Virus record (IMG/VR): IMGVR_UViG_3300049434_000028 | Coordinates: 1 to 64,000 of that record | Reading direction: 5' to 3' (one strand) | DNA length: 64,000 nucleotides | From: a virus | Shown here: one piece after another, positions 1-64,000 of the stretch | Numbering within the stretch: the stretch's first letter is position 1 | Layout of the letters: the number at the start of each line of letters is the position of its first letter | Position numbers and translations under genes: made by a program | Notes under the pieces: generated by a model | What the model was told of the DNA's origin: nothing | Seen by the model: the letters and a program-made list of their open reading frames with translations, nothing else | Database searches by the model: none

Positions 1-643
1 GGTGCGCCAGATGCTCGGGAGCCAAGTCGGCGACCTTGACCTTCTTATCGTTACCGACCTGATGGGCAGGCACCGCAATACCGGACGCCTTGGATACCGC
101 CCTCGCGACAGCCGGGCTCATCGTGACGGTGTGGCCCCCGGCATGCGCATCCATGAGAGCGGAGACAGCGTGCTTCTCGTTGGACGGCGAGTTCAGCGGG
201 CTCATCACCGCGCTGGCGGTGATGGCCTGGTCGGGGGTGTAGGCCGGGCCGCTCTTGGTCTTCGGAACGGACTTCAGGATGGCCGCGTGGTGATTGAAGT
301 ACCAACCGGCGCCCTTCGGTGCACCTGGTCCTTCTTGCGAATGAACCGCCCGGTCGTAGAGGTCCGAGCGGGATTCAGAGGCAGATCGCAGCGTAATGGG
401 CTTGCTCTTCACCAACGGGGCAACCTTGCTCAAGGCTCCGACGCGCCGCTCGGCCTTCTTGTTCGTGGTCGAGCCGGAGAGCCTGGTGATCTCCCCGGCG
501 ACCCGCCCAGGAAGGTCGACACCCTGCTGGCGAACGTGCTCACTGAGCACGGCCTGCCCAGACCTCGGGATGTCGGAGTACTGCAGCGCTCGCCCCTCGG
601 GGGCCGCGACTACCTTCTTGGCCTTCGGCTTGGCGAGGGGCAC
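1..643 (-). CDS. hypothetical protein (runs off window start)
   Basis: Hand-translated open frame from GTG 643 (MPLAKPKAKK...GAGWYFNHH...ASAVMSPLNSPSNE...), starting 6 nt after the stop of the preceding minus-strand gene. Not in the ORF track because it has no stop in the window. Confidence 0.75.
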   Translation of the reverse strand, partial: MPLAKPKAKKVVAAPEGRALQYSDIPRSGQAVLSEHVRQQGVDLPGRVAGEITRLSGSTTNKKAERRVGALSKVAPLVKSKPITLRSASESRSDLYDRAVHSQEGPGAPKGAGWYFNHHAAILKSVPKTKSGPAYTPDQAITASAVMSPLNSPSNEKHAVSALMDAHAGGHTVTMSPAVARAVSKASGIAVPAHQVGNDKKVKVADLAPEHLAH

Positions 644-649
644 GACGTC

Positions 650-1114
650 CTACTTCCAGTTCGGGGAGAGGCTGCGGAGATCCTCCCGTACGAGGGGGTT
701 GACGGCCAGACCGGCCGCACCGCGGGGCAGCATGCCGCCCTCGATCTGCTCGCGTGCGGTCATCAACGGCGCTGCGCGTAGGCCGGTCCGTGCCTGCCGC
801 GCGATGCCGGACATCGGGTCCAGCTCCGGGGGCCAGAGGTAGTCGGCCGGGTCGACCTTCTCGCCCTTGTGCACGCCGCGCTGGTAGCTGCGCTGGTTCA
901 GTCGGTTCTTCAGGCTGTTCAGCAACCGGTCCTCACGGCGGGACTGGATCACGCCCAAGTAGCCATCTGGATACTCAGCAGTGGGGACGAACCCCATCTG
1001 CGCCCTGCGCGCATCCAGAGGATCCCTGAAGCTGATCACCTGCCCGCCACCGCCGGACTGGACCGGGGCTGCAGCGTTGCCAGCTAGCTGCGTCCCGTAC
1101 TGCCAGTTGCTCAC
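650..1114 (-). CDS. hypothetical phage protein
   Basis: 154-aa ORF, GTGA-coupled to the upstream gene; YPDGYLG...RREDRLL...QRSYQRGVHKGE core. Confidence 0.8.
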   Translation of the reverse strand: MSNWQYGTQLAGNAAAPVQSGGGGQVISFRDPLDARRAQMGFVPTAEYPDGYLGVIQSRREDRLLNSLKNRLNQRSYQRGVHKGEKVDPADYLWPPELDPMSGIARQARTGLRAAPLMTAREQIEGGMLPRGAAGLAVNPLVREDLRSLSPNWK

Positions 1115-1434
1115 ATCGGGCCGTACGTCAGGCCGCCGCTGCGGAAGTTGTTGTTGCTCCCCACGGCGCTAGGCATGATGCGCCCGTTCGCCTGCGTCGG
1201 GGCCTGCTCGTCCGCCTGGGTGGCCGCCGTGCGGAACGCGGTGATGCGATGCGCAGCGCCAGCGGCCGAGTACGGGATGCCGGTGCGGCGCATCGCGGTC
1301 GCGGGCTCGACGCCGCCAACGGTGCTCTTCTTCGGCACGACCATGCCCTCACGCATGTCGCCGGTACGGGGCGCGCCGCTGCTGTAGGCCTCGTTGCCGA
1401 CCTTCGGGAACTTGTTCGTGTACTTGCCCGCCAT
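1111..1434 (-). CDS. hypothetical protein
   Basis: 107 aa, AAGGAG Shine-Dalgarno (SD) before ATG. Confidence 0.75.
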   Translation of the reverse strand: MAGKYTNKFPKVGNEAYSSGAPRTGDMREGMVVPKKSTVGGVEPATAMRRTGIPYSAAGAAHRITAFRTAATQADEQAPTQANGRIMPSAVGSNNNFRSGGLTYGPM

Positions 1435-1468
1435 GGCTGCACTCCTTGCGCGTAGGACCGTCTAGGCC

Positions 1469-1792
1469 CTATTCAACCTTGACGATGAAGAGCATCGCGG
1501 AGAGTTCGTCGCCGTGCTTGCCCTCTACCTCGGTGAAGCCCGGCCGGACCACGAGGTCGAGCCCGCGCTGCGCAACGTAGCCGCGGGCGATGGCACAGCC
1601 CTTCATCGCCTGGTTGACCGAGCCCGCACCGATGGCGCGCAGGATGACCTTCTGGTTGTCGTACAACGCGTGGCTGATCGCTGACGCCAGGGATTGTGCT
1701 GGCGACGCAGCCCCCACCCTGAGGACGGCCTCGGGATTACGCCCGACATGCTCCGAGGCCAGCCCGTCGTTAGTCGTATCTGCCACGGTCAT
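1469..1792 (-). CDS. spoVS: SpoVS (stage V sporulation protein S)-family protein
   Basis: LRV...SLASAI...RAIGAGSVNQAMKGCAIARGYVAQRGLDLVVRPGF matches the SpoVS signature (AIGAGAxNQAxKAxAIARG...G.DL...P.F). Confidence 0.9.
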   Translation of the reverse strand: MTVADTTNDGLASEHVGRNPEAVLRVGAASPAQSLASAISHALYDNQKVILRAIGAGSVNQAMKGCAIARGYVAQRGLDLVVRPGFTEVEGKHGDELSAMLFIVKVE

Positions 1793-1798
1793 CCGTGC

Positions 1799-2407
1799 CT
1801 ACCGTTCCGTGTATTGGCGCAGGTCTTTCATGACGTCTAGCTGGTAGCCCAAGAGGTTGCTGTCGTCCGGCCAGACTAGGGCCGCAGCCATCTTCGCGAG
1901 GCCATAGGCGTCAGCTTCGTTATCGTCGGCGAACGAGACCCCCCACTGCTTGTAGACGTTGAGCTTCATGTCGCTCTTCGCGCTGCCCGACCCAGAGCCC
2001 TTGCCGGAGACGAACTTCTTCAGCTTCGTGGTGGCCACGATCGTCGGGTAGCAAACCGGGCTGGCCAGGTTCGGGTGCAGCCGCAGCGCCACCTTGACCA
2101 CCGCGCCCAACTCCCCCGCGATCTCGCGGCCGAACTTGCTGTTGGGTGCGTAGCCCTCCATGCACACATGCACGACAGGGCCAGGGTGCTCCAGGATCTC
2201 CGTCACCCACGATGCGATCGTCACCAGCCGATCGACGCCGGTCCCGAACTTCTTCGGCTCGAAGCCGCGCCGGTAGACCTCGTACTTGCCGACCCGATCC
2301 ATACCGCAGATCGCGAAGCCGCTGTAGGACTGGTCGATCCCGAACACCACGCCGCCGGATGCGGTAACCGCGGGCGCAGCACGTAGGCGGCGCTTGATCG
2401 TGGTCAC
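1799..2407 (-). CDS. ruvC: RuvC-like Holliday junction resolvase
   Basis: FGIDQS, CMEGY and DDNEADAY motifs; start set at GTG 2407 (GTGA overlap). Confidence 0.85.
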   Translation of the reverse strand: MTTIKRRLRAAPAVTASGGVVFGIDQSYSGFAICGMDRVGKYEVYRRGFEPKKFGTGVDRLVTIASWVTEILEHPGPVVHVCMEGYAPNSKFGREIAGELGAVVKVALRLHPNLASPVCYPTIVATTKLKKFVSGKGSGSGSAKSDMKLNVYKQWGVSFADDNEADAYGLAKMAAALVWPDDSNLLGYQLDVMKDLRQYTER

Positions 2408-2739
2408 GCTGTCTCCAATACGCCGAGCACGCCTGCGCGCACCGCAGCCTCGTAGTAGGCCTTGGAAGGCTTCCAACATGCAGGAATGGCGTGTAGGTAC
2501 ACGCCTACCTGCGGGTCGAAGGACCAACCCTTCACCGATGAGCAGGTGCAGTACGGCCGGTCCGTGCCAGGGCGCTCGCTGTGCAGGTATGCATCCAGCG
2601 CACGCTTGGCCGCCTCAGGATCCACGCCGAACGTGCCGGGCACCTCAGCAGCCGCCACCGCGTCCTGCATGCGGATCGGCTTCTTCGGACCGGTCGGCTC
2701 CGGCTCTTCCTTCTTCGGCCGTCGCTTGATGACGGTCAC
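2404..2739 (-). CDS. hypothetical protein (Cys/His motif)
   Basis: GTG 2739 coupled to upstream stop; CxC...H...C. Confidence 0.65.
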   Translation of the reverse strand: MTVIKRRPKKEEPEPTGPKKPIRMQDAVAAAEVPGTFGVDPEAAKRALDAYLHSERPGTDRPYCTCSSVKGWSFDPQVGVYLHAIPACWKPSKAYYEAAVRAGVLGVLETA

Positions 2740-2945
2740 GACTTCTCCCCCGCGGTGCTGTCGGTCTCCCACGATCCGACAGGCTTGGTCCGCTCGACGA
2801 CCAGGATCTCGAACTCCTCGGTGACGTCGAACTTCTCCAAGGCCTCGATCATCCCGTTGCCCAGGTCGCGGTACCGGGTGACGACATAGACGCGATTGCT
2901 CAGGCCACCGCGCATCAAGTGAGGAGGCTGTTTCTTACTGCCCAT
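2736..2945 (-). CDS. hypothetical protein
   Basis: 69-aa ORF in a coupled operon. Confidence 0.6.
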   Translation of the reverse strand: MGSKKQPPHLMRGGLSNRVYVVTRYRDLGNGMIEALEKFDVTEEFEILVVERTKPVGSWETDSTAGEKS

Positions 2946-3120
2946 CAGATCTCACCTCAGTGATCCAGGAGATACGGTCGGCCCGCTCAGCCAGAACGAT
3001 GAACGGCACGGTGTGCATCGGACCCTTGCAGAACACGACGAAGCCAGGCTCGAACATGACGTAGTCGGCCTCGATCTGCGTGTTGTCCCCAGCATGGCTT
3101 CGGTACAAGAACGTCCTCAC
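2935..3120 (-). CDS. hypothetical protein
   Basis: GTG 3120 overlaps the upstream TGA. Confidence 0.6.
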   Translation of the reverse strand: MRTFLYRSHAGDNTQIEADYVMFEPGFVVFCKGPMHTVPFIVLAERADRISWITEVRSDGQ

Positions 3121-3323
3121 AGCTTCTCCTTCGCCCGCAGCACGGCGCACACCGCGTCAGCCTCGTCGATCGACTCGTAGCCGTCGGCCTTCGTACCCCT
3201 GGCCCAGGTGCGCGTGTGGTGGTCGATCACCGTGTAGTAGTACCGCTTCTCGACCTGGCACCACGATGACTGCACGGTGTACCGCGGCAGCGCGGCCTTG
3301 GTGCGCCGACGAATCGTGGTCAT
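3117..3323 (-). CDS. hypothetical protein
   Basis: ATG 3323 (MTTIRRR), ATGA coupling. Confidence 0.6.
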   Translation of the reverse strand: MTTIRRRTKAALPRYTVQSSWCQVEKRYYYTVIDHHTRTWARGTKADGYESIDEADAVCAVLRAKEKL

Positions 3324-3829
3324 GAGCCGCCCGCCCAACGGTTGCTGCGACGCTCCGGCGCCTCCCGATCGACGCGGCGGGTCAGCTCACGGGAGACGAC
3401 GGCCGCGTCTCGCACGAACGCCTCATGCCGAGCCTCCAGCAGCTTGCGGTAGGCGTAGGCGTCGAGCTGCTCCTGCCGGTACGCAACTACGTCCTCGTCC
3501 TCCTCCATGCGGGCCTTGGCCAGGGTGACGCGGTCCTCCTTGCCGCCGGTCCACCCCTTCACTACCGCAATGGCCTTGGCCTTGTCGTAGAGCGTCTCAG
3601 CCGCGCGCTCGTCGATCGCCGCCATCGCCAACTGAGCCCCGGAGTAGTCCGCCCAGCGAGTGAGGAGCACTAGCAGGCTCATCAGCTCGCTGTCGTCCAG
3701 ATCGGTTGGGTCGGCGGGCAATTCGGGTTCGTCGCTCGGTCTCTTGGGCAACGTCAACGACCGCTGCGCGGCGCGTGCTCGTGCGCGCTCCGTTTCCTCT
3801 GCGTGCTTCAACCGTGGGTTCCGAGGCAT
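3320..3829 (-). CDS. UvsY-like recombination mediator (putative)
   Basis: 169-aa all-helical pattern (W..Y..AQL...KAKA...D.DV...Q....AY.KLLE...A...SR) resembling T4 UvsY; same operon as RecA and the gp32-like SSB. Confidence 0.5.
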   Translation of the reverse strand: MPRNPRLKHAEETERARARAAQRSLTLPKRPSDEPELPADPTDLDDSELMSLLVLLTRWADYSGAQLAMAAIDERAAETLYDKAKAIAVVKGWTGGKEDRVTLAKARMEEDEDVVAYRQEQLDAYAYRKLLEARHEAFVRDAAVVSRELTRRVDREAPERRSNRWAGGS

Positions 3830-5159
3830 TGTGATCCTTGTCGTCGAAGCTCTTGCACTTGACGCACAGCTTGTTGCGCCCGTTCTTGCACGACGGCGCC
3901 TCACCGGTCTCCAGTGCGTAGACGACGTCCTTGCAGGTCTCCAATACCTCCGCGATCCACTCCTTGTCCGGCCCGATCGAGAACTCCTTGACCGCCTGCG
4001 TCGGCTTGTACTCGTAGATGAACACGATCTTGTTCACCTCGGGCCAGTCGTACAGCTCGGTCATGCGCTGCCGAAGGTACAGGTAGATGACACCCTGGCG
4101 CAGGTGCGCCGGGAACGGGCGACGCAGGTCCCGGAAGAGCGCCTTGTGATCCAGGAACTTGTACGCCTTGCCCTCGGCGTCGGTGACCTCGCGCGTGTAG
4201 TCGCGCATCGTCTTCGGGGACTCGATGCGCACCGTGCCCTCGCCGATGCTCTTGACCTCCAGCAGGACGGCCGGTGCGCCATCGCGACGGATCTCGCCGT
4301 CGGCGTGACCCATAATCAGATTCGACTCGTCCTCCAACACCACCTCGTCGTACCGCAACGCTGCACGAGGGGCACTGCACAGATTGCACAGCTTGGGCGA
4401 GGTGGTCCACCACTCGTTCTGGCAGACCGTGCAGTAGAACTTCCCCCACAACGTCCCGATATCCCAGAACCACATCTGCCACTTGGCGTGGATCTGGTTG
4501 CCCTCCTCGTAGACGTTGTCCAGCGAGAAGTGCGGCGTCTCCTCGGTGAAGCTCTTGCCAGCACGGACCGCGGAGATGCGCAGGTACGCCGCGCGAGGGC
4601 AGAAGTCGCTCTTGGCCAGCTCGCTAACGTGCAGCAGGTGATGATGGCGGTCGACGCCCTGCGGCTGGCTGAGCAGGTGCTGCTGCACCATCGGGAGCAA
4701 CGTCTGCTGCGCCTTCTTGGTCTCCGCGAACCGGCCGAGCATGCCGACCGCCTTGCGCGGCGCTGGCGCAGCGGCCGTCTTGCGCGCGGCTGCCGTCTTC
4801 TTGGCGTAGCGCTCCACCTTGGCGGTCACGGGCTTCTCCTGTTGACGTGTCCTGATGTTGATCACCGGGGCAAGCGAGGCCTCGTACTCCTCCTTGCGGC
4901 GCTTCTTCTCCTTGTAGCGGTCCCGCTCGCTCATCCCGCCCCAAACGCCGAAGCGTTCGCCGCGCATCAGTGCGTACTCCAAGCATTGCGCACGCCACCG
5001 ACAAACCTCGTGCTTGCCGTCCTCGCCGTTGCAGACCTTCTTCGCCTGGCGAGCCGTGATCTGAGCGGTCCCCTTCTCCGGATAGAACCCGTCACCCGGC
5101 AGATCGCTGCAGTTGGCCCCTTCCCACTCGACCGGGCTGGTCATCTTCATGATCGTCAC
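3597..5159 (-). CDS. whiB: WhiB-family transcription factor in frame with a Cas4-like PD-(D/E)XK exonuclease
   Basis: N-terminal four Cys plus GVWGG. C-terminal HVSEL..SDFCPR, GNQIH, GHADG, LEVKS, HLRQ...Y and C-terminal Cys triad. Internal AGGAG plus GTG at 4829. Confidence 0.85.
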   Translation of the reverse strand: MTIMKMTSPVEWEGANCSDLPGDGFYPEKGTAQITARQAKKVCNGEDGKHEVCRWRAQCLEYALMRGERFGVWGGMSERDRYKEKKRRKEEYEASLAPVINIRTRQQEKPVTAKVERYAKKTAAARKTAAAPAPRKAVGMLGRFAETKKAQQTLLPMVQQHLLSQPQGVDRHHHLLHVSELAKSDFCPRAAYLRISAVRAGKSFTEETPHFSLDNVYEEGNQIHAKWQMWFWDIGTLWGKFYCTVCQNEWWTTSPKLCNLCSAPRAALRYDEVVLEDESNLIMGHADGEIRRDGAPAVLLEVKSIGEGTVRIESPKTMRDYTREVTDAEGKAYKFLDHKALFRDLRRPFPAHLRQGVIYLYLRQRMTELYDWPEVNKIVFIYEYKPTQAVKEFSIGPDKEWIAEVLETCKDVVYALETGEAPSCKNGRNKLCVKCKSFDDKDHNASEPTVEARRGNGARTSTRRAAVVDVAQETERRTRIARRPNRSGRQRADEPASAPHSLGGLLRGSVGDGGDRRARG

Positions 5160-5461
5160 ATGCCCCGGCTGGCGAGGTAGTCCTCCCGCAGGAGGAGCAC
5201 CCAATGCCGTCCATTGATGTCGATCCCGACCACCGGCTCGCGGCCCTCGGACTGTGCCTCCTTGCGGATCTTGTCCAACCACGCACCTTTGAGCGACAAG
5301 GAGTCGTTGTCGGTGCGCTTGTTCTCGATCAGCAGGTCGTCCGTGCGGACGTCACCCTTGCGGAACGCGCCGTTGCCGGAGCCGGGTGTGACCCGGCCTC
5401 CGTAGTCCTTGGCGTCACGCTTCTCCTGCTCGCGGCTCCGGCGCAGGTTGCGGTCAACCAT
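5156..5461 (-). CDS. Hjc-type PD-(D/E)XK nuclease / resolvase
   Basis: QEK...PGSG...KGDV...IENKRT...WLDKI..EA pattern. Confidence 0.7.
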   Translation of the reverse strand: MVDRNLRRSREQEKRDAKDYGGRVTPGSGNGAFRKGDVRTDDLLIENKRTDNDSLSLKGAWLDKIRKEAQSEGREPVVGIDINGRHWVLLLREDYLASRGM

Positions 5462-5687
5462 GAAAGACCAGCTTCGTCAGTTCCATGTTGGCCAGACCCA
5501 CCGCGGTCAGCGCGGTATCCAGCCAGCTCTGTACTTCCTCGGCTGCATCGGCATCCATGAAGCCGCCGACCTGCCGGTGGTCGTTCTCGTACTGCATGTA
5601 GAGCCCGACGTGGTCCGACCCCTCCGGCTGGTGCAGGTAGAGAGCCGTACCGGCGACCGCCCAACCCTTCCACTGATGCTGCGTCAC
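5454..5687 (-). CDS. hypothetical protein
   Basis: 77 aa, coupled to the recA stop. Confidence 0.6.
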   Translation of the reverse strand: MTQHQWKGWAVAGTALYLHQPEGSDHVGLYMQYENDHRQVGGFMDADAAEEVQSWLDTALTAVGLANMELTKLVFHG

Positions 5688-6781
5688 GTCCGCCGCCGGA
5701 TCTTCTTACGTGCAGGCTCCGGCGGTGCAATCGACTCCACGGTGTCGCCGCGGGCCGCATCCAACACCTCCTTGCGCACACGCGCAAACAGCTCCTCGTC
5801 CTCGCGGATAGCGCTGTAAAAGCCGACCTTGCCGCCGGGGTAGCGCACGTCCTCGTAGCGGTTGCCGTTCCCGCTGCGCTCCACGATGTCGTAGGCGAGC
5901 GAGAGGTTCAGCGTCTCCTTGTAGATGTCGTACGTGCCCGCCTCGATGTCGGCCACGTCGGCGAAGTAGAAGTCGACCACCGCGGGCTGGCCGGGCCGGG
6001 CGCCCTTCATCTTGATCGTCGAGATCTTGATGGCCTGGCCGACCTTCTCCTTCTCGGCGCCGACACCGTCGTACAGCCACTCGTCGCGCCGGACCTCGAC
6101 ACGGCAGTACATCCAGAAGTTCTTGGCCTTCCCGCCGGGCGTCGTGCGGGGATCGCCATGCATGACGCCGATCTTCTCGCGCCACTGGTTGATCAGAATG
6201 CCAACGATCGGCCGGTCGTCGTCCACGAGCGAGCGCTTGGTCGCCTTCGTGGCCTTGCGCATGAACTGGTTGGTGCGCCGTGCACCTGCGCCGGGCGACC
6301 ACTCGTCCATGGCCTTGTTGTCCTCGTCCGCAGGCACCAGGGCGGGCAGGGAGTCGATGACCACCATGTCGCACGCACGGTTGCCAACGAACTCCAGGAC
6401 GGCCTCGTAGGCCACCTCCATGACGTTCTCTTCAATCAAGAACACGCGCGTGTTGTCGACGCCGAGCATCGCGGCGTACTCCTCGTCGTAGCTCTCGGCC
6501 GCGACCCACACGACGCTGAAGCTCGGGTCGGCCTTCTGCGCCGCCGCGATCGTCTTCAGGGTGATGGTGGTCTTGCCGCTGCCCTCGTTGCCGACGATCT
6601 CGCTCCACTGGTTGACCGGCCAGCCGCCGCCAAGCGCGACGTCCAGCGCGAGCGAGCCGGTGGACAGCCGCGGGGGCTTCATGCGCGCCGAGCTGGCCAC
6701 GACGACGGTACCCGCGCCGTGCTTCTTGTTGATCGCCGTCAGGATCGCCTGGGCGTTCTTGCGCGCTTCTTCTGTTGCCAC
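5684..6781 (-). CDS. recA: RecA-like recombinase
   Basis: STGSLALDVALGGG, GNEGSGKTT, VVIDSLPAL, INQWREKIGVMHGDPRTTPGGKA. Confidence 0.97.
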   Translation of the reverse strand: MATEEARKNAQAILTAINKKHGAGTVVVASSARMKPPRLSTGSLALDVALGGGWPVNQWSEIVGNEGSGKTTITLKTIAAAQKADPSFSVVWVAAESYDEEYAAMLGVDNTRVFLIEENVMEVAYEAVLEFVGNRACDMVVIDSLPALVPADEDNKAMDEWSPGAGARRTNQFMRKATKATKRSLVDDDRPIVGILINQWREKIGVMHGDPRTTPGGKAKNFWMYCRVEVRRDEWLYDGVGAEKEKVGQAIKISTIKMKGARPGQPAVVDFYFADVADIEAGTYDIYKETLNLSLAYDIVERSGNGNRYEDVRYPGGKVGFYSAIREDEELFARVRKEVLDAARGDTVESIAPPEPARKKIRRRT

Positions 6782-6814
6782 CGTGGTGCTCCTGGTCCGT
6801 GTCTGGGTGGTCGG

Positions 6815-7318
6815 TTACTTCCGTGCGTCGAAGGTGTGCGTGCGCCCCCCATCCACGACGGTGACCCGGTGACCCTTGCCGAGCTGGCGCGCCTTAGTAG
6901 CCGTGCCGTCGGCACGCGCCGCGGTGGCGCCGCCATGCGAGCTACCGGCCTGGATGAGCGGGTACCCGCAGTCGAAGCAGCGGGCCGCCGCCTCGATACG
7001 CAAGGGCATCCCGTTCTCGGTCCGGCGCTGGGCGAAGAAGTTCCCGCTGCCGCACTCGGGGCACGTCCCCGAGTCCTCCTTGACCTTCTTACTGCCCCCC
7101 GTGGACAGCGCCGCGTTCACCAGGGCCGTCATGACCCCGTCGTCGGCGATCGGCTGGCCGGTGTTGGCGTCGTAGCTCGTTGGCACGCTCTGCGGGGGTG
7201 GGGCCTGCTGCTGCGGGGGCTCCCGGTGCATCCCCGGCATGATCACGGAGGCCTGCTGACGCTGCGTCGGGGCAGAGTTGCCGCCGAGCTTGCGCGCCCA
7301 CCAGTCGCTACCACCCAT
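6815..7318 (-). CDS. zinc-ribbon protein
   Basis: CPECGSGNF...RCFDCGYP. Confidence 0.75.
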   Translation of the reverse strand: MGGSDWWARKLGGNSAPTQRQQASVIMPGMHREPPQQQAPPPQSVPTSYDANTGQPIADDGVMTALVNAALSTGGSKKVKEDSGTCPECGSGNFFAQRRTENGMPLRIEAAARCFDCGYPLIQAGSSHGGATAARADGTATKARQLGKGHRVTVVDGGRTHTFDARK

Positions 7319-7352
7319 GTCGTGTTCCCACCTGGTCCGTGTAATGCCCGGT

Positions 7353-9296
7353 CTAACCCTTAGCCTCGCTCCACCGCTGCACCACCTTGATGTCCGCCTC
7401 CAACGGCACCGGATGGATCAACTTCGCAATCTCCCAGCCGGTCATTGCCTCTTTGACGACATCAACCCCCTCCTTGATGAGGTCGTCCCTCACCGAGGTG
7501 ACCAGCTCGTCGTGAACCGTGAAGTTCATGACCATTCCCGGCCGCAATAGTGCATCCTCGCGCACGATGGCCAATTTCATCAAGTCCGCCGCCGAACCCT
7601 GAATCACTGCATTGACAGCCTGGCGCTCGGCGGCCATCCTCCTACCGAAACTGGAGCTGTTGATGTCCGGCAGCCGCCGCTTGCGGCCGAGCAACGTCTG
7701 CACGTATGCCGGACGGCGGCTGCGGCACCTCCGCACCACCGAGTCGCAGAACGCATACATGCCCGGCAGCATCTTTCGATGCGCACGCAGGAACTCCTCC
7801 GCGTGCTTCACGGTGACCCCGGACATGGACGCCACCTTCTCCACGCCAGCCCCGTAGGCCACGGCGAAGTTGGTGTTCTTCGAGACCGTGCGCTCGACCT
7901 TGGTGACGTCGTCCATGGACTTCTGGAGCAGCAACGAGGCGACGTACTGGTGGAAGTCCAGGCCCTCCTCGAACGCCGCCACGAGCCGCTTATCGCCGGA
8001 GTAGTAGGCCAGGATGCGGTACTCAACCTGGCTCCAGTCGGCCACGATCAGGGAGTGGCCAGGCTCGGCCACGAACAGCCCACGGATCCGCTGGCCCAGC
8101 TCTGTGTCCGGCCGCGGGATGTTCTGCACGTTGGGCTCGGAGCTGCTCATGCGCCCGGTGACCGCGCCGGTCTGCTTGAAGTTCGTGTGAATCCTGCCCG
8201 TGTCCGGGTTGTACGGCGGGGCATTGTTCCTGCTCTTGTCGGTCTTCTTGCGCTCGTTGTTGCCCAGGTAGCTCTTCACGTACGTGCTGGAGATCTTGTT
8301 GACCTCCTGGTACTCCATGAAGGTGTCGATCAGCGGATTCCCGATGTGGTGCTCCAACGCCTCCTTGTCGCAGCTCGGCGCACCGGTACCGGTGAACTTC
8401 TTCGGCCGGAGGCCCTGGCCACCGTCCCGCTTCTTGCCGTAGAAAACCTCGACCTTCTGCGGGTTGCTGTTGAAGTTCCACTGGCGGCCGACGACGCGGT
8501 AGAGGCGGCCGGTGATCTCGGTGAGCTGCTCGTCCAGGTCACGGTCCAGCTCACGCAGCGCGTCGATGTCGACGAGCGGCGAGCCCGCGGCCTCCATGCG
8601 GCACAGCGCGCCGAGCAAGTCCATCTCCAGCTCGAAGAGCTGCCAGAGCCCGCCACGGTGGAGCTGCGGCACGTACTTGTTCTTCAGCAGGTGCGTGTAC
8701 TTGGCGTCCAGGAAGCCGTAGTTGGCCGCGACCTTGAACGGGTACCTCTCAACCTCCTTGCCGACGCTCTTGTCGTACACGAAGCCGAAGTCCCGCTTCA
8801 CGACGTCGCCGAGCCGGTAGGTGTGGAAGTTCTCGTTGCACAAGTACGCCGCGACCATCGTGTCCCCGTACGGCGGGAGCGGGAAGTCGCCGTCGTAGTA
8901 CTTGGCGACGCTCTCCAGGTCGAACTTCAGGTTGTGGCCCCAGAGCCGCTGGTCCTCATCGCGCTCGAAGAACAACGGTTCCAGGATCTCGAACACGTCG
9001 CCGGGGTAGAGCTGCTCCGGCGCGGCATTGTAGAGCGGGATCTTAAACATCCGCGTCTTGCCGTCCTGGCCGACGCGTGGTTCCTTGCCGATGCCGATCT
9101 GACGCCCAATCGGATGCCCGAACGGAATGACATCCGCGCGTCCCTGCGCAGCCAGGCTGAGCCAGAACACCTGGTTGCGCCGGGGGTCCAGCCGGTACTC
9201 GCCCTTGGTCTCGGTGTCGTAGGTGATGTCCGGCTGGTCCAGGTAGAACTTGACGGCCTCGCGCAGCGTGCGCTTGTCCAGGATCGGCTTGGTCAC
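7353..9296 (-). CDS. polA: DNA polymerase, family A (3'-5' exonuclease + polymerase)
   Basis: DTET, HNLKFD and DTMVAAY exonuclease motifs; TGRMSSSEPNVQNIP; motif A ADWSQVEYR, motif B KNTNFAVAYG, motif C VHDEL. Start GTG 9296 (GTGA overlap). Confidence 0.96.
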   Translation of the reverse strand: MTKPILDKRTLREAVKFYLDQPDITYDTETKGEYRLDPRRNQVFWLSLAAQGRADVIPFGHPIGRQIGIGKEPRVGQDGKTRMFKIPLYNAAPEQLYPGDVFEILEPLFFERDEDQRLWGHNLKFDLESVAKYYDGDFPLPPYGDTMVAAYLCNENFHTYRLGDVVKRDFGFVYDKSVGKEVERYPFKVAANYGFLDAKYTHLLKNKYVPQLHRGGLWQLFELEMDLLGALCRMEAAGSPLVDIDALRELDRDLDEQLTEITGRLYRVVGRQWNFNSNPQKVEVFYGKKRDGGQGLRPKKFTGTGAPSCDKEALEHHIGNPLIDTFMEYQEVNKISSTYVKSYLGNNERKKTDKSRNNAPPYNPDTGRIHTNFKQTGAVTGRMSSSEPNVQNIPRPDTELGQRIRGLFVAEPGHSLIVADWSQVEYRILAYYSGDKRLVAAFEEGLDFHQYVASLLLQKSMDDVTKVERTVSKNTNFAVAYGAGVEKVASMSGVTVKHAEEFLRAHRKMLPGMYAFCDSVVRRCRSRRPAYVQTLLGRKRRLPDINSSSFGRRMAAERQAVNAVIQGSAADLMKLAIVREDALLRPGMVMNFTVHDELVTSVRDDLIKEGVDVVKEAMTGWEIAKLIHPVPLEADIKVVQRWSEAKG

Positions 9297-9670
9297 AGAC
9301 TGAGCCCAAGCTGCACCTGGGCCGTGACCACAATGACCTCCACGCTGTGCTGGCCGAACGGGGTGTCCAGGACGACGCGGTGCATGACTAGCGCCTCGCC
9401 TTCGGCCAGCTCTGATGTCGTCGGCTCGTTGTCGTCCGCCTCGGCGGTGCTGATGAAGATCGGACCGACCGGCATGTGCCCGCCCATGTGCGCGCGGCGC
9501 AGGCACTCGTCCCAGACCATCTGCTCGAACTCCGGGTGCAGGAGAAGCTGCTTGGCCGCGCGGAACCGCAACGTGAATGTTCCGTTCTCGACGATCTCCT
9601 CGTACTGAGGGTCCATCTGACGCTCCATCATGGAGTCCGCGGACAGCAGGGACCTTCGGCGTAGGGTCAC
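9293..9670 (-). CDS. hypothetical protein
   Basis: 125-aa ORF between SSB and polymerase; start uncertain. Confidence 0.55.
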   Translation of the reverse strand: MTLRRRSLLSADSMMERQMDPQYEEIVENGTFTLRFRAAKQLLLHPEFEQMVWDECLRRAHMGGHMPVGPIFISTAEADDNEPTTSELAEGEALVMHRVVLDTPFGQHSVEVIVVTAQVQLGLSL

Positions 9671-9699
9671 CTGCTGCCCGCGGGGTCTTGGGGGACTAC

Positions 9700-10701
9700 T
9701 TAATCGTCGTCATCCATGGCTGTGCGTGCAACGGCGTTCAGCTCCGCACGCGGCACGTACCGCACGTACTTGTCCTCGGTCACCATCTTGGAGTCGAACG
9801 CGTCCAGCTCGTGGTCCTTGAGCGGGGGGATCCCCCACTCCTCCTTCAGGTCACGCGTGCGCACTACGTCGATGTCGTAGGTGGTCGCGCCCTTGCCACC
9901 CTTCGGCTTGGTCTTGGAAACCGCGTAGTACTCCTTGCTCAGCGGGCCAGTCTTGGCGGCGGCCTTCTTCTCCAGGATCTGCGCGATACCCGGACCGCAC
10001 GCCCACACGAAGAGCTGGGGGTCGGCGTCCTCCTCCAGCAGCAACACGTTGAACGCACCCACCGCCCGCGGAGAGTCGCCCAGCTTGTCGCACAGCGGGC
10101 ACTTGGACTCCAGGCAGGTGTAGCTACGCAACCCCTTGGGCGTCATGATCCAGTGCTGCCCGAAACTCGCGAACGGCTCGTCGTCCAGGAACTTGATCAG
10201 GATCTGGTCGTCGTCCGGCACCTTGAGGTCATTGCTGAAGCTGCCCATGGTCTTTCGCTTCTTGTTGTACGTGTTCCAACCGGCCGAGGACTTCCGCTTG
10301 CGGGGCTCGTCGTCCTCGTCGTCCTCGTCTTCATCCTCGTCGTCTTCGTCATCCTCGTCGTCGTCCCGTGCACGGCGAGCCGGGCGCTTGGGCTCTGCAC
10401 GACCCCGAGAGCGGCTACGTGCCGGGGGCTCGTCCTCTTCGTCATCCTCGTCTTCATCGTCCTCGTCGGCGGCGGCACGGCCGCGACGGCGAGGGGGGTC
10501 CTCGTCCTCGTCGTCGTCCTTGGCGCGAGCACGCCGGGAGGACGCAGGAGCGGGCTCCGCGTCGCGCTCACGACGTCGCCGGGCCCGCGGGGTCTCCTCC
10601 TCGTCGTCGTCATCGTCCTCGACCGCTGGCTTGCGGTAACGGTCGGCGCTGGGTGCCGGACGATCGTCGCGGCTGCGGCGACGTGCGGGGGATGCCATCA
10701 A
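9700..10701 (-). CDS. gp32-like single-stranded DNA-binding protein with a long N-terminal mixed-charge disordered region
   Basis: IKFLD...QHWI...TC...CPLC...FNV...TTY core with H/C/C/C Zn ligands, acidic C-terminus; first ~140 aa are D/E and R blocks. Confidence 0.75.
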   Translation of the reverse strand: MMASPARRRSRDDRPAPSADRYRKPAVEDDDDDEEETPRARRRRERDAEPAPASSRRARAKDDDEDEDPPRRRGRAAADEDDEDEDDEEDEPPARSRSRGRAEPKRPARRARDDDEDDEDDEDEDEDDEDDEPRKRKSSAGWNTYNKKRKTMGSFSNDLKVPDDDQILIKFLDDEPFASFGQHWIMTPKGLRSYTCLESKCPLCDKLGDSPRAVGAFNVLLLEEDADPQLFVWACGPGIAQILEKKAAAKTGPLSKEYYAVSKTKPKGGKGATTYDIDVVRTRDLKEEWGIPPLKDHELDAFDSKMVTEDKYVRYVPRAELNAVARTAMDDDD

Positions 10702-10991
10702 GTTCTCCTCTTCCTGGTCCGTGAACGATGCTCCGTGAAGCTGTCCAACAGGACCGTCTGGTCTGCGGTGGTCAACTCGCGTGCTTCCTTGATCTCTCCG
10801 GCGAGCTGGCGGTCCAGGATCTCCATCACCTTGTCAGTGAGTTCCTGCACCAACTCGTCCACCGGGATGTCGTGCGCCTCCTCATCGGTGTACCCGAGGT
10901 CGCCGTGCTCCAGGGTGACCGTGCACCCGAACTGGAAGTGCTCATATTGGGACATATTCACCTTGAACTGTCGCGTTCGGCTAATCCGCAA
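10698..10991 (-). CDS. hypothetical protein
   Basis: TTG start, MRISRTRQFKVNMSQYEHF. Confidence 0.7.
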   Translation of the reverse strand: MRISRTRQFKVNMSQYEHFQFGCTVTLEHGDLGYTDEEAHDIPVDELVQELTDKVMEILDRQLAGEIKEARELTTADQTVLLDSFTEHRSRTRKRRT

Positions 10992-11436
10992 GGCGCACCC
11001 CCTTCGTCAACAGCGCGGTCACCCAGGTCTTGCTCACGCCGTACATGCGTGCTAGCTCAGCCTTCTGGCCCCGGACCCCGGTGTACGCAGCACGAATCTG
11101 CGCTACCTGCTCGTCCGTCAGCTTGTGCCTACCGTGCGCCTCGTTAGTCAGCCGAGGTACGTAATGGCGCTCCGGGTGCCGCGCCATCATGTCGGCGAAG
11201 TTGTCCGCGTGCGTGCCGAGAAGTAGGTGCGTCGACTCCCGGCAGGGCGGGTTGTCGCAGGTGTGCCGAACAAGCATGCCGTCTGGGACAGGCATCCCGT
11301 TCGCCTCCTCCCAAGCCATGACGTGCGCGCCGCGCACCTTCTTCTGCGCCGGATCCCACTGCTGGCCGTGACCGGTCTTCTTGCTGCAGAACCCGGTCCA
11401 GGGCAGGCATGGAGCGTCGGTGCGGCTGATCCTCAC
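10981..11436 (-). mobile_element. free-standing HNH homing endonuclease with C-terminal HTH
   Basis: CLPWTG...AH..AWE...VRHTCDNPPC...HLLLGTHADN..DM, followed by KLT..QV..IR...ELARMYGVS. Confidence 0.9.
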
Positions 11437-11903
11437 AGGCGGCCCTCCTTCTTCAACTGGCGGAACAGCTCGGTGACACGCTCACTGAACTGGGTGGCAC
11501 CGACATTTCTGCCGTCGAAGAGGCCCTCCTCCCGCGCGATGCGCCGCATGCCCTCCACCTGCGCCCGCGTCCAGAGCCTCCGGGAGCCCTTGATGGACAC
11601 CGCATTGATGCGAAACCGCGCCTGCGGGATGGTGCCGTACTCGATCCAGCGCCGGATGGTGTTCGACGACCGGCCGAGCGCCTGCGCCACCGCGCCCACG
11701 AAGAAGAACTCGACCAGCTCCCCGTCCACCTTCTGCATGTACGGCGAGGAGTCCCAGCGATCCTCCTCCGGCGGCGCCTCCGCGGCCTTGGCGGCCACTG
11801 CCTTGCGCTTGCGCGTGCTGCCGGGATAGTTGTCCCCCGCCAGCTCCGCGAACGCCGCCTCGACGCTGCTGGCTACTTCACCTCGCGGGGGACGAACGCC
11901 CAC
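11433..11903 (-). CDS. MerR-like HTH DNA-binding protein
   Basis: VGAVAQALGRSSNTIRRWIEYGTIP...RRLWT. Confidence 0.8.
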   Translation of the reverse strand: MGVRPPRGEVASSVEAAFAELAGDNYPGSTRKRKAVAAKAAEAPPEEDRWDSSPYMQKVDGELVEFFFVGAVAQALGRSSNTIRRWIEYGTIPQARFRINAVSIKGSRRLWTRAQVEGMRRIAREEGLFDGRNVGATQFSERVTELFRQLKKEGRL

Positions 11904-12415
11904 GACACCTCCTCGGCGAACATGGCGTCGATGTCATCGGCGGTGAGAGTCGGCTCGGGGGAGTCCTTCTCGCTGAAGTACAGCGCCATGATCTTGTCGT
12001 CCGACAGGCGCTCGGTGACGGTGACTACCTCGTCGTAGATACGCGCCTTCTTCAGCACCGCGATCACCAACGGCATCTTGTCGGCGTCGATCGTGATGTC
12101 GACATCCGTGCACGCCTCCAGGACGCCCTTGGCCTCCAGGATCTCGGTGGCCCTGTCAGGATCCAACAACACCTTTGCGCGCCGCTGCCTGCAGACCGCC
12201 GTGAAGCCGCCGATCGGCTCGTCGAACTCCAGCCACAGGGAGCCCTTGTCGTCCGGCTTCCCGGCCCGCTCCAGGATCCCCATCAGCTTCTTCTTCAACT
12301 CGCCGCTGCGCGACTGGATCGTCTTGATCATCGCGCGGTGACCGCCGAACTCCGTCAACAGCGGCGCCAACTCCGCAAGGGGGTCAGCCTTGGAACGCCT
12401 GGCAACGCGGGTCAT
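11873..12415 (-). CDS. hypothetical phage protein (first gene of the leftward operon)
   Basis: 180 aa, GGAGG SD; coiled coil followed by DDKGSLW. Confidence 0.8.
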   Translation of the reverse strand: MTRVARRSKADPLAELAPLLTEFGGHRAMIKTIQSRSGELKKKLMGILERAGKPDDKGSLWLEFDEPIGGFTAVCRQRRAKVLLDPDRATEILEAKGVLEACTDVDITIDADKMPLVIAVLKKARIYDEVVTVTERLSDDKIMALYFSEKDSPEPTLTADDIDAMFAEEVSWAFVPREVK

Positions 12416-12711
12416 CTGGGGTCCTCCGTGGTCCGTGCACTGGTCCGATCGGGTTACCTAACCACAGAGCACCGACAGTTTCGATGAGACACGCCAGACC
12501 GATTTCTGCTAGTTGCTCCCGCGGCCGATCAGTGCCAGGGTTGTACGGCACCCTCCCGTCGAGCCCAGAGACACCCGCTCGGCGAAGCACGGACCAGGTC
12601 ACCAGTCGGGGTCAAGATCCCGCCCCGACGAAGTGGGCACCGAACATGGCTGAGGGCCAGCGCGACGAACGCTGACCCTCATGACGCCGTGAAACGAGAC
12701 GAGTGGATTCT

Positions 12712-13656
12712 ATGGCATCACCAACGGGCGAGCGCAACACCATCCTCGTGTCGATCAAGAACGACTACCGGTTCGCCATGGTGCCGGACGCCCTGCTGGT
12801 CGACGGCGTATCCGACCGAGCCGTGCGCCTCTGGGCACTCCTCGCGCGAGCTGCCAGGGCCAATGCGTCCCCGACTCGTGCAGTCCTGGCCGAGAAGCTG
12901 GGTTGCTCTGTGGAGTCCATCGACCGCGCCGTAAAGGAGCTGGAGGCCCGTAGATGGCTGCAGCGCGTCCAACGCGGGCTCAACCGCGCGAACGAATACG
13001 TGCTCGACCCCACCCCCATACATGCGTCTGACGCCCCATCAATCGACTGGACGCCTCACGCGGGAGTCGTCACCCGTGACGACACCGGAGTCGTCACAGG
13101 TGCGGTCTCGGAGTCGTCACCCGTGACGACTCCCTCCTCTATAGAGAGAGGTTTAGAGAGAACTACTGCACCGGCCAAGAACAGGCCGGTGCGGCAACGC
13201 ACGAGCTGGGCCGAGAAGGAACCCGACGACAACGGCGAAGACGGCGGCGTTGCGCCGATCTCCGGCCGGACGAAGTCCAAGCCCCGGCGCAGGATCGGCG
13301 GACCGGACTCGGCCTCCGGCCTGGCGAAGACGTTCGAGGTGCTGGCTCGGGAGAGGTTCACCCGCAAGCAGCTCGCATTCGCGCAGTTCAACCAGGACGG
13401 CACGACCGGCGCGATCAACGCCTGGCTAGACGACGGCGTCTCCCCGGACACCGTGCGTGCAATGATCAAGGTGTTCCTGACCGAGCCGTTCCCCGAACGT
13501 GCACCGCTCTGGAAGACGTTCCTGGCCGCACGACACCGCCTCGCCGATCAGGCCCTGCAGGTCTCCAACGCTCAGCGCGACCCCGTGGAACGCTACAAGC
13601 GCAAGCCGACACCATCTGGATCACTGGACTACCGGGAGCGATTCCGCAATGGATGA
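12712..13656 (+). CDS. replication initiator (N-terminal winged HTH, lambda O/RepA-like layout)
   Basis: FAMVP...AVRLWALL...PTRAVLAEKLGCSVESIDRAVKELE..WL..R....N.Y; carries internal iterons and precedes a DnaC-like gene. Start ATG 12712 or GTG 12703. Confidence 0.8.
   Translation: MASPTGERNTILVSIKNDYRFAMVPDALLVDGVSDRAVRLWALLARAARANASPTRAVLAEKLGCSVESIDRAVKELEARRWLQRVQRGLNRANEYVLDPTPIHASDAPSIDWTPHAGVVTRDDTGVVTGAVSESSPVTTPSSIERGLERTTAPAKNRPVRQRTSWAEKEPDDNGEDGGVAPISGRTKSKPRRRIGGPDSASGLAKTFEVLARERFTRKQLAFAQFNQDGTTGAINAWLDDGVSPDTVRAMIKVFLTEPFPERAPLWKTFLAARHRLADQALQVSNAQRDPVERYKRKPTPSGSLDYRERFRNG
13063..13133 (+). repeat. three palindromic iterons (probable replication origin)
   Basis: GGAGTCGTCAC at 13063, 13087 and 13110; the third copy is a perfect inverted repeat GGAGTCGTCAC-CC-GTGACGACTCC, followed by a purine/AT-richer tract. 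Confidence 0.8.
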
Positions 13657-14335
13657 GTCGTACAACCTCACGGACTACGAACGGGCGCTGATCCGTGCCG
13701 AGGCTCGCTGGCCGCGTGCGAAGCGGCTGGAGCACACTGGCATCCCGCGCCGGTTCTGGGACAAGACCTGGGACGACTACGAGAAGCTCCCCGAGACTGC
13801 ACGTATGCGCGCAGCGCTGATCGCGTACACGGACGGATTCATGGACAGCGATCCGCGCATGCATGGCGGACGCGGGTTCCTGCTGCAGGGTGTCCCCGGC
13901 CTCGGCAAGACGCTGGCTGCAGCAATCGTCGGCGTGACACTGTCCGACCAAGGCTTCCTGGTCCGGTTCACCACGATGGCCGGGTACATGGATCTCGTCA
14001 CCCGCCAGTTCACCCTGCAGCAATCGTGGGCGAAGTACGAGAACATCGACGCCCACGAGGAGTGGATGACCAACGACGACGCGCTGCGCGTCATGCGCAA
14101 GACCGCGCACCTGCTGATCATCGACGACGTCGGCAAGGAGCATCACACCGCCAGCAAGTTCGCCGTCGACTCCTTCGACTCCCTGGTGCGGCACCGCTAC
14201 GACCTCGGTCGTCCCGTCGCGATGACCACCAACGTCGCGCCCGACGACTGGCTGTTCAAGTACTCCGAGGCGATGGAGTCGTTCATCAAAGAGTCCTGCT
14301 ACGTCTACGAGGCCGAGAACACCGATGGCGACTGA
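13649..14335 (+). CDS. DnaC/IstB-like AAA+ helicase loader
   Basis: GIPRRF, GVPGLGKT, LLIIDDVGKE, R.D...P..MTTN. Confidence 0.9.
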   Translation: MDESYNLTDYERALIRAEARWPRAKRLEHTGIPRRFWDKTWDDYEKLPETARMRAALIAYTDGFMDSDPRMHGGRGFLLQGVPGLGKTLAAAIVGVTLSDQGFLVRFTTMAGYMDLVTRQFTLQQSWAKYENIDAHEEWMTNDDALRVMRKTAHLLIIDDVGKEHHTASKFAVDSFDSLVRHRYDLGRPVAMTTNVAPDDWLFKYSEAMESFIKESCYVYEAENTDGD

Positions 14336-14693
14336 CACCAAGACGAAGGTGCAGGAGACCGCTCGCTACATCTGCGGGTTCTGCGCCACCGACAACTGTG
14401 GCTCCTGCCGCGGGGAGTACCGCAACGCCCGGCCGGGTGGCCAGTCCGCAATCTGCGTGCACGAACACACCAAGAAGGAGAGCGCATTGTCTGAGGACGC
14501 GTCAGAAAACGAACCGGGTCATGGCGTCCTGGTCACCAACGGCTACGCATATATACACGGGGACAGCGCACGCTTCCAGGCGCTCAACCTCGCGCTGGAG
14601 CACCACCGTCGCAAGGGCCAGTCCGAGAAGCCCGAGGACGTCGTGGCGACCGCCAAGATCTTCGAGGACTACCTGAGCGGTGCGGGCCAATGA
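14325..14693 (+). CDS. hypothetical protein (Cys-rich N-terminus)
   Basis: CGFC...C..C...C.H. Confidence 0.65.
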   Translation: MATDTKTKVQETARYICGFCATDNCGSCRGEYRNARPGGQSAICVHEHTKKESALSEDASENEPGHGVLVTNGYAYIHGDSARFQALNLALEHHRRKGQSEKPEDVVATAKIFEDYLSGAGQ

Positions 14694-15397
14694 CCGACGC
14701 GATCATCCGCACCGACATGACGGTGGACCTGGTGAAGTGCTCGGCGGACGACCTCGACGTCGTACAGGCCGCGCGGGTGTCCACCGGCAAGGATCTGGAA
14801 GAGGACGACGGCGGCTCGACCACCGGGTTGATCGGCTTCCTGATGAAGAACCGGCACGGCACGCCGTTCGAGCACAACTTTTTCAAGTTCCGCATCGAGG
14901 CGCCGATCTTCGTGTGGCGCGAGTTCATGCGGCACCGCATCGGCTGGTCGTACAACGAGACCTCTGGGCGCTATCGCCAGCTCGACCCGGTGTTCTACGT
15001 GCCCGCGCTGGACAGGCCCCTGGTGCAGCAGGGCAAGCCCGGCCACTACACCTTCGTCCAGGGCACCTACGAGCAGGTCGTGGAGACCAACAAGCTGTTG
15101 TGCGAGTCCTACATGGTCTCCTGGGACACGTACTGCAAGCTGCTGGACAACGGCGTGGCCAAGGAGATCGCTCGGGCCTGCCTGCCGGTCGCCATCTACA
15201 GCTCGGCGTACGTGTCCTGCAACGCCCGCTCGCTGATGGCGTTCCTGTCCCTGCGCACCAAGCGCGAGGGTTCGCTGTTCCCCTCGTTCCCACAACGGGA
15301 AATCGAGATGGTCGCGGAGCGGATCGAGTTCCACTTCGCGAACGCCATGCCCATCACCTACGCAGCATTCAACGAGTACAGGAGAGTCAGTCCGTGA
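14690..15397 (+). CDS. thyX: flavin-dependent thymidylate synthase
   Basis: AARVS, HGTPFEH, RHRIGWSYNETSGRY, EIAR..LP, QREI. Confidence 0.97.
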   Translation: MTDAIIRTDMTVDLVKCSADDLDVVQAARVSTGKDLEEDDGGSTTGLIGFLMKNRHGTPFEHNFFKFRIEAPIFVWREFMRHRIGWSYNETSGRYRQLDPVFYVPALDRPLVQQGKPGHYTFVQGTYEQVVETNKLLCESYMVSWDTYCKLLDNGVAKEIARACLPVAIYSSAYVSCNARSLMAFLSLRTKREGSLFPSFPQREIEMVAERIEFHFANAMPITYAAFNEYRRVSP

Positions 15398-15669
15398 GCG
15401 ATTCGGTCCCCGTCAAGATCCCCGCCGCGAGCCCACAGGTGCCCAGCATCGGCAGGGTCGTCCACTACGTCAGCTACGGCACGCCTGGCGGGGAGTTCCC
15501 CTCCACCTGTCGTGCGGCCATCATCACCGCGGTCGGTCGCAAGAAGAAGGGCGTCGCGCAGGTCTCGCTATTCGTGATGAACCCCGAGGGCGTGTTCCTC
15601 AACCAGAACGTGCCGTACAGCGAGGACGCGTCCGTCGGCGGCTCGTGGCATTGGCCAGAGCGCGTCTGA
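15394..15669 (+). CDS. hypothetical phage protein
   Basis: PSIGRVVHYVSYGTPGGE...RAAIIT...WHWPERV; GTGA coupling. Confidence 0.8.
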   Translation: MSDSVPVKIPAASPQVPSIGRVVHYVSYGTPGGEFPSTCRAAIITAVGRKKKGVAQVSLFVMNPEGVFLNQNVPYSEDASVGGSWHWPERV

Positions 15670-16022
15670 TGCCCCGGTTCCGCAAGCGCCCCGTGGAGAT
15701 CGAGGCCGTGCAGCTCACCTGGGCCAACTGGCAGGACATCTGCTCCCTCACCGAGAAGTCCGTCAGCAAGGCGTGGGGGGTCACGCTCAACGACGACGGT
15801 AAGCCTCAGGACAAGATCGAGATCGGCCCGGATGAGCGCATCGGCTTGATGATCGAGACTCTGGAGGGCACCATGGTCGGCCGAGAGAACGACTGGATCA
15901 TCCTCGGCGTCCAAGGCGAGCTGTACCCCTGCAAGCCCGACATCTTCGAGGCCACCTACGAGGCCGTCACGGTCGAGGAGACGACGAGGTCGCGAGCGAT
16001 GCGCGGCGGCTACCCCGGCTGA
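15669..16022 (+). CDS. PGDYG-like phage protein
   Basis: FRKRPVEIEAVQ...IETLEG.M....DWII.GV.GELYPCKPDIFEATYE. Confidence 0.85.
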   Translation: MPRFRKRPVEIEAVQLTWANWQDICSLTEKSVSKAWGVTLNDDGKPQDKIEIGPDERIGLMIETLEGTMVGRENDWIILGVQGELYPCKPDIFEATYEAVTVEETTRSRAMRGGYPG

Positions 16023-16459
16023 TGCAGGGTGGTGACATCGACAACCGGTTGCCCCCTCGTTGGCTCGTGGTCTTCGAGGGGGTGATCGGGCAACACCCGG
16101 AGCCCACCGATCGCGCAGCATTCGATTTCTTCCTGCGGGCACACGCCTACAAGCGTGCGGTCCGTTCGTTCAAGCCCAACGCGCACTCGATCAAGGTGCT
16201 CTGGGATCTGACCTGGCGTCAGGATTACAAGTTCGACGTCGCCACGTTCCTACCGGAGCGATGCGCCAACCACGTCACCGCCTGGCTGGAGCACCGCAAC
16301 GTCCCGTGCGCCAACGTTCGCCACTACCCGAGCCCTGCACACCTGGGCCGGGAACTGGCCTTCATGCCCGACGTGTACGCCGTAGTGCACGCCGAGCCGA
16401 GCAACCGCTTCACCTACGGCAACCGGGGAATGCTCGTAAGCGAGGGATGGAACACCTGA
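16022..16459 (+). CDS. hypothetical protein (possibly a degenerate HAD fold)
   Basis: MQGGDI...LVVFEGVI; directly upstream of dnaB. Confidence 0.7.
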   Translation: MQGGDIDNRLPPRWLVVFEGVIGQHPEPTDRAAFDFFLRAHAYKRAVRSFKPNAHSIKVLWDLTWRQDYKFDVATFLPERCANHVTAWLEHRNVPCANVRHYPSPAHLGRELAFMPDVYAVVHAEPSNRFTYGNRGMLVSEGWNT

Positions 16460-16460
16460 C

Positions 16461-17747
16461 GTGGCCGTGAACATCGAGAAGTGCCTGATCTCCGCGGTCA
16501 TCCACGACGGCGAGATCAACGACGTACTCGATGCCAAGATCACCCTGGACTTCTTCGAGGACGAGGAGCACACCCAGGTCTGGACCTGGCTGCTGAAGCA
16601 CTGGACCGAGCACTCCAAGGTGCCGGACGAGTCCACGCTGAAGCGCAACTACCCGAACTACAAGCTGACCGCCACGCCGGAGCCGATCGGCTACTACATC
16701 GGCGAGATCCAGGCACGGCGCAAGTACACGATCATCATGGAGGCCATCCTCGCGGCCACCGAGCAGATGGAGGACGCGAACGACGTAGAAGCCGCCCTAG
16801 ACACCATCTCCCTTGGCGTCGCCGAGGCGCACGCGCAGGTCTCCTCGCTGAAGAACGACATCCTGACCCAGGACACCGACAAGTGGGCCGACCTCTACGA
16901 CGAGCTGGCCGCCCATCCTGGCCGACTACGCGGCCTGTCCACCGGCTACCGGGCGATCGACCGTGCCACCCGCGGAGTCCAGCCGGAGCAGTACATCGTC
17001 ATCGCCGGGCCGCCTAAGTCCGCGAAGTCCACGGTGCTGATGGACATCGGCATCACCATGAACGAGGAGCACAACGCGCGGGTCCTGCTGGTGTCGTTCG
17101 AGATGAGCCGCGAAGAACAGGCATCCCGGCACTACGCCATGCGTGCGAGGGTCGATTTCAACAAGCTGATGGAAGGCAGGCTGAGCAAGAAGGACATGCG
17201 CAAGCTGCACAACGCCCTGGACGACGTGAAAGAGTTCGAGGACTTCATCCTGTCCACCGACATCTCCGCAATGACCACGGTGTCCGGCGTGCGCTCGCAG
17301 GTCGAACAGGTCAAGCCCGACATCCTCTTGCTCGACGGTATCTACCTGATGCAGGACGAGCACGGCGAGCGGCCCGGCTCGCCGCAGGCGCTCACCAACA
17401 TCTCGCGCGGGCTCAAGCGCATGGCACAGGCCACGAAGATCCCGCTCATCGCCACCACGCAAGCGCTGGAGTCGAAGATCTCCAAGGCCCGCGGGATGGA
17501 GTCGTCCTCGGTCGGCTACAGCTCCGCGTTCGGGCAGGACTGCGACGTGCTGCTCGGCGTGGAGCGGGACGCGATCGACCCCGCCCTGTCCAACCTGCGC
17601 GTGCTGCTCTCCCGATCCGGCCCGACGGCCAAGACGCAACTCATGATCGACTGGACGACGAGCACGATCACCGAGCAGGAATGGGTCGACGACACCGAAG
17701 GCGGTGACGATGGCAAGGACTCGGACAACGCGCCAAAGACGTACTAG
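16461..17747 (+). CDS. dnaB: DnaB-like replicative helicase
   Basis: GLSTGY..ID..T.G, GPPKSAKST, SFEMS, LLDGIYLM, ISRGLK..A, QDCD. Confidence 0.92.
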   Translation: MAVNIEKCLISAVIHDGEINDVLDAKITLDFFEDEEHTQVWTWLLKHWTEHSKVPDESTLKRNYPNYKLTATPEPIGYYIGEIQARRKYTIIMEAILAATEQMEDANDVEAALDTISLGVAEAHAQVSSLKNDILTQDTDKWADLYDELAAHPGRLRGLSTGYRAIDRATRGVQPEQYIVIAGPPKSAKSTVLMDIGITMNEEHNARVLLVSFEMSREEQASRHYAMRARVDFNKLMEGRLSKKDMRKLHNALDDVKEFEDFILSTDISAMTTVSGVRSQVEQVKPDILLLDGIYLMQDEHGERPGSPQALTNISRGLKRMAQATKIPLIATTQALESKISKARGMESSSVGYSSAFGQDCDVLLGVERDAIDPALSNLRVLLSRSGPTAKTQLMIDWTTSTITEQEWVDDTEGGDDGKDSDNAPKTY

Positions 17748-18726
17748 CGCTCGCGGTCCGGCCGACGTCGAGGCCGCCTGCATCGCGCTCGGCCTGGAGA
17801 TCCAGAAAGTCGACGACACGGAGGTGCACTGCGTCTGCCCCAAGCACCTGGAGCGGACCGGCAAGGAGGATCGGCACCCCAGCTTCAGTGTGAACCGGAC
17901 CACCGGCCTGATGGGCTGCTGGAGCTGCCAGTACGGCGGGACGTTCATGAAGCTGGTCATGGACCTGAAGTACCCGAACAACGCCTTCGCCGCCGCACGG
18001 TGGATCCGCCAGTTCGGGGTCGATCTGCAGGGCAAGGTCGAGAACCTCAAGCCCTGGGACCAGCGCAACCAGACCAACGTCCAGCACGACGACGATGACA
18101 TCGACATCCCAGGCCTGTATGCGATGTACACCGACCCACCCACCAAGGCGTTGGCGCTGCGCCAGATCTCGCACGAGGCCGCGCGGCACTACGGCATCCG
18201 CTGGGACGATCGCAAGCGTGCATGGATCACCCCGATTCACAGCCCCGAAGGAACGCTGCTCGGCTGGCAGGCGAAGGCCGCCGACGGCCGGTTCTTCCGC
18301 AACTTCCCGCAGGGGATCAAGAAGGGGGAGACGCTGTTCGGTCTCGCCCAGTTCCCCGCAGGCGAGCCAGCGATCCTGCTGGAGTCCCCACTGGACGTCG
18401 CACGGCTCTACACCGCGGGTTTCGAGGGCGGGCTGTCCAGCTACGGCGTGCACTTCACCGACGCACAGATGCGAATTCTGTCGGAGGTGACCGACAGGCT
18501 GATCGCAGCGTTCGACAACGACAAGGACGGCAGGCTGGCGAACAGACTGCTCCTCTACGGTGACCGCAAGGCAGGTCGCAAGGCGTGGGCCAGGACGATC
18601 AACACCTGGTTCCTGAACTACAACGGGATCACGGCCAAGGACATCGGGGAAATGACTGACGATCAGATCGAGTGGGCGATGACGCACGCACTGCACTGGG
18701 GCAAAATCGTGACGGCAGGGCTGTGA
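17704..18726 (+). CDS. DNA primase (CHC2 zinc finger + TOPRIM)
   Basis: CPKH...PSFSVN...CWSC; LLES.LD; AFDNDKDG. Confidence 0.92.
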   Translation: MTMARTRTTRQRRTSARGPADVEAACIALGLEIQKVDDTEVHCVCPKHLERTGKEDRHPSFSVNRTTGLMGCWSCQYGGTFMKLVMDLKYPNNAFAAARWIRQFGVDLQGKVENLKPWDQRNQTNVQHDDDDIDIPGLYAMYTDPPTKALALRQISHEAARHYGIRWDDRKRAWITPIHSPEGTLLGWQAKAADGRFFRNFPQGIKKGETLFGLAQFPAGEPAILLESPLDVARLYTAGFEGGLSSYGVHFTDAQMRILSEVTDRLIAAFDNDKDGRLANRLLLYGDRKAGRKAWARTINTWFLNYNGITAKDIGEMTDDQIEWAMTHALHWGKIVTAGL

Positions 18727-20321
18727 GCTTCCACGGCGAGCTTCGTCCCTACCAGGCCGAGGCGGTCACGCGCTGCGTCGAACGCGGACGCATGCTCATC
18801 GCGCTCGTACCTGGCGCGGGCAAAACCCCGCTCACCATCGCCATCATCGAACAGCTCAACGCCGACTTCGACGACACCCTGTCCGGGCTGGTGTTCGCGT
18901 CCTCCGCGCTGCGCTACCAGTGGGCCGACGAGATCGCCAAGTTCACCGGAGGGCAGGTCGACAAGGACGGCAACTGGACCGGCGGCGCAAGCGTGCTCGT
19001 CATCGACGGAGACCTGACGGCTCGCAAGAAGCTCTACCGACGCGCAGAGAAGGAGCAGCCGCAGTACATCCTCCTCGGCTACGAGCAGGCAGTCAGCGAC
19101 TACGCGTTGGTCCGTGCGCTGCCGCGGGACTTCATGATCATGGACGAGATCTCCTGCTGCAAGAGTCCGGCCAGCCAGCGCAGCCAAGCGATCAAGTCGC
19201 TGGACTCCCCGTTCAAGTACGGGCTCACCGGCACACCCATGGAGAACGGGAAGCCGGACGAGCTGTTCTCGATCATGGAGTGCATCGACCCGTCAGTGCT
19301 CGGCGATGCGCGCGTGTTCGAGCGCACCTTCGTCACCCGCAACGCGCACGGCTGGATCGTGGGCTACAAGAACCTCCCACTGCTGCACAAGACCCTGAAG
19401 GAGGCGATGATCCGCATCAGCCGCGACAACCCTGCGGTGGCCGCCTACATGCCCAAGCAGCACCCTCCGCGGGTGCACCACTCCAAGCTGGACGCCGACA
19501 GCGCCGACGTCTACCGGGTGATGTCGATCGACCTGCAGGAGGAGCTGGCAATGGCCGTGCAGGCCCGCTCCAGCTTCGACGTGTTCGCGCTCTACTCCGG
19601 TGCGGGCAACCAGGGCGACGCCGTGCAGGGCCGGATCAGCTCCAAGATCACCGCCATGCGGATGCTGCTGACGCACCCGGCGATCCTGCGCAAGTCGGCC
19701 GAGCAGTACGCATCCCCGGCGTCACGGTCCGGCTCGGCGTACGCGCACGAGCTGCTGAAGGACGGCGTCCTGGACGACCTGCCGAACAACGGCGCCAAGT
19801 TCGACGACGTCGTGGATCGCATCGACGACGTGCTCAACGAGGACGACGGCAACAAGGTCGTGGTGTTCTCGTTCTTCAAAGGTGCACTGGCCGAGCTGTC
19901 CGGCAGCTACGGCGACGAGTCGGTGCAGTTCCACGGCGGCATGAATGCCAAGGCGAAGGCAGCCGCGAAGCGCCGGTTCCAGTACGACCCATCCGTGCGC
20001 CTGTTCCTGTCGTCCGACGCGGGCGGGTACGGTGTCGACCTACCGCAGGCGAACTACCTGATCAACGTCGACCTCCCGTACAGCAAGGGCAAGAGTGAAC
20101 AGCGCAACTCCCGCCACGACCGCACGTCATCCCTGCACGAGATCATCCACACCGAAACGTTCCTGGTGGCCGGGAGCCTGGAGGAGTTCTACGCCGAGAA
20201 GCTGCGCGGCAAGGGCAACGTCGCGCGGGCCATCGTGGACGGCATCGGGCACGACCGCAAAGGACGCATGGAGCTGGGTGCACACACATTGCTGGAATTC
20301 CTGCAGAACAACGACGTCTAG
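18723..20321 (+). CDS. SNF2-family helicase
   Basis: LRPYQ, PGAGKT, DEIS, LTGTPMEN, VVFSFF, DAGGYGVDL, Q...R..R. Confidence 0.92.
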   Translation: MSFHGELRPYQAEAVTRCVERGRMLIALVPGAGKTPLTIAIIEQLNADFDDTLSGLVFASSALRYQWADEIAKFTGGQVDKDGNWTGGASVLVIDGDLTARKKLYRRAEKEQPQYILLGYEQAVSDYALVRALPRDFMIMDEISCCKSPASQRSQAIKSLDSPFKYGLTGTPMENGKPDELFSIMECIDPSVLGDARVFERTFVTRNAHGWIVGYKNLPLLHKTLKEAMIRISRDNPAVAAYMPKQHPPRVHHSKLDADSADVYRVMSIDLQEELAMAVQARSSFDVFALYSGAGNQGDAVQGRISSKITAMRMLLTHPAILRKSAEQYASPASRSGSAYAHELLKDGVLDDLPNNGAKFDDVVDRIDDVLNEDDGNKVVVFSFFKGALAELSGSYGDESVQFHGGMNAKAKAAAKRRFQYDPSVRLFLSSDAGGYGVDLPQANYLINVDLPYSKGKSEQRNSRHDRTSSLHEIIHTETFLVAGSLEEFYAEKLRGKGNVARAIVDGIGHDRKGRMELGAHTLLEFLQNNDV

Positions 20322-20410
20322 CGTCTATCCCATAGGTGCACGCTTCACCCGGTAGGTTGACCCGCGGCGCACCATCCGGCACACCACACGGACCACGGAA
20401 TGAGGGACAT

Positions 20411-20701
20411 GTGAGCATCCTTGTCGCGGCGTTAGCTGCAGGGATCGGCACCACCCGGATCGTGGAGACGATCAAAGAGGCCCTTCCGATCATCCCACCA
20501 CCCGTCGCCAAGAGCACATTCGCAAGCGCCATTGCTGCAGCAGCCGGGGCGTCGTTGACGTCCGGTGATTGGCGTACACGCACACTGACGGGGCTGGGAG
20601 CCGCTGGAGTCGCCATGCTGGCGCACGAGGCTGCATCCCTGCTCCGCATGGTCACAGACCGCCAGAAGATCGTCGTCATGCGCGCTGCCGGTCAGCGCTA
20701 G
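20411..20701 (+). CDS. small membrane protein
   Basis: 96 aa with 2-3 hydrophobic segments; GAGG SD. Confidence 0.65.
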   Translation: MSILVAALAAGIGTTRIVETIKEALPIIPPPVAKSTFASAIAAAAGASLTSGDWRTRTLTGLGAAGVAMLAHEAASLLRMVTDRQKIVVMRAAGQR

Positions 20702-20717
20702 AAGAAGGAGCACACAC

Positions 20718-21812
20718 ATGCCCAGGACGAAGTCCAAGCCCGCGCTGATCACCATTGGGGTGTTCGGTCTCGGCGAGGCCGCACCCAAGACCATTGCCGC
20801 CCTGCTGGAGGACTACTGCGGGGACGGCGAGGTGAAGTTCATCGTTCCCGCCACAGCCGACCACTACTCCGGCTCCATCGCCGCCGTGGTGGAGTACCTG
20901 GAGGACGAGAACATCTCCTACGACGTCGTCACCGACTCGACGACGGCCAAGGCGCGCAGCCTGCGCAACGTGGTCAAGAACGCCGACACCGAGCACAAGG
21001 CCTCCGACGTCGGCGCGGCGATCGTGAACCTGCTGAAGGACGCCGAGGACGGGCGCCTGCTCGTGTTCTGGGACGGCGAGCTGGGCGACGAGGAGGACGG
21101 CGGGGCCTACGACGCCGTCGAGTACGCGGACGAGCACGACATCCCCGCGTTCGACCTCTGCGACGGGCTCGCACCGATCGACCTGGACGCCGACGATGAG
21201 GACGACCAGGACGAGCCGGAGCCCGAGAAGGCCGCCCCCAAGGGCCGCGCCAAGCCCGCGGACGACGATCCCGACGACGAGCCCGCTCCGGCCGCCCGGC
21301 GCCGCGGGAGGGCCGCTGCGGAGCCCGAGGAGGACGACGCCGACGAGCCCGCGGGGACGACACGCGGGAAGGCCGACAAGAGCCTGCCGGAGTACGAGGC
21401 CGCGCTGAAGGAGGGCGTCCGCGCGCTCCGCACCCTCGCCCGCGACCTGGAGCTGGCCCCGCACCGCAAGATCGGCTCGATGGACAAGCCCACCGTGCTG
21501 GACCTGCTCTACCCGCTCGACGGTGCCGCCCCCGCGGCGGCGCCGGACGATGACGAGGAGCCCGAGGAGGCCCCCGCCCCGCGGCGCCGGTCCACGCGGG
21601 CCAAGCAGGCCGAGCTGCCCTTCGAGGACGGCTCCGGCGACGGGCTGCAGGCCGAGGTGGCGGCGGCCGGACGCAAGGCCACGGCCGCGCACGTCGCGCT
21701 GCCGGTGGAGCTGAACGGCGACGCCGCGGTGGTGCTCGGCCAGTTCATCCACCTGCTGGCCAAGGAGGTCGCGACCTTGGTCGTCGTGGCTCTTGAGGAT
21801 CAGGCGAAGTAA
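20718..21812 (+). CDS. hypothetical protein: alpha/beta N-domain, acidic linkers, Rho_N/HeH-like motif
   Basis: AAGGAG SD; VRALRTLARDLEL...SMDKPTVLDLL resembles Rho_N. Confidence 0.75.
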   Translation: MPRTKSKPALITIGVFGLGEAAPKTIAALLEDYCGDGEVKFIVPATADHYSGSIAAVVEYLEDENISYDVVTDSTTAKARSLRNVVKNADTEHKASDVGAAIVNLLKDAEDGRLLVFWDGELGDEEDGGAYDAVEYADEHDIPAFDLCDGLAPIDLDADDEDDQDEPEPEKAAPKGRAKPADDDPDDEPAPAARRRGRAAAEPEEDDADEPAGTTRGKADKSLPEYEAALKEGVRALRTLARDLELAPHRKIGSMDKPTVLDLLYPLDGAAPAAAPDDDEEPEEAPAPRRRSTRAKQAELPFEDGSGDGLQAEVAAAGRKATAAHVALPVELNGDAAVVLGQFIHLLAKEVATLVVVALEDQAK

Positions 21813-21872
21813 CGCTTAGGATCAAGCGCGTCTGGTAGGTAGGTGTCGGTTCGTCGCGTCCCACCCCTCCAT

Positions 21873-21916
21873 GGCGAACCCCCGGTGCTCCGGCAACCGG
21901 GGGTTCGTCATCTCTG
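21873..21916. terminator. intrinsic terminator between convergent operons
   Basis: CGAACCCCCGGT...ACCGGGGGTTCG stem at the junction of the plus and minus operons. Confidence 0.75.
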
Positions 21917-21923
21917 TACCCGC

Positions 21924-22211
21924 TCAGGGATGCAGGCTCACCCGCACGCCGTACTCCACCTGCCAGGCCGCGGATCCGTCCACCACCACATGGACCGACG
22001 CGTGCCCGAGGTGCTCGATCTGCCGGTCCCAATCCGCCAGCGCGGTGCGCTGCAGCAACGGCGAGTAGGTGTGCAGGTACTTCTCCACCAGCTCGCGGGC
22101 CTCCTGGACGGTGTCGACATCCTGGACCTCTCGATCCACCGCAGCGAACCGGCCGCCGACCACGCTGTCCCGGTCCTCGCGCCAGACCGTGTTGCTGAAC
22201 GTGAGCTTCAC
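21924..22211 (-). CDS. hypothetical protein
   Basis: 95-aa ORF. Confidence 0.55.
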   Translation of the reverse strand: MKLTFSNTVWREDRDSVVGGRFAAVDREVQDVDTVQEARELVEKYLHTYSPLLQRTALADWDRQIEHLGHASVHVVVDGSAAWQVEYGVRVSLHP

Positions 22212-22235
22212 GCCCGAACCCTTTCAAGAGAAGCG

Positions 22236-22265
22236 CCAGGGCCCCGGTCGTACCCAGGACCCCGG
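22236..22265 (-). terminator. RNA hairpin after the DUF932 gene
   Basis: CCGGGGUCCUGG-GUACGA-CCGGGGCCCUGG: 12-bp stem with 3 G-U pairs on the minus transcript, then a pyrimidine tract. Confidence 0.55.
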
Positions 22266-22279
22266 CTGCTGGGGGGAGA

Positions 22280-23284
22280 CTAGCTGACCAGCGCGGCCTC
22301 ACGGGCGAGCTTCTCGGCCACCCGCTTCATGGGCTCAACGCTCAGGACGCAGCGGGAGAACTTCGACTCCGCGGTGCGCGAGCTGCGGCCGTGGTCGCTG
22401 TACTCGATCGCCGCCTGCACCAGGCCGTAGGCGGTGTTCGAGATGCCCTCGCAGGTGACGGAGTTCAGGTAGCCGAAAACCTGAGCGCGGGCCCGGTCGA
22501 TGTTGTTCTGGACGCGGGGGGTGATGATCTCGGCGACCGGGGTCGGGATGAACATCTCCACGAACGCCCGCTGGCCTTTCTCGGTGACCTTCAGCGAGAG
22601 GAGGTCGGCGGCCCAGTTCTGCGCGGCCTGCTGGTCGGCGGACATGCCCGCGAGCACCTGCTTGGCGAACTCGACCCGCGCACCGATGGACTGAGTGTGG
22701 CGGAAGACGAACTGCAGGCCGTGACGCTCGGACTCCAGGTCGGCGGCGTGCGAGGTGTTGGCGCACACGATGCGGGTGCGCAGGCGCTGGGCGCGGAGGG
22801 CGCCGGAGCCGTCGTGGCTGTTCTGGATTGCGACGTAGGGGAGGACGTCGCCGCGAGGGTCACCGGGGATCTTGAAGGGCTCGGCGGCGCGGATGAGCGC
22901 CCAGACCTTGCGGCCCTCGTCCAGGCTGCCAGCGGTCTCGTACTCGTAGCGGCCACCGGCCTGCTGGAGCACGGCCTCCACGAGCGGGCCGAGGTCGGCG
23001 TTCGGGAAGATGGTGTAGGAGTCCTTCGGCACCGCGAGGCAGACGCCGTTGTCGCTGCGCTCGATCAGCTTGTGGCCGGGGATCTCCTCGTAGCGGACGT
23101 CGAGGGTGCCGTCCTCGTTGATGACCGGGACGCGGCGGTAGGTCGGGGCCTCGATGGGCTCCCAGTCGAGACCGGCGAGCTTGCGCGCCTCGTCCCAGTT
23201 GGCCGGGTACTCGTCCAGGATGGTGCCCAGACCGTGCCAGGGCATCTCACGGACGGAGAACATTGAATCGAGGAGGTGCGACAT
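22280..23284 (-). CDS. DUF932/DUF945-family (TIGR03299-like) protein
   Basis: SMFSVREMPWHGLG, AGLDW, ETAGSL..GRKVW, NSHDGS, RIVCANT, RHT. Confidence 0.9.
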   Translation of the reverse strand: MSHLLDSMFSVREMPWHGLGTILDEYPANWDEARKLAGLDWEPIEAPTYRRVPVINEDGTLDVRYEEIPGHKLIERSDNGVCLAVPKDSYTIFPNADLGPLVEAVLQQAGGRYEYETAGSLDEGRKVWALIRAAEPFKIPGDPRGDVLPYVAIQNSHDGSGALRAQRLRTRIVCANTSHAADLESERHGLQFVFRHTQSIGARVEFAKQVLAGMSADQQAAQNWAADLLSLKVTEKGQRAFVEMFIPTPVAEIITPRVQNNIDRARAQVFGYLNSVTCEGISNTAYGLVQAAIEYSDHGRSSRTAESKFSRCVLSVEPMKRVAEKLAREAALVS

Positions 23285-23340
23285 GGCGGTGAGTCCTTTG
23301 AGTCCGAAGGTGATGTTCCGAAGTCTTGCTGACAGGTACG

Positions 23341-23380
23341 ACAATACAGGAGGGTGTAGGGACACGCAAGCCGTTCTGCA
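23341..23380 (-). promoter_or_regulatory. SigA-like promoter with upstream TGCAG
   Basis: TTGCGT-17-TATTGT. Confidence 0.65.
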
Positions 23381-23386
23381 TATCTC

Positions 23387-23500
23387 CTAGAGGGTGCCGC
23401 GCCACGCGTTGCTGCGCTGCTTGGGGGCCTTCTCCTGCTTGGGGAGTCCGAGGCCGAGGTAGTAGGCGACGATCGCTCCCAGGATGAACATGAGGCTCAT
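23387..23500 (-). CDS. 37-aa membrane peptide
   Basis: MSLMFILGAIVAYYLGLGLPKQEK...; AAGGAG SD and its own promoter. Confidence 0.65.
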   Translation of the reverse strand: MSLMFILGAIVAYYLGLGLPKQEKAPKQRSNAWRGTL

Positions 23501-23541
23501 GGTGTGCTCCTTCGAGTCCGTGTGGTTGACCTTGTAAGAGA

Positions 23542-23590
23542 AGCGTACCCCCACGAGAACCCTTCGCGCAGCGTTTCTGCAGAACTACTT
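23542..23590 (-). promoter_or_regulatory. promoter with upstream AAGTAGTTCTGCAG
   Basis: CTGCGC-18-TACGCT. Confidence 0.55.
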
Positions 23591-23800
23591 GTCTCGGTCT
23601 AGACGGAACACATGCCCACACCGGTCCGGCCCGTACGCCGAGCGCGGATCCACAGGAGTTCCCCTGCACTCGTAGTCGGCGCTGGCGTAGGACGAGCACA
23701 GATGAACGCTGGGCTTCCCGCAGCGCACACACTCGACCACCTTCGGCCAGCCAAGCAGAGTGAACGCCGGGTCGCTGCCAAACGGCTCACCGAACTTCAT
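23585..23800 (-). CDS. small Cys-rich protein
   Basis: MKFGEPF...CVRC...C...CGH; ATGA-coupled to the recombinase. Confidence 0.6.
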   Translation of the reverse strand: MKFGEPFGSDPAFTLLGWPKVVECVRCGKPSVHLCSSYASADYECRGTPVDPRSAYGPDRCGHVFRLDRDK

Positions 23801-24612
23801 GCGGCGCTCCAGTAGTTGACCAGCGCGAGCGCCGGGGAACGCTGCAGGTTCCGACGACCACGGTCGTATCTCATGGTCATTTTCGGATCCCCGTGTCCGG
23901 CGAAGTCCTGAACGTCGCGGGTAGCTGCGCCCGCGTCGAGTGCGGCGGTGATGGCGGCGTGTCTGAGCGAGTGCGGGGTAATCCGATCGGCCTGCTCGAT
24001 GCCCGCAGCGACCGCCAGGCGCTGCACGAGCCGGAAGGCGGTGCTCTGGGCCATCGGGAACAGCAGGCCCTCGGTGACGCCCAGGGCGTCGATCGCGGCG
24101 GCGTCGGCCAGCGGGATGACGCGGACCTTGCCGCCCTTGCCGTGGATGCGCACGACGCGCATGCCCAGGTCGATCTCGATGTCCTCGGCGCGCAGGGCGA
24201 GCGCCTCGCCGACGCGACACGCGGTGTGCAACATGAGCGAGATCAGCGCGTAGGAGCGGGTGCCGTCGGCCTTGGCCGCCGCGAGCAGCGCCCGCGCCTC
24301 GTCCTGCGAGAGGCCGAGCGTCTGGCTGTCCTGGGAGACCTTGGGACGACGGACGTGCTCGGCCGGGTTGCGCTCCAGCATGTCCTCGGCCTGCGCGTAG
24401 GCGTAGAGGCCGGAGACCGCGGACAGGCGGCGGGCGATCGTGCTCGCGCTCAGCTCGCGGGCCTCCATGTCGCGCACGTAGGCGTTGATGTCGGAGCGGG
24501 TGGCGGTGAGCACGTCGGCAGTGAAGAAGGCCTGGAAGTCGGCCAAGTCCCGGCGGTACGCCTTCGCGGTGTTGCCCGCGTACCCGGCGAGGTAGTCGGC
24601 GACGATGTTCAT
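23797..24612 (-). CDS. XerC/D-like tyrosine recombinase (no arm-binding domain)
   Basis: NT..AY..DL, STIARRLSAVS..Y, CRVGE, GKGGK, HSLRH, AGH, MRY; ATG 24612. Confidence 0.92.
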   Translation of the reverse strand: MNIVADYLAGYAGNTAKAYRRDLADFQAFFTADVLTATRSDINAYVRDMEARELSASTIARRLSAVSGLYAYAQAEDMLERNPAEHVRRPKVSQDSQTLGLSQDEARALLAAAKADGTRSYALISLMLHTACRVGEALALRAEDIEIDLGMRVVRIHGKGGKVRVIPLADAAAIDALGVTEGLLFPMAQSTAFRLVQRLAVAAGIEQADRITPHSLRHAAITAALDAGAATRDVQDFAGHGDPKMTMRYDRGRRNLQRSPALALVNYWSAA

Positions 24613-24649
24613 GGAGTGCTCCGAATGCTTGGTCCGTGTTCCTGGGTCC

Positions 24650-24678
24650 ATCGTAGCAGGGTGTCCCCCCACCCGCAG
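24650..24678 (-). promoter_or_regulatory. promoter of the recombinase gene
   Basis: CTGCGG-17-TACGAT. Confidence 0.55.
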
Positions 24679-24687
24679 GGTTTCCAG

Positions 24688-24769
24688 CCCGGCCACCATG
24701 CGCGCCGCAGGATTCCTGGCCGTCTCGTACGTTGACAGGCAAGAACCGTGCAGCGCCATGGTGGCCGGG
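24688..24769. other. 82-nt imperfect inverted repeat
   Basis: Perfect 13-bp outer arms CCCGGCCACCATG...CATGGTGGCCGGG with a bulged inner stem. Confidence 0.75.
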
Positions 24770-24775
24770 ACGGTG

Positions 24776-25108
24776 CTAGAGCTTCATCTTTCGGCCCGTG
24801 AACACGTCCACGATCTCCGCGCCCTCGCCGAACGCGGCGGTCATCTCGGCGCGCTCCTCGGCGCTGTAGCCGTGCTCCTGGCGGTAGGCGACGTACTCGC
24901 GGATCGCAGCGGCGGACTCCAGCTCGCGAGCTTGGATCGTGTTCGACAGGATCGTGTAGCCGATCCGACCCGCCTCGTGCCAGGACTCCAGCATGTCCGG
25001 GAACGGGCACCGGTCGTTGCTCTTCCAGCGAGCGACGAACCCGGCGTCGATGTACGCCTCCTTGAACATCTCGATGTTGCGGGCCTGCTCGCGCTGCTTC
25101 CAGTCCAT
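24776..25108 (-). CDS. hypothetical phage protein
   Basis: RWKSNDRCP..D.L...EERAEM.AAFG.G..IVDVFTG. Confidence 0.75.
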   Translation of the reverse strand: MDWKQREQARNIEMFKEAYIDAGFVARWKSNDRCPFPDMLESWHEAGRIGYTILSNTIQARELESAAAIREYVAYRQEHGYSAEERAEMTAAFGEGAEIVDVFTGRKMKL

Positions 25109-25155
25109 GATCTCTGCTCCGATGTGTGTGTCGTGGTCCGGGGTGGGAAGTTGAG

Positions 25156-25332
25156 TCAGCCGTTCGGGTACATGCTGGAATGCGGCTCGAAGTCCTCGGT
25201 CAACCGCTCCGGCATGTACTTGGCGATCCATGCGATCAGCTCGGCCTTTGTGGCCTGCGAGCGGGCGGGCATCCCATGGGCGAGGATGCGCAGGGTCTTC
25301 ACGGGCAGGGTATTCGGGTCGATATTCGCCAT
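25156..25332 (-). CDS. small Rho_N/HeH-like protein
   Basis: LPVKTLRILA.G...S.ATKAELIAWI. Confidence 0.6.
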   Translation of the reverse strand: MANIDPNTLPVKTLRILAHGMPARSQATKAELIAWIAKYMPERLTEDFEPHSSMYPNG

Positions 25333-25369
25333 GGTCTGCTCCGAGTGCGTGGTCTGGCTTCCTGATTCC

Positions 25370-25417
25370 ATTGTGCACCCACGCGCGGCCTGTGTCAGCG
25401 GAACTGCAGAACTACTT
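25370..25417 (-). promoter_or_regulatory. promoter with upstream AAGTAGTTCTGCAG
   Basis: CTGACA-17-CACAAT. Confidence 0.65.
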
Positions 25418-26032
25418 TTGTAAGCGAGGGAGGCGGTACTTGACCCGCTCGACAGCGTAGGCCTCGCGCAGGGCGCGGGCGGCATCGGCTCCAAGCCAGC
25501 GACGCACAAGGAGCATGTAGTAGTAGGCGAAGATCCGACCGTGCCCGTTCTCCGTCGTGCTGTGGGCGTGGTTGTGGCAGGTGGCCATGATGTGCGCCAG
25601 TTCGTGCAAGATAACCCACGGCTGCTTCATCGGGACGGCCCAGTCGGGCGCGTGGGCGAGCACGATCTCCGAAGAGCCCAGATGGATGTGGGGAGCACGA
25701 TCGCGATAGCCGGGCTTCCTGCGGACGGTCCCCACGTTCGCGTGCGCGCCATGTCCGCGCTTGGCGAAGACCCAGACACGCTTCGGTGGCTGCGGGGAGA
25801 CCAAGAATTGCTTGCCCTCTTTCTGCCAGGCGGGATCGCCCATCCACGACGGCGGACAGGTGCGTGCCCACCAGGAGCTGCGGGTGATGCGGTCGACGTA
25901 AATCTGCGCGGCCTTCTCGGTGCCGTCCAGCAACTCCACGGGGCACGCCTTGCGTGCGGCATCTTCGGCTGCGTACACGCGGTTGCCATAGCCGCGCTCC
26001 GTCAGTGTCTTGCGAGGGGAGTTCGTCTCCAT
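25412..26032 (-). CDS. TIGR04338/Rv0185-like HExxH metallohydrolase
   Basis: RVYAAE...WW...VILHELAH...HG..F...LV...G.DAA..LR. Confidence 0.8.
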   Translation of the reverse strand: METNSPRKTLTERGYGNRVYAAEDAARKACPVELLDGTEKAAQIYVDRITRSSWWARTCPPSWMGDPAWQKEGKQFLVSPQPPKRVWVFAKRGHGAHANVGTVRRKPGYRDRAPHIHLGSSEIVLAHAPDWAVPMKQPWVILHELAHIMATCHNHAHSTTENGHGRIFAYYYMLLVRRWLGADAARALREAYAVERVKYRLPRLQK

Positions 26033-26077
26033 CTGGTGCTCCGATTCGTGGTCCGTGTCACCCCCCGGCAGTGGGGG

Positions 26078-26120
26078 CTTGTACATCCAGTATCCCAGAT
26101 GTGTCAAGCCCCCCTGCAGA
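26078..26120 (-). promoter_or_regulatory. promoter with upstream CTGCAG
   Basis: TTGACA-18-TACAAG (weak -10). Confidence 0.5.
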
Positions 26121-26127
26121 TGCGGTG

Positions 26128-26661
26128 TTACTGACGTCCCGTCAGCTTCTCCCGCACCTCGTCCTCCCGAACGCTGAGCCAGACCTGCACTCCGGTTCCG
26201 TCGGTCTTGCGGAACGCGTTGCCGAGAGTCGCTGCGTTCTTGTCGTCGCGGACGTAGAACTCCTTCGCGCCGACGATGCGGGCGACGCGCATGGCGAGCT
26301 GGAAGTAGTCGGCCGGGTAGCCCTCGGCCTGCTCCAGCTTGTCGAGGCCCTTGGCCATCTTGCGCAGGTGCTTGACCATCGCCTCGGCCTGCGCCAGCTC
26401 GACGGAGTGCACGTTGCTGTAGCGGTGCGACGGCCCCCAGAGCACGGGGTAATCGATGGCGCTGCTCTCGTGGCCGAGCCAGGCGCGCACGGTGTAGTCG
26501 GCCAGCTCGTAGCCGGTGCCGCTCCAGCGGTCGGTGGCGCTGAAATTGAGCAGCGTGCCCTTGTCATCGACGTGGCAGAAGTACGCCACGATCTCGGTGG
26601 TGAACGTGTTGCGCTCGACCTGGAACATCATCACCGGGGTGCGCTTGGCGGGACTGGTCAT
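26128..26661 (-). CDS. hypothetical protein
   Basis: 177 aa, AAGGAG SD. Confidence 0.75.
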   Translation of the reverse strand: MTSPAKRTPVMMFQVERNTFTTEIVAYFCHVDDKGTLLNFSATDRWSGTGYELADYTVRAWLGHESSAIDYPVLWGPSHRYSNVHSVELAQAEAMVKHLRKMAKGLDKLEQAEGYPADYFQLAMRVARIVGAKEFYVRDDKNAATLGNAFRKTDGTGVQVWLSVREDEVREKLTGRQ

Positions 26662-26703
26662 GGCGGTTCTCCTTGTGATCCGAGAGTTGTGGTCCGAGAT
26701 GGG

Positions 26704-27189
26704 TCAGGACAGTTGGTCGAGCAGGTCTTCGACGGCCGCACGCGCCTGGCGCAGGGCGTCCAATGCAGTAGAACTGTGCGTCTCAGCAATCAGATCGAGC
26801 GGGATGAGCTGGAGGTGGTGCAGGGCGATAGCCGCCTCACGGTAGGACCGAACGGGGGGCTTGGTGTGCTCGGGGAGCTTCACGTCGGCGAGCAGGGCGC
26901 TAGCAGCAGCACCCTTACGCTCGGTGAGGACACGGTCAATGGCGTCCATGCGCTCGTGGTGCGCGGCGACCTCGGCGGCCAACACCTCAGCCTTGCGGAT
27001 CGCGACCAGCGTGTCGTAGCCCTTGGGGGTGATGGTCGCGTAGTACCCGGTCCCCATCTGGGTGGCCAGCGTCACGAGGCGACGACGGGCGAGCGCCCTG
27101 TAGGTCGGGTAATCCCGGCCGCACTCAACGGTGTTGCCCTGGCTGATGTAGTTGAGGAGCCTGTGCTGGCGGTCGTTGAGCTTGTCCAT
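26704..27189 (-). CDS. hypothetical protein (possible winged-helix N-terminus)
   Basis: MDKLNDRQHRLL...TYRALARRRLV...ITPKG; GGAGG SD. Confidence 0.7.
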   Translation of the reverse strand: MDKLNDRQHRLLNYISQGNTVECGRDYPTYRALARRRLVTLATQMGTGYYATITPKGYDTLVAIRKAEVLAAEVAAHHERMDAIDRVLTERKGAAASALLADVKLPEHTKPPVRSYREAAIALHHLQLIPLDLIAETHSSTALDALRQARAAVEDLLDQLS

Positions 27190-27222
27190 GATGTCCTCCG
27201 AGCGGTGTGGTCCGGTCCCCTT

Positions 27223-27262
27223 AGTGTGGGGGTACACCGCTCGGTGCGCAAGCAGAACTGCA
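27223..27262 (-). promoter_or_regulatory. promoter with upstream TGCAG
   Basis: TTGCGC-17-CACACT. Confidence 0.6.
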
Positions 27263-27268
27263 AGATTG

Positions 27269-27415
27269 CTACAGACGACGTCCGCGACCACGTACGACGT
27301 CGGCGATGACCAGGATGATGCCGACGATCAGCCCGAGCCACAGCAGCTTGAACGCGAAGCCAAGCCCGAGGCAAAGGACGATCAGAAGGATCGCAAGGAT
27401 CAGCAGCGGGGACAT
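27269..27415 (-). CDS. 48-aa hydrophobic membrane protein
   Basis: MSPLLILAILLIVLCLGLGFAFKLLWLGLIVGIILVIADVVRGRGRRL. Confidence 0.65.
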   Translation of the reverse strand: MSPLLILAILLIVLCLGLGFAFKLLWLGLIVGIILVIADVVRGRGRRL

Positions 27416-27504
27416 CAGTGCAGGTTGCCGGTCACAGCGAGCACGATGACGACCGCAGCCACTGCGACCAGGGCGGCGATCATGATCTGCTGGAAAACGG
27501 TCAT
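27415..27504 (-). CDS. 29-aa membrane peptide
   Basis: MTVFQQIMIAALVAVAAVVIVLAVTGNLH; GAGGAG SD, TGATG coupling. Confidence 0.6.
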   Translation of the reverse strand: MTVFQQIMIAALVAVAAVVIVLAVTGNLH

Positions 27505-27518
27505 GGCGTTGCTCCTCG

Positions 27519-27920
27519 TTAGACGACGATTGCTGCTGAAAGTACCCCGGCGTTGGAGATTGATACTGCCCACCGGGAGCCGTTGGGGCTGAGCAGGTAG
27601 AACGACGTCGCGCCCGCGGCCGGGTACGGGGACGGCACCACGATGTCGATGTTGTCGATCGGCAGCTCGCCCTGGCCGGGCAGCGTGATCCCGAGCTTCA
27701 CCCGGCGCGGGTAGTCCAAGTAAATGTCGATCACCCCGCCGCTCGGTACGAACGGGTTGGCGTAGACGGTGCTGCCGGTGTCGCTGGTGTAGATCGGGGT
27801 CGGCGAACCGCCGTCATTGATCAGCGTGGTCGTGCCCGGCTCCAGCAGACGCACCGTCGGGGACTGGATGTCCCCCGACGCGTTGACCACCGGCAGGTAG
27901 AGATGTGCTCTCAACGTCAA
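27519..27920 (-). CDS. minor virion protein
   Basis: Last gene of the baseplate operon; ...ANPF...G.ID.YLD.P.RV; C-terminal LLSPNGSRW.VSISNAGVL. Confidence 0.65.
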   Translation of the reverse strand: MTLRAHLYLPVVNASGDIQSPTVRLLEPGTTTLINDGGSPTPIYTSDTGSTVYANPFVPSGGVIDIYLDYPRRVKLGITLPGQGELPIDNIDIVVPSPYPAAGATSFYLLSPNGSRWAVSISNAGVLSAAIVV

Positions 27921-30601
27921 GCTCCGTTCACGGTGTTCCAGTCGGGATAGCTTGCAAGCACGGAGGCCCACGTAGCCGGTGCTGTAGCCAGTGTCCCCCA
28001 GGTCTGGCTGGAACGAGCCCAGTCGATCTCAACGCTGCTACCGACCACCACGAGCGGCGACGGCGCCGGGTAGATGTCGTAGTTGATCAGCGCCCACTGA
28101 GGAATGAAGACGGGCTGCGCCGGGGCCGCAGTGACGAACGCCAGGGACTCCACGGTCTCCTCGTCCAGCCAATGCGTCTGCGGGTGCGGGAGGAACTGCG
28201 GGGCCAGCTCCAGGAGCCGCTGCTCCTTGATCCCACGACGGCTGTAGTAGTGCGACCGGGATGCGTTCGGCGTGCCCTCCCAGAGATACTCCACGCTGGT
28301 CGACGCGCTGTCGCCGGAGAAGTAGAACACCTCGTCGAACCGCCCCTTGATCAGCGCGACATGGCGGAACCGCACGGCGTCGAACGTGCTTGTAGCGGGC
28401 AGCGGGGGCATCGTCGGCGCGGGCGAGAACGGAGGCTGGTTGATGTACAGCACGCCACTACCCCCGAAGCTCGCAGCATTCGGGCCAGAGACCGGCAGCA
28501 GATCCGGCTGCGGGAGACGGGTCACCGCCAGAGTGCCCGTACCGCCGAGCACGCAGGAGTTGGCCGTCACCGGCTGAGTAGCGCGCAGCGGACCGATCGT
28601 GGCCTGGCGCAGGCGAGTGATGGCCACCGCGCCCTCGATGGCGGTCACCGAGCCGTCGGCGGGGACCGTGTACTGGAGCACGACGTCCTGCCAGGCCGCA
28701 GTGCCGACGTTGCCCTGGCTCACCGTGTCCGTGAGCCGGATGAGATCGGTGTCCTCGTAGTGGTACGGGTTCCCACCCACGCTGCCGGAGAACTGCCGCA
28801 GGTGCCAGACGACGTCCAACTCCACCGAGAACGGTGCGTCGAAGGGAACGCCGTCCTCGGCAATCGAGGCTGCGCGCATCTGCGCGAACAGCGTCACGGT
28901 CTCGCCAGGCTCTACCGGCACGCGCGGCGTCGTAGCTACGTAGCGGCGATCCCCCGCGCTCACCTGGTCACCGGAGGACCAGTGCAGCAGCAGACCATCG
29001 GTGCCCGCGCTCAGCCCCGCAGTGGCGCCGCGCCAATTCTGGATGCCGCCGATGCCGTTGGGGTTGTAGACCTCGTTGATCAGCTCGGCGAGCAGGGCGA
29101 TGAGAGCCTGGCGCGCGGGCTTGTACGGACCGGGTACGCCGAACGGCGCCACCTCCTCGAACTGTGCCCCATTCAGCAGCAGCATGGCGGTAGGCGTCAC
29201 CGCAGCGGTCACCGTGCCGGTCCCGCCCGTGGGCGCAGGAAGCAACGGCGAGGCGTCGCGGCCCGCCAGCGCGCCGATGAAGCTGACCGTCCACGGGCCG
29301 TTGTTCGGCTGTGGCAAAGGCGCGGTCACCTGGACGTTGCCGACCCCGATGCTCGGCAGACCTTCCAGCGCGCTCTGGACCTGCGCCGCGGTGGAGGAGG
29401 CCGCGATCGAGACGGTGGTGTCCGGCCCGTAGGTGAGGGTGAAGCTGGTCAGTCCTGAACCACCCTCAGTGATGAGCGTGGTCTCGTTGGAGACGACGCG
29501 CAGGGCCGCGTAACGTGCTCCCGGAGGAGCGATCGAGACGTTGGCCATTCGCAGCCAGCCGCCACCCGCCAGCGAGGTAGCCGAACCTGCGGAGGTGGCC
29601 ACCAGCTCACCGGCAATGCCGTACCAGTCGATGTGCACCTGCGCGGTGTTGCCGCCGTAGACGTACAGCGAGGCGGCATAGGTGCGCCCCTGGATGATGG
29701 GGATGGAATGCAGCCGTCCGGTGCGCCCATCCTTCGAGGTGGACAGCGAGAACGGGACCAGCGGGTCTGCAGGGATGACGGCGACGTAGCCACGCCCGTA
29801 CGGCGCAGAGAGCGCCGTAGTGTTGTTACGCACCTCCAGCGTGCAGCGATCGAGCATAGTGTCCCAGCGGCCGAAGGACAGGTCGGTGAGCGCATCCAGG
29901 TTGTCGAGCATCTTGTTCGGCCCGATCGTCACCGATGCATCCCAGTCGGTCAGGATGTTGGTGAGGTTCTCCAGCGCGAGCCGTTTGCCCTTGTCCTTGT
30001 ACAGCTCCACTGCGCCAAGCGCGAGCTGGCGACGAGCACGAGGGTTCAGCTCGGGCTCGGAGGTGAACCCGAGCTGGTTGAGCAGCGCGGGCAGCAGGAT
30101 CTCCGGCACGCTTCCGGCGTCCAGGTGCAACAGCTCGTCCAGCTCAGCGCGCGTCTGGTCCAGCTCGAACCCGAACAGCGTGAGGAACCGGTAAAGCGGG
30201 TTGGTCGGATTCGGAGTACCCGTCAGATTTTGAAAGCTGTCGAGCTTATACAGGTTGGGCAGTCGGTCCCACAGGGCGTCGACATAGCCGTGGTCCTTGG
30301 CCACGAGTACATCGGTGGACCCGGCATTGACCCATCCGTCATCGACGTCGACCGCGTTGAAGAAGAGCCCGTAGTAGTAGCGCTTCCCCGGCGTTACCAC
30401 GGAGTCGGTGTAGGTGTTGAGCGAGGTGAAGGAGGAGAGCACCACCACGCCGTCGTCCACCGAGATCGGTGCACCGTTGGAATTGCGGACCAGCCGAAGC
30501 TCGGTCCAGCCCGCGGTGATCCCCGCCCAGGAGAGCGCGACGACTCCGTAGTCGACGCAGACCGCTTGTGGGTCTGCGAAGTAGAGGGACGTTGGTGCCA
30601 T
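27917..30601 (-). CDS. baseplate wedge / tail protein I-like with carbohydrate-binding-like modules
   Basis: LWDRLP.LY, LYRFL.LFGFELD, LLP.L..QLG, LYKDKG; follows the baseplate J gene. Confidence 0.75.
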   Translation of the reverse strand: MAPTSLYFADPQAVCVDYGVVALSWAGITAGWTELRLVRNSNGAPISVDDGVVVLSSFTSLNTYTDSVVTPGKRYYYGLFFNAVDVDDGWVNAGSTDVLVAKDHGYVDALWDRLPNLYKLDSFQNLTGTPNPTNPLYRFLTLFGFELDQTRAELDELLHLDAGSVPEILLPALLNQLGFTSEPELNPRARRQLALGAVELYKDKGKRLALENLTNILTDWDASVTIGPNKMLDNLDALTDLSFGRWDTMLDRCTLEVRNNTTALSAPYGRGYVAVIPADPLVPFSLSTSKDGRTGRLHSIPIIQGRTYAASLYVYGGNTAQVHIDWYGIAGELVATSAGSATSLAGGGWLRMANVSIAPPGARYAALRVVSNETTLITEGGSGLTSFTLTYGPDTTVSIAASSTAAQVQSALEGLPSIGVGNVQVTAPLPQPNNGPWTVSFIGALAGRDASPLLPAPTGGTGTVTAAVTPTAMLLLNGAQFEEVAPFGVPGPYKPARQALIALLAELINEVYNPNGIGGIQNWRGATAGLSAGTDGLLLHWSSGDQVSAGDRRYVATTPRVPVEPGETVTLFAQMRAASIAEDGVPFDAPFSVELDVVWHLRQFSGSVGGNPYHYEDTDLIRLTDTVSQGNVGTAAWQDVVLQYTVPADGSVTAIEGAVAITRLRQATIGPLRATQPVTANSCVLGGTGTLAVTRLPQPDLLPVSGPNAASFGGSGVLYINQPPFSPAPTMPPLPATSTFDAVRFRHVALIKGRFDEVFYFSGDSASTSVEYLWEGTPNASRSHYYSRRGIKEQRLLELAPQFLPHPQTHWLDEETVESLAFVTAAPAQPVFIPQWALINYDIYPAPSPLVVVGSSVEIDWARSSQTWGTLATAPATWASVLASYPDWNTVNGA

Positions 30602-30613
30602 TCCGAGCCTCCG

Positions 30614-32404
30614 CTACAGGGCGCACACGTTGGGCGTAGCGAGGTACGGACCGTAGGCGGGACCGACATTCCCGTTGTAGGCCTGCACACGCATGGACAA
30701 GGTGACGGCATCGTCGTTGTTCGGGATGTCGAACTGGAAGTCGGAGAAGATCGTGGTGGGGCCGACAACCGTGCTGCCGACGAAGTTCCCGACAGTGTCC
30801 AGGTAGCGCACCTCCACATACCACTTCGTGTTGTCCGAGCCCGGCGACCAGGCGAGACCGATGCGCATCGAGGTCGGGTCACAGCGGAACAGCGTCAACG
30901 TGGGAATCGTCGTGGAGCCAGGCTGAGTGTCGGTGCTGGCCGACATACCCGCGGGGTCACCCGCAACGATGCCGCCGACTGCGTTGACCGCCAGCAGCGT
31001 TCCTGGCTGAGGGATCTCATTCGCCGACAGGAAGATGTCGGCGACGCCCCCCTCGCCACGACGAGAGAGCTGCGTCAGTGACGCGGCGTCAACGCCCGCG
31101 GTCAGGACGATCGCGGAGTAGATCTCCCCAACGGTGACCAGCTTGCCGAAGTCAACGTTGTCGAAGGCCAGGTACGAGGTGATCGCCGCCGCGACGTCGC
31201 TCTGTACCTGCGCCCTGGTGTACGCGGCGTTGACCGTGACGGTGACCGTGACGTCGATGTCGACGTAGGTCGGGCTGGCGGCCACCACATCCACGCCGAC
31301 GAACTTGCGGGAGGCCATGTAACTGACGACGTCGTTGAGCAGCCGCTGGCTGGGCTGGCCGCCGCCGAACGGCGCGACGAAGATCGAGACGTTGCTGTAG
31401 ACGAGCGCCTCGGAGTTGGCCTTCGCCACCTCGGGTACCTGCAACGCCAACGAGGCGTAGTCCTCCAGGGTGACCGCACGGTTGAGGGAGGTCAGCGAGC
31501 GCGGGGCGTTGGCCCGCACGGCATCAGTGCTCTCCGCGCTGGTGCCGCCGGTCGCCGCGTCGGGATTGGTGAGGGAGAGGACGCCGACGATAGGGCTGGC
31601 CATCTCCACGATCGTGTTGGCCGCGACGTTGCCGATCGCGCCGCCGCCAACGCGGTAGCTGGCGTAGATGGCCGCCGACAGCGGCGGGATCTTCCCGTTG
31701 ACGCCATCGCCAAAGGTGACCGTGACGACCCCGTTGGCGTCGATGGTGGTCGTGTAAACGCTGTCCGTCGGCCGGGCATCGACGAGGTTGGTGACGAAGC
31801 TCCAGGTCGACAGCGCTGTGACCGGCGACTCCTTGATCTGGATCTGAATGCTGGACTCGACGACCGGGATCTGTAGCAGCACGAAGGTCTGATCGACGTC
31901 GCCGGTAGCGATGCCGATCAGCTCCTGCAGCACCGCCTGACCCTGCGTCACGGACACCGATCCGGTAGCAGCGCCCGCGGGGATGTTCAGCGCGGTGTCG
32001 GTGGTGAAGATGACCGGCGTACTGCCGTTGGAGGTACTGGACCGGAGCACCGTCCCCGCGGGGATCGTGACCGCCGCGCCGATCGTGGTGGTGAAGGTGA
32101 CGCTGGTCGTGGAAGCGGCCGTGCCACGCGGCCGGTAGTTCAGCCCAGCAGCGATCTTCAGCACGCTGTCCCGCTGCGTCGCAGTGCCCAGGAACGCCTC
32201 GTTGGCCACGCGGTCGGTGTAGTAACCGAGGATGTCGCCCATCGTGGCGAACAGCTCGATCAGCACGATGCCGAAGTCCTGCGGACTCCGCGAGGTCCAC
32301 TCCGGAAGCCGCACGTCAATAGAGTCGATCATCTGCTGCCGGATCGCGGCGTAGTCCCGCGAGGTGTACTTAATCGCCGGGTAGGGCTGGTCCATCAGGG
32401 TCAT
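30614..32404 (-). CDS. baseplate J-like wedge protein
   Basis: YTSRDY..IR, DFG.VLIELFA..GD.L.YY.DR.ANE.FL.TA, RAVTLEDY. Confidence 0.92.
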   Translation of the reverse strand: MTLMDQPYPAIKYTSRDYAAIRQQMIDSIDVRLPEWTSRSPQDFGIVLIELFATMGDILGYYTDRVANEAFLGTATQRDSVLKIAAGLNYRPRGTAASTTSVTFTTTIGAAVTIPAGTVLRSSTSNGSTPVIFTTDTALNIPAGAATGSVSVTQGQAVLQELIGIATGDVDQTFVLLQIPVVESSIQIQIKESPVTALSTWSFVTNLVDARPTDSVYTTTIDANGVVTVTFGDGVNGKIPPLSAAIYASYRVGGGAIGNVAANTIVEMASPIVGVLSLTNPDAATGGTSAESTDAVRANAPRSLTSLNRAVTLEDYASLALQVPEVAKANSEALVYSNVSIFVAPFGGGQPSQRLLNDVVSYMASRKFVGVDVVAASPTYVDIDVTVTVTVNAAYTRAQVQSDVAAAITSYLAFDNVDFGKLVTVGEIYSAIVLTAGVDAASLTQLSRRGEGGVADIFLSANEIPQPGTLLAVNAVGGIVAGDPAGMSASTDTQPGSTTIPTLTLFRCDPTSMRIGLAWSPGSDNTKWYVEVRYLDTVGNFVGSTVVGPTTIFSDFQFDIPNNDDAVTLSMRVQAYNGNVGPAYGPYLATPNVCAL

Positions 32405-32919
32405 CCTCCGTCGGCAACAGTAGTGCTGATCGAGTCCTCGCTGGTGTCGAGACGCGTTGGTGCTGGCCGGTAGACCACCCGTACGTTGGTCTGGCCGTCG
32501 TTGTTGGCGTCCCGGCTCATCTCCACATCCGAGATCTCGATCTCGGGCGCGTACCGGACAGCCGCGTCCAGGATGTCGTTGGTGATGGTCTGGCCGAGCA
32601 GCGCGTCGTTGTTCTCGAACAGCAGCTCGCGGGTGCCGACCCCGTAGTCCGGCCGCATGGCGCGCTCGCCCGGCTGGGTACCGACCAGGGTGATCAGGTT
32701 CATCCGGTCGATCTCCACGATGTCCGACGAGAAAGCAATGCCACCCGTGCTGTCCACCCCGAACGGGATCCGTAGCTGGAGGTTCGGGGTCAGGACCGAG
32801 GTCGGCTGAGGAGCGGCTGCAGTAGGCGCAGGAGGCGCAGGAACGACCGGCGCAGCACCGTACAACGCAGTGTCGTAACGGCTCCCTGCGTCGTCGTAGA
32901 GCCCTGTCGTGCCCGGCAT
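32401..32919 (-). CDS. gp25/GpW-like baseplate protein
   Basis: PF...G.I...T.PGERAMRPDYG. Confidence 0.85.
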   Translation of the reverse strand: MPGTTGLYDDAGSRYDTALYGAAPVVPAPPAPTAAAPQPTSVLTPNLQLRIPFGVDSTGGIAFSSDIVEIDRMNLITLVGTQPGERAMRPDYGVGTRELLFENNDALLGQTITNDILDAAVRYAPEIEISDVEMSRDANNDGQTNVRVVYRPAPTRLDTSEDSISTTVADGG

Positions 32920-33869
32920 TACGCGGACACCACCGCGGCGATGTAGCTACCGATCTTGAGGATCGTGCCCGTGGCGCTGGACGTGCCCTGCGCAAAGCGG
33001 AGCTGAAGCGTGCCCCCCGACGCACCGCCCGTGGCGATGAACTCCTCGTAGACCGCGGACTCATTCGTACCGTCCGTGCCGTACGTGACCTCGGTGGCGA
33101 TCGGGTGTCGGCTAGTACGGATCGGTCCGGCAGTGCTGGCCGCCACGTTGCCTTGGGTGACGTCGGTGGTGTTCACGCTGGGACCGATGCAGAGACGCGA
33201 CGTGGAGGCCGTCACGGTTCCGGTCACCGCCCACACGGTGCGGGCATCGCCAGCCTGCGCACCAGTGAACCCCAGGTTGGCCTTCACGATGTAGGTACGG
33301 TTGGCCAGCAGCGTGACCACCAGGCTGGTGGCATTCGTGACCGTCACCGAGCTGGTCACCATCTGGTCGGCACCAGAGATCCCACTCGGCGAAACAGGGA
33401 TGTCGATGGTGGGGTTGCCCGCCACGCCGTCGCCGTTGGTAACCGTGAGCCGAGTCGACCCCGCCGTCAGCGTGCGGGTAGCGAACGCCGTGGCAGAGAT
33501 CCGAGCGGCCATACCGTTGGGGGTGAGCGAAGCCAGCGCCGACGGCGGGATGTTGGTCGCGGTGTTGCCGGTCGGCGCGGCGGCGGCGTAGTCCATCGAC
33601 TTGCCGGTGACGGTCTGCGCGTTGGTCGTCCCCATTACCGCACCGGTCGCACCGTGCACCGCAGTGCCAGCGATGTGTCCGGCGATCGTGGAGCTGTTGA
33701 TGGCCACCTTGTAGTCGAGCGAGGAGGTGACGGCCGAAGAGGTGGTACCGACCTTCGCCTGTAGCGCCTCGATGGCATCGAAGGCGTTGCCGATACGCGC
33801 CGAGTCCACGACGTCGTTGGGAGCAGGGTTGGTGAAGTTGTCCAGCCCCGCTGGGAAGGTGGTTGCCAT
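32919..33869 (-). CDS. tail fibre-like protein
   Basis: MAT.FP..LD.F, AIEALQAKVG, VTNGDGVAGNPTI. Confidence 0.65.
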   Translation of the reverse strand: MATTFPAGLDNFTNPAPNDVVDSARIGNAFDAIEALQAKVGTTSSAVTSSLDYKVAINSSTIAGHIAGTAVHGATGAVMGTTNAQTVTGKSMDYAAAAPTGNTATNIPPSALASLTPNGMAARISATAFATRTLTAGSTRLTVTNGDGVAGNPTIDIPVSPSGISGADQMVTSSVTVTNATSLVVTLLANRTYIVKANLGFTGAQAGDARTVWAVTGTVTASTSRLCIGPSVNTTDVTQGNVAASTAGPIRTSRHPIATEVTYGTDGTNESAVYEEFIATGGASGGTLQLRFAQGTSSATGTILKIGSYIAAVVSA

Positions 33870-33906
33870 GCGCTTCTCCTACACTGCCGGTAAGTCTGAC
33901 GGTACG

Positions 33907-34446
33907 TCAGTCAATCGTGAATATGACGTTGTTCAAGCTGACGAACCCACTGCTGGCAGTCGAGTCAGGCATGTTGACGTCCCCGTTGGTACTGACGTCT
34001 ATACGGACGCCTGTGTTGGTACGCGGGGACGTGTGCGTGTGTGCCGTGCCTGCGCTCGGCGTAGAGGTCGTGGGAGTGCTGCTGCTCGATATGCAGACGA
34101 ACATCTGGAGCGCGGTAGGTCTGAACCCCACCGGGAGGTTGAACATCACCGCCGTTGCCGGTGCCCCGTTATTGATCAAGCCCTTGCACATGACCGTGTT
34201 GCCGATCTTCCGGTAGGCCGCAGTGGCCCACCCGCTCCCGTAGTTCCCCCAGGTGTTCGTGAGCGTAGACGCGATCCATCCGGTGTCGACGATCTCGTTG
34301 CCCGTGACCCGAGACTCCACCCCCGCGGAGTTGCGCATGTAGAGATGCCCGTCGTCCCGAACGTAGACCAGTCCCTTGGTGGCAACAGCCGTCGGCGATG
34401 CCGACAGCACATCGAAGATGCCGATTCCCCCTACCCGCGTGGACAT
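33907..34446 (-). CDS. minor tail protein (paralog 1)
   Basis: DTGW...L.N.W.NYGSGW.TA.YRK...GLI...F.LPVGFRP. Confidence 0.75.
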   Translation of the reverse strand: MSTRVGGIGIFDVLSASPTAVATKGLVYVRDDGHLYMRNSAGVESRVTGNEIVDTGWIASTLTNTWGNYGSGWATAAYRKIGNTVMCKGLINNGAPATAVMFNLPVGFRPTALQMFVCISSSSTPTTSTPSAGTAHTHTSPRTNTGVRIDVSTNGDVNMPDSTASSGFVSLNNVIFTID

Positions 34447-35012
34447 CAGGCCTCCGCTACGAATCGAGCGGTGTCCAGATTGAAGTGGATCGGCGAGGTC
34501 ACGCTGTCCTGCTCGTAGTAGACGTTGCCGGTGGAGAGGATGGTCAACCGCGCGGTCTGGCCGTTGTCCTGATCGGCGTGAACGTGGCTGACCCCACCGC
34601 TAGGAGTAGTTGGGTTCGTATTCTGGTAGATGCTCCCAACAGCAACGGCGAACATGATGTGCTCGGCCGGTCGGAAGCCAACAGGAAGGGTGAAGAGCAG
34701 AACCGGAGCGCCCACAAAAGTGCCAGCGGCGATGAGCCCGCGAAGCAGCACGATGCCATTCTGCTTGCGGTACCCCGCGGTCACCCAGCCGCTGCCGTAG
34801 TTGGTCCATCCGTTCTGCAAGGAGGGCGCGATCCAACCCGTATCCGTGCGGTCGTTCCCGGTACACCGGAACTCGCTCCCAGCCTCGTTCCTGAGGTAGA
34901 GATGCCCGTTGCTCTTGGCGTACACCTGGCCGACATGGAAACCGGTAGGTGGAGCGGATGGCGAGACAGTGATCTCGTCCAGGATCATGATGCCACCGAT
35001 GCGCATGCTCAT
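34446..35012 (-). CDS. minor tail protein (paralog 2)
   Basis: Same motif set; start ATG 35012. Confidence 0.75.
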   Translation of the reverse strand: MSMRIGGIMILDEITVSPSAPPTGFHVGQVYAKSNGHLYLRNEAGSEFRCTGNDRTDTGWIAPSLQNGWTNYGSGWVTAGYRKQNGIVLLRGLIAAGTFVGAPVLLFTLPVGFRPAEHIMFAVAVGSIYQNTNPTTPSGGVSHVHADQDNGQTARLTILSTGNVYYEQDSVTSPIHFNLDTARFVAEA

Positions 35013-35569
35013 CCGAGCACCACTACCTTGATGTTCATCGTGACGTCGCACTTGATCGAGACGGTGTTAACGTCCACGTACTTCTCCGTTGCCCCGTAGT
35101 ACTTCTCGTTCGTCGTGGTGTCCCACACCTGGACCACCGGGTAGGCCGTGTTGTAGTTGTGCGGGATGTTGTAGGTGACGCCCGCGCTCGCAGTGAACGA
35201 CGGGACGAACGCCTTGCCGACAGCGTTCAGCGAGGTACGTGCCGAGAACGGCGTAGTCCCACCGGTTCCGCCCTGGGAGATCGGCAGGACATAGGTGGGG
35301 TTGATGTCGACCACCCCACCGACCACCGTGATCCGATCCGTACCTCGCATGGAAGAGCCGAACCACACCGGGCGATTCAGGTCACCGTCGGTAAAGGACG
35401 CGAGGATGGCGTCCCCCACTGCTGGAAGCGCGCCAGGCGTCGCCGGAGCAGCCCATTCGCTCTCCAGCAGCCCGAGCACCAGCGGGCAGAGGAACCGGAT
35501 CCTCAGCTTGTTCTGAGGGTCCGTCACGTTGGTGACGACAGCATTCATGATTCCCGCACGGTCAGGCAT
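35009..35569 (-). CDS. baseplate spike (gpV/gp5 OB-fold)
   Basis: V.NV.DP..K.RIR..CP...SEWA.P...LPAVGD...F.DGD.NRPVW.G. Confidence 0.85.
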   Translation of the reverse strand: MPDRAGIMNAVVTNVTDPQNKLRIRFLCPLVLGLLESEWAAPATPGALPAVGDAILASFTDGDLNRPVWFGSSMRGTDRITVVGGVVDINPTYVLPISQGGTGGTTPFSARTSLNAVGKAFVPSFTASAGVTYNIPHNYNTAYPVVQVWDTTTNEKYYGATEKYVDVNTVSIKCDVTMNIKVVVLG

Positions 35570-36806
35570 AGCTCACCGCCGCGGGCACCGGAGGAGTACG
35601 CAGTGGCGGGTCCAGGTACCGGGATGCCGGAGCCTGGGCACGCCAGCTCGCCGTGATTGTGGACCAGTACGTATCCGGCGCGGTCTGACGCAGGCTGGCC
35701 GGATTGGGCGCTACCTGCAGACCGTTGTTCACCACGACGCGAGGAGTCTCGGTCACCACGGACGGAGCCACACTGTGGTCGCCCAAACTGTCGCGGCCGA
35801 GTGTGAGTCCTACCTGGTACAGCGCCTGGGTGACGTGGTGCTCGGCCTTCTCGACGAACCAGTAGCCGCTGTAGTCCTGCCCGATACCCCGCAGCCGCAC
35901 GGCGCGGCCTGCGTGCACCCGGACGTCACCGCTGACAGTCGCGTTGGCGCTGATGTAGTGCCGGTTCAGCTCCTGCTCGCCGACCAGCAGAGCGTCCGCC
36001 TCGGAGACAGAGCGGGCCGCGAGCTTGCGGTACTCGGGGAGCTTGGCCGAGATCGCCCTAGGGCCGGACAGCGCAGCCTGCTGGCCCGTGGCGGTGGTGA
36101 ACAGCACGCCCGCCGTGTCGACCCCCTGCAGGACGCGCGTACGCTTCTTGGCGCCGTCAGCGAGCGTCTCGCCATGCACGACGGAGAAGGTGAGCACCGC
36201 AGCTCGGGCCAGGTCCGCGCTCGCCGGACCGAAATCGGTGAAGGTCAGCGCACCAGAGAAGCGGATCGCCCGGCTGTGGCAACGCACGTCGGTCGCGCTG
36301 GGGTACAGCGTCCACCCTGCGCGGCGTGCAGAGGACACCAGGAAGGCCCAGGCAGATTGGTTGAGCTGCTGCAGCAACGGCCAGGCGTAGGGATGCATCT
36401 CCAGCAGCGAGGAGAGCCCTGCTCGCCCGGCCAGGTCGCCCACCAGAGCGTCGATGCGGGTGTCCCGGTACTGGCCAGAACCAGGAGCGTTGAGGACGTC
36501 GGTGGGGCCGATGCAGACGACCTGCATGAGCCGCGTGGTACCCGCGCTCGCAGGCTGCTGCTCGACCGCGACGTGGTGCACCGTGCCGTAGTAGGTACCG
36601 CGGTTCGGATTGAGTCCGTAGTCGATCCGCACCGCGGTACCACGGGTGCACTGGGCGCGCAGCGTCTCGTCATAGACGTAGGTGATGACCGCGACCTCAT
36701 GCGCCCACTCGGCCTGCAGGATGCGCAGATCCAGAGCGTCCTGGGAAGGCTGTGGCGCACCGGCTCGCAGGAAAGGAAAGTAGACCTCGGCACAGAGCAG
36801 CGTCAC
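35562..36806 (-). CDS. baseplate hub (gp27/GpD-like)
   Basis: Q.NQS.W.FL...A, GD.RV..G..V.L.G.G..YSGYW.V....H. Confidence 0.8.
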   Translation of the reverse strand: MTLLCAEVYFPFLRAGAPQPSQDALDLRILQAEWAHEVAVITYVYDETLRAQCTRGTAVRIDYGLNPNRGTYYGTVHHVAVEQQPASAGTTRLMQVVCIGPTDVLNAPGSGQYRDTRIDALVGDLAGRAGLSSLLEMHPYAWPLLQQLNQSAWAFLVSSARRAGWTLYPSATDVRCHSRAIRFSGALTFTDFGPASADLARAAVLTFSVVHGETLADGAKKRTRVLQGVDTAGVLFTTATGQQAALSGPRAISAKLPEYRKLAARSVSEADALLVGEQELNRHYISANATVSGDVRVHAGRAVRLRGIGQDYSGYWFVEKAEHHVTQALYQVGLTLGRDSLGDHSVAPSVVTETPRVVVNNGLQVAPNPASLRQTAPDTYWSTITASWRAQAPASRYLDPPLRTPPVPAAVSYA

Positions 36807-37072
36807 GGGATCCTCAACACGGTTCCGGGCGGGATCGCATCCGGGTAAAGGATCTGAGGGTTGGCGTCGGCCAGGATCCACCACTTCTCGGCGTCGTTGT
36901 AGTACTTGTCCGCAAGATGCTGCAGGGTGTCGCCCTCCCGCGCGTGGATCTCACCCCTGGGTGTGGGAGTGCTGATCACCGGCCGGAACACCGTGGGAAC
37001 CCAGCTCCTGTCGGCCTTCTGGACGGACACGACCGGCTCACCCTCGTACCGGCTGCCCTGGTAGATCGTCAT
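36803..37072 (-). CDS. LysM/tail-X-like baseplate protein
   Basis: GSRY...EGDTLQHLADKYY.D...WWILADANP...PGTVLRIP. Confidence 0.88.
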   Translation of the reverse strand: MTIYQGSRYEGEPVVSVQKADRSWVPTVFRPVISTPTPRGEIHAREGDTLQHLADKYYNDAEKWWILADANPQILYPDAIPPGTVLRIP

Positions 37073-37899
37073 GAGACTGCCGTCGCATCGGTCGCAGGAG
37101 TGGGGTTCGCCAGACTCTTGTCCTCGAACTTCCCGCTCGCGTACTTGGCCAACTGGGAGAAGGTGATGGACGCAGTGGCGCGCATCGGAGTCATATTGGA
37201 CCCGAAGTGCGTGTAGTCCACGCCCATGCCCGCGATGAACCCGAACCAGGCCAACGGTTTGGCCAGCAGCACCCCTGACGTCCCGAACACCAGGTTCATC
37301 GGGATGCGCAGCATCGGACCCTGCCCACCGAGCGACGAGCCGGTGGTCCGGTAGATGCCGACGCAGCGTTCCAGCGCGGCGATGTCGGCGTAAACGCCTT
37401 GTGACAACGCTTTTGAGTCGCTACCCGTCAGCGAGAACACCTCGTAGGTGCGGTCGAACAGGAGGGAGAAGGTGACCGCCTGCATGCTGGAGATCAGGGC
37501 CTGCGCTTCCTTCTGACCCGTGGTCTGGGCCTCACTCGGGAGCACGTTGAGGTTGCTCTCGTAGGAGACCGAGATGACGCTGGGGTTGTAGAGGAAGTTG
37601 CACCGGTAAGGCTTCGCCTGCCCGGTCCCCTTCCAATAGCTCTTGTCCTGTTCCAAGTAGCCCCGGTACAACGGCCCGGACAGGCCGGTGTTGTTCCAGC
37701 TCATGATCCTGGCGTCGAAGGCGGGGTTCTCGTAGCCGAACTCCTTGCCGTCCGCGGCGGCCTTCATCTTGGCCGTAGTGCTGGACTTCTGATCGGCCAG
37801 ATTCTGCGCCGTAGCTACCGGCCCAATAATGGTCTTTTTCTTAGAGGCAGCGATCTTTTTCGCCTGCGTAGTAGTGGGGTCGAACGGGTTCCCTGCCAT
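37069..37899 (-). CDS. tube-initiator-like tail protein
   Basis: Start ATG 37899; FLYNPS.I, FSLLFDRTYE, YTHF...M.P.RA. Confidence 0.75.
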   Translation of the reverse strand: MAGNPFDPTTTQAKKIAASKKKTIIGPVATAQNLADQKSSTTAKMKAAADGKEFGYENPAFDARIMSWNNTGLSGPLYRGYLEQDKSYWKGTGQAKPYRCNFLYNPSVISVSYESNLNVLPSEAQTTGQKEAQALISSMQAVTFSLLFDRTYEVFSLTGSDSKALSQGVYADIAALERCVGIYRTTGSSLGGQGPMLRIPMNLVFGTSGVLLAKPLAWFGFIAGMGVDYTHFGSNMTPMRATASITFSQLAKYASGKFEDKSLANPTPATDATAVS

Positions 37900-40868
37900 C
37901 AGTCGCCACCCATCACTGCGGCGATGCGTGCATCGCTCTCCAACCTGCTGGCCACTGCCCCGACAAGCCGTTGCGCGTCGGCCACCGAACCGGATGCCAT
38001 CTGGATCGGCATACTCAGGTGCACGACGATGGAGCGAGCGCCCTGCACAGGCGCGGGAGTACCGCTCGTACCCTCCTTGCCGCGCCGCACGTAGTCGCGC
38101 ATGCGCTTCGCCGACGCAGCAGGAACGACCATCTCGCCGTGGTGGATCATCGCGAGCTGGTCGCCCTGGATGTTCCAGGCGCCTTCCTTGTACCAGTGCG
38201 GGCTCCGCGCCTGCCACTTGTTCCACGCGATGGCGGGCGTACCGTAGCGGCTCTTGATGTACTTCATGCCCGCGTCGATCTGGATGTGCGGGTCGGCCGA
38301 CTTCTTGTAGCCGTAGTCCTTCCACGTCGAGTTGAGGAACTGCGCGATGCCGTACGCCGTCGATACCGGGTTCTGCGCGGTGGACTTCCAACCGCTCTCG
38401 TGCTGCCACAGGGTGTCCAGCGAGGCCCACTGGTTGGCGCCCCAGCCGTAGGCCGCCATCCGCCCCTTCGCGTACGCACGCGGGTCACCGGACTGCGGGG
38501 TACTCCCCGCCTTGGCCGAGGAGACGCCAGCGGGGCTGGAGCCAAAGCTGCGAGGAGCGCTGCCGAGTGAAGGGCTGTACACGTCGACATCGTTGATGTC
38601 CTCCGACCACCCCTGGTAGGGCTTCCCCCATCGCCGGGTGATGTCGGAGATGCTCGCCTTGTCGATCCGGCCGTCGCGAACGAAGTCGTTCGTCCACACG
38701 TATCCACCGCCCGCGCTGAGCGCGACGTGGCCCTGCCCGCCGGTCCACCACACCGGAACGCCGGGCGGCGGGGTACCAGAGTGGCGCTTCCTCGTATGCG
38801 CCCAACCGATCGCAGCGGTCCCGTACTTGGACGGCACGCCCAACGCCATGCGTACGTCCATGAGGCACTTGTTGTGCCAGTTGGACGCGCCACTGCGGGA
38901 TTGCCGCTGCATCCACGAGAGCGCGGCTGCACCTCGACCCGTAGCCGACCCACTGTTCGAGCCCGTCAGCTTCCCCAGGGCACTGACGACCGCACTCCCG
39001 GAATTCCCTACGGCACCGACCTTTCCTACCTTCGACCCGGACCCCCCGCCCGGCGCCGCCATGTCGCCTACGCCGCCAAGAATGTCCTGCAGAGCGCTGT
39101 TTCCAGGGTCGCCAGGCGTGTTCGGTGTAGCGACCCGGTCCAAGCCCGCGGTTACCGCGTCGATCTCCTCCACCGATCCCGTGCCACCGCCACCACCGGG
39201 ACCGCCGTGCTCACCACCGAAGAATCCAAGAGCGCCGCCTACCAAGGCGCCGACGCCGCCGCCGATCGCGGTACCGATCCCAGGAGCGATCATCGTGCCG
39301 ATCATTGCCCCCGTACCGCCCATCTGGGCAGCACCAGTGACTACTCCACCGACCTTGTTCCTCGTCGCACTGCTGCCATCACCTGAGATCAGGCCGCCAG
39401 CAAGCGAACCGCCGAGGGCCGCCGCCGCGCCGATGCCAACGCCCTTCACCCGCGGAGACATCCCTATACGTGGGCGCGGCCCACCACCAGGTCCCCCGCC
39501 CGCGCCTCCTGCTCGGCCACCCATGATCCGGTTCATCGCGTACATGCCCGCGATACCGCCACCAAAGTTGCTCGCAGCACTCACTGCGCCCATGAGCGGT
39601 CCGGCCGCAGCCGCACCTGTGCCCATCACGCCGCCGAGGATCCCGCCCCCCGCGCCGAGCGCGGTGTTGAGGTTCCGGAACGCCGAGGCGGCTGCGTCGA
39701 CCTGCCGTCGGAGCTGAGGGAGCGCGCTGTCGGCCAGCTCCTGCTCAACCCCTGCCTTTGCCTGCGCCTTGCGCCGATCGGCGTCGAATACCGTGTCTCC
39801 GATCTGGCTCGCGCCCCCGCCTGTCTTGGACAGGGTGCTCGTCATCTTGCTCGAACTCGCACCACCCATCTTGCTGGCGGTCTCCCCGTAGCTGTAGATG
39901 AACTCCTGCGTGGATGCGTCGAGCCCGAGACTGCTCATCGTTGCGCGCATGTTGGAGCCCTCAGCGCGGCCCTCGTTCAACGCCTGAGCCGACGGCATCT
40001 TCCCGCCGTAGATCTTCTTCAGGAGCTGCTCGGCGATCTGCTCAGGAGTCTGCTTCACCCCCCCACTGCCGATCGTCTTGATGCCCATTGGCATCAGGTT
40101 GTAGTAGGCCTGCGGTGAGTAGAACCCGGTAGCCGCCGCTGCGCCCTGCTCATAGCTGCCGAGCAGGTTGCCAGCTCGTCCAGCGGATGCCTGCAGTTGC
40201 TGCGAAGCGCCGCTCATGCTAAGTCCCTGGCGCTCCCGAATGGTCTGCAGGCCAGCGAACGCGTCGGCCGAGCTGGTGTAGCCGGTCAGCCCACCCTGGC
40301 CAGGACCGCCGAACCAGGAGTGACGCGCCTGGCCCATGACCTGGTTGACGTTCCCCGAGCTGCCCCACGCGGTGAGCTGCGAGAGACGCTCGGCGTTGAC
40401 CCAGTTGTCGCGCTTGCTGTTGCCGTACGCAGCCAGCCCGCCGGTAACCGCCCCCGCCACCGCCCACTTCTGCCCCGTGCTCAACGAGAACCGAGAGTTG
40501 CCGCCGTTTGGAAGCGGCCCGCCGTCGTTGTCGCCGCCCGAGCCGCCTTGACCGCCACCGGTCATACCCGAACGACGTGCAGGTGCGGTGGCTGGCCGCG
40601 TGGAGAACGTCGAGTCCCCGCCATTCGCGCTGCCCCCGCCACCCGACCGACGGCCGCCGCCCATGCCCCCGCCGAGCGCGTCGAGCTTCGTGCCGTCGAT
40701 CTTCTTCAGCTCAGCGTTGAACTCTTTGACGTTCTTAACGAGCCGTTCCCATTGCTTGTTGAGGTTGTCCAGCGACTTCGTGTCGACCTTGAACCCAGCC
40801 GTCACCGTGCCAGCGCGGCCACCGCTGCTGCCCGCGCCGCGCCCTAGACCTGGCTGGTTCTCGGCCAC
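37899..40868 (-). CDS. tape measure protein with CHAP-like and lytic-transglycosylase domains
   Basis: G/A-rich helical body; KCL..VR...PVWWTGG.GHVA; LW.HESGW...AQNP.STAYGIAQFL...YIKSRYG. Confidence 0.88.
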   Translation of the reverse strand: MAENQPGLGRGAGSSGGRAGTVTAGFKVDTKSLDNLNKQWERLVKNVKEFNAELKKIDGTKLDALGGGMGGGRRSGGGGSANGGDSTFSTRPATAPARRSGMTGGGQGGSGGDNDGGPLPNGGNSRFSLSTGQKWAVAGAVTGGLAAYGNSKRDNWVNAERLSQLTAWGSSGNVNQVMGQARHSWFGGPGQGGLTGYTSSADAFAGLQTIRERQGLSMSGASQQLQASAGRAGNLLGSYEQGAAAATGFYSPQAYYNLMPMGIKTIGSGGVKQTPEQIAEQLLKKIYGGKMPSAQALNEGRAEGSNMRATMSSLGLDASTQEFIYSYGETASKMGGASSSKMTSTLSKTGGGASQIGDTVFDADRRKAQAKAGVEQELADSALPQLRRQVDAAASAFRNLNTALGAGGGILGGVMGTGAAAAGPLMGAVSAASNFGGGIAGMYAMNRIMGGRAGGAGGGPGGGPRPRIGMSPRVKGVGIGAAAALGGSLAGGLISGDGSSATRNKVGGVVTGAAQMGGTGAMIGTMIAPGIGTAIGGGVGALVGGALGFFGGEHGGPGGGGGTGSVEEIDAVTAGLDRVATPNTPGDPGNSALQDILGGVGDMAAPGGGSGSKVGKVGAVGNSGSAVVSALGKLTGSNSGSATGRGAAALSWMQRQSRSGASNWHNKCLMDVRMALGVPSKYGTAAIGWAHTRKRHSGTPPPGVPVWWTGGQGHVALSAGGGYVWTNDFVRDGRIDKASISDITRRWGKPYQGWSEDINDVDVYSPSLGSAPRSFGSSPAGVSSAKAGSTPQSGDPRAYAKGRMAAYGWGANQWASLDTLWQHESGWKSTAQNPVSTAYGIAQFLNSTWKDYGYKKSADPHIQIDAGMKYIKSRYGTPAIAWNKWQARSPHWYKEGAWNIQGDQLAMIHHGEMVVPAASAKRMRDYVRRGKEGTSGTPAPVQGARSIVVHLSMPIQMASGSVADAQRLVGAVASRLESDARIAAVMGGD

Positions 40869-41035
40869 TACGACTCCCTCTTCGTCATCCCTAGACGCTT
40901 AGCCACTACCTCGGTCCAGTACCGACGCTCCCGCACCGTCATCTTCCGAAGCTCCGTCAGATTCCATCCGCTGAAGTACTGCCCGATGTGTCCGTAGTCG
41001 ATGAAGACCTGCTGGTAACTGCTAGAAACCGCGAA
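40868..41035 (-). CDS. frameshift extension of the tail assembly chaperone
   Basis: Start-less +1 frame ...YQQVFIDYGHIGQYFSGWNLTELRKMTVRERRYW..., ending at the tape measure start. Confidence 0.75.
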   Translation of the reverse strand, partial: FAVSSSYQQVFIDYGHIGQYFSGWNLTELRKMTVRERRYWTEVVAKRLGMTKRES

Positions 41036-41930
41036 ACATGGTCGCCACGTCGATGACGAGCGGGAACTCGCGGTCGCACTCTGGGCACGCCTGCTTCACC
41101 TCATCCCACAGCGGTCCGGGCTGAGAGTCGGTCAGGAACTGCAGGAGTGCCTGCCGGTCGGCGGTACCCATCGACCGGATCGCCGCCATCGGCACAGGGT
41201 CGCCGTCGATGGTGAGGATGCAGCGCTTCAGCAGCATGGTGTTGATCTCTGCTGCAGTGCGCTGCGAGTTCTCCGCGGTGTACACCGATCGCTGAGTGCC
41301 ACCGTTGATCAAGTTGATCTCGACACTGCCGCCCTTGCGCAGCGGGACGAAGTAGGTGTGCCGCGCCGCGTCCAACGTGATGACGTCCCGGCCGTCCCGC
41401 AGCTTGACCACGAGCCCGTCGAGCTGGCGGACCTTGACGTCCTTGGTGAAGCTGTAGTCGACCTGGAACTCGTGCTTGCAGTCCAGCCTAGGGCAGGTCA
41501 GGTCGAGCCGCATGACGTCGCCGTAGGTGGCGATCCGAATCCCCTGCAACAGCATGTCCCGGTCACCGATGAGCAGATCGTCGAGCATCTCCTGCGTGCA
41601 CGGATGATCCCCGATCCGCTCGACGCACCGCACCAGCAGGGTGTTGATGAACTTGGTGAAGTCCCGCGTGACCGCGGGCCGCGACAGCTCCTCCTCATCC
41701 TCCCCGCACAGCTCGCGCACGCGGGCCTCCTTGATGACCCCCCCTTCGCTCAGGTACCCACCCGGCAACGTGACGGTGCCGTCGGGTGGGGCACTGATGA
41801 GGATCGGCTTGTCGTCCTCGTCCTCTCCTACGCCCATCGCCAGATTCCCGAGCATGTTCGCCATCTCGGGGTTGGTGCCAGGGTCGATCTCTATGCCGGT
41901 TACTAGCCCCTCAAGCTGATCCGCCGTCAC
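41022..41930 (-). CDS. tail assembly chaperone / T4 gp26-like hub assembly protein
   Basis: VTLPGG, VREL.G.DEE, LLIGDRD.LL..IR.ATYG, CP..C, QPGP, CPEC. Confidence 0.8.
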   Translation of the reverse strand: MTADQLEGLVTGIEIDPGTNPEMANMLGNLAMGVGEDEDDKPILISAPPDGTVTLPGGYLSEGGVIKEARVRELCGEDEEELSRPAVTRDFTKFINTLLVRCVERIGDHPCTQEMLDDLLIGDRDMLLQGIRIATYGDVMRLDLTCPRLDCKHEFQVDYSFTKDVKVRQLDGLVVKLRDGRDVITLDAARHTYFVPLRKGGSVEINLINGGTQRSVYTAENSQRTAAEINTMLLKRCILTIDGDPVPMAAIRSMGTADRQALLQFLTDSQPGPLWDEVKQACPECDREFPLVIDVATMFRGF

Positions 41931-41957
41931 TTCTGCTCCTAGTGCTCGTGTCGAGTG

Positions 41958-42536
41958 TTACTTGATCGTCGGTGCGTCTGAGGTGTACGGGTCGGCCGCG
42001 TAGCTCGGCTTCCATCCCTCGTGCTGGATGACCATCTGTTCCATGAGGATGCCGTTGCCACCGGCATCGAGGTCGCTAAAGCTGATGCTGCCCGGCCAGG
42101 CGTTGTAGACCTTGAACCGCAGCTTCACCGGCACCTTGTTGTTCAGGGTGTACGGGTGGGCGAGCACCGAGATGTCGATGTTCGACCGGAAGTCCTTGCC
42201 CTTCTTGGGCGCGTACGAGCCACCGCCCTGGATGACCGAGAAGATCTCGCGCACCCACTCGTACGCATGCGGGGTGTTCACCATGACGCCGCGGGACAGC
42301 GTGATCGGCGTGAACTCCGACTGCCCCGGCATCTTCTGGGGCGTCAGGTTGTAGCCACCCTGGCGATACGCGATGACCTGCGTCTCGACGTTCAGTCCGG
42401 CACAATTCATGAAGCCCAGCTCAATGAGCTTCCTGTTGCCACCGGCAGTGACGTGGTTGATGTTGACTATGAAGCGGAAGTTGCGCAGCGGATCGGTCGC
42501 GATCGAAGACCGCGAGTCCTTGACTGTCTCTGGCAT
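41958..42536 (-). CDS. tail tube protein (T4 gp19-like)
   Basis: DPLRNFRF, GF....GL, YRQGG, KMPGQ..F.PITLSRG, YNAWP, HEG. Confidence 0.93.
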   Translation of the reverse strand: MPETVKDSRSSIATDPLRNFRFIVNINHVTAGGNRKLIELGFMNCAGLNVETQVIAYRQGGYNLTPQKMPGQSEFTPITLSRGVMVNTPHAYEWVREIFSVIQGGGSYAPKKGKDFRSNIDISVLAHPYTLNNKVPVKLRFKVYNAWPGSISFSDLDAGGNGILMEQMVIQHEGWKPSYAADPYTSDAPTIK

Positions 42537-44083
42537 TAGACCTCCTCGTTGACGGTGGAGCCGGACTCGAACTGACCGATCTTCAAGACGATGAACTCGG
42601 CGGGAGTCTCCAGAGCCACGCCGACCTCGATGTGCACCTCGCCGTTGTTCACAGCGTTCTGCGCGTTGGTGTCCTCGTCGCACTTGACGTAGAACGCCTC
42701 CTCCGCAGTAGTTCCACGAAGAGCGCCGTCCTGCCACAGCTCCAGCAGAACGCGCGAGCAGACATCCTCCAACGAAGCCCAAAGCTGCTCGTCGTTGGAC
42801 TCGAACGCTGCGAATCGCGTGGCGTTGGTGAGCGCCATGCGCAGCGCGATCAGCGTGCGCCGAACGCTGACGTACTTGTCGATCTGATTGAGCTTTAGCG
42901 TGCGCGCACCAAAGATGCAGAGCCCGTTGCCGGGGACCGACTTGATGACGTTGACCTTGCCCATGTTGAGGGAGTCCATCTCAGACTCCAACGCCCGGTA
43001 CTCTAGGGCCACGACGCCGTTGAGGCGGTTGTTGATCCCCGCCGGAGCCTTGTGCGTCCCGCGCTGGGTATCCGTGGCGACGTACTGCCCGACGACCGCG
43101 CCGCCAGGCGGGATGAGTCGCGTGCTGCCCGGCACCGTGTTGCTCGGGTCGCTGATCGCGAGCTGCGGGTAGTACACCGCTGCGTAGCTGCTGCTTGTGT
43201 ACGCCGCCGCGGTGGTGATGAGCTGTGCAGGAGTCTGTGCAACGGCGCAGTCGACGACCAGGAAGCAGGTCCCGCGCGTCTCGCAGAAGGTGATCATTGC
43301 GTTGACCGTGGCCGTGTCGACAACGCCGGGGATATTGATCGTGAGGAAGTCGTCCACGAGCGCCAGCGTGGCCGCCGCGTTGTACAGCTCGCTACCGGCT
43401 CCGACGGTCGGGGCCGCACCATCCGCACCGGAGGTGAGCACCTCACCGCCAGCCGGGGACACCGCGGGGACGATCGTGCCCGCAACGTAGGTGGCGGAAC
43501 TCAGGTTGGTCAGCCTGATGTACACGCTACCGGTGGTGGGGGAGTTCAACAGCGCGGGCGCATACCGCCCATCGGTCGGGTCCATCGACAGGTCGGTCCA
43601 ACGCTCAACGATGAACTGGTCGCCGGAGCCACCCAGACGCACCGTCAGATTGAACCGGCCGGGGAGGCTCGACCCCACGTCGGAGATCTCGGTGTAGATC
43701 ACGTTGCCCCAGGCACCAGGGTTCAGCGCATCGACCCGCAACAGCGGCGCCGGGGTGCCCGCACGGTCGTTGTAGGTGCGCGTCGCCACGACCGCACCGG
43801 CACCGACTGCACGCACGATGTAGGCGGCTTGCCCGCCGTTGTTGTAGTACTGGAACACCGCGTGCGCCAGTGCCTGGTTGGCTCCGGCGAACCCGCCGTA
43901 GAGCTTCACGAACTGGCCCCACGAATTGATCAGCGTCGGCAGGCCGAGGATCGTGCCCGGCTGCACCGGTCCGCGGGTGGATACACCGACGAACGCGGCG
44001 ACGGTGATCGCAGGGAAGGAATCGGGCGTGGTCTGGAGGAGGGACTCCTCCACATACACGCCTGGGCGCTTGTATGTCGCCAT
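42536..44083 (-). CDS. tail sheath protein
   Basis: YKRPGVYVEE, AVYYP, HKAPAG, FGARTL, YVSVRR, FYVKCD, PAEFI. Confidence 0.96.
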   Translation of the reverse strand: MATYKRPGVYVEESLLQTTPDSFPAITVAAFVGVSTRGPVQPGTILGLPTLINSWGQFVKLYGGFAGANQALAHAVFQYYNNGGQAAYIVRAVGAGAVVATRTYNDRAGTPAPLLRVDALNPGAWGNVIYTEISDVGSSLPGRFNLTVRLGGSGDQFIVERWTDLSMDPTDGRYAPALLNSPTTGSVYIRLTNLSSATYVAGTIVPAVSPAGGEVLTSGADGAAPTVGAGSELYNAAATLALVDDFLTINIPGVVDTATVNAMITFCETRGTCFLVVDCAVAQTPAQLITTAAAYTSSSYAAVYYPQLAISDPSNTVPGSTRLIPPGGAVVGQYVATDTQRGTHKAPAGINNRLNGVVALEYRALESEMDSLNMGKVNVIKSVPGNGLCIFGARTLKLNQIDKYVSVRRTLIALRMALTNATRFAAFESNDEQLWASLEDVCSRVLLELWQDGALRGTTAEEAFYVKCDEDTNAQNAVNNGEVHIEVGVALETPAEFIVLKIGQFESGSTVNEEV

Positions 44084-44154
44084 CGGGTAGGTCTCCTAAA
44101 TCGCGAGGATGAGAACGTGGAGACCGAGTAGTAATCCGAGTGATTGTCCGTCAG

Positions 44155-44844
44155 CTAGAACCCGTGCACCACCAAGGAGCCACTCCCTCGGAACTTCACG
44201 ACGTTCGGGAGTTCGAGCAGGAAATCGAAGATCTCGATCGCGATGTCCGAGGTCGCAATGAAGCGGGACAGCTCGGCCGGGAAGTACTCCGACGACATCT
44301 GCACCGTCCACGCCTTGCGGAAGATGCGCTTGTTCGGGTCGCCGGGATCCGGCTGATCGGCCGACTGCGGACCGTTGATGAGATCGAGCCGACGGACGGA
44401 GTGGTCATCGCCTACCTCGTTCGTGCCCACCATGGGGACCGCGCCGAAGCGTTCCACCAACCTGGTGGTCATCATCGACGCCATGATCTGGCGGTCGTGC
44501 TGGACGAAGCGAGCAAAGCTCGTGATCTGGTAGGTGAACAGCAGCGGGATCGGCCACTCGGTCACGGCTCGGTCGTGCAGCACCCGTGTCGGCGGCATGT
44601 ACTCCTCGCCAGCCCTGAAGCGGTAGCTGCCGCGGGTCTCCCGCTCGGGGTCGCGGGCGATGTTGAGCAGGTCGATCGTGATGTAGGGGTACTCCCGGCG
44701 CTGCGCCTCCTGCTCCGGCAGCCGGAAGTAGACCTTGACCTCGCGCCCGACTGCGCCGGAGCTGCCGTCGCGCACCGTCATTCCCTGCAGGTACGACTTC
44801 AGCGCCGCGTCCTCACGAAGGATCAGGCCGTCGTTGGCGCTCAC
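44155..44844 (-). CDS. tail terminator / completion protein
   Basis: EDAALK..LQG.TV, V.FR.PE.E....YPYITIDL; immediately upstream of the sheath gene. Confidence 0.7.
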   Translation of the reverse strand: MSANDGLILREDAALKSYLQGMTVRDGSSGAVGREVKVYFRLPEQEAQRREYPYITIDLLNIARDPERETRGSYRFRAGEEYMPPTRVLHDRAVTEWPIPLLFTYQITSFARFVQHDRQIMASMMTTRLVERFGAVPMVGTNEVGDDHSVRRLDLINGPQSADQPDPGDPNKRIFRKAWTVQMSSEYFPAELSRFIATSDIAIEIFDFLLELPNVVKFRGSGSLVVHGF

Positions 44845-45209
44845 AATGCCCCCCAGATACGACGCGCGAGCGCGGCGCTGAACTCCTCGTTGTAGTGCTT
44901 CTGGTTGCGGGCCAGGGTGGCGCGCATCCAGCCCTTGGGAGCGCCTACCAGGGTGCCCCACTCCAGGTCGTACGCCTCGCGAGCGCTGAGCCCGGTGAGC
45001 ACACCGACCACTGCCTCGCCGCGATCCAGGTACAGCCCGATGTCCGAGCGCGTCTCGTCGCTCATCCCCGCGGCCTTGGCCGCCGCGTCCAGGTCGGCCA
45101 GCAGCGATCCGTGCGCGGCCTCGCCTGCGGCGTCCCAGATGAGCTTGCCGAGATCCACCTTGCGCTTCGCGAACGCCTGCAGCTCCGGCGAGCTGATGGA
45201 GAACCCCAT
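44841..45209 (-). CDS. neck/tail completion-like protein
   Basis: AAGGAGG SD; A.DLEWGT...P..WMR. Confidence 0.65.
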   Translation of the reverse strand: MGFSISSPELQAFAKRKVDLGKLIWDAAGEAAHGSLLADLDAAAKAAGMSDETRSDIGLYLDRGEAVVGVLTGLSAREAYDLEWGTLVGAPKGWMRATLARNQKHYNEEFSAALARRIWGAL

Positions 45210-45387
45210 GGCTCGGCAGACCTCCTTGCAAGCGTGCGGCGAAGTGGTGCGGCGTGACATCGACCCGGCGTGTGCGATCGACGTCAAAGCCACGCTAGCC
45301 CGTGCGCACAGCTCCGCGCGAGAGAGGTTCTACGCGAGCTTGTATGTACGCGGGGGCCCGGCTACCCCCAAGTCCGGAGGTAAAATC

Positions 45388-45795
45388 TCAGGCGCGCTTG
45401 CGCGGGTACGCGCGGACGACGGGCTCGCCCTTACGCCAGGCAGCTTCCTTATGCAAGCCAGGCTGCTGACTCGCGAGCTTGCCAACGGCGGCCCTGGCGT
45501 CGGGGGACATGTCGTCACGGTGATGCAGGAAGGGCATGCCGGTCTCCTTGTGCACGCCCTCGTAGAGCGCGGCGGCCACACCCTGACGCCGATGCTCGGG
45601 ATCCACGGCAACGTACTCCACGCCGACGTGACCTTTCTGCTCGGGAGTCATGAACCTCTGGCTGCGGTCGAACCGCATCGTGCCGATAACGTCACCGGTC
45701 TCCGGGTGCCGAGCCGTGGCCAGCTCACCGCCCCAGGGGTGCGGGCCCTCCATCGCGACCTGCCACTGCCTACCAAGGTTGTCGGAAGCGCTCAC
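45388..45795 (-). CDS. GNAT-family acetyltransferase-like protein
   Basis: VEYVAVDPEHRRQGVAAALY (acetyl-CoA-binding motif A). Confidence 0.8.
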   Translation of the reverse strand: MSASDNLGRQWQVAMEGPHPWGGELATARHPETGDVIGTMRFDRSQRFMTPEQKGHVGVEYVAVDPEHRRQGVAAALYEGVHKETGMPFLHHRDDMSPDARAAVGKLASQQPGLHKEAAWRKGEPVVRAYPRKRA

Positions 45796-46103
45796 TTCCA
45801 GCCGAGCTTCCCGGTGAGGAACTCCATGCCGTGCTTCTTGGCCGCCGTCATCGTCTTGAACGGCGGGGGCGTGTACCGGATCTCCTTCGCGGTACCGTCC
45901 GGGCCCTGGTACCTGCCGATCATGTGGAACTCTCCTGGACCCTTACGCGCGACGGACACCTCGTGCGACTTGGGATCCCAGCCATTCGGACCCAGCCGCC
46001 GGTCGGCCCACTCCGGGCTGTCCTTGCCCCACATCGGCTCTTCCTGACGCCAATCGGTGATCTTCGGCTGGAACTGCTCGCCCAGGTGCTCGTCCGCGCT
46101 CAC
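45792..46103 (-). CDS. hypothetical protein
   Basis: 103 aa, GTGA-coupled at both ends. Confidence 0.75.
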   Translation of the reverse strand: MSADEHLGEQFQPKITDWRQEEPMWGKDSPEWADRRLGPNGWDPKSHEVSVARKGPGEFHMIGRYQGPDGTAKEIRYTPPPFKTMTAAKKHGMEFLTGKLGWK

Positions 46104-46234
46104 GGCGTGCTCGGGCTCTCAATCGCCCGCACGGGCGTCTTGGCCAGGCTGCGCTGGTACAGGACCATGCTGCGGTTGGCCTTGTACACGTCCGGGCCGA
46201 ACTGCTGAGGCTGGAGGTTGTCCGCTGCTGCCAT
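46100..46234 (-). CDS. 44-aa hypothetical protein (probably leaderless)
   Basis: MAAADNLQPQQFGPDVYK...; TACGCT -10 box 7 nt upstream of ATG; GTGA-coupled to the next gene. Confidence 0.65.
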   Translation of the reverse strand: MAAADNLQPQQFGPDVYKANRSMVLYQRSLAKTPVRAIESPSTP

Positions 46235-46323
46235 GCCGCTCAGCGTAACGGCGCGAAGGCCTGCGGTGGGAGAGTCCCGGCGTTACCCTGCAGGCACCGG
46301 ACCACTACGACACGGAGCACCCC

Positions 46324-46578
46324 ATGAGCCACTACTGCGATGGCAGCTGCACGCACGAGAGCGAGCGCTTCTATAGAGACGCCAACCGCGGGCTGAACAG
46401 CATCGGCATGCTGCTATGGATCGCCTTCGGACTGTTCTGCTTATGGACGGCATGCGTCACAGGGTCGATGCTCATCGCGCCCGAGCCGGGCGTCAACCCG
46501 ATCAGCTCGCTCATCATCACGCTGTTCTTCGCGTGCATGACCTGGGGCTCATTCCGTGTGGTACTCCGCAGGCGCTGA
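46324..46578 (+). CDS. two-TM membrane protein, opposite to the structural genes
   Basis: Own promoter CTGCGG-17-TACCCT (46261-46289), CGGACCA box and GGAG SD. Confidence 0.75.
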   Translation: MSHYCDGSCTHESERFYRDANRGLNSIGMLLWIAFGLFCLWTACVTGSMLIAPEPGVNPISSLIITLFFACMTWGSFRVVLRRR

Positions 46579-46710
46579 GTCCTCTACTCGCGCCTTCCCA
46601 TTCGGCTGCCACGTTGCTGGCGGCTCGTTTCCATTCGCCTCGTTAGGGGCGGTGTCCGGCTCCGGGTGCACGATTGCCAAATCCTCTTCAGTGATCCTGA
46701 CCTCGTCCAT
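46549..46710 (-). CDS. small acidic hypothetical protein
   Basis: AAGGAG SD; MDEVRITEEDL... Confidence 0.5.
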   Translation of the reverse strand: MDEVRITEEDLAIVHPEPDTAPNEANGNEPPATWQPNGKARVEDSAPAEYHTE

Positions 46711-46721
46711 CAATACGCTCC

Positions 46722-49082
46722 TTAGACAGCCTCTACGAGAATCTGACGAGCCGTCAATGTACCAATAGTGGTGGTCGCGGTCAGGTCGATGTAGAACAAC
46801 GCCGTGGTGGGAATCGAGCCGACCACCTCGGCTGCCGGTGCCTTGGAGTAGATGACCGCGGAGGTACCAGCCGTAGCCACTGCCTGACTCGTGACCTGCC
46901 CATGCGCCACCAACGTCGAGCTGGCACCCAACGCCACTACCTGCACGACGGCGTCCACGTAATAGATCTGGTTGGCCACCGCTGCTGCTGAGACGTTGGA
47001 GGCCCACAGCAGCGTCGTGTCACCGCCTACGGTTCCCGCGGTACCCGCACGGATGCCCACGATGACGGTGCCGGTAGACGACGCCTGCAGCTCTGCCTTG
47101 ATCAGGAACGTCTGGCCCACCACCACCGAGTTGGCCGGGATCCGAACAACGGCCATGATCGTCTCGGACGTACCCGAGGTGACCGCACCACGCCCTGCGA
47201 TGACCGCCGAGCCCGTGGACCCGAGTAGCTGCAGAATCCCGGTGCCGGACATGAGCCCCGAGTTCTGGCTGATCCGCTTGCTCACCCCCACCACAGCCGC
47301 GGAAGCGTCAGCCAGCGGGGCCACGCTCGCGCCGTCCATCTGGTTATCCCCGACGGAGAGCGCACCAAGGCCAGAGGTGCCTGCCTGGATGTCGACGTGC
47401 GTCGCGTTGGTGACCGTCAGGTTGCTGTTCGGACCGAAGATGCAACCATTGATGCGCACCTTGGTCTGATTGCTGGCCGAAGGAATGATCCGAACGCCAG
47501 CGCCACCAACCCCGTTGAACCCGGTGACTCGGCAGGCCTGGATGTTCACGTCCTGCGCGCCGTTGACCAGGATGCCCGCACCGGTCCCGGTTCCTGCCGC
47601 GTTGTAGATGTCGCAATCGACCAGGGAGATACCCGCAGGAAGCGCGGTAGCTGTACCCACCCCCCCTGCGCCAGTGCCGTTGATCTCTACCGAGTGGTTG
47701 GCGCCCGTAGCAGCGATGCCGCACTGCGTGAACTTGATCCGGTTGGAGGTGAACCCTCCCGTGATCTTGATGACCGAACCCTGAGGCTGGTCGAAGAAGC
47801 AGTTGGTGAAATAGCACGCCTGTGCGCCGAGCGCGGAAGCCGCGTTGAACCAGACGACGTTAGTGCCCTGAATCCAGTCGCAGTTGGTGACCTGTACCGC
47901 ACCACTTGCCTGGATCTCACAGCATGCGCTGGTCGTTGCCGCGCCTGCGTTGATGGTCGCGTTGTGGATCATTACATTGATGGTCGCGCCGTTGATGAAG
48001 ATCCCGCGGCCACCATTGGGGACGCTGCTGATGTCGAGGTCAGACCACACGCTGAGGTTCGCGCTCTGGTTGCCGGTGGCGTTGATGGCCTGGAACATCC
48101 CGGAGAACGCGCACCGGTAGACGTTCATCCCTACGTTGTTGCCGACCGGGATGTTGATCGCGGCTCCGGCGGTCTTGGTGACCGACGTCTGGAAGCCGAT
48201 GTCTGTCCACATGTCGTACCAGCCCGCGACGCTCTTGGTGAACGTGTGCTGGGTGGCGTTGGTCGTCTTGATGATCGAGGCGTAGCGGTTGACGCCCTTG
48301 AAGGTGTAGCGCCGGTCGACGTTGATGTCGATGGCGGCAGAGATCCGGTAGGTACCCGCAGGGATGAACAGCACCGCGCCCGCAGGCATCGTCGAGATCG
48401 CATTGGCGAACTGCGTGTCGTTCAGGGTGCTGTCGTTCCCAACGCCCCCGAAATCAGCTACGAAGTCGTAGTGCAGGTTGTCTATCAGGCGCTTGTCCAG
48501 AGCGGACATCAAGCCCTGCAGGCTCTGCGTGGACGCAGGCAACATCGCGGCTACCTGAGTAGGCGTCAGATCAGCAACCGTTGCCGCGCCGCCAGTGTTG
48601 TTGCCCCGCAGCGTGTTCGCTGCCGCGTTCACCTGCATCGCCAACGTGACGTACCCGCCAGGGATGTCCTGCCAGACGGTGTTGTAGTTCGTCGAGTCAA
48701 TCTTGCGAAGGAACTGCCCAGCCGTACCGCCAGCCACTACCCCTGCGCCTGCGGAGCCGGGTGCACCAGCGGTACCCTGCGCGCCCTGCAGGCTCACCAA
48801 CGCGGACCAGGTACTCACACCGGTCTTGACCTGGTAGCCCTTGTTCGTCGAGTCGAAGTAGACGTCTCCGATCACGCCGAGGGAGTTCGACGGCGCGCCT
48901 GCGCCATTGAAGATCGTGTTCTGCTGCCAGGGCAGGGAATTCCAGGCCGTGACGCCGTCGCCGACCTTGAAGCGCAGAGACGTGGTGGCGAAACCCATCT
49001 CGGCCGCGAGCAGCACCGGGTTGTCCGACGTCCAGTTGGCGTCGGTGGCGTTACGCATCTGGAACTGAACCAGGACGGCCAT
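46722..49082 (-). CDS. tailspike/fibre with beta-helix (pectate-lyase-like) domain
   Basis: N-terminal R.AT...W...NPVL..E.G...FKVGDG.TAWN.LP module, short GXX stretch, DFGGVGND...LFIPAGTYRI, then beta-helix repeats. Confidence 0.85.
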   Translation of the reverse strand: MAVLVQFQMRNATDANWTSDNPVLLAAEMGFATTSLRFKVGDGVTAWNSLPWQQNTIFNGAGAPSNSLGVIGDVYFDSTNKGYQVKTGVSTWSALVSLQGAQGTAGAPGSAGAGVVAGGTAGQFLRKIDSTNYNTVWQDIPGGYVTLAMQVNAAANTLRGNNTGGAATVADLTPTQVAAMLPASTQSLQGLMSALDKRLIDNLHYDFVADFGGVGNDSTLNDTQFANAISTMPAGAVLFIPAGTYRISAAIDINVDRRYTFKGVNRYASIIKTTNATQHTFTKSVAGWYDMWTDIGFQTSVTKTAGAAINIPVGNNVGMNVYRCAFSGMFQAINATGNQSANLSVWSDLDISSVPNGGRGIFINGATINVMIHNATINAGAATTSACCEIQASGAVQVTNCDWIQGTNVVWFNAASALGAQACYFTNCFFDQPQGSVIKITGGFTSNRIKFTQCGIAATGANHSVEINGTGAGGVGTATALPAGISLVDCDIYNAAGTGTGAGILVNGAQDVNIQACRVTGFNGVGGAGVRIIPSASNQTKVRINGCIFGPNSNLTVTNATHVDIQAGTSGLGALSVGDNQMDGASVAPLADASAAVVGVSKRISQNSGLMSGTGILQLLGSTGSAVIAGRGAVTSGTSETIMAVVRIPANSVVVGQTFLIKAELQASSTGTVIVGIRAGTAGTVGGDTTLLWASNVSAAAVANQIYYVDAVVQVVALGASSTLVAHGQVTSQAVATAGTSAVIYSKAPAAEVVGSIPTTALFYIDLTATTTIGTLTARQILVEAV

Positions 49083-49316
49083 CTAGCTGGATCCTCCGCA
49101 GTTGATGCGCGGGGTGTTGTTCGTGTAGACGGTGTTCGAGGTACCGCCGGTCCAAATCTGGGTCGTAGCCGTGCTGGCCACGATGGGGACGACCTGACCG
49201 TCGGACTGGCGCACCTTCATCACCCCGCCCTCGGCGTACAAGTACGCACCGTCAGATGGGTTGGCTGTAGGGGCAACCATGTTCCTGAACCAATGCCAGG
49301 TGGCGATCGGTTTCAT
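49083..49316 (-). CDS. small virion protein
   Basis: 77 aa, coupled; APTANPSDG.YLY.EGG.MKVR.SDG. Confidence 0.65.
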   Translation of the reverse strand: MKPIATWHWFRNMVAPTANPSDGAYLYAEGGVMKVRQSDGQVVPIVASTATTQIWTGGTSNTVYTNNTPRINCGGSS

Positions 49317-50899
49317 CAGCCACCAGCCACGGAGATCTGGATCGCCGCCGCGCTGTAGGCAATGTCCGAGGTGACCCCGATCGTGTTGGCGTCGATGGTG
49401 CGCACGCCGATGTCCGTCTTGGTGCCATCCGCCACGACCTTAAAGGACTCGATCGTGTTCGTGGTGTTGAGGTTGTGCACGACGTTCAGCTCTACGCCAG
49501 CGGAAAGCGCGCCAAGCGCCGCGGTGTAGAAGCCGGGCGTGCCGAGGTTGGTACGGGCGGCGGCGGCCGTGGTAGCACCTGTACCGCCGTACAGAACGCC
49601 TACCGCTGTGGCATTCCAGGTCCCGACGGTGACCGTACCCAGCGTGGTGAGAGAGGTCTGACCGACGTAGTTGGACGCGATGTCGATCACGCCAGCGGTG
49701 ACCGTTACCCGGTTGGTAGTGCCGGTGTAGGTCTGACCCTGCCCCCACTGGGTGATCGAGAGGCTGGTGGTGTCCAGGGTGATCGGGTCGGGAGTCGCGA
49801 CCTTCCACTGCGTCCCGGCCAGCGTGCCTTCGGTGATCAACCAGAACGCGCCGGAGGTGAGCGTCTCGTTGGGCGGCCGGTTCCACGCGCCAGAGTGGAT
49901 GATCCACGGCCCGTTCTGCGATCCAGTGGTCTGGCCGAGCAGGATCACTCGGTCGCCGTCGGTGCGTGCGCTGCCGTCCACGGTGAGGCCGGTCAACGAC
50001 GCACGGTTGGCCGTCTCCCCGAATCGCACCGAGGGCTTGTTGTCGATGCCCGCCTGGGCGGTCTGAATGTCCACCAACCGCGCCGCGGAGTTCGGCCCGA
50101 GCGGCGCGCCGAGGTTGGTCAGCTCCTGGCTGTTCATGGTCACCGCGGCGGTGGGTGCCGCGATCTGGTCTAGCCGCGTTGTGCCAGCGAGCGCGTTGGC
50201 CGCCCCAAAACCAAGCTGGCGCAGGGATTCGACACCGGCAGCCTGACTGAGCAGGGAGGCCGCGATGTTGGCCAGGGTGATGGTGCCTGCGGCAATCTTG
50301 ACCCCCGCGCCCGCAGTACCGCCGGTCACGCTCGCGTCGGTGGGGATACGCGTGTCGCTCAGACGGCTGTCGTTGCCCGCGGCGGCCTGTGCCGCGCCCG
50401 TGCCCAACGTGCGCAGCGACGCGGTGCCCGCGGCGCCGTCCTTGTTCGCAGCGGCAATCTGAACGTCGGTGATCGTGGCGTTGACGATGTTCGCAGCGGT
50501 GATGGTGTTCGCCGCGATCTTGACACCGGCCCCGGCCGTGCCGCCGGTTACCGAGCCGTCGGTCGGTACGCGGGTATCGGTGAACCGTGCATCGTTTCCC
50601 AGCGGCACCGTGATGGAGGTCTGCCCGGTAGGAATCTGCGCGATCGGGATGTGGGTAGTGCCGTCAAGAGTTGCGACGCCCGAAGCCACACCGAGCTGAG
50701 AAGCCAGCACGGTGCCCGTCTGAGACAGGAGCACCCAGGCGCCGTTCTCGCGGGTGTACGACCTCAGGGCAACGGTATCGTAGTACTGCTGCCCGTTGAC
50801 CGGCGATGTGGGCGCGCTGGACTTGTTCTCAACGACCATCCCAATCTGCGGGATCTTCTGGAAGTCGTACTGGACCGAGATCTTCTTTGCTGCCACGAC
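49316..50899 (-). CDS. fibre protein with internal duplications
   Basis: AP.SP..GQ.YYDT, GVATLD, GDRV.L..QT..SQNG.W, YVGQTS.TTLGT, YGGTGATTA..ARTNL, HNLNT; start GTG near 50899. Confidence 0.75.
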   Translation of the reverse strand, partial: VVAAKKISVQYDFQKIPQIGMVVENKSSAPTSPVNGQQYYDTVALRSYTRENGAWVLLSQTGTVLASQLGVASGVATLDGTTHIPIAQIPTGQTSITVPLGNDARFTDTRVPTDGSVTGGTAGAGVKIAANTITAANIVNATITDVQIAAANKDGAAGTASLRTLGTGAAQAAAGNDSRLSDTRIPTDASVTGGTAGAGVKIAAGTITLANIAASLLSQAAGVESLRQLGFGAANALAGTTRLDQIAAPTAAVTMNSQELTNLGAPLGPNSAARLVDIQTAQAGIDNKPSVRFGETANRASLTGLTVDGSARTDGDRVILLGQTTGSQNGPWIIHSGAWNRPPNETLTSGAFWLITEGTLAGTQWKVATPDPITLDTTSLSITQWGQGQTYTGTTNRVTVTAGVIDIASNYVGQTSLTTLGTVTVGTWNATAVGVLYGGTGATTAAAARTNLGTPGFYTAALGALSAGVELNVVHNLNTTNTIESFKVVADGTKTDIGVRTIDANTIGVTSDIAYSAAAIQISVAGG

Positions 50900-50910
50900 G
50901 TGCGCCTTCC

Positions 50911-51366
50911 TTAGTAGAGAATCTCCAGCACGCCGGACTCGGCGTAGTACCAATCAGCTCGGACGGTGTTCGCATCGACGTGAACGACGAGCCCCTCCTT
51001 CTCGGTGATGCCGTCGGACTCGTACAGGTTCACCTCCAGCGGTCGGGCGCCCAGGTTGTGCGTCGCGACCCACGAGGTGGCGGCCGACGCGAAATTGAAG
51101 GCCATGCTCTGCAGCGTTCCGCCTGGCGCGCCAGGAGCCCCCGGAGTGCCAGGTGTGCCGGGCGATCCAGGTGCACCTGGTGGGCCAGGAGGACCGATCA
51201 GACCGTGACCGGAATGTACGACGACACGCTCTCCGGGAGTGGAGACCACCTCCCGCGCTACCTCGTTGACCGCTACCTGCGAGGACACCAACGGCGTCGT
51301 GATGATCTCGCGCCGGACGACATTGGTCGTCACGTCCTCATTGGTGTCACGCCGTTGCACACCCAT
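50911..51366 (-). CDS. collagen-like virion protein
   Basis: About eight GXP triplets, then a W...HNLG..P.V domain. Confidence 0.75.
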   Translation of the reverse strand: MGVQRRDTNEDVTTNVVRREIITTPLVSSQVAVNEVAREVVSTPGERVVVHSGHGLIGPPGPPGAPGSPGTPGTPGAPGAPGGTLQSMAFNFASAATSWVATHNLGARPLEVNLYESDGITEKEGLVVHVDANTVRADWYYAESGVLEILY

Positions 51367-52274
51367 CAGGGGACCTGCGGATCCACGCAGGCGAGACCCT
51401 TGACCAGCCGCACAACGTCGGTGGGATCGACGAGGTTGGTCAGCTTTAAGTCCCAGACCAGGTCCGTCCCGAAGTAAGGCTGGAATACGGGGGTGAGCGT
51501 CGCAGGAATGCGTACGTCAATGTCCCTACTGACCGCGAGCGTGATGCTCGGGTCGTTCGGCGGTACGCCGTTAGAAGTGATCGTCATGATCGCCGGATCA
51601 ACGTAGTTGACCCCGATGCGCATCACCGCGTAGTAGACGCCGAGCAGCGGGACGTTGACGCCGTTGGCGTCAGTCCAGGACAGCGGCAGATCGAACGTCG
51701 CACCCGGCTGGATAACGATGTTCATCTGCGCGGTCACTGTAGATTCCTCACTGCTGGCGCTGTAGCGGGAGAAGTCAGGATCGTTGACCATCTCGTCCGG
51801 CCGGAGCATGACGCCGAGCACGCGCATCATCGTGTCGTGTCCGGAGGGCTCGAACTGGCCGGTGACGCTGATGTCGCGGATGCCCCAGACGATGTTGTCG
51901 TAGACGAAGCGGTCGCGAACGTGCAGCTCATTGTTGTGCGACATCTCGGGGAGCAGTCCTGCGCGCCTCGCCTGTTCATAACTCATTCGCACGTCAATGG
52001 TGTCGAGCACGTACTGCCCGTCATCGGTGGTCGACTTTTGGCCCTCGCGCCGATTGGCCGATAGCACCGGAATTGGAACCGGGCCGCGCCAACGTCGACC
52101 GGTACCCGCAAGATCCTGCCCCTCGCCATAGACGTCGTCGAAGGTGGAGTTGACCGGGTCGAAGAAGTACCACTCGATGTACGTGCCGAACGCCCGCTGA
52201 TGCTGCTCGATGTCGCGGTCGATGCGCCGAGAGTCGTACTTGGGCGAGAAGAACCGCGAGCGGATCTGCGCCAT
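51366..52274 (-). CDS. head closure/neck protein with C-terminal Ig-like domain
   Basis: EWY.FD....DDVY.EG, RW.GP..IPV, DRFVY, PDEMVNDP.F; then I.PGATF...WDL. Confidence 0.7.
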   Translation of the reverse strand: MAQIRSRFFSPKYDSRRIDRDIEQHQRAFGTYIEWYFFDPVNSTFDDVYGEGQDLAGTGRRWRGPVPIPVLSANRREGQKSTTDDGQYVLDTIDVRMSYEQARRAGLLPEMSHNNELHVRDRFVYDNIVWGIRDISVTGQFEPSGHDTMMRVLGVMLRPDEMVNDPDFSRYSASSEESTVTAQMNIVIQPGATFDLPLSWTDANGVNVPLLGVYYAVMRIGVNYVDPAIMTITSNGVPPNDPSITLAVSRDIDVRIPATLTPVFQPYFGTDLVWDLKLTNLVDPTDVVRLVKGLACVDPQVP

Positions 52275-52538
52275 CTACGCCTCCTCCCAGCGCCCGTTGC
52301 GAATCCAGCCATGATGCTGATGAGTGCCGGTGATGAGCTGGATCGAAGGGTGCAGGGTCAGCGGGTCCTCCTGCAGAACGTCCCACTCCTCCTCGCCCAC
52401 GCCGTGGCCTTTGAAGAAGATCGAGCCCCGACAACCGTCGGAGAACCGCAAGATGATCCCAGCGAGATCGTTCTCCCCGCCGTTGACGAACCGCTTGTAG
52501 AGAGTGCTGTCGCCGAGGTCGGTCCAGTCGTCGCTCAC
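52275..52538 (-). CDS. DUF6527-like protein
   Basis: W......PLTLHPSI......HGWIRNGRW. Confidence 0.7.
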   Translation of the reverse strand: MSDDWTDLGDSTLYKRFVNGGENDLAGIILRFSDGCRGSIFFKGHGVGEEEWDVLQEDPLTLHPSIQLITGTHQHHGWIRNGRWEEA

Positions 52539-53690
52539 CTATACCCCCGGCGGGTACTGCTGACCGACGTACACACGCTGCGCGCTGCCGGTACCGGTGA
52601 TCCCGGAGTCGACCGGCGGGTACACACGAATGGGAGCTGACTGGTCGTCATACTCCCGATCGGTGTAGATGGGGACGTAGCGTCCGGTCGTCCGGGAGAC
52701 GCGCCGCAGCGTGAACATCTCAATCCGCGAGAGCCCGACGTTGAGCTGCTGGGAGAGCGTGTTGTAGCGCTCCTGCTGCGCCTTGATCATTTCCATGATC
52801 GCGCGGTAACGCTCCTGCCGCGGGAGATTGGTGCCCTCCGCGGTCGTGACGTCGATGTCGTAGCTGGCGTCGGCCGCGAGCGCCCACAGCGCCTCGATGG
52901 CGGCCAGCAACGCGACGGGGTGCTCCTCCACCAGCGGAAGGTTGGTGAACTCCTGCACGGCTGTCGTGTACGTCATCCGGCCGGTCAGCGGATCACGGTA
53001 GATCGTACGGTCCGTAGTGCCGTGCGCGTGCTTCCAGAAGGCCGACTCGATGAACCGGTCCAACTCCTCGTCCAGGAAGAACTGCGCGTACTGGCCGCGC
53101 ACGAACAGCTTGCTGCCCAAAGCGACCGGCACGATGGTCGTGATGATGCCGGTGCGCGTCTCCAGGGTGTAGTCGGCATCAGGTACGAGCGGGACCGCGG
53201 TGGTCTCCCCGTCAATCTGCACGAGCACCTGCAACGTGCCCGGCAGGACGGACTCGGCCGGAAGATCGAAGCGTGTCGCCATGCCGTCGCCAGGCTGCGC
53301 GATCGAAAAGCCCTGGATGTAGTCGGCGATCTCGATCCGCAGCCGGTCGCGGATCCGCGTGATCGTGGTGCCCTGCGGGTTCAGGTCGGGCAGCGGGGGC
53401 GCAGGAATCGGAGCCAGCAGAACGTTGACGAGCCCTGCCTGGTTGACGCTGTGCTCGCCGTCAGATGTGCTCAGCAGCACGTAGTAGAAGCCGCTCGGCG
53501 TGGTGCGCGGGACTGTGACGTGGATGCTCACGCCGCTGTCGATGGTGAAGTCCTGAGTGAACACGTACTCGCTCGTGTCGTTGTCCACCAGCCCTACCAT
53601 GGCCACCCGGCCGAAGCCCGTGCCCACAACGATGATCTGGTTCCCGACCGCGACCGGTGAGGTGACAGCGGTGATGACGGGGGCTGTCAT
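52539..53690 (-). CDS. head-tail adaptor with N-terminal IPT/TIG-like domain
   Basis: APVITAV...GTGF; RLR.EI.D, LP.VEEHPV.LLA.IEALW.LA.D...DID, LRRVSRTTGR.VP.Y..REYDD. Confidence 0.7.
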   Translation of the reverse strand: MTAPVITAVTSPVAVGNQIIVVGTGFGRVAMVGLVDNDTSEYVFTQDFTIDSGVSIHVTVPRTTPSGFYYVLLSTSDGEHSVNQAGLVNVLLAPIPAPPLPDLNPQGTTITRIRDRLRIEIADYIQGFSIAQPGDGMATRFDLPAESVLPGTLQVLVQIDGETTAVPLVPDADYTLETRTGIITTIVPVALGSKLFVRGQYAQFFLDEELDRFIESAFWKHAHGTTDRTIYRDPLTGRMTYTTAVQEFTNLPLVEEHPVALLAAIEALWALAADASYDIDVTTAEGTNLPRQERYRAIMEMIKAQQERYNTLSQQLNVGLSRIEMFTLRRVSRTTGRYVPIYTDREYDDQSAPIRVYPPVDSGITGTGSAQRVYVGQQYPPGV

Positions 53691-53704
53691 CTCTCCCCTT
53701 TCGC

Positions 53705-53851
53705 TCAGTCCTGCGTGACGTAGGAGACCTGCTCCGCGGTGTAGATCAGATCAGGGTCGGGTCGGAAGGCCACGGGGACCTTCCCTACGGTGCCCAGCGT
53801 GCCAGAGCCGGTGAGCATGGTTGTCGAGACGTACTCCTGCGGACCGCTCAC
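53705..53851 (-). CDS. 48-aa peptide with one LTGSGTL repeat
   Basis: GAGG SD, GTGA-coupled; MSGPQEYVSTTMLTGSGTLGTVG... Confidence 0.55.
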   Translation of the reverse strand: MSGPQEYVSTTMLTGSGTLGTVGKVPVAFRPDPDLIYTAEQVSYVTQD

Positions 53852-56592
53852 CGGGGCCCTCCTCTGTCCTTCAGCACCGGTACCGGCGAGGCCTCGACCG
53901 CGTACACCAACGGCGGCGGGTCGGCCACGATACCGATCGACGCCTCCTGCGCGTAGATGGTCGGTGCATCGAAGCCACGGAAGCTGATCCCTGCTCGCCC
54001 GGCCAGAGAGAGTGCGCCAGCGCCGGACAGAGAGAGCGGGCTGCCCTCGTTGATCGCCACAACGACGGCCAGCGCGCCTGCACCGCTCAGCGGCACGTCC
54101 TGCCGAGCCCCCGACACGACGCCTTCGAGGAGCGCGCCCAAACCGGTAAGCGCCACGGCCGCCGACGTCTGGACGGTCGTGGCGATGCCCAGCACTCCCA
54201 GACTGGATAGCTGGGCGCTCCCCGTCGTCGTCAGCGTCGTGGTGAGGGTGAGCGCGCCTGCACCGCTCAGCACTGCAGCAGCAACCGCGGTAGCCGACAC
54301 CTGCGCAACGACGAGCTGGCCAGCGCCAGAGAGCCCCAGGGGCTGAGTTATCGCCAGGGTGCCCGTGTCGACCAGCGTGCCAGAGCCGTTCAACGGAACC
54401 GCGCTGGACGCCGTTGGAGCGCTGCCCGCGGTGACCAACGTTCCAGACCCGGCCAGCACGAAGGAGACGGACACGGCCGGGGTGCCCGCGCCCGCCAACG
54501 TGCCGCTACCGGACAGCGGGACGGCGCGCGACGTCGTGATGGACGTAGGCACCGGGACGAGTTGGCCAGAGCCACTCAGAACACCTGGTTGCGAGTACGC
54601 GGGCACCCCGAGCAGAGAGAGCACTCCTGCGCCCGTCAGCGGAACGGCGCGTGACGCGGTCATCCCGGTCCCAGCCGGAACGAGTGAGCCCGCCCCGCTC
54701 AACGACGCGGCGGCCGAGGCCGACGGCGCGCTGCCAACCGTGCCGAGCGTTCCCGATCCGGTGAGCGAGAGGGCGCGCGGGAAATCCGGCGTGCCGGTCG
54801 TGGTCAGCGTTCCCGATCCACTCAGGGTGTCGCTACCCGTGTACGACGGCAGGATGAGGAACGAGAGCGCTCCCGTGCCGGATAGCGCCAGCGGAACCGT
54901 GAACGCCGGGGATCCCGTTGTGACCAGGCTTCCCGAGCCGGTCAGTGTGGCCGAGCCCGAGGTCGAGACCAAGGCCGCCAGCGTCAATGCGCCAGATCCG
55001 GCGAGCGCCGTTGCGCCGCTGGCCGTGAGCGCCGTGGTGAACGTCAACGAGCCGGATCCGCTGAGCGCCCTGGCGCCGGACGCCGTCGTCAACGATGCGA
55101 CCGGAGTCAGCGCACCGCTGCCGGAGAGCGACGCGCTTCCCGACACCGTGACCAGGCTGGCCGAGCCCGTCAACGACCCGGAGCCCGAAAGCACGCCCGG
55201 CCCGGTGAAGGCGATGGTGCTCGCCAAGGACAGCGTTCCCGAGCCCGTCAACGCAGCCGTGGCCGATGCCGTCGGCGCGCTCCCTACGGGCGAGAGCACA
55301 CCGGAGCCAGACAACGCCATGGAGACCGGGAACGCGGGAGTCGCGGCCGTCAGGGTCAGCGTGCCCGACCCGGTCAGCGGCGCGTTGTCCAACGGGCCAG
55401 GGAAGTTGATCCCGCCGACAACCGTTATGCCTGTATTCGAGGATGAGGTAATAACAGCGAGATCGACGCGGTTGAGCGGAATCGCAATCGTGATCGCACC
55501 GGAATGCCGAGTGGTCCAACTAGAGGCGTCCGAAGAGGTCTCTAGGAAGATCGTCCCAGATGATTCCCGGAACCGCAGGTACCTGTGCGTAGTGGCGCTG
55601 TAAGTGAAGGTGGTGCCGGAGGTTATCGTCCCGTCAATCTTGATCGTAGTGAACACAGTGCCATTGGTGATCTGGAAATTCACGTCATGGGCAGTGGTGT
55701 TGAACGAAGTAGACGTGTTCACCGGAAAATAGAGGTTCCACCACACGGTGTTGCTCGTAGCAACGGGAATCGTCAGCGTATCCAGGTAGGCCGAACTGCC
55801 CACCAAGTTAACGCAGAAGGACGGCAGCGAATGCACACTGTTGAATGCACTGTTCACCGGGAATGTCGCGGTGCCGTTCCCGATAGTGACCGAGGTGTTG
55901 GCAGAGTACATCTGATTGCTAGGCAGACTCTGCCCTGTAGTGAATGTGCCGGACCCGTTGAACCCCTCAATGAAGGTGGAGGCCGTGATCCCGGTGGTGT
56001 AGAACAAGGTGTCGAAGCCCTTGAACTCCACCCACCCAGGCTCTGTGGTGACGTTGACGCTGCCGTCAGTAAGATCCGTTGACCCGGTATTACCGTAGTT
56101 AATGGTCGCGTTGCCGGACGTTCCCGCCGAGACCTTGTACCCGATCTCCACAACAATGCAGTCACCCGCCGTCACGGCGAGGCTGGACAGCGTCTTACCG
56201 ACTTCCCCGCGGCCGGTGGCCGTCGTCGTCCACGACGTAGCGCCATCCGTGTTGGTCAGCAGAGTTCCGCGCAGCGTGTCGGTGGTCCCCTGCGTCACGA
56301 AGATGTGGACGTGGGTGACCATCGTGACGCCAGCAGGCGCCAGAACGCCGAAAGCCCACGACACCGTAGCGGTCGCAGGAATAGTCCCGGACGTACCCAA
56401 AGGCAGGGATACCCCGCGATACAGCAGGGTCTTATCGGTCGACGATACGACCGCGCGAGTCTTGGTCGCGGCGGCGTTGGTCTTTACGCCCAACCGGCCG
56501 GTGACGAAGGAGGTGGCATCGGTCCAGTCGCCCCGCACGGTGGTCGGGGTGAAAGAGGAGGCGGCGTTGGAGATATAGACCCTGACGGTCAT
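53848..56592 (-). CDS. large Ser/Thr/Gly-rich virion protein with lectin-like domain and ~23 LxGxGxL repeats
   Basis: H.YLR.RES.GT...ETS.D...W lectin-like module; repeats with a 20-22 aa period. Confidence 0.8.
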   Translation of the reverse strand: MTVRVYISNAASSFTPTTVRGDWTDATSFVTGRLGVKTNAAATKTRAVVSSTDKTLLYRGVSLPLGTSGTIPATATVSWAFGVLAPAGVTMVTHVHIFVTQGTTDTLRGTLLTNTDGATSWTTTATGRGEVGKTLSSLAVTAGDCIVVEIGYKVSAGTSGNATINYGNTGSTDLTDGSVNVTTEPGWVEFKGFDTLFYTTGITASTFIEGFNGSGTFTTGQSLPSNQMYSANTSVTIGNGTATFPVNSAFNSVHSLPSFCVNLVGSSAYLDTLTIPVATSNTVWWNLYFPVNTSTSFNTTAHDVNFQITNGTVFTTIKIDGTITSGTTFTYSATTHRYLRFRESSGTIFLETSSDASSWTTRHSGAITIAIPLNRVDLAVITSSSNTGITVVGGINFPGPLDNAPLTGSGTLTLTAATPAFPVSMALSGSGVLSPVGSAPTASATAALTGSGTLSLASTIAFTGPGVLSGSGSLTGSASLVTVSGSASLSGSGALTPVASLTTASGARALSGSGSLTFTTALTASGATALAGSGALTLAALVSTSGSATLTGSGSLVTTGSPAFTVPLALSGTGALSFLILPSYTGSDTLSGSGTLTTTGTPDFPRALSLTGSGTLGTVGSAPSASAAASLSGAGSLVPAGTGMTASRAVPLTGAGVLSLLGVPAYSQPGVLSGSGQLVPVPTSITTSRAVPLSGSGTLAGAGTPAVSVSFVLAGSGTLVTAGSAPTASSAVPLNGSGTLVDTGTLAITQPLGLSGAGQLVVAQVSATAVAAAVLSGAGALTLTTTLTTTGSAQLSSLGVLGIATTVQTSAAVALTGLGALLEGVVSGARQDVPLSGAGALAVVVAINEGSPLSLSGAGALSLAGRAGISFRGFDAPTIYAQEASIGIVADPPPLVYAVEASPVPVLKDRGGPR

Positions 56593-56647
56593 TACTCCAC
56601 CCCCTCCCTACCTGACACCCCTCCTTCGTGCTCAGGAAGGAGCGCGA

Positions 56648-56992
56648 CTAGCTCTGGGTGTAGGTGAAGGTGACCGTGTAGGTGCCCTGGCTGGCGAACG
56701 CCTGCGAGGTCACGGATGCACCGTCGTAGTACGTGCCCGCCGTGACCGCAGAGTGCACGCCTGCACCAACGAGGGTGGTACCGGTCGGGATGTCAAAGAC
56801 CGCGGTGGCCGAAGTGACACCGGCCGAGCTGGCCGACCAGGACAGGCTCTTACGCGCATACGCCGGGGAACCACCGGAAGGCTCGGTACCTGCCGACGCG
56901 CCGGGGGCGGTGGTGTAGACCGCCCCGTAGAGGGCCGAGCCCTTGTACGCGTCGGACAGGATGTTCTTCATCGCGTTGGTCTGGATTGCCAT
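56648..56992 (-). CDS. small virion fibre-associated protein
   Basis: T..PG...TE.SGG.PAYARK...W...FDIP.GT. Confidence 0.75.
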   Translation of the reverse strand: MAIQTNAMKNILSDAYKGSALYGAVYTTAPGASAGTEPSGGSPAYARKSLSWSASSAGVTSATAVFDIPTGTTLVGAGVHSAVTAGTYYDGASVTSQAFASQGTYTVTFTYTQS

Positions 56993-56995
56993 GGG

Positions 56996-57268
56996 TCACG
57001 CCTCCGTAGCGGGGTAGAAAGTCCCGGCGTCCGCGACTGCGAGGCCTTCTGGGACGTAGGTGGCTCCGTCGTACCCGCCGGGTCCAGCGTCGTACTCTTC
57101 CGACACCTCGACGAACTGCCAACGCTCCCGAGCGTCCGCAACGTAGGCCTCGATGTACCGGTCTCGCACGTAATCCGTGGCGGTCATCTCCGCGGTCCCA
57201 CCGGGAACCGCGACAATGCTCCTGCATGTCACGCGCCGCTTGTCGATGCGCGGGTCTACCTCAGTCAT
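56996..57268 (-). CDS. hypothetical protein
   Basis: 90 aa, GAGG SD. Confidence 0.7.
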   Translation of the reverse strand: MTEVDPRIDKRRVTCRSIVAVPGGTAEMTATDYVRDRYIEAYVADARERWQFVEVSEEYDAGPGGYDGATYVPEGLAVADAGTFYPATEA

Positions 57269-57286
57269 CCACGTACCTCTCTGCTC

Positions 57287-58105
57287 CTATGCCGGTGAGT
57301 AGCCCTCGACGCGCAGGATCACGCTATCTGGTGTAGGGGCCGCAACGTATGCGAGAGCGGCCTTGGCGAGCAGGGTCAGCGATCCGTACCCGAAGAAAAG
57401 AGGTGCGAGCTGACCGGCATTCGCCACCAACACGCCCTCGCCGGATAGAGCGACCGACGTGAAATTCGGCGCCCCCGACAACTTCAACACGCCGGTTCCG
57501 TTGAGCACGGCCACCGCGGGCCGCCCGACCACCAGCGAGCCGTAGCCCGCGAAGGTCGCATTGTTAGGTCCGCTCTCCGGGTTCGGCGCGGGCGGATCGG
57601 CCGAGGCCACCGCTGCACCGTCGAACGTGCCGCTGCGTCGAAGCCAGATCGGCTTCGCCTGGTTCGGACCGATGGTGCCGAGCTGGATGCCCAGCGCCTT
57701 CGATGGTGCAAGCGAGAACGGCGATGCCAACGACGGAGCCGTGCCCTTATCAGGCACCTTTACCGCCTGCTCCTCGGCCGCGTTGATGCTGCTCGCCGGG
57801 TTGTCGTCCGGTGCGATGTCGATCGTCTGGCCGCCCGGCTTCTGGAACGTCAACCAGGCGACCGCATTGCTGAGCGGGTAGCGCGGATGCCGGTTGACCA
57901 CGAACACGCACTGGTAGTCCACCGCGTTCTGCGAGAACTCGACCGGCGTGGCGCTGGGGAACACCGCACCGATGACGCCGCCGTGGACGACCGACCGAGA
58001 CACCCAACCGCCCAGACTCAGACCGGCCGCGCCATCGGCGGAATCGCCTGACGTAGCGTCAGGAACAGAGAGCCGGTACTCGATCTGGCTCGGGGCGATG
58101 GCCAT
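57287..58105 (-). CDS. virion protein
   Basis: SLGG..S, DY.C.FV.N.H, G..LG.I.P....IWLRR. Confidence 0.7.
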   Translation of the reverse strand: MAIAPSQIEYRLSVPDATSGDSADGAAGLSLGGWVSRSVVHGGVIGAVFPSATPVEFSQNAVDYQCVFVVNRHPRYPLSNAVAWLTFQKPGGQTIDIAPDDNPASSINAAEEQAVKVPDKGTAPSLASPFSLAPSKALGIQLGTIGPNQAKPIWLRRSGTFDGAAVASADPPAPNPESGPNNATFAGYGSLVVGRPAVAVLNGTGVLKLSGAPNFTSVALSGEGVLVANAGQLAPLFFGYGSLTLLAKAALAYVAAPTPDSVILRVEGYSPA

Positions 58106-58116
58106 CTACTCCTGCT

Positions 58117-58626
58117 TCACCAGGTCAGGCCGCGCTCGTCCAGCCAGGACGCCACCCACCGCGGGACGCGGTAGCGGCGGCCTTCCAGGAACGTGAACGT
58201 GTTGCCGTACCCGAGGGTGATGTCCTCCAGGTCGGTGTTGATGCGCACGACGACCTTCTCATTGAGGTATTCGACCGTCTGTGCGTGAACGACGCCGTTG
58301 GCCTGAGCCTGGGCCTGCGGGTCGGGAAGCTCCTCGATCTGCATCGTGGCGGTGCTGGATCCGATGAGACGCGGGGCGTCATCATCGTCGTCGTCCTCGT
58401 CCATGCGCGTCACCGCGCCGGAGTTAGCGTTGATGACCTCGCGGGTCTCCAGGTCGATGATGTCCTCGTCGACCGAACGTGCAGCGGCCTGCGTCAACAA
58501 GCTGATCTCACCCTCACGGGCCTTGATCTCCTCCGAGTGCTCGCGCGCGAGTTCTTCCCGCTTGCGACCGGTGACGTCGCCAGGGCGCGCCTGACGACCA
58601 GGACGGGTACGCGGCTGTGCTGTCAT
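58117..58626 (-). CDS. head-associated protein after the capsid gene
   Basis: DVTGR.RE, RINTDLE.IT.G.GN.F.F..G.RY.VP..VA..L.ERG. Confidence 0.75.
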   Translation of the reverse strand: MTAQPRTRPGRQARPGDVTGRKREELAREHSEEIKAREGEISLLTQAAARSVDEDIIDLETREVINANSGAVTRMDEDDDDDDAPRLIGSSTATMQIEELPDPQAQAQANGVVHAQTVEYLNEKVVVRINTDLEDITLGYGNTFTFLEGRRYRVPRWVASWLDERGLTW

Positions 58627-58643
58627 GAATGACTCCCTGAGTA

Positions 58644-58700
58644 GGTGTCCGATGCACCGCGGAGCCCATGCCTGGAATCAGCAGGAACGGACCCCGCGGC
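58644..58700 (-). terminator. stem-loop after the capsid gene
   Basis: GCCGCGGGGUCCGU...AUGGGCUCCGCGGU long stem on the minus transcript. Confidence 0.5.
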
Positions 58701-58727
58701 GGGATCACGGGTGAAACTGACGAACGG

Positions 58728-59714
58728 TCAGTTGGTCTCGCAGATCACGACGGAGTTGTCCGTAATCAGGCCAAATCCCCATATTGCATACCAGGCTAGG
58801 GCGTGCTCCCTGCCAAAATCGAGGATACCGCCATCTCTCAATTCGACAGGAAGCGAGATCGCGTGACCGAACGCATTGTCGCCCATGAAGATCGCCTGGT
58901 AGACATCGGACGCCGAGCCGCCAGCACCAACCAGCTTCTTGACCTGAGTGGTCTCGATGAAGACGACGTCCGCGATCCGGCCGATCTCGCCGAGCATGAA
59001 GTTGCCGGGGGCCGCGTACTTCGTGACCTCGATGAACTCGGGGTCGTCACGCAGCTTGCGCGACTGGTGCGGGTGCACGAACGCGACGTAGGTCTCGCCG
59101 AGACGCGGGACATTCTTGGTCGCGAGGGTCTCCACGGCGTCCTTGATGGACGAGACGCGGAGCACGTACGCACCGGTCATCGCTGCACGGTTGGCAGCAA
59201 CGGTGCCGTCGTCGTACGGCGAAGTCGGGGTGATCGCGCCGGTCGGGGGGAGGTAACCGAAGATGACCGACGTCGCCGTCAGGATCGTGTCGCGGGCCGA
59301 GCCGTCCAGGTACAGGGCCATGTTGCGGCCGAGCAGCCGGGAGGCCGACGCCATGACGTCGTCGAACGAAGCGTTGAGCAGCAGCTCGGAGACCGCGATT
59401 GCATAGCCCTGCTCCGCGACGGTGATCTGATACTGCGACGCCGACAGCGCGTTGGTCTGCATGCGCACACCCTCAACGAGCTGCGAGGCAGCGCCGAGGT
59501 TGTTGTACCGCATGAAGTTGACCGTGAGACCGGGCTGCACGCCCAGCTCGGTCTTCTTGACCGCGAACTGCTCGAATCGCAGGATCGGCATGCTCTGGAA
59601 CAAGATCTCCTTGCTCCAGATGCTCTGGATTGCCGCAGAGAGCTGCGCGTTCGCACCGGCATACGCGGTCGGACTCGCACTCAGGAACGGCGTACCGGTG
59701 ATGGCTGATGCCAC
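58728..59714 (-). CDS. major capsid protein (N4-gp56 family)
   Basis: WSKEILFQ.MP.LRFEQFA, L.EG, VHPHQ, GEIGR..V.FIET, DFGR...AWY.IWG; AAGGAGG SD preceded by a hairpin. Confidence 0.93.
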   Translation of the reverse strand: MASAITGTPFLSASPTAYAGANAQLSAAIQSIWSKEILFQSMPILRFEQFAVKKTELGVQPGLTVNFMRYNNLGAASQLVEGVRMQTNALSASQYQITVAEQGYAIAVSELLLNASFDDVMASASRLLGRNMALYLDGSARDTILTATSVIFGYLPPTGAITPTSPYDDGTVAANRAAMTGAYVLRVSSIKDAVETLATKNVPRLGETYVAFVHPHQSRKLRDDPEFIEVTKYAAPGNFMLGEIGRIADVVFIETTQVKKLVGAGGSASDVYQAIFMGDNAFGHAISLPVELRDGGILDFGREHALAWYAIWGFGLITDNSVVICETN

Positions 59715-59786
59715 GCGGGGTCTACCTCCTTGGAAGGGGAGCCACTCGGTACCGAGTAACTCCAGGCTTGCTGGATCGGACGGTGG

Positions 59787-60644
59787 TTACCGCCCACGTA
59801 CTTGCTGACTTGCCGCTTCCAGCAGCCTGCCCCGGTTCTTCATGTACGTCGCCATGTCCATGTTGCTGATCTGCTCAGCAGTAAACGTTTCCTGTCCCGA
59901 CTGGTTCTCCATTGGCCCAACTGGTGGTGCTGTCACCCCGGTGCCGCGAGCCTGCTGGCGTGCCTGCTGGTACGCACTCGCCTGCTCCTGCTGCGCCTGG
60001 GTGACCTGGCTGAGGATATTGCCCGTCGTCTCGATTGCGCGAGAGACGTTGGCGTCGATCTCTTCTATCGAGTTACCCGCTACCCAGGAATGCAGCTCCG
60101 GCATGATGTTGTCGCTCTCCTCCGCGAGCCGCCGTGCACGGTGCTCATTGAGGAGCTGGAACTGCCGCTCGCGTTCCAGCAGGGCGTCGCGCTGCGCAAT
60201 CTGCGACTGCAGGTCCGACATCTGCGCGCTCCAGGCCTGCTGCGTCTCCTCCAGCTTCTGCTCGAAGCTGAGGTTCTTGACGCGCTCGGCCTCGGCCGCT
60301 GCCTCGGCATCCTTGCGCGCCTTCTCCTCCGCGGCCAGCCGGGCCTGGGTGTCGGCCTCGATCTTCTTGAGCCGCTCCTCCTGCTCCGTGATCTTGCCGT
60401 AGAGCTTGTCCTTCTCCTGCTTGCGCGCGGCCTCGATGTCGGCAGCCGTGAAGGTCTGGACGCCGCCGTTCTGCTGCGTCGGCGGGGGCTCGACCGGCAC
60501 CGGTACCGGGAGCGGCGGGACTGTGATCGTGTTGCCCGCGGGCTCATTGCCGCCGCTGGCCCCGGCGATCGGGAAGATCGGCGTGCCGTTCTTGCGGTAC
60601 CCGAGCACCTCGCGGGGGCCATGGGTAAGGATTCTGGGTCGCAT
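59787..60644 (-). CDS. capsid scaffolding protein
   Basis: FT..DIE.ARKQEKDKLY coiled coil, I.PEL, C-terminal I..MDM..Y.K.R..LL; sits before the capsid gene. Confidence 0.85.
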   Translation of the reverse strand: MRPRILTHGPREVLGYRKNGTPIFPIAGASGGNEPAGNTITVPPLPVPVPVEPPPTQQNGGVQTFTAADIEAARKQEKDKLYGKITEQEERLKKIEADTQARLAAEEKARKDAEAAAEAERVKNLSFEQKLEETQQAWSAQMSDLQSQIAQRDALLERERQFQLLNEHRARRLAEESDNIMPELHSWVAGNSIEEIDANVSRAIETTGNILSQVTQAQQEQASAYQQARQQARGTGVTAPPVGPMENQSGQETFTAEQISNMDMATYMKNRGRLLEAASQQVRGR

Positions 60645-60731
60645 GTATCCGTCCTTCGCGTGTCCGTAGGCCCTGACGGGCCGAGCAGTGGCATGCACGC
60701 TAGCTGGACGGCACGCAAGGGTGTGCGAGGG

Positions 60732-61445
60732 TTACTCGCCTGCCACGCGCCGGGTAGAGCGGCCAGTGATGGAGGTCTTCAACGCCGCTCGCCACTCGGG
60801 GTACTTCTCGCCGAACGTGGACTTCTCCCCCGCGGCGGTCCTGGTGATGACGTAGCCGCCTTTGGACATCCGGAACGGTTTCGAGCAGCGCTGCATGTAG
60901 TCCAGCATCGCGCCCTGATGCGCCTGCGGATCCCCCCAGGCCGGAGTGACGAAATTGCTGACCGTTACCGGCGTCGCTGCCGCAGTCCCATGGGTAACGT
61001 TGATGACGTAGGAGTCGGACTCCACCGGGTCGCACACCTCAGCGGCGTAGAGCACGCCCGAGCCGTTGTCCCACCACCCATTGCACCGCGGGTCGACGAA
61101 CCATTCGAGCACCTCGTGCGAGAGCACGCTGGCCACCGAGAGGGTGTTGGTCAAGGCGTTGCCCCCGTTGTCCAGCACCGGCCCAGCGAAGACCCGGCCG
61201 TACTGCGTGCCGTCAGGATCCTCGGTGTGCCAGCCGAGCGCGCCTTCCTGGTCGCTGTCGTCGAACACGCCGAGCACCACCGCACTCGGCGGGATGTGCG
61301 CGGTATCGGGGTAGTAAATGACCGGGATCGGGAGCAGGCCCCACAACGGCGCGGCATGCAGGCGAAGCTGAGTCGCGCACGCACGAGTCATCGTTGCGAC
61401 GTCGTTGTTGCTGACCCGAGTGGACTTGTTGACGATAGCCAACAC
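60732..61445 (-). CDS. zincin-like metalloprotein (HExxE...DP, Phi-1/EXORDIUM-like pattern)
   Basis: ALGWH...LSHEVLEWFVDP..N.W...EVCDPVE...VSNFV.P.W. Confidence 0.65.
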   Translation of the reverse strand: MLAIVNKSTRVSNNDVATMTRACATQLRLHAAPLWGLLPIPVIYYPDTAHIPPSAVVLGVFDDSDQEGALGWHTEDPDGTQYGRVFAGPVLDNGGNALTNTLSVASVLSHEVLEWFVDPRCNGWWDNGSGVLYAAEVCDPVESDSYVINVTHGTAAATPVTVSNFVTPAWGDPQAHQGAMLDYMQRCSKPFRMSKGGYVITRTAAGEKSTFGEKYPEWRAALKTSITGRSTRRVAGE

Positions 61446-61453
61446 GGCGAATC

Positions 61454-63166
61454 CTAATCGTTGTCGTCGTTAGCAGGGTTGCGCCGCTGCGAGAGCTTTG
61501 TGCCATAGGCGCGCGTGTTGAGCTGATTGACCATCTCGCCCACCTCAGGCGGGAGCGCAACCGGCTGGGTGACCGCCGGAGCCCCACCGCCTGCACCCCC
61601 GCCCGCGGTGCTGACACCAGCGCCGCCCGCACTGGTGACATCCGGCTGCGGCCCGTCCGGGCTGGGAAGCATGCCCGTCTCCGACAACACCGCTGCCGAG
61701 ATCTGACTCTTCAACATATCGAGCGCGCCCTGGTCAATCGCGTCCTCGACCAACTCCAAGAAGATCTCCCGGCTCTTGTTATCGGGGAACTCCTCGCCCA
61801 GCTCGCGCAGCGCGCCGCGCTTGGACTCCAGACCGAGCGCCATCTTCATCTGCACCTCGTTGAGCTTGATGAGGATGTCGACGGGCAGCGGCGGCGGCCA
61901 GTGGCATTCGGTCTGGTAGGTGACCGGGTCGTCCGGGTCCAGTACCGGGAGCTGACCATCCTTCAGTTCGTCGCTCTCGCTGGGATCCCACTGGAACGTG
62001 AGCGGTTCCTTGACGGCCAGCGTGCGCAGGATCAGCTCGTTGACGCGTCGGATGCCCTGCCCGTAGTTCGTCGTCTTCTGCCGGTAGCGCTGCATCATCG
62101 GCGTGTACTGGATCGCCAGCGCGACGCCGGAGGTGTTGCTGATCGGCTGCACGTCGCCGAGCGCACCCTCGGGAACACCGGTCAACTCGTGCATGCTCTT
62201 CTTCAGCATCGCGAGGTAGTCCATGGGGCCGCCGAGGTTCGCGCCCAGCTCCAGGTTGAATACCTGCGCGTCCTTCGGCAGTCCGCCCCAAACCTTCTTG
62301 GGGCCCTTCTCCAACTGCGACGCCTTCGCTCCGGTGATCACCGTCACGGGCGCAGCGTGGTAGTTGATGATGTCCGAGACGTCGGTGGCCTTCTCGTTGT
62401 ACTCGCGGTTCAGCGAGATGATGCCGCCGATGTCCGAGAGCCCCCACGGCGAGCCGGAGACCTTGGTGTTGGGGATGTGCACGACGGGGATGACGCCCAG
62501 CGGGTTCGGGCGCGCATCGAGCAGCTCGTCGTTGATGTACTCCTCGATCTGAGTGTCCGTCAGGATCTCGGTATAGGTGAAAACCTGACGCGTACCGTCC
62601 GCCGTCGTGCCCCAGAACTTGTACTTGAGCTTGAAGCGCAGGAGTCGGTTGCGGTCATGCGGATGGAACTCGGGGAAGGCATGCGCGCCGTTGATCGGAA
62701 GGACACGCACGCGACCGGCGTGGAACCCACCGGCCGGGTCCACCCACGGCTCCTCGTACGCGACCTTGATGAAGCAGTCGCCGGAGACACCACCGAGCTG
62801 GCCCAGCTCCAGCAGCAGCGACTCCTTGTCGTTGTCGACCTCCCACACGCGCGAGAGCAACGACGGCACGATCGCCGACGTCGCGAGCGGCGTGCGGAAG
62901 TAGACCCCGCGGCCGAAGCAGAAGTTGTTGATGAACGACGCGAAAGCCTCGACGTAGTTGAACGTGAGCTGGGGCTCGCCCATCTCCCGCCGATGACTCC
63001 AGTGATGACCGAGGAACCAGGCCCAGTTCTGCGCGTACCGGTTGAGCCGCGGGCCGTGTACCTCGAACTCCTCATCGGCCAGCTCTACCAGGCCGAGCGG
63101 AGAGATCGAGACCGTGAGGTCACCGGAGGACGCACGGAAGGACGGCGAGACGAAGTCGACGCTCAC
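61454..63166 (-). CDS. portal protein (SPP1 gp6-like)
   Basis: 570 aa; GGVSGD.F.KV, NPLG.IPVVHIPN, WG.SD, NTSGVAL; position before scaffold and capsid. Confidence 0.9.
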   Translation of the reverse strand: MSVDFVSPSFRASSGDLTVSISPLGLVELADEEFEVHGPRLNRYAQNWAWFLGHHWSHRREMGEPQLTFNYVEAFASFINNFCFGRGVYFRTPLATSAIVPSLLSRVWEVDNDKESLLLELGQLGGVSGDCFIKVAYEEPWVDPAGGFHAGRVRVLPINGAHAFPEFHPHDRNRLLRFKLKYKFWGTTADGTRQVFTYTEILTDTQIEEYINDELLDARPNPLGVIPVVHIPNTKVSGSPWGLSDIGGIISLNREYNEKATDVSDIINYHAAPVTVITGAKASQLEKGPKKVWGGLPKDAQVFNLELGANLGGPMDYLAMLKKSMHELTGVPEGALGDVQPISNTSGVALAIQYTPMMQRYRQKTTNYGQGIRRVNELILRTLAVKEPLTFQWDPSESDELKDGQLPVLDPDDPVTYQTECHWPPPLPVDILIKLNEVQMKMALGLESKRGALRELGEEFPDNKSREIFLELVEDAIDQGALDMLKSQISAAVLSETGMLPSPDGPQPDVTSAGGAGVSTAGGGAGGGAPAVTQPVALPPEVGEMVNQLNTRAYGTKLSQRRNPANDDND

Positions 63167-63169
63167 GAG

Positions 63170-63559
63170 CTAGCTCCACTGCCCCTGAACGCCGCCGCGC
63201 TTGCCGAACTGCAGCCGGTGGAACACGTCAGGGTCGTGCGTGCCGTCGGCCTTGATCGGGTGCAGGTCCATGTAGGCGGTGTTGTCCACGCTCGGGGTGT
63301 GAAACGACTCCTCGCCCCCGCGGGTGAGCACACCGTCGTGGGCGACCTGCAGCTTGATCGCGGTCTGACGGAAGTTGTACCCGCTGTCCCGACGCTGCAC
63401 GAACGCCTCCCGCGCGGCCTTGCGGCTGGGGAAGTGCTCCAGGTCGTCGTGCGACGGCTCGGCGTAGCTGCTCCCGCCGTGCCAGCGCGCGGCGTAGCCC
63501 TTGGTCACCTTTGCCTCGGCAGGCGTCGGAGCGCGGCGGTCATTGAACAACTGCGGCAT
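63170..63559 (-). CDS. hypothetical protein (N-terminal FNDRR)
   Basis: 129 aa; W.GGSSY...LE.F.S...A...F..R. Confidence 0.75.
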   Translation of the reverse strand: MPQLFNDRRAPTPAEAKVTKGYAARWHGGSSYAEPSHDDLEHFPSRKAAREAFVQRRDSGYNFRQTAIKLQVAHDGVLTRGGEESFHTPSVDNTAYMDLHPIKADGTHDPDVFHRLQFGKRGGVQGQWS

Positions 63560-63561
63560 GG

Positions 63562-63774
63562 TCAGCCCCTTCCGTACATCTTCAGCGTGCGCGGGGTGAG
63601 CTTGGCAAGTTCCTCGCGCGGCCGGTCGTAGTTGGCCTTGCCGCAGTCCATGCAGTACGGCTCTCCACCGTCCCGCGAGATGTGCGTGGCGGGCTTGGCG
63701 CAGTAGTCGCAGGTCATCTCCTGCGGGCCAGCGGGAGCGGCAGTACGCGAGACGCGGCGATCGTTGAACTCCAT
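63562..63774 (-). CDS. small zinc-finger protein (N-terminal FNDRR)
   Basis: CDYC...C.DC. Confidence 0.7.
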   Translation of the reverse strand: MEFNDRRVSRTAAPAGPQEMTCDYCAKPATHISRDGGEPYCMDCGKANYDRPREELAKLTPRTLKMYGRG

Positions 63775-63781
63775 ACGAGAG

Positions 63782-64000
63782 CTACCTCTTCGCCTTCTGG
63801 ATCTTGCCCCTGGCCGAGGCCTTGAGCTGCTTGATGTCGATCGCGGTGACGTTCAACGACCGGCCGACGTCGGCAGTCCCCCAGTGCATGGAGTGGTAGC
63901 CCGCCTGGCCGTACTTGACGCCGAGCGCGTGCTGGTACTGCGCCAGCGCCATGCCGGTGTCCGGTGCGGGGAGCGAGCTGCCGGTCTTGGAGTCCCAGAT
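63782..64000 (-). CDS. partial CDS (C-terminal end; possibly a cell-wall-binding region)
   Basis: Open frame from the window end to TAG 63782: IWDSKTG...AQYQHALGVK...KIQKAKR. Confidence 0.5.
   Translation of the reverse strand: MWDSKTGSSLPAPDTGMALAQYQHALGVKYGQAGYHSMHWGTADVGRSLNVTAIDIKQLKASARGKIQKAKR

What the first reader, a model, noticed from the sequence alone, without database searches (positions are those of the whole stretch)
6793..46318. CGGACCA box upstream of about a dozen non-structural start codons
Seen on the coding strand, about 10-35 nt before the start: recA (6793), zinc-ribbon gene (7333), SSB (10715), first leftward gene (12429 and 12441), membrane gene (20389), recombinase (24630), 25134, 26049, 26690, 27208, and the lone plus-strand gene (46298). 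It also occurs in the long initiator leader (12590). Variants: CAGACCA (25350) and CGGACTC (near 23515 and 23300). It is often ACACGGACCA and often followed by a second GGA element, CGGAGCA, serving as the SD. It is always on the sense strand and lies downstream of the predicted -10 boxes, so it is probably read as RNA. Established analogies: mycobacteriophage cluster K start-associated sequences, CsrA tandem-GGA sites, T4 RegA/RegB. Inference: a phage-wide post-transcriptional regulon.
Basis: partly seen in the sequence, partly recalled or inferred. Interest (0 to 1): 0.8.

Follow-up and report, generated by a model that had tools for sequence, protein, structure and literature searches.

The report
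Start-linked CGGACCA leader box in phage
A 103-kb GC-rich phage of an unknown actinobacterial-type host puts the same short sequence, CGGACCA, 11-28 bases before the start codon of about twenty mostly non-structural genes. This is a real, phage-private control signal of the known but still unexplained "start-associated sequence" kind.

Summary
CGGACCA is not enriched in the window overall (22 copies against 16 expected). Its placement, however, is far from random. In the whole 102,797-bp genome, 19 of 42 copies lie on the sense strand within 50 nt of 18 predicted starts, and 4 more are intergenic. It is the most enriched 7-mer before start codons (p about 3e-14). Composition-matched shuffles give 1.3 windows with the box, against 18 observed. 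The box is sharply defined (a-C-A/T-CGGACCA-G/C-G), and one-mismatch variants are barely used. It lies 11-28 nt before the start, upstream of the ribosome-binding site. It is often paired with a second half-box, CGGAGCA, that overlaps that site. -10-like hexamers end 8-13 nt upstream of the box at several sites.

The box is private to this phage. Distant relatives (Streptomyces phage GiJojo and an IMG/VR relative) show only ordinary Shine-Dalgarno enrichment, and five actinobacterial genomes hold the box at control level.

The mechanism is unproven. I favour an mRNA-leader operator for an unidentified factor (about 0.45). A DNA operator of the stoperator type is a serious rival. No CsrA, RegA, NusG or sigma homolog is present, and the box has no conserved 16S complement. 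This scan has noted similar start-linked boxes in other phages.

The parts
6793..6799 (-). Box (ACACGGACCAGG), abutting GGAGCA, 11 nt before the GTG of recA (5684-6781)
   Evidence: RecA Pfam 2.4e-50
7333..7339 (-). Box (ACACGGACCAGG), 14 nt before the ATG of a 167-aa zinc-ribbon protein (6815-7318)
10715..10721 (-). Box, 16 nt before the ATG of the SSB-like gene (9700-10698). It lies inside the last codons of the upstream gene.
   Evidence: homology to the GiJojo SSB, E 6e-11
12429..12447 (-). Tandem boxes (12441 and 12429), 25 and 13 nt before the first leftward gene (11873-12415, 180 aa, function unknown)
   Evidence: homologs listed; the fold search was uninformative
12590..12596 (+). Box in the long leader of the rightward replication operon, 115 nt before the called start at 12712. 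It is not start-proximal.
20389..20395 (+). Box (ACACGGACCA), 15 nt before the GTG of a 96-aa hydrophobic protein (20411-20701)
24617..24636 (-). Box (24630-24636) - N6 - half-box CGGAGCA (24617-24623) - N4 - ATG of a tyrosine recombinase (23797-24612)
24640..24674 (-). Promoter-like unit: GGGTGGGGGGACACCC, then 3 nt, then TACGAT. The hexamer ends 13 nt upstream of the 24630 box.
25115..25140 (-). Box (25134-25140) - N12 - CGGAGCA (25115-25121) - N6 - ATG of a 110-aa protein (24776-25108)
25337..25398 (-). Sigma-70-like promoter CTGACA-17-CACAAT (25398-25370), then the variant box CAGACCA (25350-25356) at about +7, then N6, CGGAGCA, N4 and the ATG of a 58-aa protein (25156-25332)
26037..26055 (-). 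Box (26049-26055) - N5 - CGGAGCA (26037-26043) - N4 - ATG. The corrected gene is 25412-26032 (206 aa, with an HExxH motif).
26690..26696 (-). Box, 28 nt before the ATG of a 177-aa protein (26128-26661). It is followed by CGGATCA and then AAGGAG.
27208..27214 (-). Box - N7 - CGGAGGA - N5 - ATG of a 161-aa protein (26704-27189)
46298..46319 (+). Box (46298-46304) - N8 - CGGAGCA (46313-46319) - N4 - ATG of the lone plus-strand 84-aa membrane-like gene (46324-46578). TACCCT ends 8 nt upstream of the box.

Best explanation
CGGACCA (fuller form aC[A/T]CGGACCA[G/C]G) is a phage-private cis-regulatory box. It lies in the 5' leaders of about 22 genes, most of them early-type or non-structural. These include recA, the SSB-like gene, a tyrosine recombinase and many small orphan genes.

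I think it is most likely read in the mRNA. An as yet unidentified sequence-specific factor, either a phage protein or a phage RNA, would bind the box. In about half of the genes it would also bind the related half-box CGGAGCA that overlaps a weak four-base Shine-Dalgarno site. This would set translation or message stability for the whole gene set together, working like T4 RegA or CsrA-type operators but without their proteins.

Shown here: the box, its statistics, its orientation, its position, its pairing with the half-box, and its privacy to this phage.
Inferred: that it is transcribed, that a factor binds it, and which way the effect goes.
For: - Enrichment and exactness: it is the top-enriched 7-mer before starts (p 3e-14). 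It is found in 18 windows against 1.3 in composition-matched shuffles. All seven positions are fixed, and one-mismatch variants are hardly used.
- Tied to the start codon, not merely intergenic: the distance is 11-28 nt, and 12 of 15 boxes in long gaps lie within 28 nt (p 3e-5). One copy is kept inside the upstream gene's coding sequence, at the right distance from the SSB-like start.
- Oriented with transcription: 14 of 15 copies.
- Second half-box: CGGAGCA occurs in 5 of 18 box genes against 1 of 152 others (p 4e-5). A non-complementary C precedes GGAG in 10 of 17 box genes against 9 of 54 (p 0.0014). Conservation therefore goes beyond what pairing with rRNA needs.
- The box-to-half-box spacing varies from 7 to 19 nt start to start (contexts). 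This suits flexible RNA better than a rigid DNA-bound dimer.
- Probably transcribed: TANNNT ends 8-13 nt upstream of the box at 5 of 25 sites (p 1.6e-4), and the only sigma-70-type promoter found puts the 25350 variant at about +7.
- Not a promoter of its own: no conserved element lies at a fixed distance on either side. Well-placed Shine-Dalgarno sites begin right after the box in several genes.
- Copies also occur in 33-42-nt gaps inside operons (6793, 7333, 26690).
- Private to the phage: the same method gives only Shine-Dalgarno words in GiJojo and in the IMG/VR relative G001. ACACGGACCA is at control level in five actinobacterial genomes.
Against: - There are no transcript data and no mapped start sites. 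No binding factor was found: CsrA, RegA, NusG and sigma-70 region 2 are absent, and most phage proteins have no family match.
- The box is not held in a consistent RNA structure.
- Orientation bias and intergenic placement are also seen for DNA stoperators.
- Where a -10-like hexamer is present, the box falls at about +1 to +7. This is also a classic operator position on DNA.
- Conservation could not be tested in close relatives.
- My gene calls are home-made, so single starts may be wrong.
Confidence: 0.45

Rival explanations
1. The box is a DNA operator of the stoperator type. A phage repressor would bind the asymmetric double-stranded site just downstream of promoters and in short gaps within operons. 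It would block promoter escape or elongation in an orientation-dependent way.
For: - Cluster A mycobacteriophage repressors bind more than 20 asymmetric 13-mers, in promoters and in short intergenic gaps, and these sites are oriented with transcription (PMC9283540).
- Here the box lies 8-13 nt after -10-like hexamers at about 10 sites, that is at about +1 to +7.
- The phage encodes several HTH proteins (11433-11903, 72544-72771, 73180-73416) and a tyrosine recombinase, so a repressor-based lifestyle is possible.
Against: - The box is tied to the start codon and to an SD-overlapping half-box at variable spacing. A roadblock on DNA does not need either.
- It is nearly absent from the 43-kb virion block (2 of 51 genes), whereas stoperators cover both arms of the genome.
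- The 19 further exact 7-mers inside genes, on both strands, would also be bound unless the flanking bases decide.
Confidence: 0.25
2. The box pairs with a phage-encoded RNA. The one reversed full-consensus copy, at genome 77294-77305, would supply an anti-box (CCUGGUCCGUGU) in a hairpin loop on the locally transcribed minus strand. This RNA would then pair with all box-bearing leaders. Alternatively, the plus strand there would give a box-bearing decoy RNA.
For: - The exact 12-mer ACACGGACCAGG occurs four times. Three copies are start-linked. The fourth has no start codon 11-28 nt downstream and faces against both neighbouring genes.
- On the minus strand it sits in the 7-nt loop of a 16-bp hairpin (-17.4 kcal/mol, z -2.0).
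- Earlier follow-ups in this scan reported the same arrangement in other phages. That is a lead only.
Against: - The hairpin's z-score is modest, and 8 of 200 shuffles fold as well.
- No promoter or terminator defines a small RNA there. There is no Rfam match and no conservation data.
- Only three to eight leaders would form more than 9-10 base pairs with it.
Confidence: 0.12
3. The box is a promoter element for dedicated transcription. It would be recognised by a phage-modified RNA polymerase or an alternative sigma factor, in the manner of a T4 late or middle promoter box, with transcripts starting just downstream of it.
For: - A single box of 9-10 informative positions (about 15 bits) is enough to specify about 23 sites in 103 kb.
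- It occurs in every large divergent intergenic region but one.
Against: - No second element lies at a fixed distance.
- Starts 5-8 nt after the box would cut off the Shine-Dalgarno sites that abut it at 6793, 10715, 12429, 93430 and 96826. With distances of 11-28 nt the messages would be neither leaderless nor properly leadered.
- No sigma-70 region 2 is encoded. There is only one weak region 4-like match, E 0.005.
Confidence: 0.08
4. The box is a translational enhancer that pairs with host 16S rRNA outside the anti-Shine-Dalgarno tail.
For: It lies just upstream of weak four-base Shine-Dalgarno sites in C/A-rich leaders with little structure.
Against: The complement UGGUCCG is found in only 1 of 50 actinobacterial 16S genes, at a non-conserved place. 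The G-U variants are not conserved either. The host is unknown, so this does not fully exclude the idea.
Confidence: 0.04

Closest known systems
Start-associated sequences (SAS/ESAS) of Cluster K mycobacteriophages (Pope et al. 2011, PMC3203893)
   Same: - A short asymmetric repeat with about 11-19 (here about 23) copies per genome and one orientation.
- It lies just before the start codons of non-structural genes and is biased to ATG starts (15 of 17 against 65%).
- It is conserved at positions that cannot pair with 16S rRNA.
- It is private to the phage and rare in host-type genomes.
- Its function is unknown. As of 2025 it was still untested (PMC12699233).
   Different: - The sequence is unrelated (CGGACCA against GGGATAGGAGCCC).
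- It is 7-10 nt long, not 13.
- It lies upstream of the Shine-Dalgarno site, 11-28 nt from the start, and does not occupy the site 3-7 nt from the start.
- It is accompanied by a second related half-box over the Shine-Dalgarno site, and not by 17-bp inverted repeats.
- The phage is an unrelated 103-kb myovirus-type phage (portal 55% identical to Streptomyces phage GiJojo).
Stoperators of Cluster A mycobacteriophages (L5 gp71-type repressors; PMC9283540)
   Same: Many asymmetric sites in promoters and short intergenic gaps, oriented with transcription.
   Different: - Stoperators are 13-mers on DNA, spread over both genome arms including the virion genes, and are not tied to the start codon.
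- Here the box is start-linked, almost absent from the virion block, and paired with a half-box that overlaps the Shine-Dalgarno site.
CsrA/RsmA operators
   Same: - The ACA-N-GGA core resembles the CsrA SELEX consensus (this is from my own knowledge).
- There are two GGA sites at variable spacing, and the second lies over the Shine-Dalgarno site.
   Different: - No CsrA gene is present in the phage.
- The GGA is not held in hairpin loops.
- All seven bases are fixed, which is far stricter than CsrA sites.
T4 RegA (translational repressor) and RegB (endoribonuclease cutting GGAG in early leaders)
   Same: Control of a dispersed set of early messages through their ribosome-binding regions, after transcription.
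   Different: - There is no RegA homolog, and RegB was not searched for.
- T4 sites are degenerate (RegA) or only four bases long (RegB), whereas this is an exact 7-mer upstream of the Shine-Dalgarno site.
PeSL promoter-early stem-loop cassettes of T4-type phages
   Same: Four copies of a repeated promoter unit (GGGTGGGGGGACACCC plus a -10 hexamer, followed by the box) stand before separate small genes.
   Different: Only 4 of about 23 boxes carry this unit. The other boxes share nothing beyond 9-10 nt.

Membership tests
Cluster K start-associated sequences (SAS) | 13-bp consensus GGGATAGGAGCCC with at most 2 mismatches | tested here: not met
   The motif is aC[A/T]CGGACCA[G/C]G. It is unrelated to the consensus given in PMC3203893.
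Cluster K start-associated sequences (SAS) | Occupies the ribosome-binding position, 3-7 bp from the start codon | tested here: not met
   The box ends 11-28 nt before the start, and a separate GGAG lies between them.
Cluster K start-associated sequences (SAS) | Asymmetric, in one orientation, before non-structural genes, with ATG-biased starts | tested here: met
   - 14 of 15 copies are oriented with transcription (p 5e-4).
- 16 of 18 box genes lie outside the virion block (p 0.05).
- 15 of 17 box genes start with ATG against 99 of 152 others (p 0.04).
Cluster K start-associated sequences (SAS) | Private to the phage group and essentially absent from host genomes | tested here: inconclusive
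   The box is absent as a start-linked motif from GiJojo and G001. ACACGGACCA is at control level in five actinobacterial genomes. The true host is unknown, and close relatives could not be fetched.
CsrA/Rsm regulon | A CsrA-family protein is present | tested here: not met
   PF02599 gives no match at E <= 1 in the phage. The host was not testable.
CsrA/Rsm regulon | GGA presented in hairpin loops | tested here: not met
   The mean unpaired probability is 0.53 for the box against 0.48 for its flanks, and there is no shared hairpin.
CsrA/Rsm regulon | Two GGA sites, one overlapping the Shine-Dalgarno site | tested here: met
   A CGGA-type second site over the Shine-Dalgarno site is present in about 12 of about 22 genes.
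Stoperator system (Cluster A mycobacteriophages) | Asymmetric sites oriented with transcription, in promoters and short intergenic gaps | tested here: met
Stoperator system (Cluster A mycobacteriophages) | Sites spread over the whole genome, including the virion operons | tested here: not met
   Only 2 of 51 genes in the block 27.9-71.3 kb carry the box.
Stoperator system (Cluster A mycobacteriophages) | A monomeric two-domain immunity repressor that binds the site | not tested
   I ran no search with an L5 gp71-type repressor. HTH proteins are present but unassigned.
T4 RegA regulon | A RegA (PF01818) translational repressor is encoded | tested here: not met
   No match at E <= 1.

The most novel reading that the evidence does not exclude
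The phage runs a private riboregulatory circuit. A bipartite leader operator (CGGACCA plus the SD-overlapping CGGAGCA) on about 22 messages would be read by one trans-acting RNA. Its recognition loop would be the reversed full-consensus copy in the hairpin at 77.29-77.31 kb (anti-box CCUGGUCCGUGU). One small RNA would then time the translation of recombination genes and orphan early genes together. This would also offer a testable mechanism for the long-unexplained start-associated sequences of other actinophages.
Probability: 0.12. Interest if true: 0.8.

Novelty: new variant of a known kind. Interest (0 to 1): 0.55.

Why it matters
Start-associated sequences were described in 2011. According to the 2025 paper read here, their role in transcription and translation still awaits experimental test (PMC12699233).

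This phage offers a cleaner case:
- The box is an exact 7-mer, and it is physically separate from the Shine-Dalgarno site. It can therefore be mutated without destroying ribosome binding.
- It comes with a second half-box, a set of matched promoter units, and one reversed copy in a hairpin.

If the box is an RNA operator, it defines a new sequence-specific regulator of translation or message stability in phages of GC-rich hosts. It would also group recA, SSB, a recombinase and about 15 orphan genes into one co-regulated set, which gives a first functional handle on those orphans. If it is a DNA site, it extends stoperator-like silencing beyond Cluster A mycobacteriophages.

Tried and rejected
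- Chance or composition: rejected.
- Shared motif in relatives: the same k-mer method gives only Shine-Dalgarno words in Streptomyces phage GiJojo (portal 55% identical) and in the 100-kb IMG/VR relative G001. L043 and L039 gave nothing.
- Pattern ACACGGACCA-N3-14-CGGAGCA in IMG/VR: 24 contigs with one hit each, which is chance level.
- Apparent conserved copies in relatives turned out to be coding sequence: L109-type contigs encode ...RGP... and L139 encodes ...FTDQD....
- Pairing with 16S rRNA: no conserved complement in 50 actinobacterial 16S genes.
- Host-type motif: at control level in five actinobacterial genomes.
- Trans-factor candidates: CsrA, NusG, sigma-70 region 2 and RegA are absent. 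The SpoVS/Alba-superfamily protein at 1469-1792 is conserved in GiJojo, BRock and BCD7. GiJojo lacks the box, so SpoVS is not specific to the box system.
- The 180-aa first leftward gene: a good model (pLDDT 85), but no informative fold match.
- A shared RNA hairpin around the box: none.
- Rfam families and tRNAs: none.
- The variant CGGACTC: at chance level.
- The CTGCAG palindrome as a general operator: only mild non-coding excess (11 of 81).

Full report
**What the sequence is.** The window is the first 64 kb of a complete 102,797-bp virus record with direct terminal repeats and 65.5% G+C. It encodes RecA, a family A DNA polymerase, a WhiB-domain fusion, HNH nucleases, a tyrosine recombinase, a SpoVS homolog and a long block of virion genes. 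Its nearest named relatives are the Streptomyces myoviruses GiJojo, BRock, Alone3 and LuckySocke (portal 55% identical, RecA 39%). IMG/VR holds low-GC relatives with portals 62-64% identical. It has no tRNA genes and no Rfam family match. The host is unknown; an actinobacterium is likely from the composition and the relatives.

**Checking the observation.** The window total of 22 is not above chance (16.1 +/- 4.1), and nine in-window copies lie inside genes on either strand. The signal is in the placement.

I called 170 genes with a self-trained codon model and ranked all 7-mers by enrichment in the 50 nt before starts on the sense strand. CGGACCA ranks first: 17 of 42 genome copies fall in 3.6% of the sequence space (p 3e-14). 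After correcting two starts, 19 copies precede 18 genes, 4 more are intergenic, 11 are sense in coding sequence and 8 are antisense in coding sequence. Dinucleotide-preserving shuffles of the upstream windows give 1.3 +/- 1.2 windows with the box (maximum 7 of 2000), against 18 observed. No 7-mer of any kind exceeds 10 windows in shuffled sets.

**Anatomy of the box.**
- The logo is a-C-(A/T)-CGGACCA-(G/C)-G, about 15 bits. No conserved position lies at a fixed distance on either side.
- One-mismatch variants are hardly used before starts. The exceptions are CAGACCA at 25350, CGGACCC at two sites near 94.26 and 96.22 kb, and CGAACCA near 100.9 kb. CGGACTC is at chance level.
- The box ends 11-28 nt before the start. 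In gaps of at least 59 nt, 12 of 15 boxes lie within 28 nt of the start (p 3e-5).
- In gaps between co-directional genes, 14 of 15 copies point with transcription (p 5e-4).
- Box genes use ATG in 15 of 17 cases, against 65% elsewhere (p 0.04).
- 16 of 18 box genes lie outside the virion block (p 0.05).
- One copy (10715) sits inside the last codons of the upstream gene, at the usual distance from the SSB-like start.

**A second half-box.** CGGAGCA lies within 25 nt of the start in 5 of 18 box genes against 1 of 152 others, and that one gene carries the CAGACCA variant (p 4e-5). A C precedes GGAG in 10 of 17 box genes against 9 of 54 (p 0.0014). Non-box genes prefer AGGAG, which matches the anti-Shine-Dalgarno tail. 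Box genes therefore have a weak four-base Shine-Dalgarno site inside a conserved CGGAGCA(C). The same reasoning led Pope et al. to separate SAS from a plain ribosome-binding site. There are two layouts: CGGACCA directly abutting GGAG or GGAA, and CGGACCA-N5-13-CGGAG(C/G)A-N3-6-ATG. The start-to-start spacing of the two boxes varies from 7 to 19 nt.

**Relation to promoters.** TANNNT hexamers end 8-13 nt upstream of the box at 5 of 25 sites (p 1.6e-4 against the rate in upstream regions), and NANNNT hexamers do so at about six more. The only sigma-70-type promoter that the scanner finds between 5.5 and 25.4 kb (CTGACA-17-CACAAT) ends 13 nt before the 25350 variant. Four sites share a longer unit: GGGTGGGGGGACACCC in either orientation, then 3-4 nt, then TACGAT, TACGGT, TAAGGT or TATGGT, then 9-22 nt, then the box. 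Where a promoter can be guessed, the box therefore begins at about +1 to +16 of the message. Other copies (6793, 7333, 26690) lie in 33-42-nt gaps inside operons, with no -10-like hexamer in range.

**Structure.** Folding 87-nt windows shows no shared hairpin. The box is slightly more open than its flanks (0.53 against 0.48).

**Privacy to this phage.** The same pipeline gives only Shine-Dalgarno words in GiJojo (AAGGAGA) and in the 100-kb IMG/VR relative G001 (TAAGGAG). This also serves as a positive control for the method. G001 has three copies of the 7-mer in all. A bipartite pattern scan of IMG/VR returned 24 contigs with one hit each. Two apparent conserved copies in relatives proved to be coding sequence. 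ACACGGACCA occurs 8 times in this 103-kb phage (sites) but only 1-17 times in each of five actinobacterial genomes of 4-12 Mb, the same as a reversed-pattern control. Closer relatives do exist: 13 proteins are 51-80% identical to the first leftward gene, on contigs of up to 80 kb, mostly from Logan. Conservation of the box across close relatives is therefore untested.

**Mechanism.** I tested and set aside five ideas:
- Pairing with 16S rRNA: the complement occurs in 1 of 50 actinobacterial 16S genes, at a non-conserved place.
- A CsrA, RegA, NusG-like or sigma factor encoded by the phage: none is present.
- The SpoVS/Alba-superfamily protein (nucleic-acid binding is predicted for this family in PMC2732212 and PMC11621453): it is conserved in relatives, and GiJojo lacks the box.
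- A promoter role: the Shine-Dalgarno sites abut the box, nothing lies at a fixed distance, and the spacing to the start fits neither leaderless nor leadered transcripts starting after the box.
- A fold-based function for the 180-aa first leftward gene: the model was good but matched nothing informative.

What remains is a linear, exact recognition site in the leader. The tie to the start codon, the half-box over the Shine-Dalgarno site at variable spacing, and the copies inside operons favour reading in RNA (0.45). In that case a factor would bind the box and the ribosome-binding region and set translation or stability for the whole gene set.

The main rival is a stoperator-like DNA operator (0.25). 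Stoperators show that orientation with transcription does not prove an RNA element, and the +1 to +7 position is also typical of DNA operators.

**A lead from earlier notes of this scan.** I looked for a reversed copy. The exact 12-mer ACACGGACCAGG occurs four times. Three copies are start-linked. The fourth (genome 77294-77305, plus strand) lies between two minus-strand genes and has no start codon at the usual distance. On the minus strand it reads CCUGGUCCGUGU directly before the AUG of gene 77021-77293. There it forms the 7-nt loop of a 16-bp hairpin (-17.4 kcal/mol, z -2.0). On the plus strand the box sits in the same loop and is followed by a hairpin with a UUCG tetraloop. This could be an antisense anti-box or a decoy. 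The fold statistics are modest and nothing shows that it is expressed (0.12).

**Comparison and novelty.** The box works like a start-associated sequence, but it is not a member of the Cluster K SAS family: the sequence, the length and the position relative to the Shine-Dalgarno site all differ. Several follow-ups in this scan have described similar private start-linked boxes in other uncultured phages, so the kind is recurrent. This one is a new variant, marked by an exact 7-mer upstream of the Shine-Dalgarno site, a related half-box over it, and one reversed hairpin copy.

**Limits.** The gene calls are my own. All promoter and start-site statements are predictions. The host is unknown.

Noticed in passing
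L137:13278-13400 (genome 77278-77400), beyond the window: The only full-consensus copy (ACACGGACCAGG) that is not followed by a start codon faces against both neighbouring genes. It sits in the 7-nt loop of a 16-bp hairpin that also buries the AUG of gene 77021-77293. On the plus strand a hairpin with a UUCG tetraloop follows. It could be an anti-box or a decoy RNA.
   Followed up: partly
window 24659-24674 (-); also genome 96864-96879 (-), 94292-94307 (+) and 96243-96258 (+): The 16-bp G-rich element GGGTGGGGGGACACCC has outer arms GGGTG/CACCC that form an inverted repeat. It occurs in either orientation 3-4 nt upstream of TACGAT, TACGGT, TAAGGT or TATGGT. It looks like a repeated promoter with an operator at the -35 position, and each copy is followed by the box.
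   Followed up: partly
window 1469-1792 (-): [quoted passage not shown] It is conserved in Streptomyces phages GiJojo and BRock, Bacillus phage BCD7 and others, and its role in phages is unknown.
   Followed up: partly
window 25412-26032 (-) and genome 95305-96195 (-): The box and half-box point to start codons other than those of a naive longest or best-scoring call: 26032 in place of 26086, and 96195 in place of 96237. The earlier 96237 'start' lies inside a TATGGT -10-like hexamer.
   Followed up: yes
window 23575-23584 and 25402-25411; genome 72873-72882: A repeat AAGTAG-TTCTGCAG-(AA/TT)-N-CGCTG, with a palindromic core TTCTGCAGAA, lies in non-coding DNA upstream of small genes. CTGCAG overall is only mildly enriched in non-coding DNA (11 of 81 copies).
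   Followed up: partly
genome 72544-73416 (L137:8544-9416): A divergent pair of small genes looks like a genetic switch. A 75-aa HTH protein is on the minus strand, and 74-aa and 78-aa proteins are on the plus strand (the latter has a weak sigma-70 region 4/HTH match). The 187-nt gap between them has a box on each strand.
   Followed up: no
window 27189-27240 (-): At the 27208 site a 10-bp long-range stem (CCGAGCGGTG...CACCGCTCGG) encloses the box in its loop and runs up to the Shine-Dalgarno site. None of the other sites shows this.
   Followed up: no
window 9700-10698 (-): The SSB-like protein has a roughly 140-residue, extremely acidic and basic low-complexity N-terminus (runs of D/E and R) ahead of a gp32-like zinc-containing core. 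That core is homologous to the GiJojo SSB (E 6e-11). The low-complexity part produced a spurious megablast hit to a ThyX gene of Mycobacterium phage Phabba.
   Followed up: partly

Follow-up and report, generated by a model that had tools for sequence, protein, structure and literature searches.

An HNH_3 homing endonuclease probably resides, as a free-standing cassette with neither intron nor intein, in the 5' end of a small conserved gene of a phage replication module. The start region of this target gene is present twice at the locus. The original ribosome-binding site, GTG start codon and first six codons remain joined to the upstream HTH gene and now open the HNH ORF. A second ribosome-binding site, start codon and set of first codons lie within the last codons of the HNH ORF and open the complete target gene.

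Layout of the locus and its two start regions

The window, meaning the whole stretch of DNA analysed, is taken from an IMG/VR virus record that is 102,797 bp long, has 65% G+C and ends in direct terminal repeats; it covers the record's first 64 kb. Around the HNH ORF, overlapping genes form a leftward operon in which every gene is on the minus strand. The order is a 180-aa gene (11873-12415), an HTH (excisionase/MerR-like) gene of 156 aa (11433-11903; Pfam HTH_17 below the cut-off, phrog_66), the HNH_3 endonuclease ORF of 151 aa (10981-11436), the target gene of 97 aa (10698-10991), an SSB-like gene (9700-10701), a 125-aa gene and DNA polymerase I. The TGA stop of the HTH gene (11435-11433) overlaps the GTG start of the HNH ORF (11436-11434) as GTGA, and the coupling of the HNH ORF to the upstream gene was thus read as it had been in the original prediction. 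The TTG start of the target gene (10991-10989) is located 11 nt before the HNH stop, and the target gene is overlap-coupled to the SSB-like gene as TGATG. With starts and stops overlapping in this way, the HTH gene, the HNH ORF, the target gene and the SSB-like gene thus form a relay in which each passes translational coupling to the next. Neither a promoter nor a convincing terminator belonging to the HNH ORF or the target gene was found at the locus. RNA structure was supported at neither start (z-scores of +2.0 and +0.5), and an Rfam search of positions 10500-12000 returned no match at E <= 1 and no intron.

The HNH ORF was assigned to Pfam HNH_3 (PF13392) with 38.0 bits against a cut-off of 24.8 (E = 1.3e-9; residues 36-79, positions 11200-11331), and it matched PHROG endonuclease families down to E = 3e-18. 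The residues H58, C60, N62, C65, H70 and N79 of this catalytic domain were invariant in an 11-sequence clade alignment; no solved structure close enough to map them was found. The only domains detected were HNH_3 and a C-terminal HTH-like region, and the ORF ends at a stop of its own. A full-length protein can be started only from the GTG at 11436, and there is no in-frame alternative before the conserved core.

Read on the minus strand, the HNH ORF and the next gene both open with MRISRT, as predicted, at 11436-11419 and 10991-10974 respectively. The two copies differ by five nucleotides, one in each of five of the six codons, and all five differences are silent. The probability that five random changes would all be silent is 5.6e-4. 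This agrees with the earlier proposal that the target gene had been given a second, synonymous start region. Over the whole genome, approximately 10 million pairs of candidate starts were compared and a shared hexapeptide was found in 27, which corresponds to a chance match of about 3e-6 per start pair. Close pairs on the same strand were limited to HNH/target and a pair formed by two short ORFs of 54 and 59 aa (50298/50520, plus strand). The use of A/T-ending codons as far as about codon 16 of the target gene had also been put forward as a sign of recoding. The run itself was confirmed, with six such codons in codons 2-16 where the genome averages 2.3 per 15, but 7.5% of internal 15-codon windows equal it. 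It was therefore dropped as evidence, being statistically not unusual.

The duplication had been described as present in the protein and absent from the DNA. This did not hold. Local alignment of 160 nt around each start, with shuffle controls, identified a diverged repeat of approximately 48 nt (-27 to +21) on either side of the HNH body. The alignment score was 39; shuffled sequences scored 16.2 +/- 2.2 with a maximum of 29, and 0/2000 reached 39. Each copy spans a Shine-Dalgarno sequence, a start codon and six codons. The left copy (11463-11416) contains AAGGAGG at 11450-11444. The right copy (11018-10970), inside the 3' end of the HNH ORF, contains the Shine-Dalgarno-like AAGGGGG at 11004-10998, six bases upstream of the TTG. 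Relative to the left copy, the right copy lacks one base at the start codon and with it the TGA, so that the HNH frame continues for three codons. Upstream of the start (-27 to -1), the copies match at 22 of 26 positions, and the last residues of the HNH protein, LTKGVRL, are in the same frame as the HTH protein tail LKKEGRL. Since a Shine-Dalgarno sequence is required in both copies, convergence may account for part of the upstream similarity. The C-terminal tail of the HNH protein also resembles the tails of other members of its clade.

The target family and its HNH-less relatives

A search of 5.8 billion proteins returned four relatives of the 97-aa target protein. Three of these begin MRISR[TS]R, and position 13 is Leu instead of Met in one of the three. 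When 1.84 billion representatives were searched with a profile, 108 clusters were returned, nearly all of which aligned from residue 1. The N-terminus is conserved across the family as M-R/K-I-S/T-R-S/T-R..F.VN-M/L-GNYE. In an AlphaFold (AF2) model (pLDDT 85), residues 2-13 are predicted to form the first strand of a beta-hairpin, which leads into a long helix. At this locus, the public gene call (P0001; 10698-10955, 85 aa) starts from the codon-13 ATG and omits the conserved beta-strand. Because the N-terminus is conserved in the family and residues 2-13 lie in the hairpin, the TTG at 10991 is likely to be the true start and the public call to be 12 codons too late. The AF2 model gave no significant fold match in PDB or BFVD, and the protein had no match to a Pfam or PHROG family. 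In the representative search, 14 separate stretches of a 2309-aa protein (P0139) matched the family profile; therefore the small domain also exists as a long tandem array.

Codons 14-18 of the target gene (10938-10952), just 3' of the probable ancestral insertion point considered below, encode SQYEH where the family consensus is GNYES. Position 14 is Gly in 83/111 family members and Ser in 3/111. The rare S14/Q15/H18 combination of the window lineage occurs also in P0002 and P0003, and its association with immunity from cleavage is only a suggestion.

DNA and protein searches of the locus against GenBank phages returned no relative of the target gene, and none was present in GTDB genome contigs. 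Scans of IMG/VR with the target protein returned nothing close, and a wider alignment added only L085/L086. Metagenome contigs carrying the target family together with the conserved neighbours were L002/L003 (one phage), L004 and L085, all of which lack the HNH ORF at this site. In L004, orthologues of the 180-aa gene and the HTH gene are followed directly by the target gene, whose GTG start overlaps the HTH stop as GTGA and whose product begins MRITRSR. In L002/L003, the HTH stop and the target ATG overlap as TGATG, and L002 runs on to the SSB-like gene and the polymerase. The HTH orthologues are 55% identical to that of the window in L004 and 37% in L003. The SSB-like gene follows the target gene in L085 as well as in L002. 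The gene order in L085 is the same, with a hydrophobic mini-ORF of 23 codons at the junction between the HTH and target genes. L085 is a more distant syntenic phage, and its mini-ORF (2930-3001) is coupled by overlaps to the genes on either side. The HTH/target junction appears to be a recurrent insertion point.

Since the HTH gene overlaps the small gene directly in L004 and L002/L003, the native state is one in which the two are coupled to each other, and the HNH ORF therefore sits on the native start and its coupling. That the HNH ORF took over this coupling had been predicted, and the HNH-less contigs bear it out. By comparison with them, the GTGA junction in the window would be the native junction, now leading into the HNH ORF. 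A TTG version of the start was present in none of the HNH-less relatives. The left and right copies of the first six codons are identical to L004 at 13/18 and 12/18 nucleotides respectively, and the relatives are too distant (none above 80% nucleotide identity) for these values to separate the two copies. Presence of the HNH at this one site is patchy: it is absent from L002/L003, L004 and L085 and is found in the window and, judging by the protein tails described below, in the genomes of P0007 and P0008.

Endonuclease homologues and an independent case

The nine nearest full-length homologues of the HNH protein (52-65% identical) came from short Logan/ENA contigs. GenBank phages contained only distant HNHs, at most 43% identical, and GTDB genome contigs had no match to a back-translated clade-specific HNH motif. 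All nine homologues start with 9-13 residues of the target-family N-terminus, placed ahead of a conserved Cys-x-x-Trp motif. The extensions vary with the target sub-lineage and match particular family members at 12/13, 9/10 and 9/13 residues. A target-type extension is absent from P0015 and from HNH_3 homologues at 47% identity or less. The original prediction allowed that MRISRT might simply be the normal N-terminus of this HNH family. Formally this is the case for the closest clade, because the whole clade occupies this one site; the distant HNH_3 proteins are without the extension.

Insertion had been placed after codon 6, and HNH-less relatives were expected to show the flanking parts of the target gene joined there. 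The relatives do show the HTH gene joined directly to the small gene, but the position has to be revised: retention of 9-13 target residues by the nearest homologues places the probable ancestral junction after codon 12-13, at the hairpin turn, and the copy in the window would be a trimmed one. Extension lengths across the clade are 13, 12, 10 and 9 residues, with 6 in the window, and the start is always retained. As a series of sequences, this fits a fragment whose initiation signals, and not its peptide, were the reason for its retention.

The tails of two homologues carry a trace of the second copy. The tail of P0007 is codon-compatible with a +1-shifted ATG ORF in which 11 residues equal its own N-terminus; in P0008, 6 residues do so. 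In controls, 215 other proteins gave a maximum of 3 codons, and shuffled tails gave maxima of 6 (P0007) and 4 (P0008). Judged from their coding capacity, the two tails can only be explained by a putative overlapping downstream gene beginning MRISR.., and the 1140 bp contig that was the source of P0008 was also the source of the family member P0004, which begins MRISRTR. Counting the window, the tails would thus bring the genomes with the two-copy overlapping layout to at least three, all sharing one frame offset. For P0007/P0008 the right-hand start is inferred to be ATG; in the window it is TTG, a difference of one base.

Many free-standing HNH_3 proteins (homologues P0017-P0125) have F-W-x-[KR]-V-[DN] 7-10 residues before the Cys-x-x-Trp motif. 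The shorter pattern [KR]-[VI]-[DN], at the same distance, was found in 19/84 native HNH_3 N-termini, and the F-K-V-N of the target family is at an equivalent distance in the fused clade. Because the native pattern resembles the KVN of the target, the original in-frame join may have made use of KVN-type microhomology, which is speculative. A second HNH_3 gene of 165 aa (101116-101613, minus strand) is located outside the window near the right end of the genome, and has no N-terminus in common with its downstream neighbour.

A total of 80 IMG/VR loci with more distant HNH_3 proteins were scanned for peptides common to the HNH start and the region after the HNH stop. One true case was found (L036), and 0/396 control pairings reached 6/6. 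A further candidate (L035) was false and consisted of tandem HNHs. In L036 (IMGVR_UViG_3300033072_001141, positions 2908-3797), an unrelated upstream gene, an HNH_3 gene and a 124-aa gene are joined by ATGA overlaps. The target gene is a different one. The HNH_3 protein and the product of the 124-aa downstream gene are alike at 10 of their first 13 residues. In the HNH-less L088 (2400-2860), the upstream gene leads straight into the target gene by GTGA. Against the L088 allele, the HNH-fused copy of L036 matches at 27/27 positions and the working copy at 20/27, with flanking genes that are 75-77% identical. Compared in this way, the displaced copy resembles the element-less allele and the working copy appears foreign. 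The 27/27 identity points to recent transfer rather than old co-descent.

Origin of the duplicated start and related systems

For a cassette of this kind, the enzyme would cut uninterrupted target alleles near codons 13-18 and the conserved VNMGNYE codons. Repair of the double-strand break would then copy the HNH gene together with its replacement 5' end, and the cassette would spread. The displaced native 5' end would persist only as the supplier of a start for the endonuclease, which would explain why its distal codons decayed (from 13 to 6) and its start was kept. The silent differences between the copies could represent the spelling of the donor, protection from self-cleavage, a reduced loss of the cassette through repeat-mediated deletion, or a mixture of these. 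They fit a donor allele brought in with the cassette and cleavage resistance equally well.

The working copy may alternatively have been recoded de novo, with selection at every silent site against cutting by the resident enzyme, as had been proposed from the five silent changes in six codons. The rare G14S/N15Q/S18H cluster immediately beyond the ancestral junction on its 3' side, the repetition of a native-like left copy and a respelled right copy in L036/L088, and the precedent of the yeast WHO elements, which work in this way (PMC7282806), all speak for this. The same pattern is expected of a co-converted donor allele with no special selection, as the fungal mORF hybrids have been read (PMC3630166), and of selection against repeat-mediated deletion. 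The excess of A/T-ending codons is not significant, and SQYEH is found also in P0002 and P0003, whose genomes may or may not carry the HNH. We regard de novo recoding as possible but doubtful. A cassette that entered once, long ago, and has since been inherited vertically as a domesticated or fossil gene would no longer be homing, and its duplicate start would be kept for expression. The GC3 of the HNH ORF equals that of the genome (0.83 against 0.84), which makes the gene either an old resident or an arrival from a similar phage; it could be domesticated. Long co-descent would also give a diverged clade (52-65%) whose extensions track host lineages, as is observed, and silent sites are close to saturated between the two copies. 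Against this are set the patchy presence and absence among syntenic relatives, the invariance of the catalytic positions and the L036 displaced copy, which is identical throughout to an HNH-less allele in a phage that is otherwise 75-77% identical. Loss of homing after a single old entry was accordingly considered unlikely.

Two further explanations concern the peptide and the annotation. If the N-terminal peptide were retained on both proteins for a role of its own, for example as a docking strand, the copies would be expected to be separated by silent differences only, as they are; the target protein model has a defined beta-strand at residues 2-13, and other neighbouring genes of this genome have N-terminal motifs in common. 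The HNH extension nevertheless shortens across the clade (13, 12, 10, 9, 6), and docking by half a strand is improbable. The DNA repeat extends upstream of the start and takes in the ribosome-binding site, and the HNH-less relatives show that the start belongs to the target gene. A shared functional tag was on these grounds judged very improbable. Least credible of all was a coincidence arising from mis-annotation, in which the target gene would start at the codon-13 ATG and the TTG-MRISRT stretch would be non-coding. The public calls P0001 and P0002 do start at codon 13, and AAGGTG lies ahead of that ATG. The 12 preceding residues are conserved family-wide, even in members that have no Met13, and constitute half of a confidently modelled beta-hairpin, and the chance of a hexapeptide match at a given start pair is in the order of millionths, as given above.

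The preferred reading, an intron- and intein-less homing cassette in the target 5' end, was compared with three known systems. Fungal mitochondrial mORFs form 'gene hybrids' with atp6 in Allomyces macrogynus and with atp6, atp9, cox2 and nad3 in Glomus (PMC3630166). As in the window, two copies of one gene end flank a free-standing endonuclease ORF, which can be in phase with the host gene (PMC3630166). The working copy of the mORF hybrids is foreign, with mostly silent differences, and the displaced copy matches the element-less allele (PMC3630166), as is the case in L036/L088. The mORFs are located at 3' ends, encode LAGLIDADG or GIY-YIG enzymes and are found in organelles (PMC3630166), whereas the window has an HNH_3 enzyme at the 5' end of a phage gene. 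In the window, unlike the mORFs, the displaced fragment is not dead, and the endonuclease obtains from it a ribosome-binding site, a start codon and its translational coupling.

The WHO ('weird HO') elements of the yeasts Torulaspora and Lachancea are neighbours of FBA1 (Coughlan et al. 2020, via PMC7282806). They are described as being, like the window cassette, adjacent to their target gene and free of intron and intein, with a partial gene duplicate left behind (PMC7282806). A WHO element swaps the end of the gene for a version that its enzyme no longer cuts; this resistance was tested for WHO6 and is hypothetical for the window. The WHO elements differ, in that description, in being carried by a nuclear genome, in acting at the 3' end, in having an intein-derived LAGLIDADG enzyme with a zinc finger and in leaving FBA1 fragments that are pseudogene debris (PMC7282806).

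The free-standing HNH and GIY-YIG homing endonuclease genes of T4-like phages, including MobE and the Seg proteins, carry out intronless homing (PMC2988022, PMC2790892). They contain no introns and spread by double-strand-break repair with co-conversion of the flanks (PMC2988022, PMC2790892). Several have no initiation region of their own and overlap the upstream ORF (PMC2988022), as does the HNH ORF of the window. The AUG of mobE overlaps the nrdA stop, which suggests translational coupling (PMC2988022). These genes are described as lying between genes or splitting genes, and the review mentions neither a duplicated gene end nor the in-frame capture of a neighbour's first codons, the terms 'duplication' and 'duplicated' being absent from its text (PMC2988022). 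In the window, the known elements of coupling, a foreign working end and end replacement would come together in a phage and at a 5' end, where the displaced fragment serves the endonuclease as its own start. No phage report of such an arrangement was found in the literature searched, which is weak evidence of absence.

Compact phage operons with overlapping genes contain no neutral insertion site. The window case shows how a homing endonuclease with neither intron nor intein can enter a conserved coding sequence. By doubling of the start region, the old copy expresses the endonuclease and the new copy keeps the target gene alive. The HNH clade at this one site provides a natural series, with extensions of 13 to 6 codons and right-copy starts of ATG or TTG, and the cassette provides a candidate endonuclease paired with a candidate target site. 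Duplicated starts mislead gene callers, as with the public call of the target gene that begins 12 codons late. For phage phylogenies and recombination maps it is relevant that gene starts adjoining HNH ORFs may be of foreign origin.

Start-region duplication could also be a general route by which any new gene enters overlap-coupled phage operons. An incoming ORF would fuse to the resident start, and a spare start would be made for the resident gene. The unrelated mini-ORF at the HTH/target junction of L085, and the two gene runs described next, prompted this idea. We consider such generality quite unlikely.

Elsewhere in the genome, two runs of neighbouring genes on the minus strand, with starts at 2407/2739/3323 and at 46234/46103/45795, have common N-terminal peptides that are spelled differently and begin at GTGA/ATGA-type starts. 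The peptides of the two runs are MT[TV]I[KR]RR and M[AS]A..[NH]L. These runs may be traces of start-region duplication or may be functional motifs.

Follow-up and report, generated by a model that had tools for sequence, protein, structure and literature searches.

A modular N-terminal peptide common to unrelated small proteins of BRock-related phages as a possible address for virion loading

Why should three neighbouring proteins that resemble one another in nothing else begin with the same short peptide? The question is raised by genes A, B and C of the window, the 64,000-nucleotide stretch of DNA analysed here, which covers the opening 64 kb of one virus record, 102,797 bp long and of ~65 per cent GC. 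The original prediction took the common start for a candidate capsid-targeting signal, a modular address by which interchangeable effectors would be loaded into the head. Gene A (46100..46234, minus strand) encodes 44 aa from an ATG at 46234; its first 12 codons (46199..46234, minus strand) form a tag of the flavour M-A-A-A-D-N-L-x-x-x-Q-F, and the rest of the peptide is without known relative. Gene B (45792..46103, minus strand) encodes 103 aa from a GTG at 46103 that overlaps the stop codon of A, an orphan body standing behind an 11-residue tag (11 codons, 46071..46103, minus strand). Gene C (45388..45795, minus strand) encodes 135 aa from a GTG at 45795 that overlaps the stop codon of B, with an 11-residue tag (11 codons, 45763..45795, minus strand) and then a predicted truncated GNAT fold. 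Both overlaps take the form GTGA, and all three genes are coding by a codon model trained on the window genome (A scores 21.6), so that the predicted set of three coupled genes with a common N-terminal motif stands in its reading frames and its starts. The further suggestion of an operon with a –10 box held in part: the TANNNT-type hexamer TACGCT lies at 46242..46247 (minus strand), 7 nt before the ATG of A, and could mark a leaderless start, but the promoter scan finds no sigma-70-type site. No convincing terminator was found 3' of C in scans either, and a promoter and terminator belonging to the A-B-C cassette itself are not supported by these scans.

The bodies of the three proteins are unrelated, as predicted. 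With the first 14 residues removed, A, B and C gave no match to one another in BLASTP, and C matches the Pfam GNAT family (PF00583; E=4e-7, 30.6 bits against a cutoff of 20.7), which rules out that they are full-length paralogs, one of the circumstances that had been named as fatal to the idea. The product of gene B found only itself among 5.8 billion proteins and has no named neighbour in the Atlas. C aligns over ~94 residues with RimI-type and other GNATs at a Foldseek probability of 1.00, its closest structural match being a RimI-type N-terminal acetyltransferase, and it retains acetyl-CoA motif A (R/Q-x-x-G-x-G/A), with R70, G72 and A74 conserved in 115 sequences. Judged from model and alignment, C is a truncated GNAT with a domain shorter than the full fold, and a predicted acetyltransferase. 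The public record of this protein (P0164, 121 aa) begins at Met15 and so misses the tag; the GTG at 45795, backed by homologs, is probably the true start, and the tag thus serves to correct gene starts.

What the three proteins have in common can be described closely. When 35 tags are anchored on Q-[F/W], the consensus reads M-S-[H/A]-x-A-L-N-[G/P]-E-Q-F, in which the Q occupies residue 10 in 17 tags and is shifted by one residue, to 9 or 11, in another 13 (30/35 at 10±1); at the core, a hydrophobic residue is separated by a short spacer from an invariant Q-[F/W] at residues 10–11. In the 102,797-bp genome translated in all six frames, the motif as first proposed appears four times, three times as the N-termini of A, B and C and a fourth time inside the tape measure protein. 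A position matrix trained on 26 tags from other genomes only was run over 30,092 positions of the proteome of the window phage and ranked the tag of A first, a peptidase tag second and the tag of B eighth, with four of the eight best matches beginning at residues 1–5. AlphaFold models of C and of the peptidase, built on deep alignments, place the tag as coil ahead of the fold with middling to low confidence: residues 1–10 of C have a pLDDT of 57 and the first strand begins at residue 12, and residues 1–30 of the peptidase have a pLDDT of 62–68 with the domain starting at about residue 38. The tag is accordingly modelled as a flexible, unstructured N-terminal extension. Beyond the window, at 97156-97668 (minus strand), a 170-aa protein that the matrix did not pick starts M-S-R-A-E-Q-F, which may be a shortened tag.

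The same 11-residue N-terminal peptide occurs on hundreds of unrelated genes in uncultured relatives. Its bearers in IMG/VR and metagenome contigs are ParB-like proteins, mini-GNATs, peptidases, small proteins of 70–76 residues and ~10 unknown families, with up to six tagged genes in a cluster; like A, B and C, they are single-domain products (44–445 aa). A profile search of this and related genomes found the tag at the head of many unrelated proteins, with the best matches at protein starts, and the idea of a modular N-terminal tag on interchangeable proteins is borne out by at least three non-homologous folds in many related phages. Clustering of the tagged proteins without their first 14 residues left a ParB-like group, a GNAT group and ~10 singletons. 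The ParB_N match of the tagged ParB-like protein is weak and is supported by matches to mycobacteriophage proteins annotated as ParB. A profile of four tagged mini-GNATs matched 125 proteins, and the tag stands at the start of 94 of the 120 listed, several of the untagged ones having visibly mis-called starts (the public call of C included). In some near-complete genomes, no more than one or two tagged genes of the flavour searched for turned up, and no paper describing the Q-F tag was found in the literature.

The carriers are a clade of contractile-tailed phages with genomes of roughly 100 kb, allied to Streptomyces phage BRock; the source of the window is a 103-kb soil-type phage. Its closest isolated relatives belong to the BRock group of Streptomyces phages (capsid protein 73 per cent identical, sheath 43 per cent), and the 102,797-bp genome has no nucleotide-level match to deposited phages. 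All tagged contigs with a detectable capsid, portal or terL gene belong to the BRock-like lineage, with capsid proteins 69–77 per cent identical (51–68 per cent in two fragments). Neither C nor the peptidases nor one GNAT subfamily proved to have relatives among isolated phages, and a search by peptidase pattern found no prophage copies among 185,579 prokaryote genomes. The complete genomes of GiJojo and BRock have no peptidase and no convincing tags despite a common capsid, portal and scaffold lineage, and for that reason no tag-specific structural receptor gene stands out; when tagged contigs, partially sampled, were compared with GiJojo in search of such a gene, the peptidases alone differed.

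The virion genes of the window genome lie on the minus strand in the order terL, three HExxH peptidase paralogs, portal, capsid protein, fibre-like proteins and A-B-C, followed by the tail genes (tail terminator-like, sheath, tube, tape measure). The cassette, which has non-coding gaps on either side, counts as an insertion when set against GiJojo, whose fibre genes adjoin the tail terminator gene directly. Between the fibre gene and gene A, on the plus strand, an 84-aa ORF (46324-46578) of coding-like composition has two hydrophobic stretches and may be a small membrane-protein moron. Tagged genes recur in a few settings: the gap between terL and portal, in the window genome and in three GNAT-anchored loci; the gap between portal and capsid protein; and a few kb upstream of the sheath gene, in the window and in one other locus. 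In at least four contigs, a tagged cluster lies directly upstream of a queuine-tRNA-ribosyltransferase-like DNA-modification gene of PHROG 887 (L009 11331-12758; L051 11428-12873; L057-L059). The corresponding gene of the window genome, at 88682-90178, has no tagged genes nearby.

The three peptidase genes just downstream of terL lie beyond the window end in tandem, at 65648-68338 of the genome (locus L002 1648-4338, minus strand), with an ATGA overlap coupling the first of them to terL. They are full-length paralogs, 37–42 per cent identical, and each has L-x-G-x-Q-[F/W] within its first ten residues. Their family comprises 480 representative clusters in 1.84 billion proteins, with the tag at the start of at least 44 among the best 150 matches and with H141, E142, H145 and E168 invariant. 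Foldseek returned nothing significant for the peptidase model; a wider structural search recovered a zincin fold at middling Z scores, 7.9 for thermolysin and 6.0 for anthrax lethal factor. The flexible N-terminal region of the family also contains a near-invariant Q-G-T-L-F and P-R-G-Y-T-P-E-R, the former resembling a beta-clamp-binding motif of a type present in the peptidases only.

Tags vary from genome to genome in a manner that is informative. Their likeness is greater within a genome than within a protein family: a single GNAT subfamily whose bodies are 49–80 per cent identical has at least three different flavours, and unrelated co-resident proteins of one genome have a common flavour, which in the window genome is of the [S/A]-A-S-D-N-L type. 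Such a pattern across orthologous bodies suggests that the tag co-evolves with a partner.

Taken together, these features point most readily to the first 10–12 residues of A, B and C being a modular docking or ‘address’ peptide, not a relic of common descent, and most likely one for virion loading, a reading to which we would give a probability of roughly 0.45. The tag would bind some part of the particle under assembly, be it scaffold, portal or tail, so that the tagged mini-GNAT, the ParB-like nuclease, the HExxH peptidase and the proteins of unknown family would be built into virions, and the enzymes among them would be delivered with the DNA at the next infection. This reading draws on the position of several tagged genes within head and tail gene strings, on domain types like those of packaged proteins and on the precedents of T4 and P1; it is weakened by the lack of a recognizable prohead protease or T4-like component, by the several tagged clusters that lie beside a DNA-modification gene and by searches that turned up no virion proteome for the phage group.

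The precedents are alike and unlike in instructive ways. In T4, an extreme N-terminal peptide of about ten residues, the capsid targeting sequence (CTS), is common to the unrelated internal proteins IPI-III and Alt, among which are host-modifying enzymes. The CTS attaches to the scaffold core, and its last residues are the motif cut by the gp21 prohead protease. The Q-F tag is likewise a short peptide at the extreme N-terminus of unrelated proteins, modular and in principle transferable. The consensus of the 35 tags has no pattern in common with the T4 consensus, and no prohead protease or other T4-like core component was recognized by Pfam or PHROGs among the head genes of the window genome. 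The slot between portal and scaffold genes is the usual place of prohead proteases or minor head proteins. A 237-aa gene occupies it here (60732-61445, minus strand), with no homolog in GiJojo or the fetched relatives and no family match.

N-terminal packaging signals have been proven for the T4 internal proteins and for P1 DarB, in which the first 30 residues, a signal longer than 9 residues, send an anti-defence enzyme into the head (PMC9024508). The P1 signal differs from the Q-F tag in coming from one protein instead of a family of tags and in having been shown by experiment; the Dar set of P1 includes DdrB, with ParB-like and MPTase domains, which are domain types tagged here. Polyvalent proteins also have zincin MPTase and DdrB-type ParB domains as their hubs (Iyer, Burroughs, Anand, de Souza, and Aravind 2017; PMC5512222), and among them are known virion proteins, namely P1 DdrB and the N4 virion RNA polymerase (PMC5512222). 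The tagged genes resemble polyvalent proteins in that zincin MPTases, ParB-like proteins and small modifying enzymes are encoded beside virion genes; unlike in polyvalent proteins, every domain forms a small protein by itself and bears its own tag, and no MuF anchor domain turned up. A tag-less 681-aa protein of cluster C mycobacteriophages (~200 records), encoded a few genes ahead of the portal gene, is matched in adjoining parts by the tagged mini-GNAT and by the tagged ParB-like protein. The tagged set thus resembles a polyvalent toolkit split into separately labelled genes, and would correspond in ‘unbundled’ form to the polyvalent proteins that are packaged as a single chain in other phages. 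As represented by gp80 of Mycobacterium phage Essence (L056 5936-7978), the 681-aa protein contains ParB-like, mini-GNAT and further unassigned domains and is mostly annotated as hypothetical. The possibility that the tag is a relic of polyvalent inter-domain junctions was also considered and found no support: the Q-F motif is absent from the domain borders of Essence gp80 and of a 3478-aa protein that contains the peptidase domain.

A further likeness comes from Klebsiella podophages, for which one report (PMC13352976) describes a conserved N-terminal peptide that docks secondary receptor-binding proteins on a branching domain, on the outside of the tail. That peptide, as described there, is also a short conserved N-terminal plug for interchangeable proteins on one component, the cargo here being small enzymes and not fibres. 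Regarding possible components in the present phage, the N-terminal arm of the capsid protein (58728-59714, minus strand; residues ~36–55) contains L-F-Q-S-M-P-I-L-R-F-E-Q-F, kept in all relatives including the tag-less GiJojo. Its L-x-x-E-Q-F resembles the commonest tag flavour, which could be chance or could reflect a tag that mimics a capsid segment; no solved structure was found close enough to the capsid protein to place the L-R-F-E-Q-F segment.

The strongest competitor, which we consider unlikely without dismissing it, is that the tag is a short linear motif docking enzymes on one hub outside the virion (the host replisome, RNA polymerase, ribosome, a protease or a phage complex) and acts inside the infected cell. 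An unstructured, terminal tag is what clamp- or SSB-type client motifs look like, genome-specific flavours could track the host, several tagged clusters adjoin the DNA-modification gene and not virion genes, and the peptidases also have their invariant, clamp-binding-like Q-G-T-L-F. However, the Q-F tag fits no known bacterial hub motif. The beta-clamp-binding motif (Q-L-[S/D]-L-F type; Q then L-F at +3/+4) is absent from the tag, in which a hydrophobic residue precedes Q-F, so that the order of L and Q-F is reversed. Furthermore, a generic hub motif would not need a fixed distance from the N-terminus, and the many tagged genes that lie within head and tail strings, or are coupled to terL, suit packaged proteins better.

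It is less probable again, and in our judgement improbable, that the tag is a site for a co-encoded enzyme, either the HExxH peptidase cutting at Q|F or, as the more live option, the mini-GNAT acetylating the N-terminal Ser or Ala after removal of Met. Thermolysin-type enzymes prefer a bulky residue after the cut. The peptidases are the only genes present in all peptidase-anchored tagged contigs and missing from GiJojo, which together with their zincin fold suggested that they cut or bind the tag; the structural likeness of C to RimI-type N-terminal acetyltransferases, and Ser as residue 2 in 19 of the 35 tags, would suit the acetylation variant. Against this reading, three tagged genomes that are 93–100 per cent complete have no peptidase (positive controls matched in the same search), a peptidase lies within 10 kb in only 1 of 13 GNAT-anchored loci, the GNAT is itself tagged and is sometimes the sole tagged gene found, and there is no motif at the N-terminal border of the peptidase domain in the 3478-aa protein. 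The peptidase as obligatory reader or processor of the tag is ruled out as a general rule by the three near-complete genomes, and its rarity near GNAT loci and its absence from those genomes make it a frequent tag bearer, not an obligatory partner.

That the common start is functionless, a relic of tandem duplication or 5'-end gene conversion or else a nucleotide signal for coupled translation initiation, as the adjacency and coupling of A, B and C and the identical first eight bases of B and C might suggest, is scarcely credible given that the bodies differ in fold, that synonymous codons differ between the tags of each genome and that the same peptide is kept on many families, at N-termini only, in phages of 42 to 66 per cent GC. 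The differing synonymous sites rule out recent gene conversion of 5' ends, and the likeness of the tags is therefore maintained at the protein level.

The tag is thus an N-terminal, unstructured and modular peptide, kept by selection on the protein, whose flavour is specific to the genome and which does not depend on the peptidase. A binding partner, a place for the tagged proteins in the virion and their injection we infer by analogy and from the positions of the genes. A second tag can stand in its place: some orthologs of one peptidase subfamily start with the Q-F tag and others with an F-[N/H]-D-R-R tag; those with the F-N-D-R-R form occur in metagenomes (P0075, P0101, P0116 and P0120). 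In the window, two adjacent and unrelated genes, both coding by the codon model, start with tags of the F-N-D-R-R type: a 129-aa gene just upstream of the portal gene (63170..63559, minus strand) and a 70-aa gene with a Cys-rich body (63562..63774, minus strand). It is conceivable, and put forward more tentatively than virion loading of A, B and C, that a clade of roughly 100-kb soil phages loads a changing library of small enzymes for injection by means of the Q-F tag, in four genome-specific flavours, together with the F-N-D-R-R tag.

Proteins injected with phage DNA are among the first weapons against host defences, and to our knowledge they are known from few model phages, with packaging signals defined only for T4 and P1. 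If the tag is a loading signal, candidate injected effectors could be listed from genome sequence, phages related to BRock would offer a natural example of ‘unbundled’ polyvalent proteins, and foreign proteins could be packaged into phages of Actinobacteria by means of a compact 11-residue handle. Should a host hub or an enzyme prove to be the partner instead, the tag still defines a new client motif.
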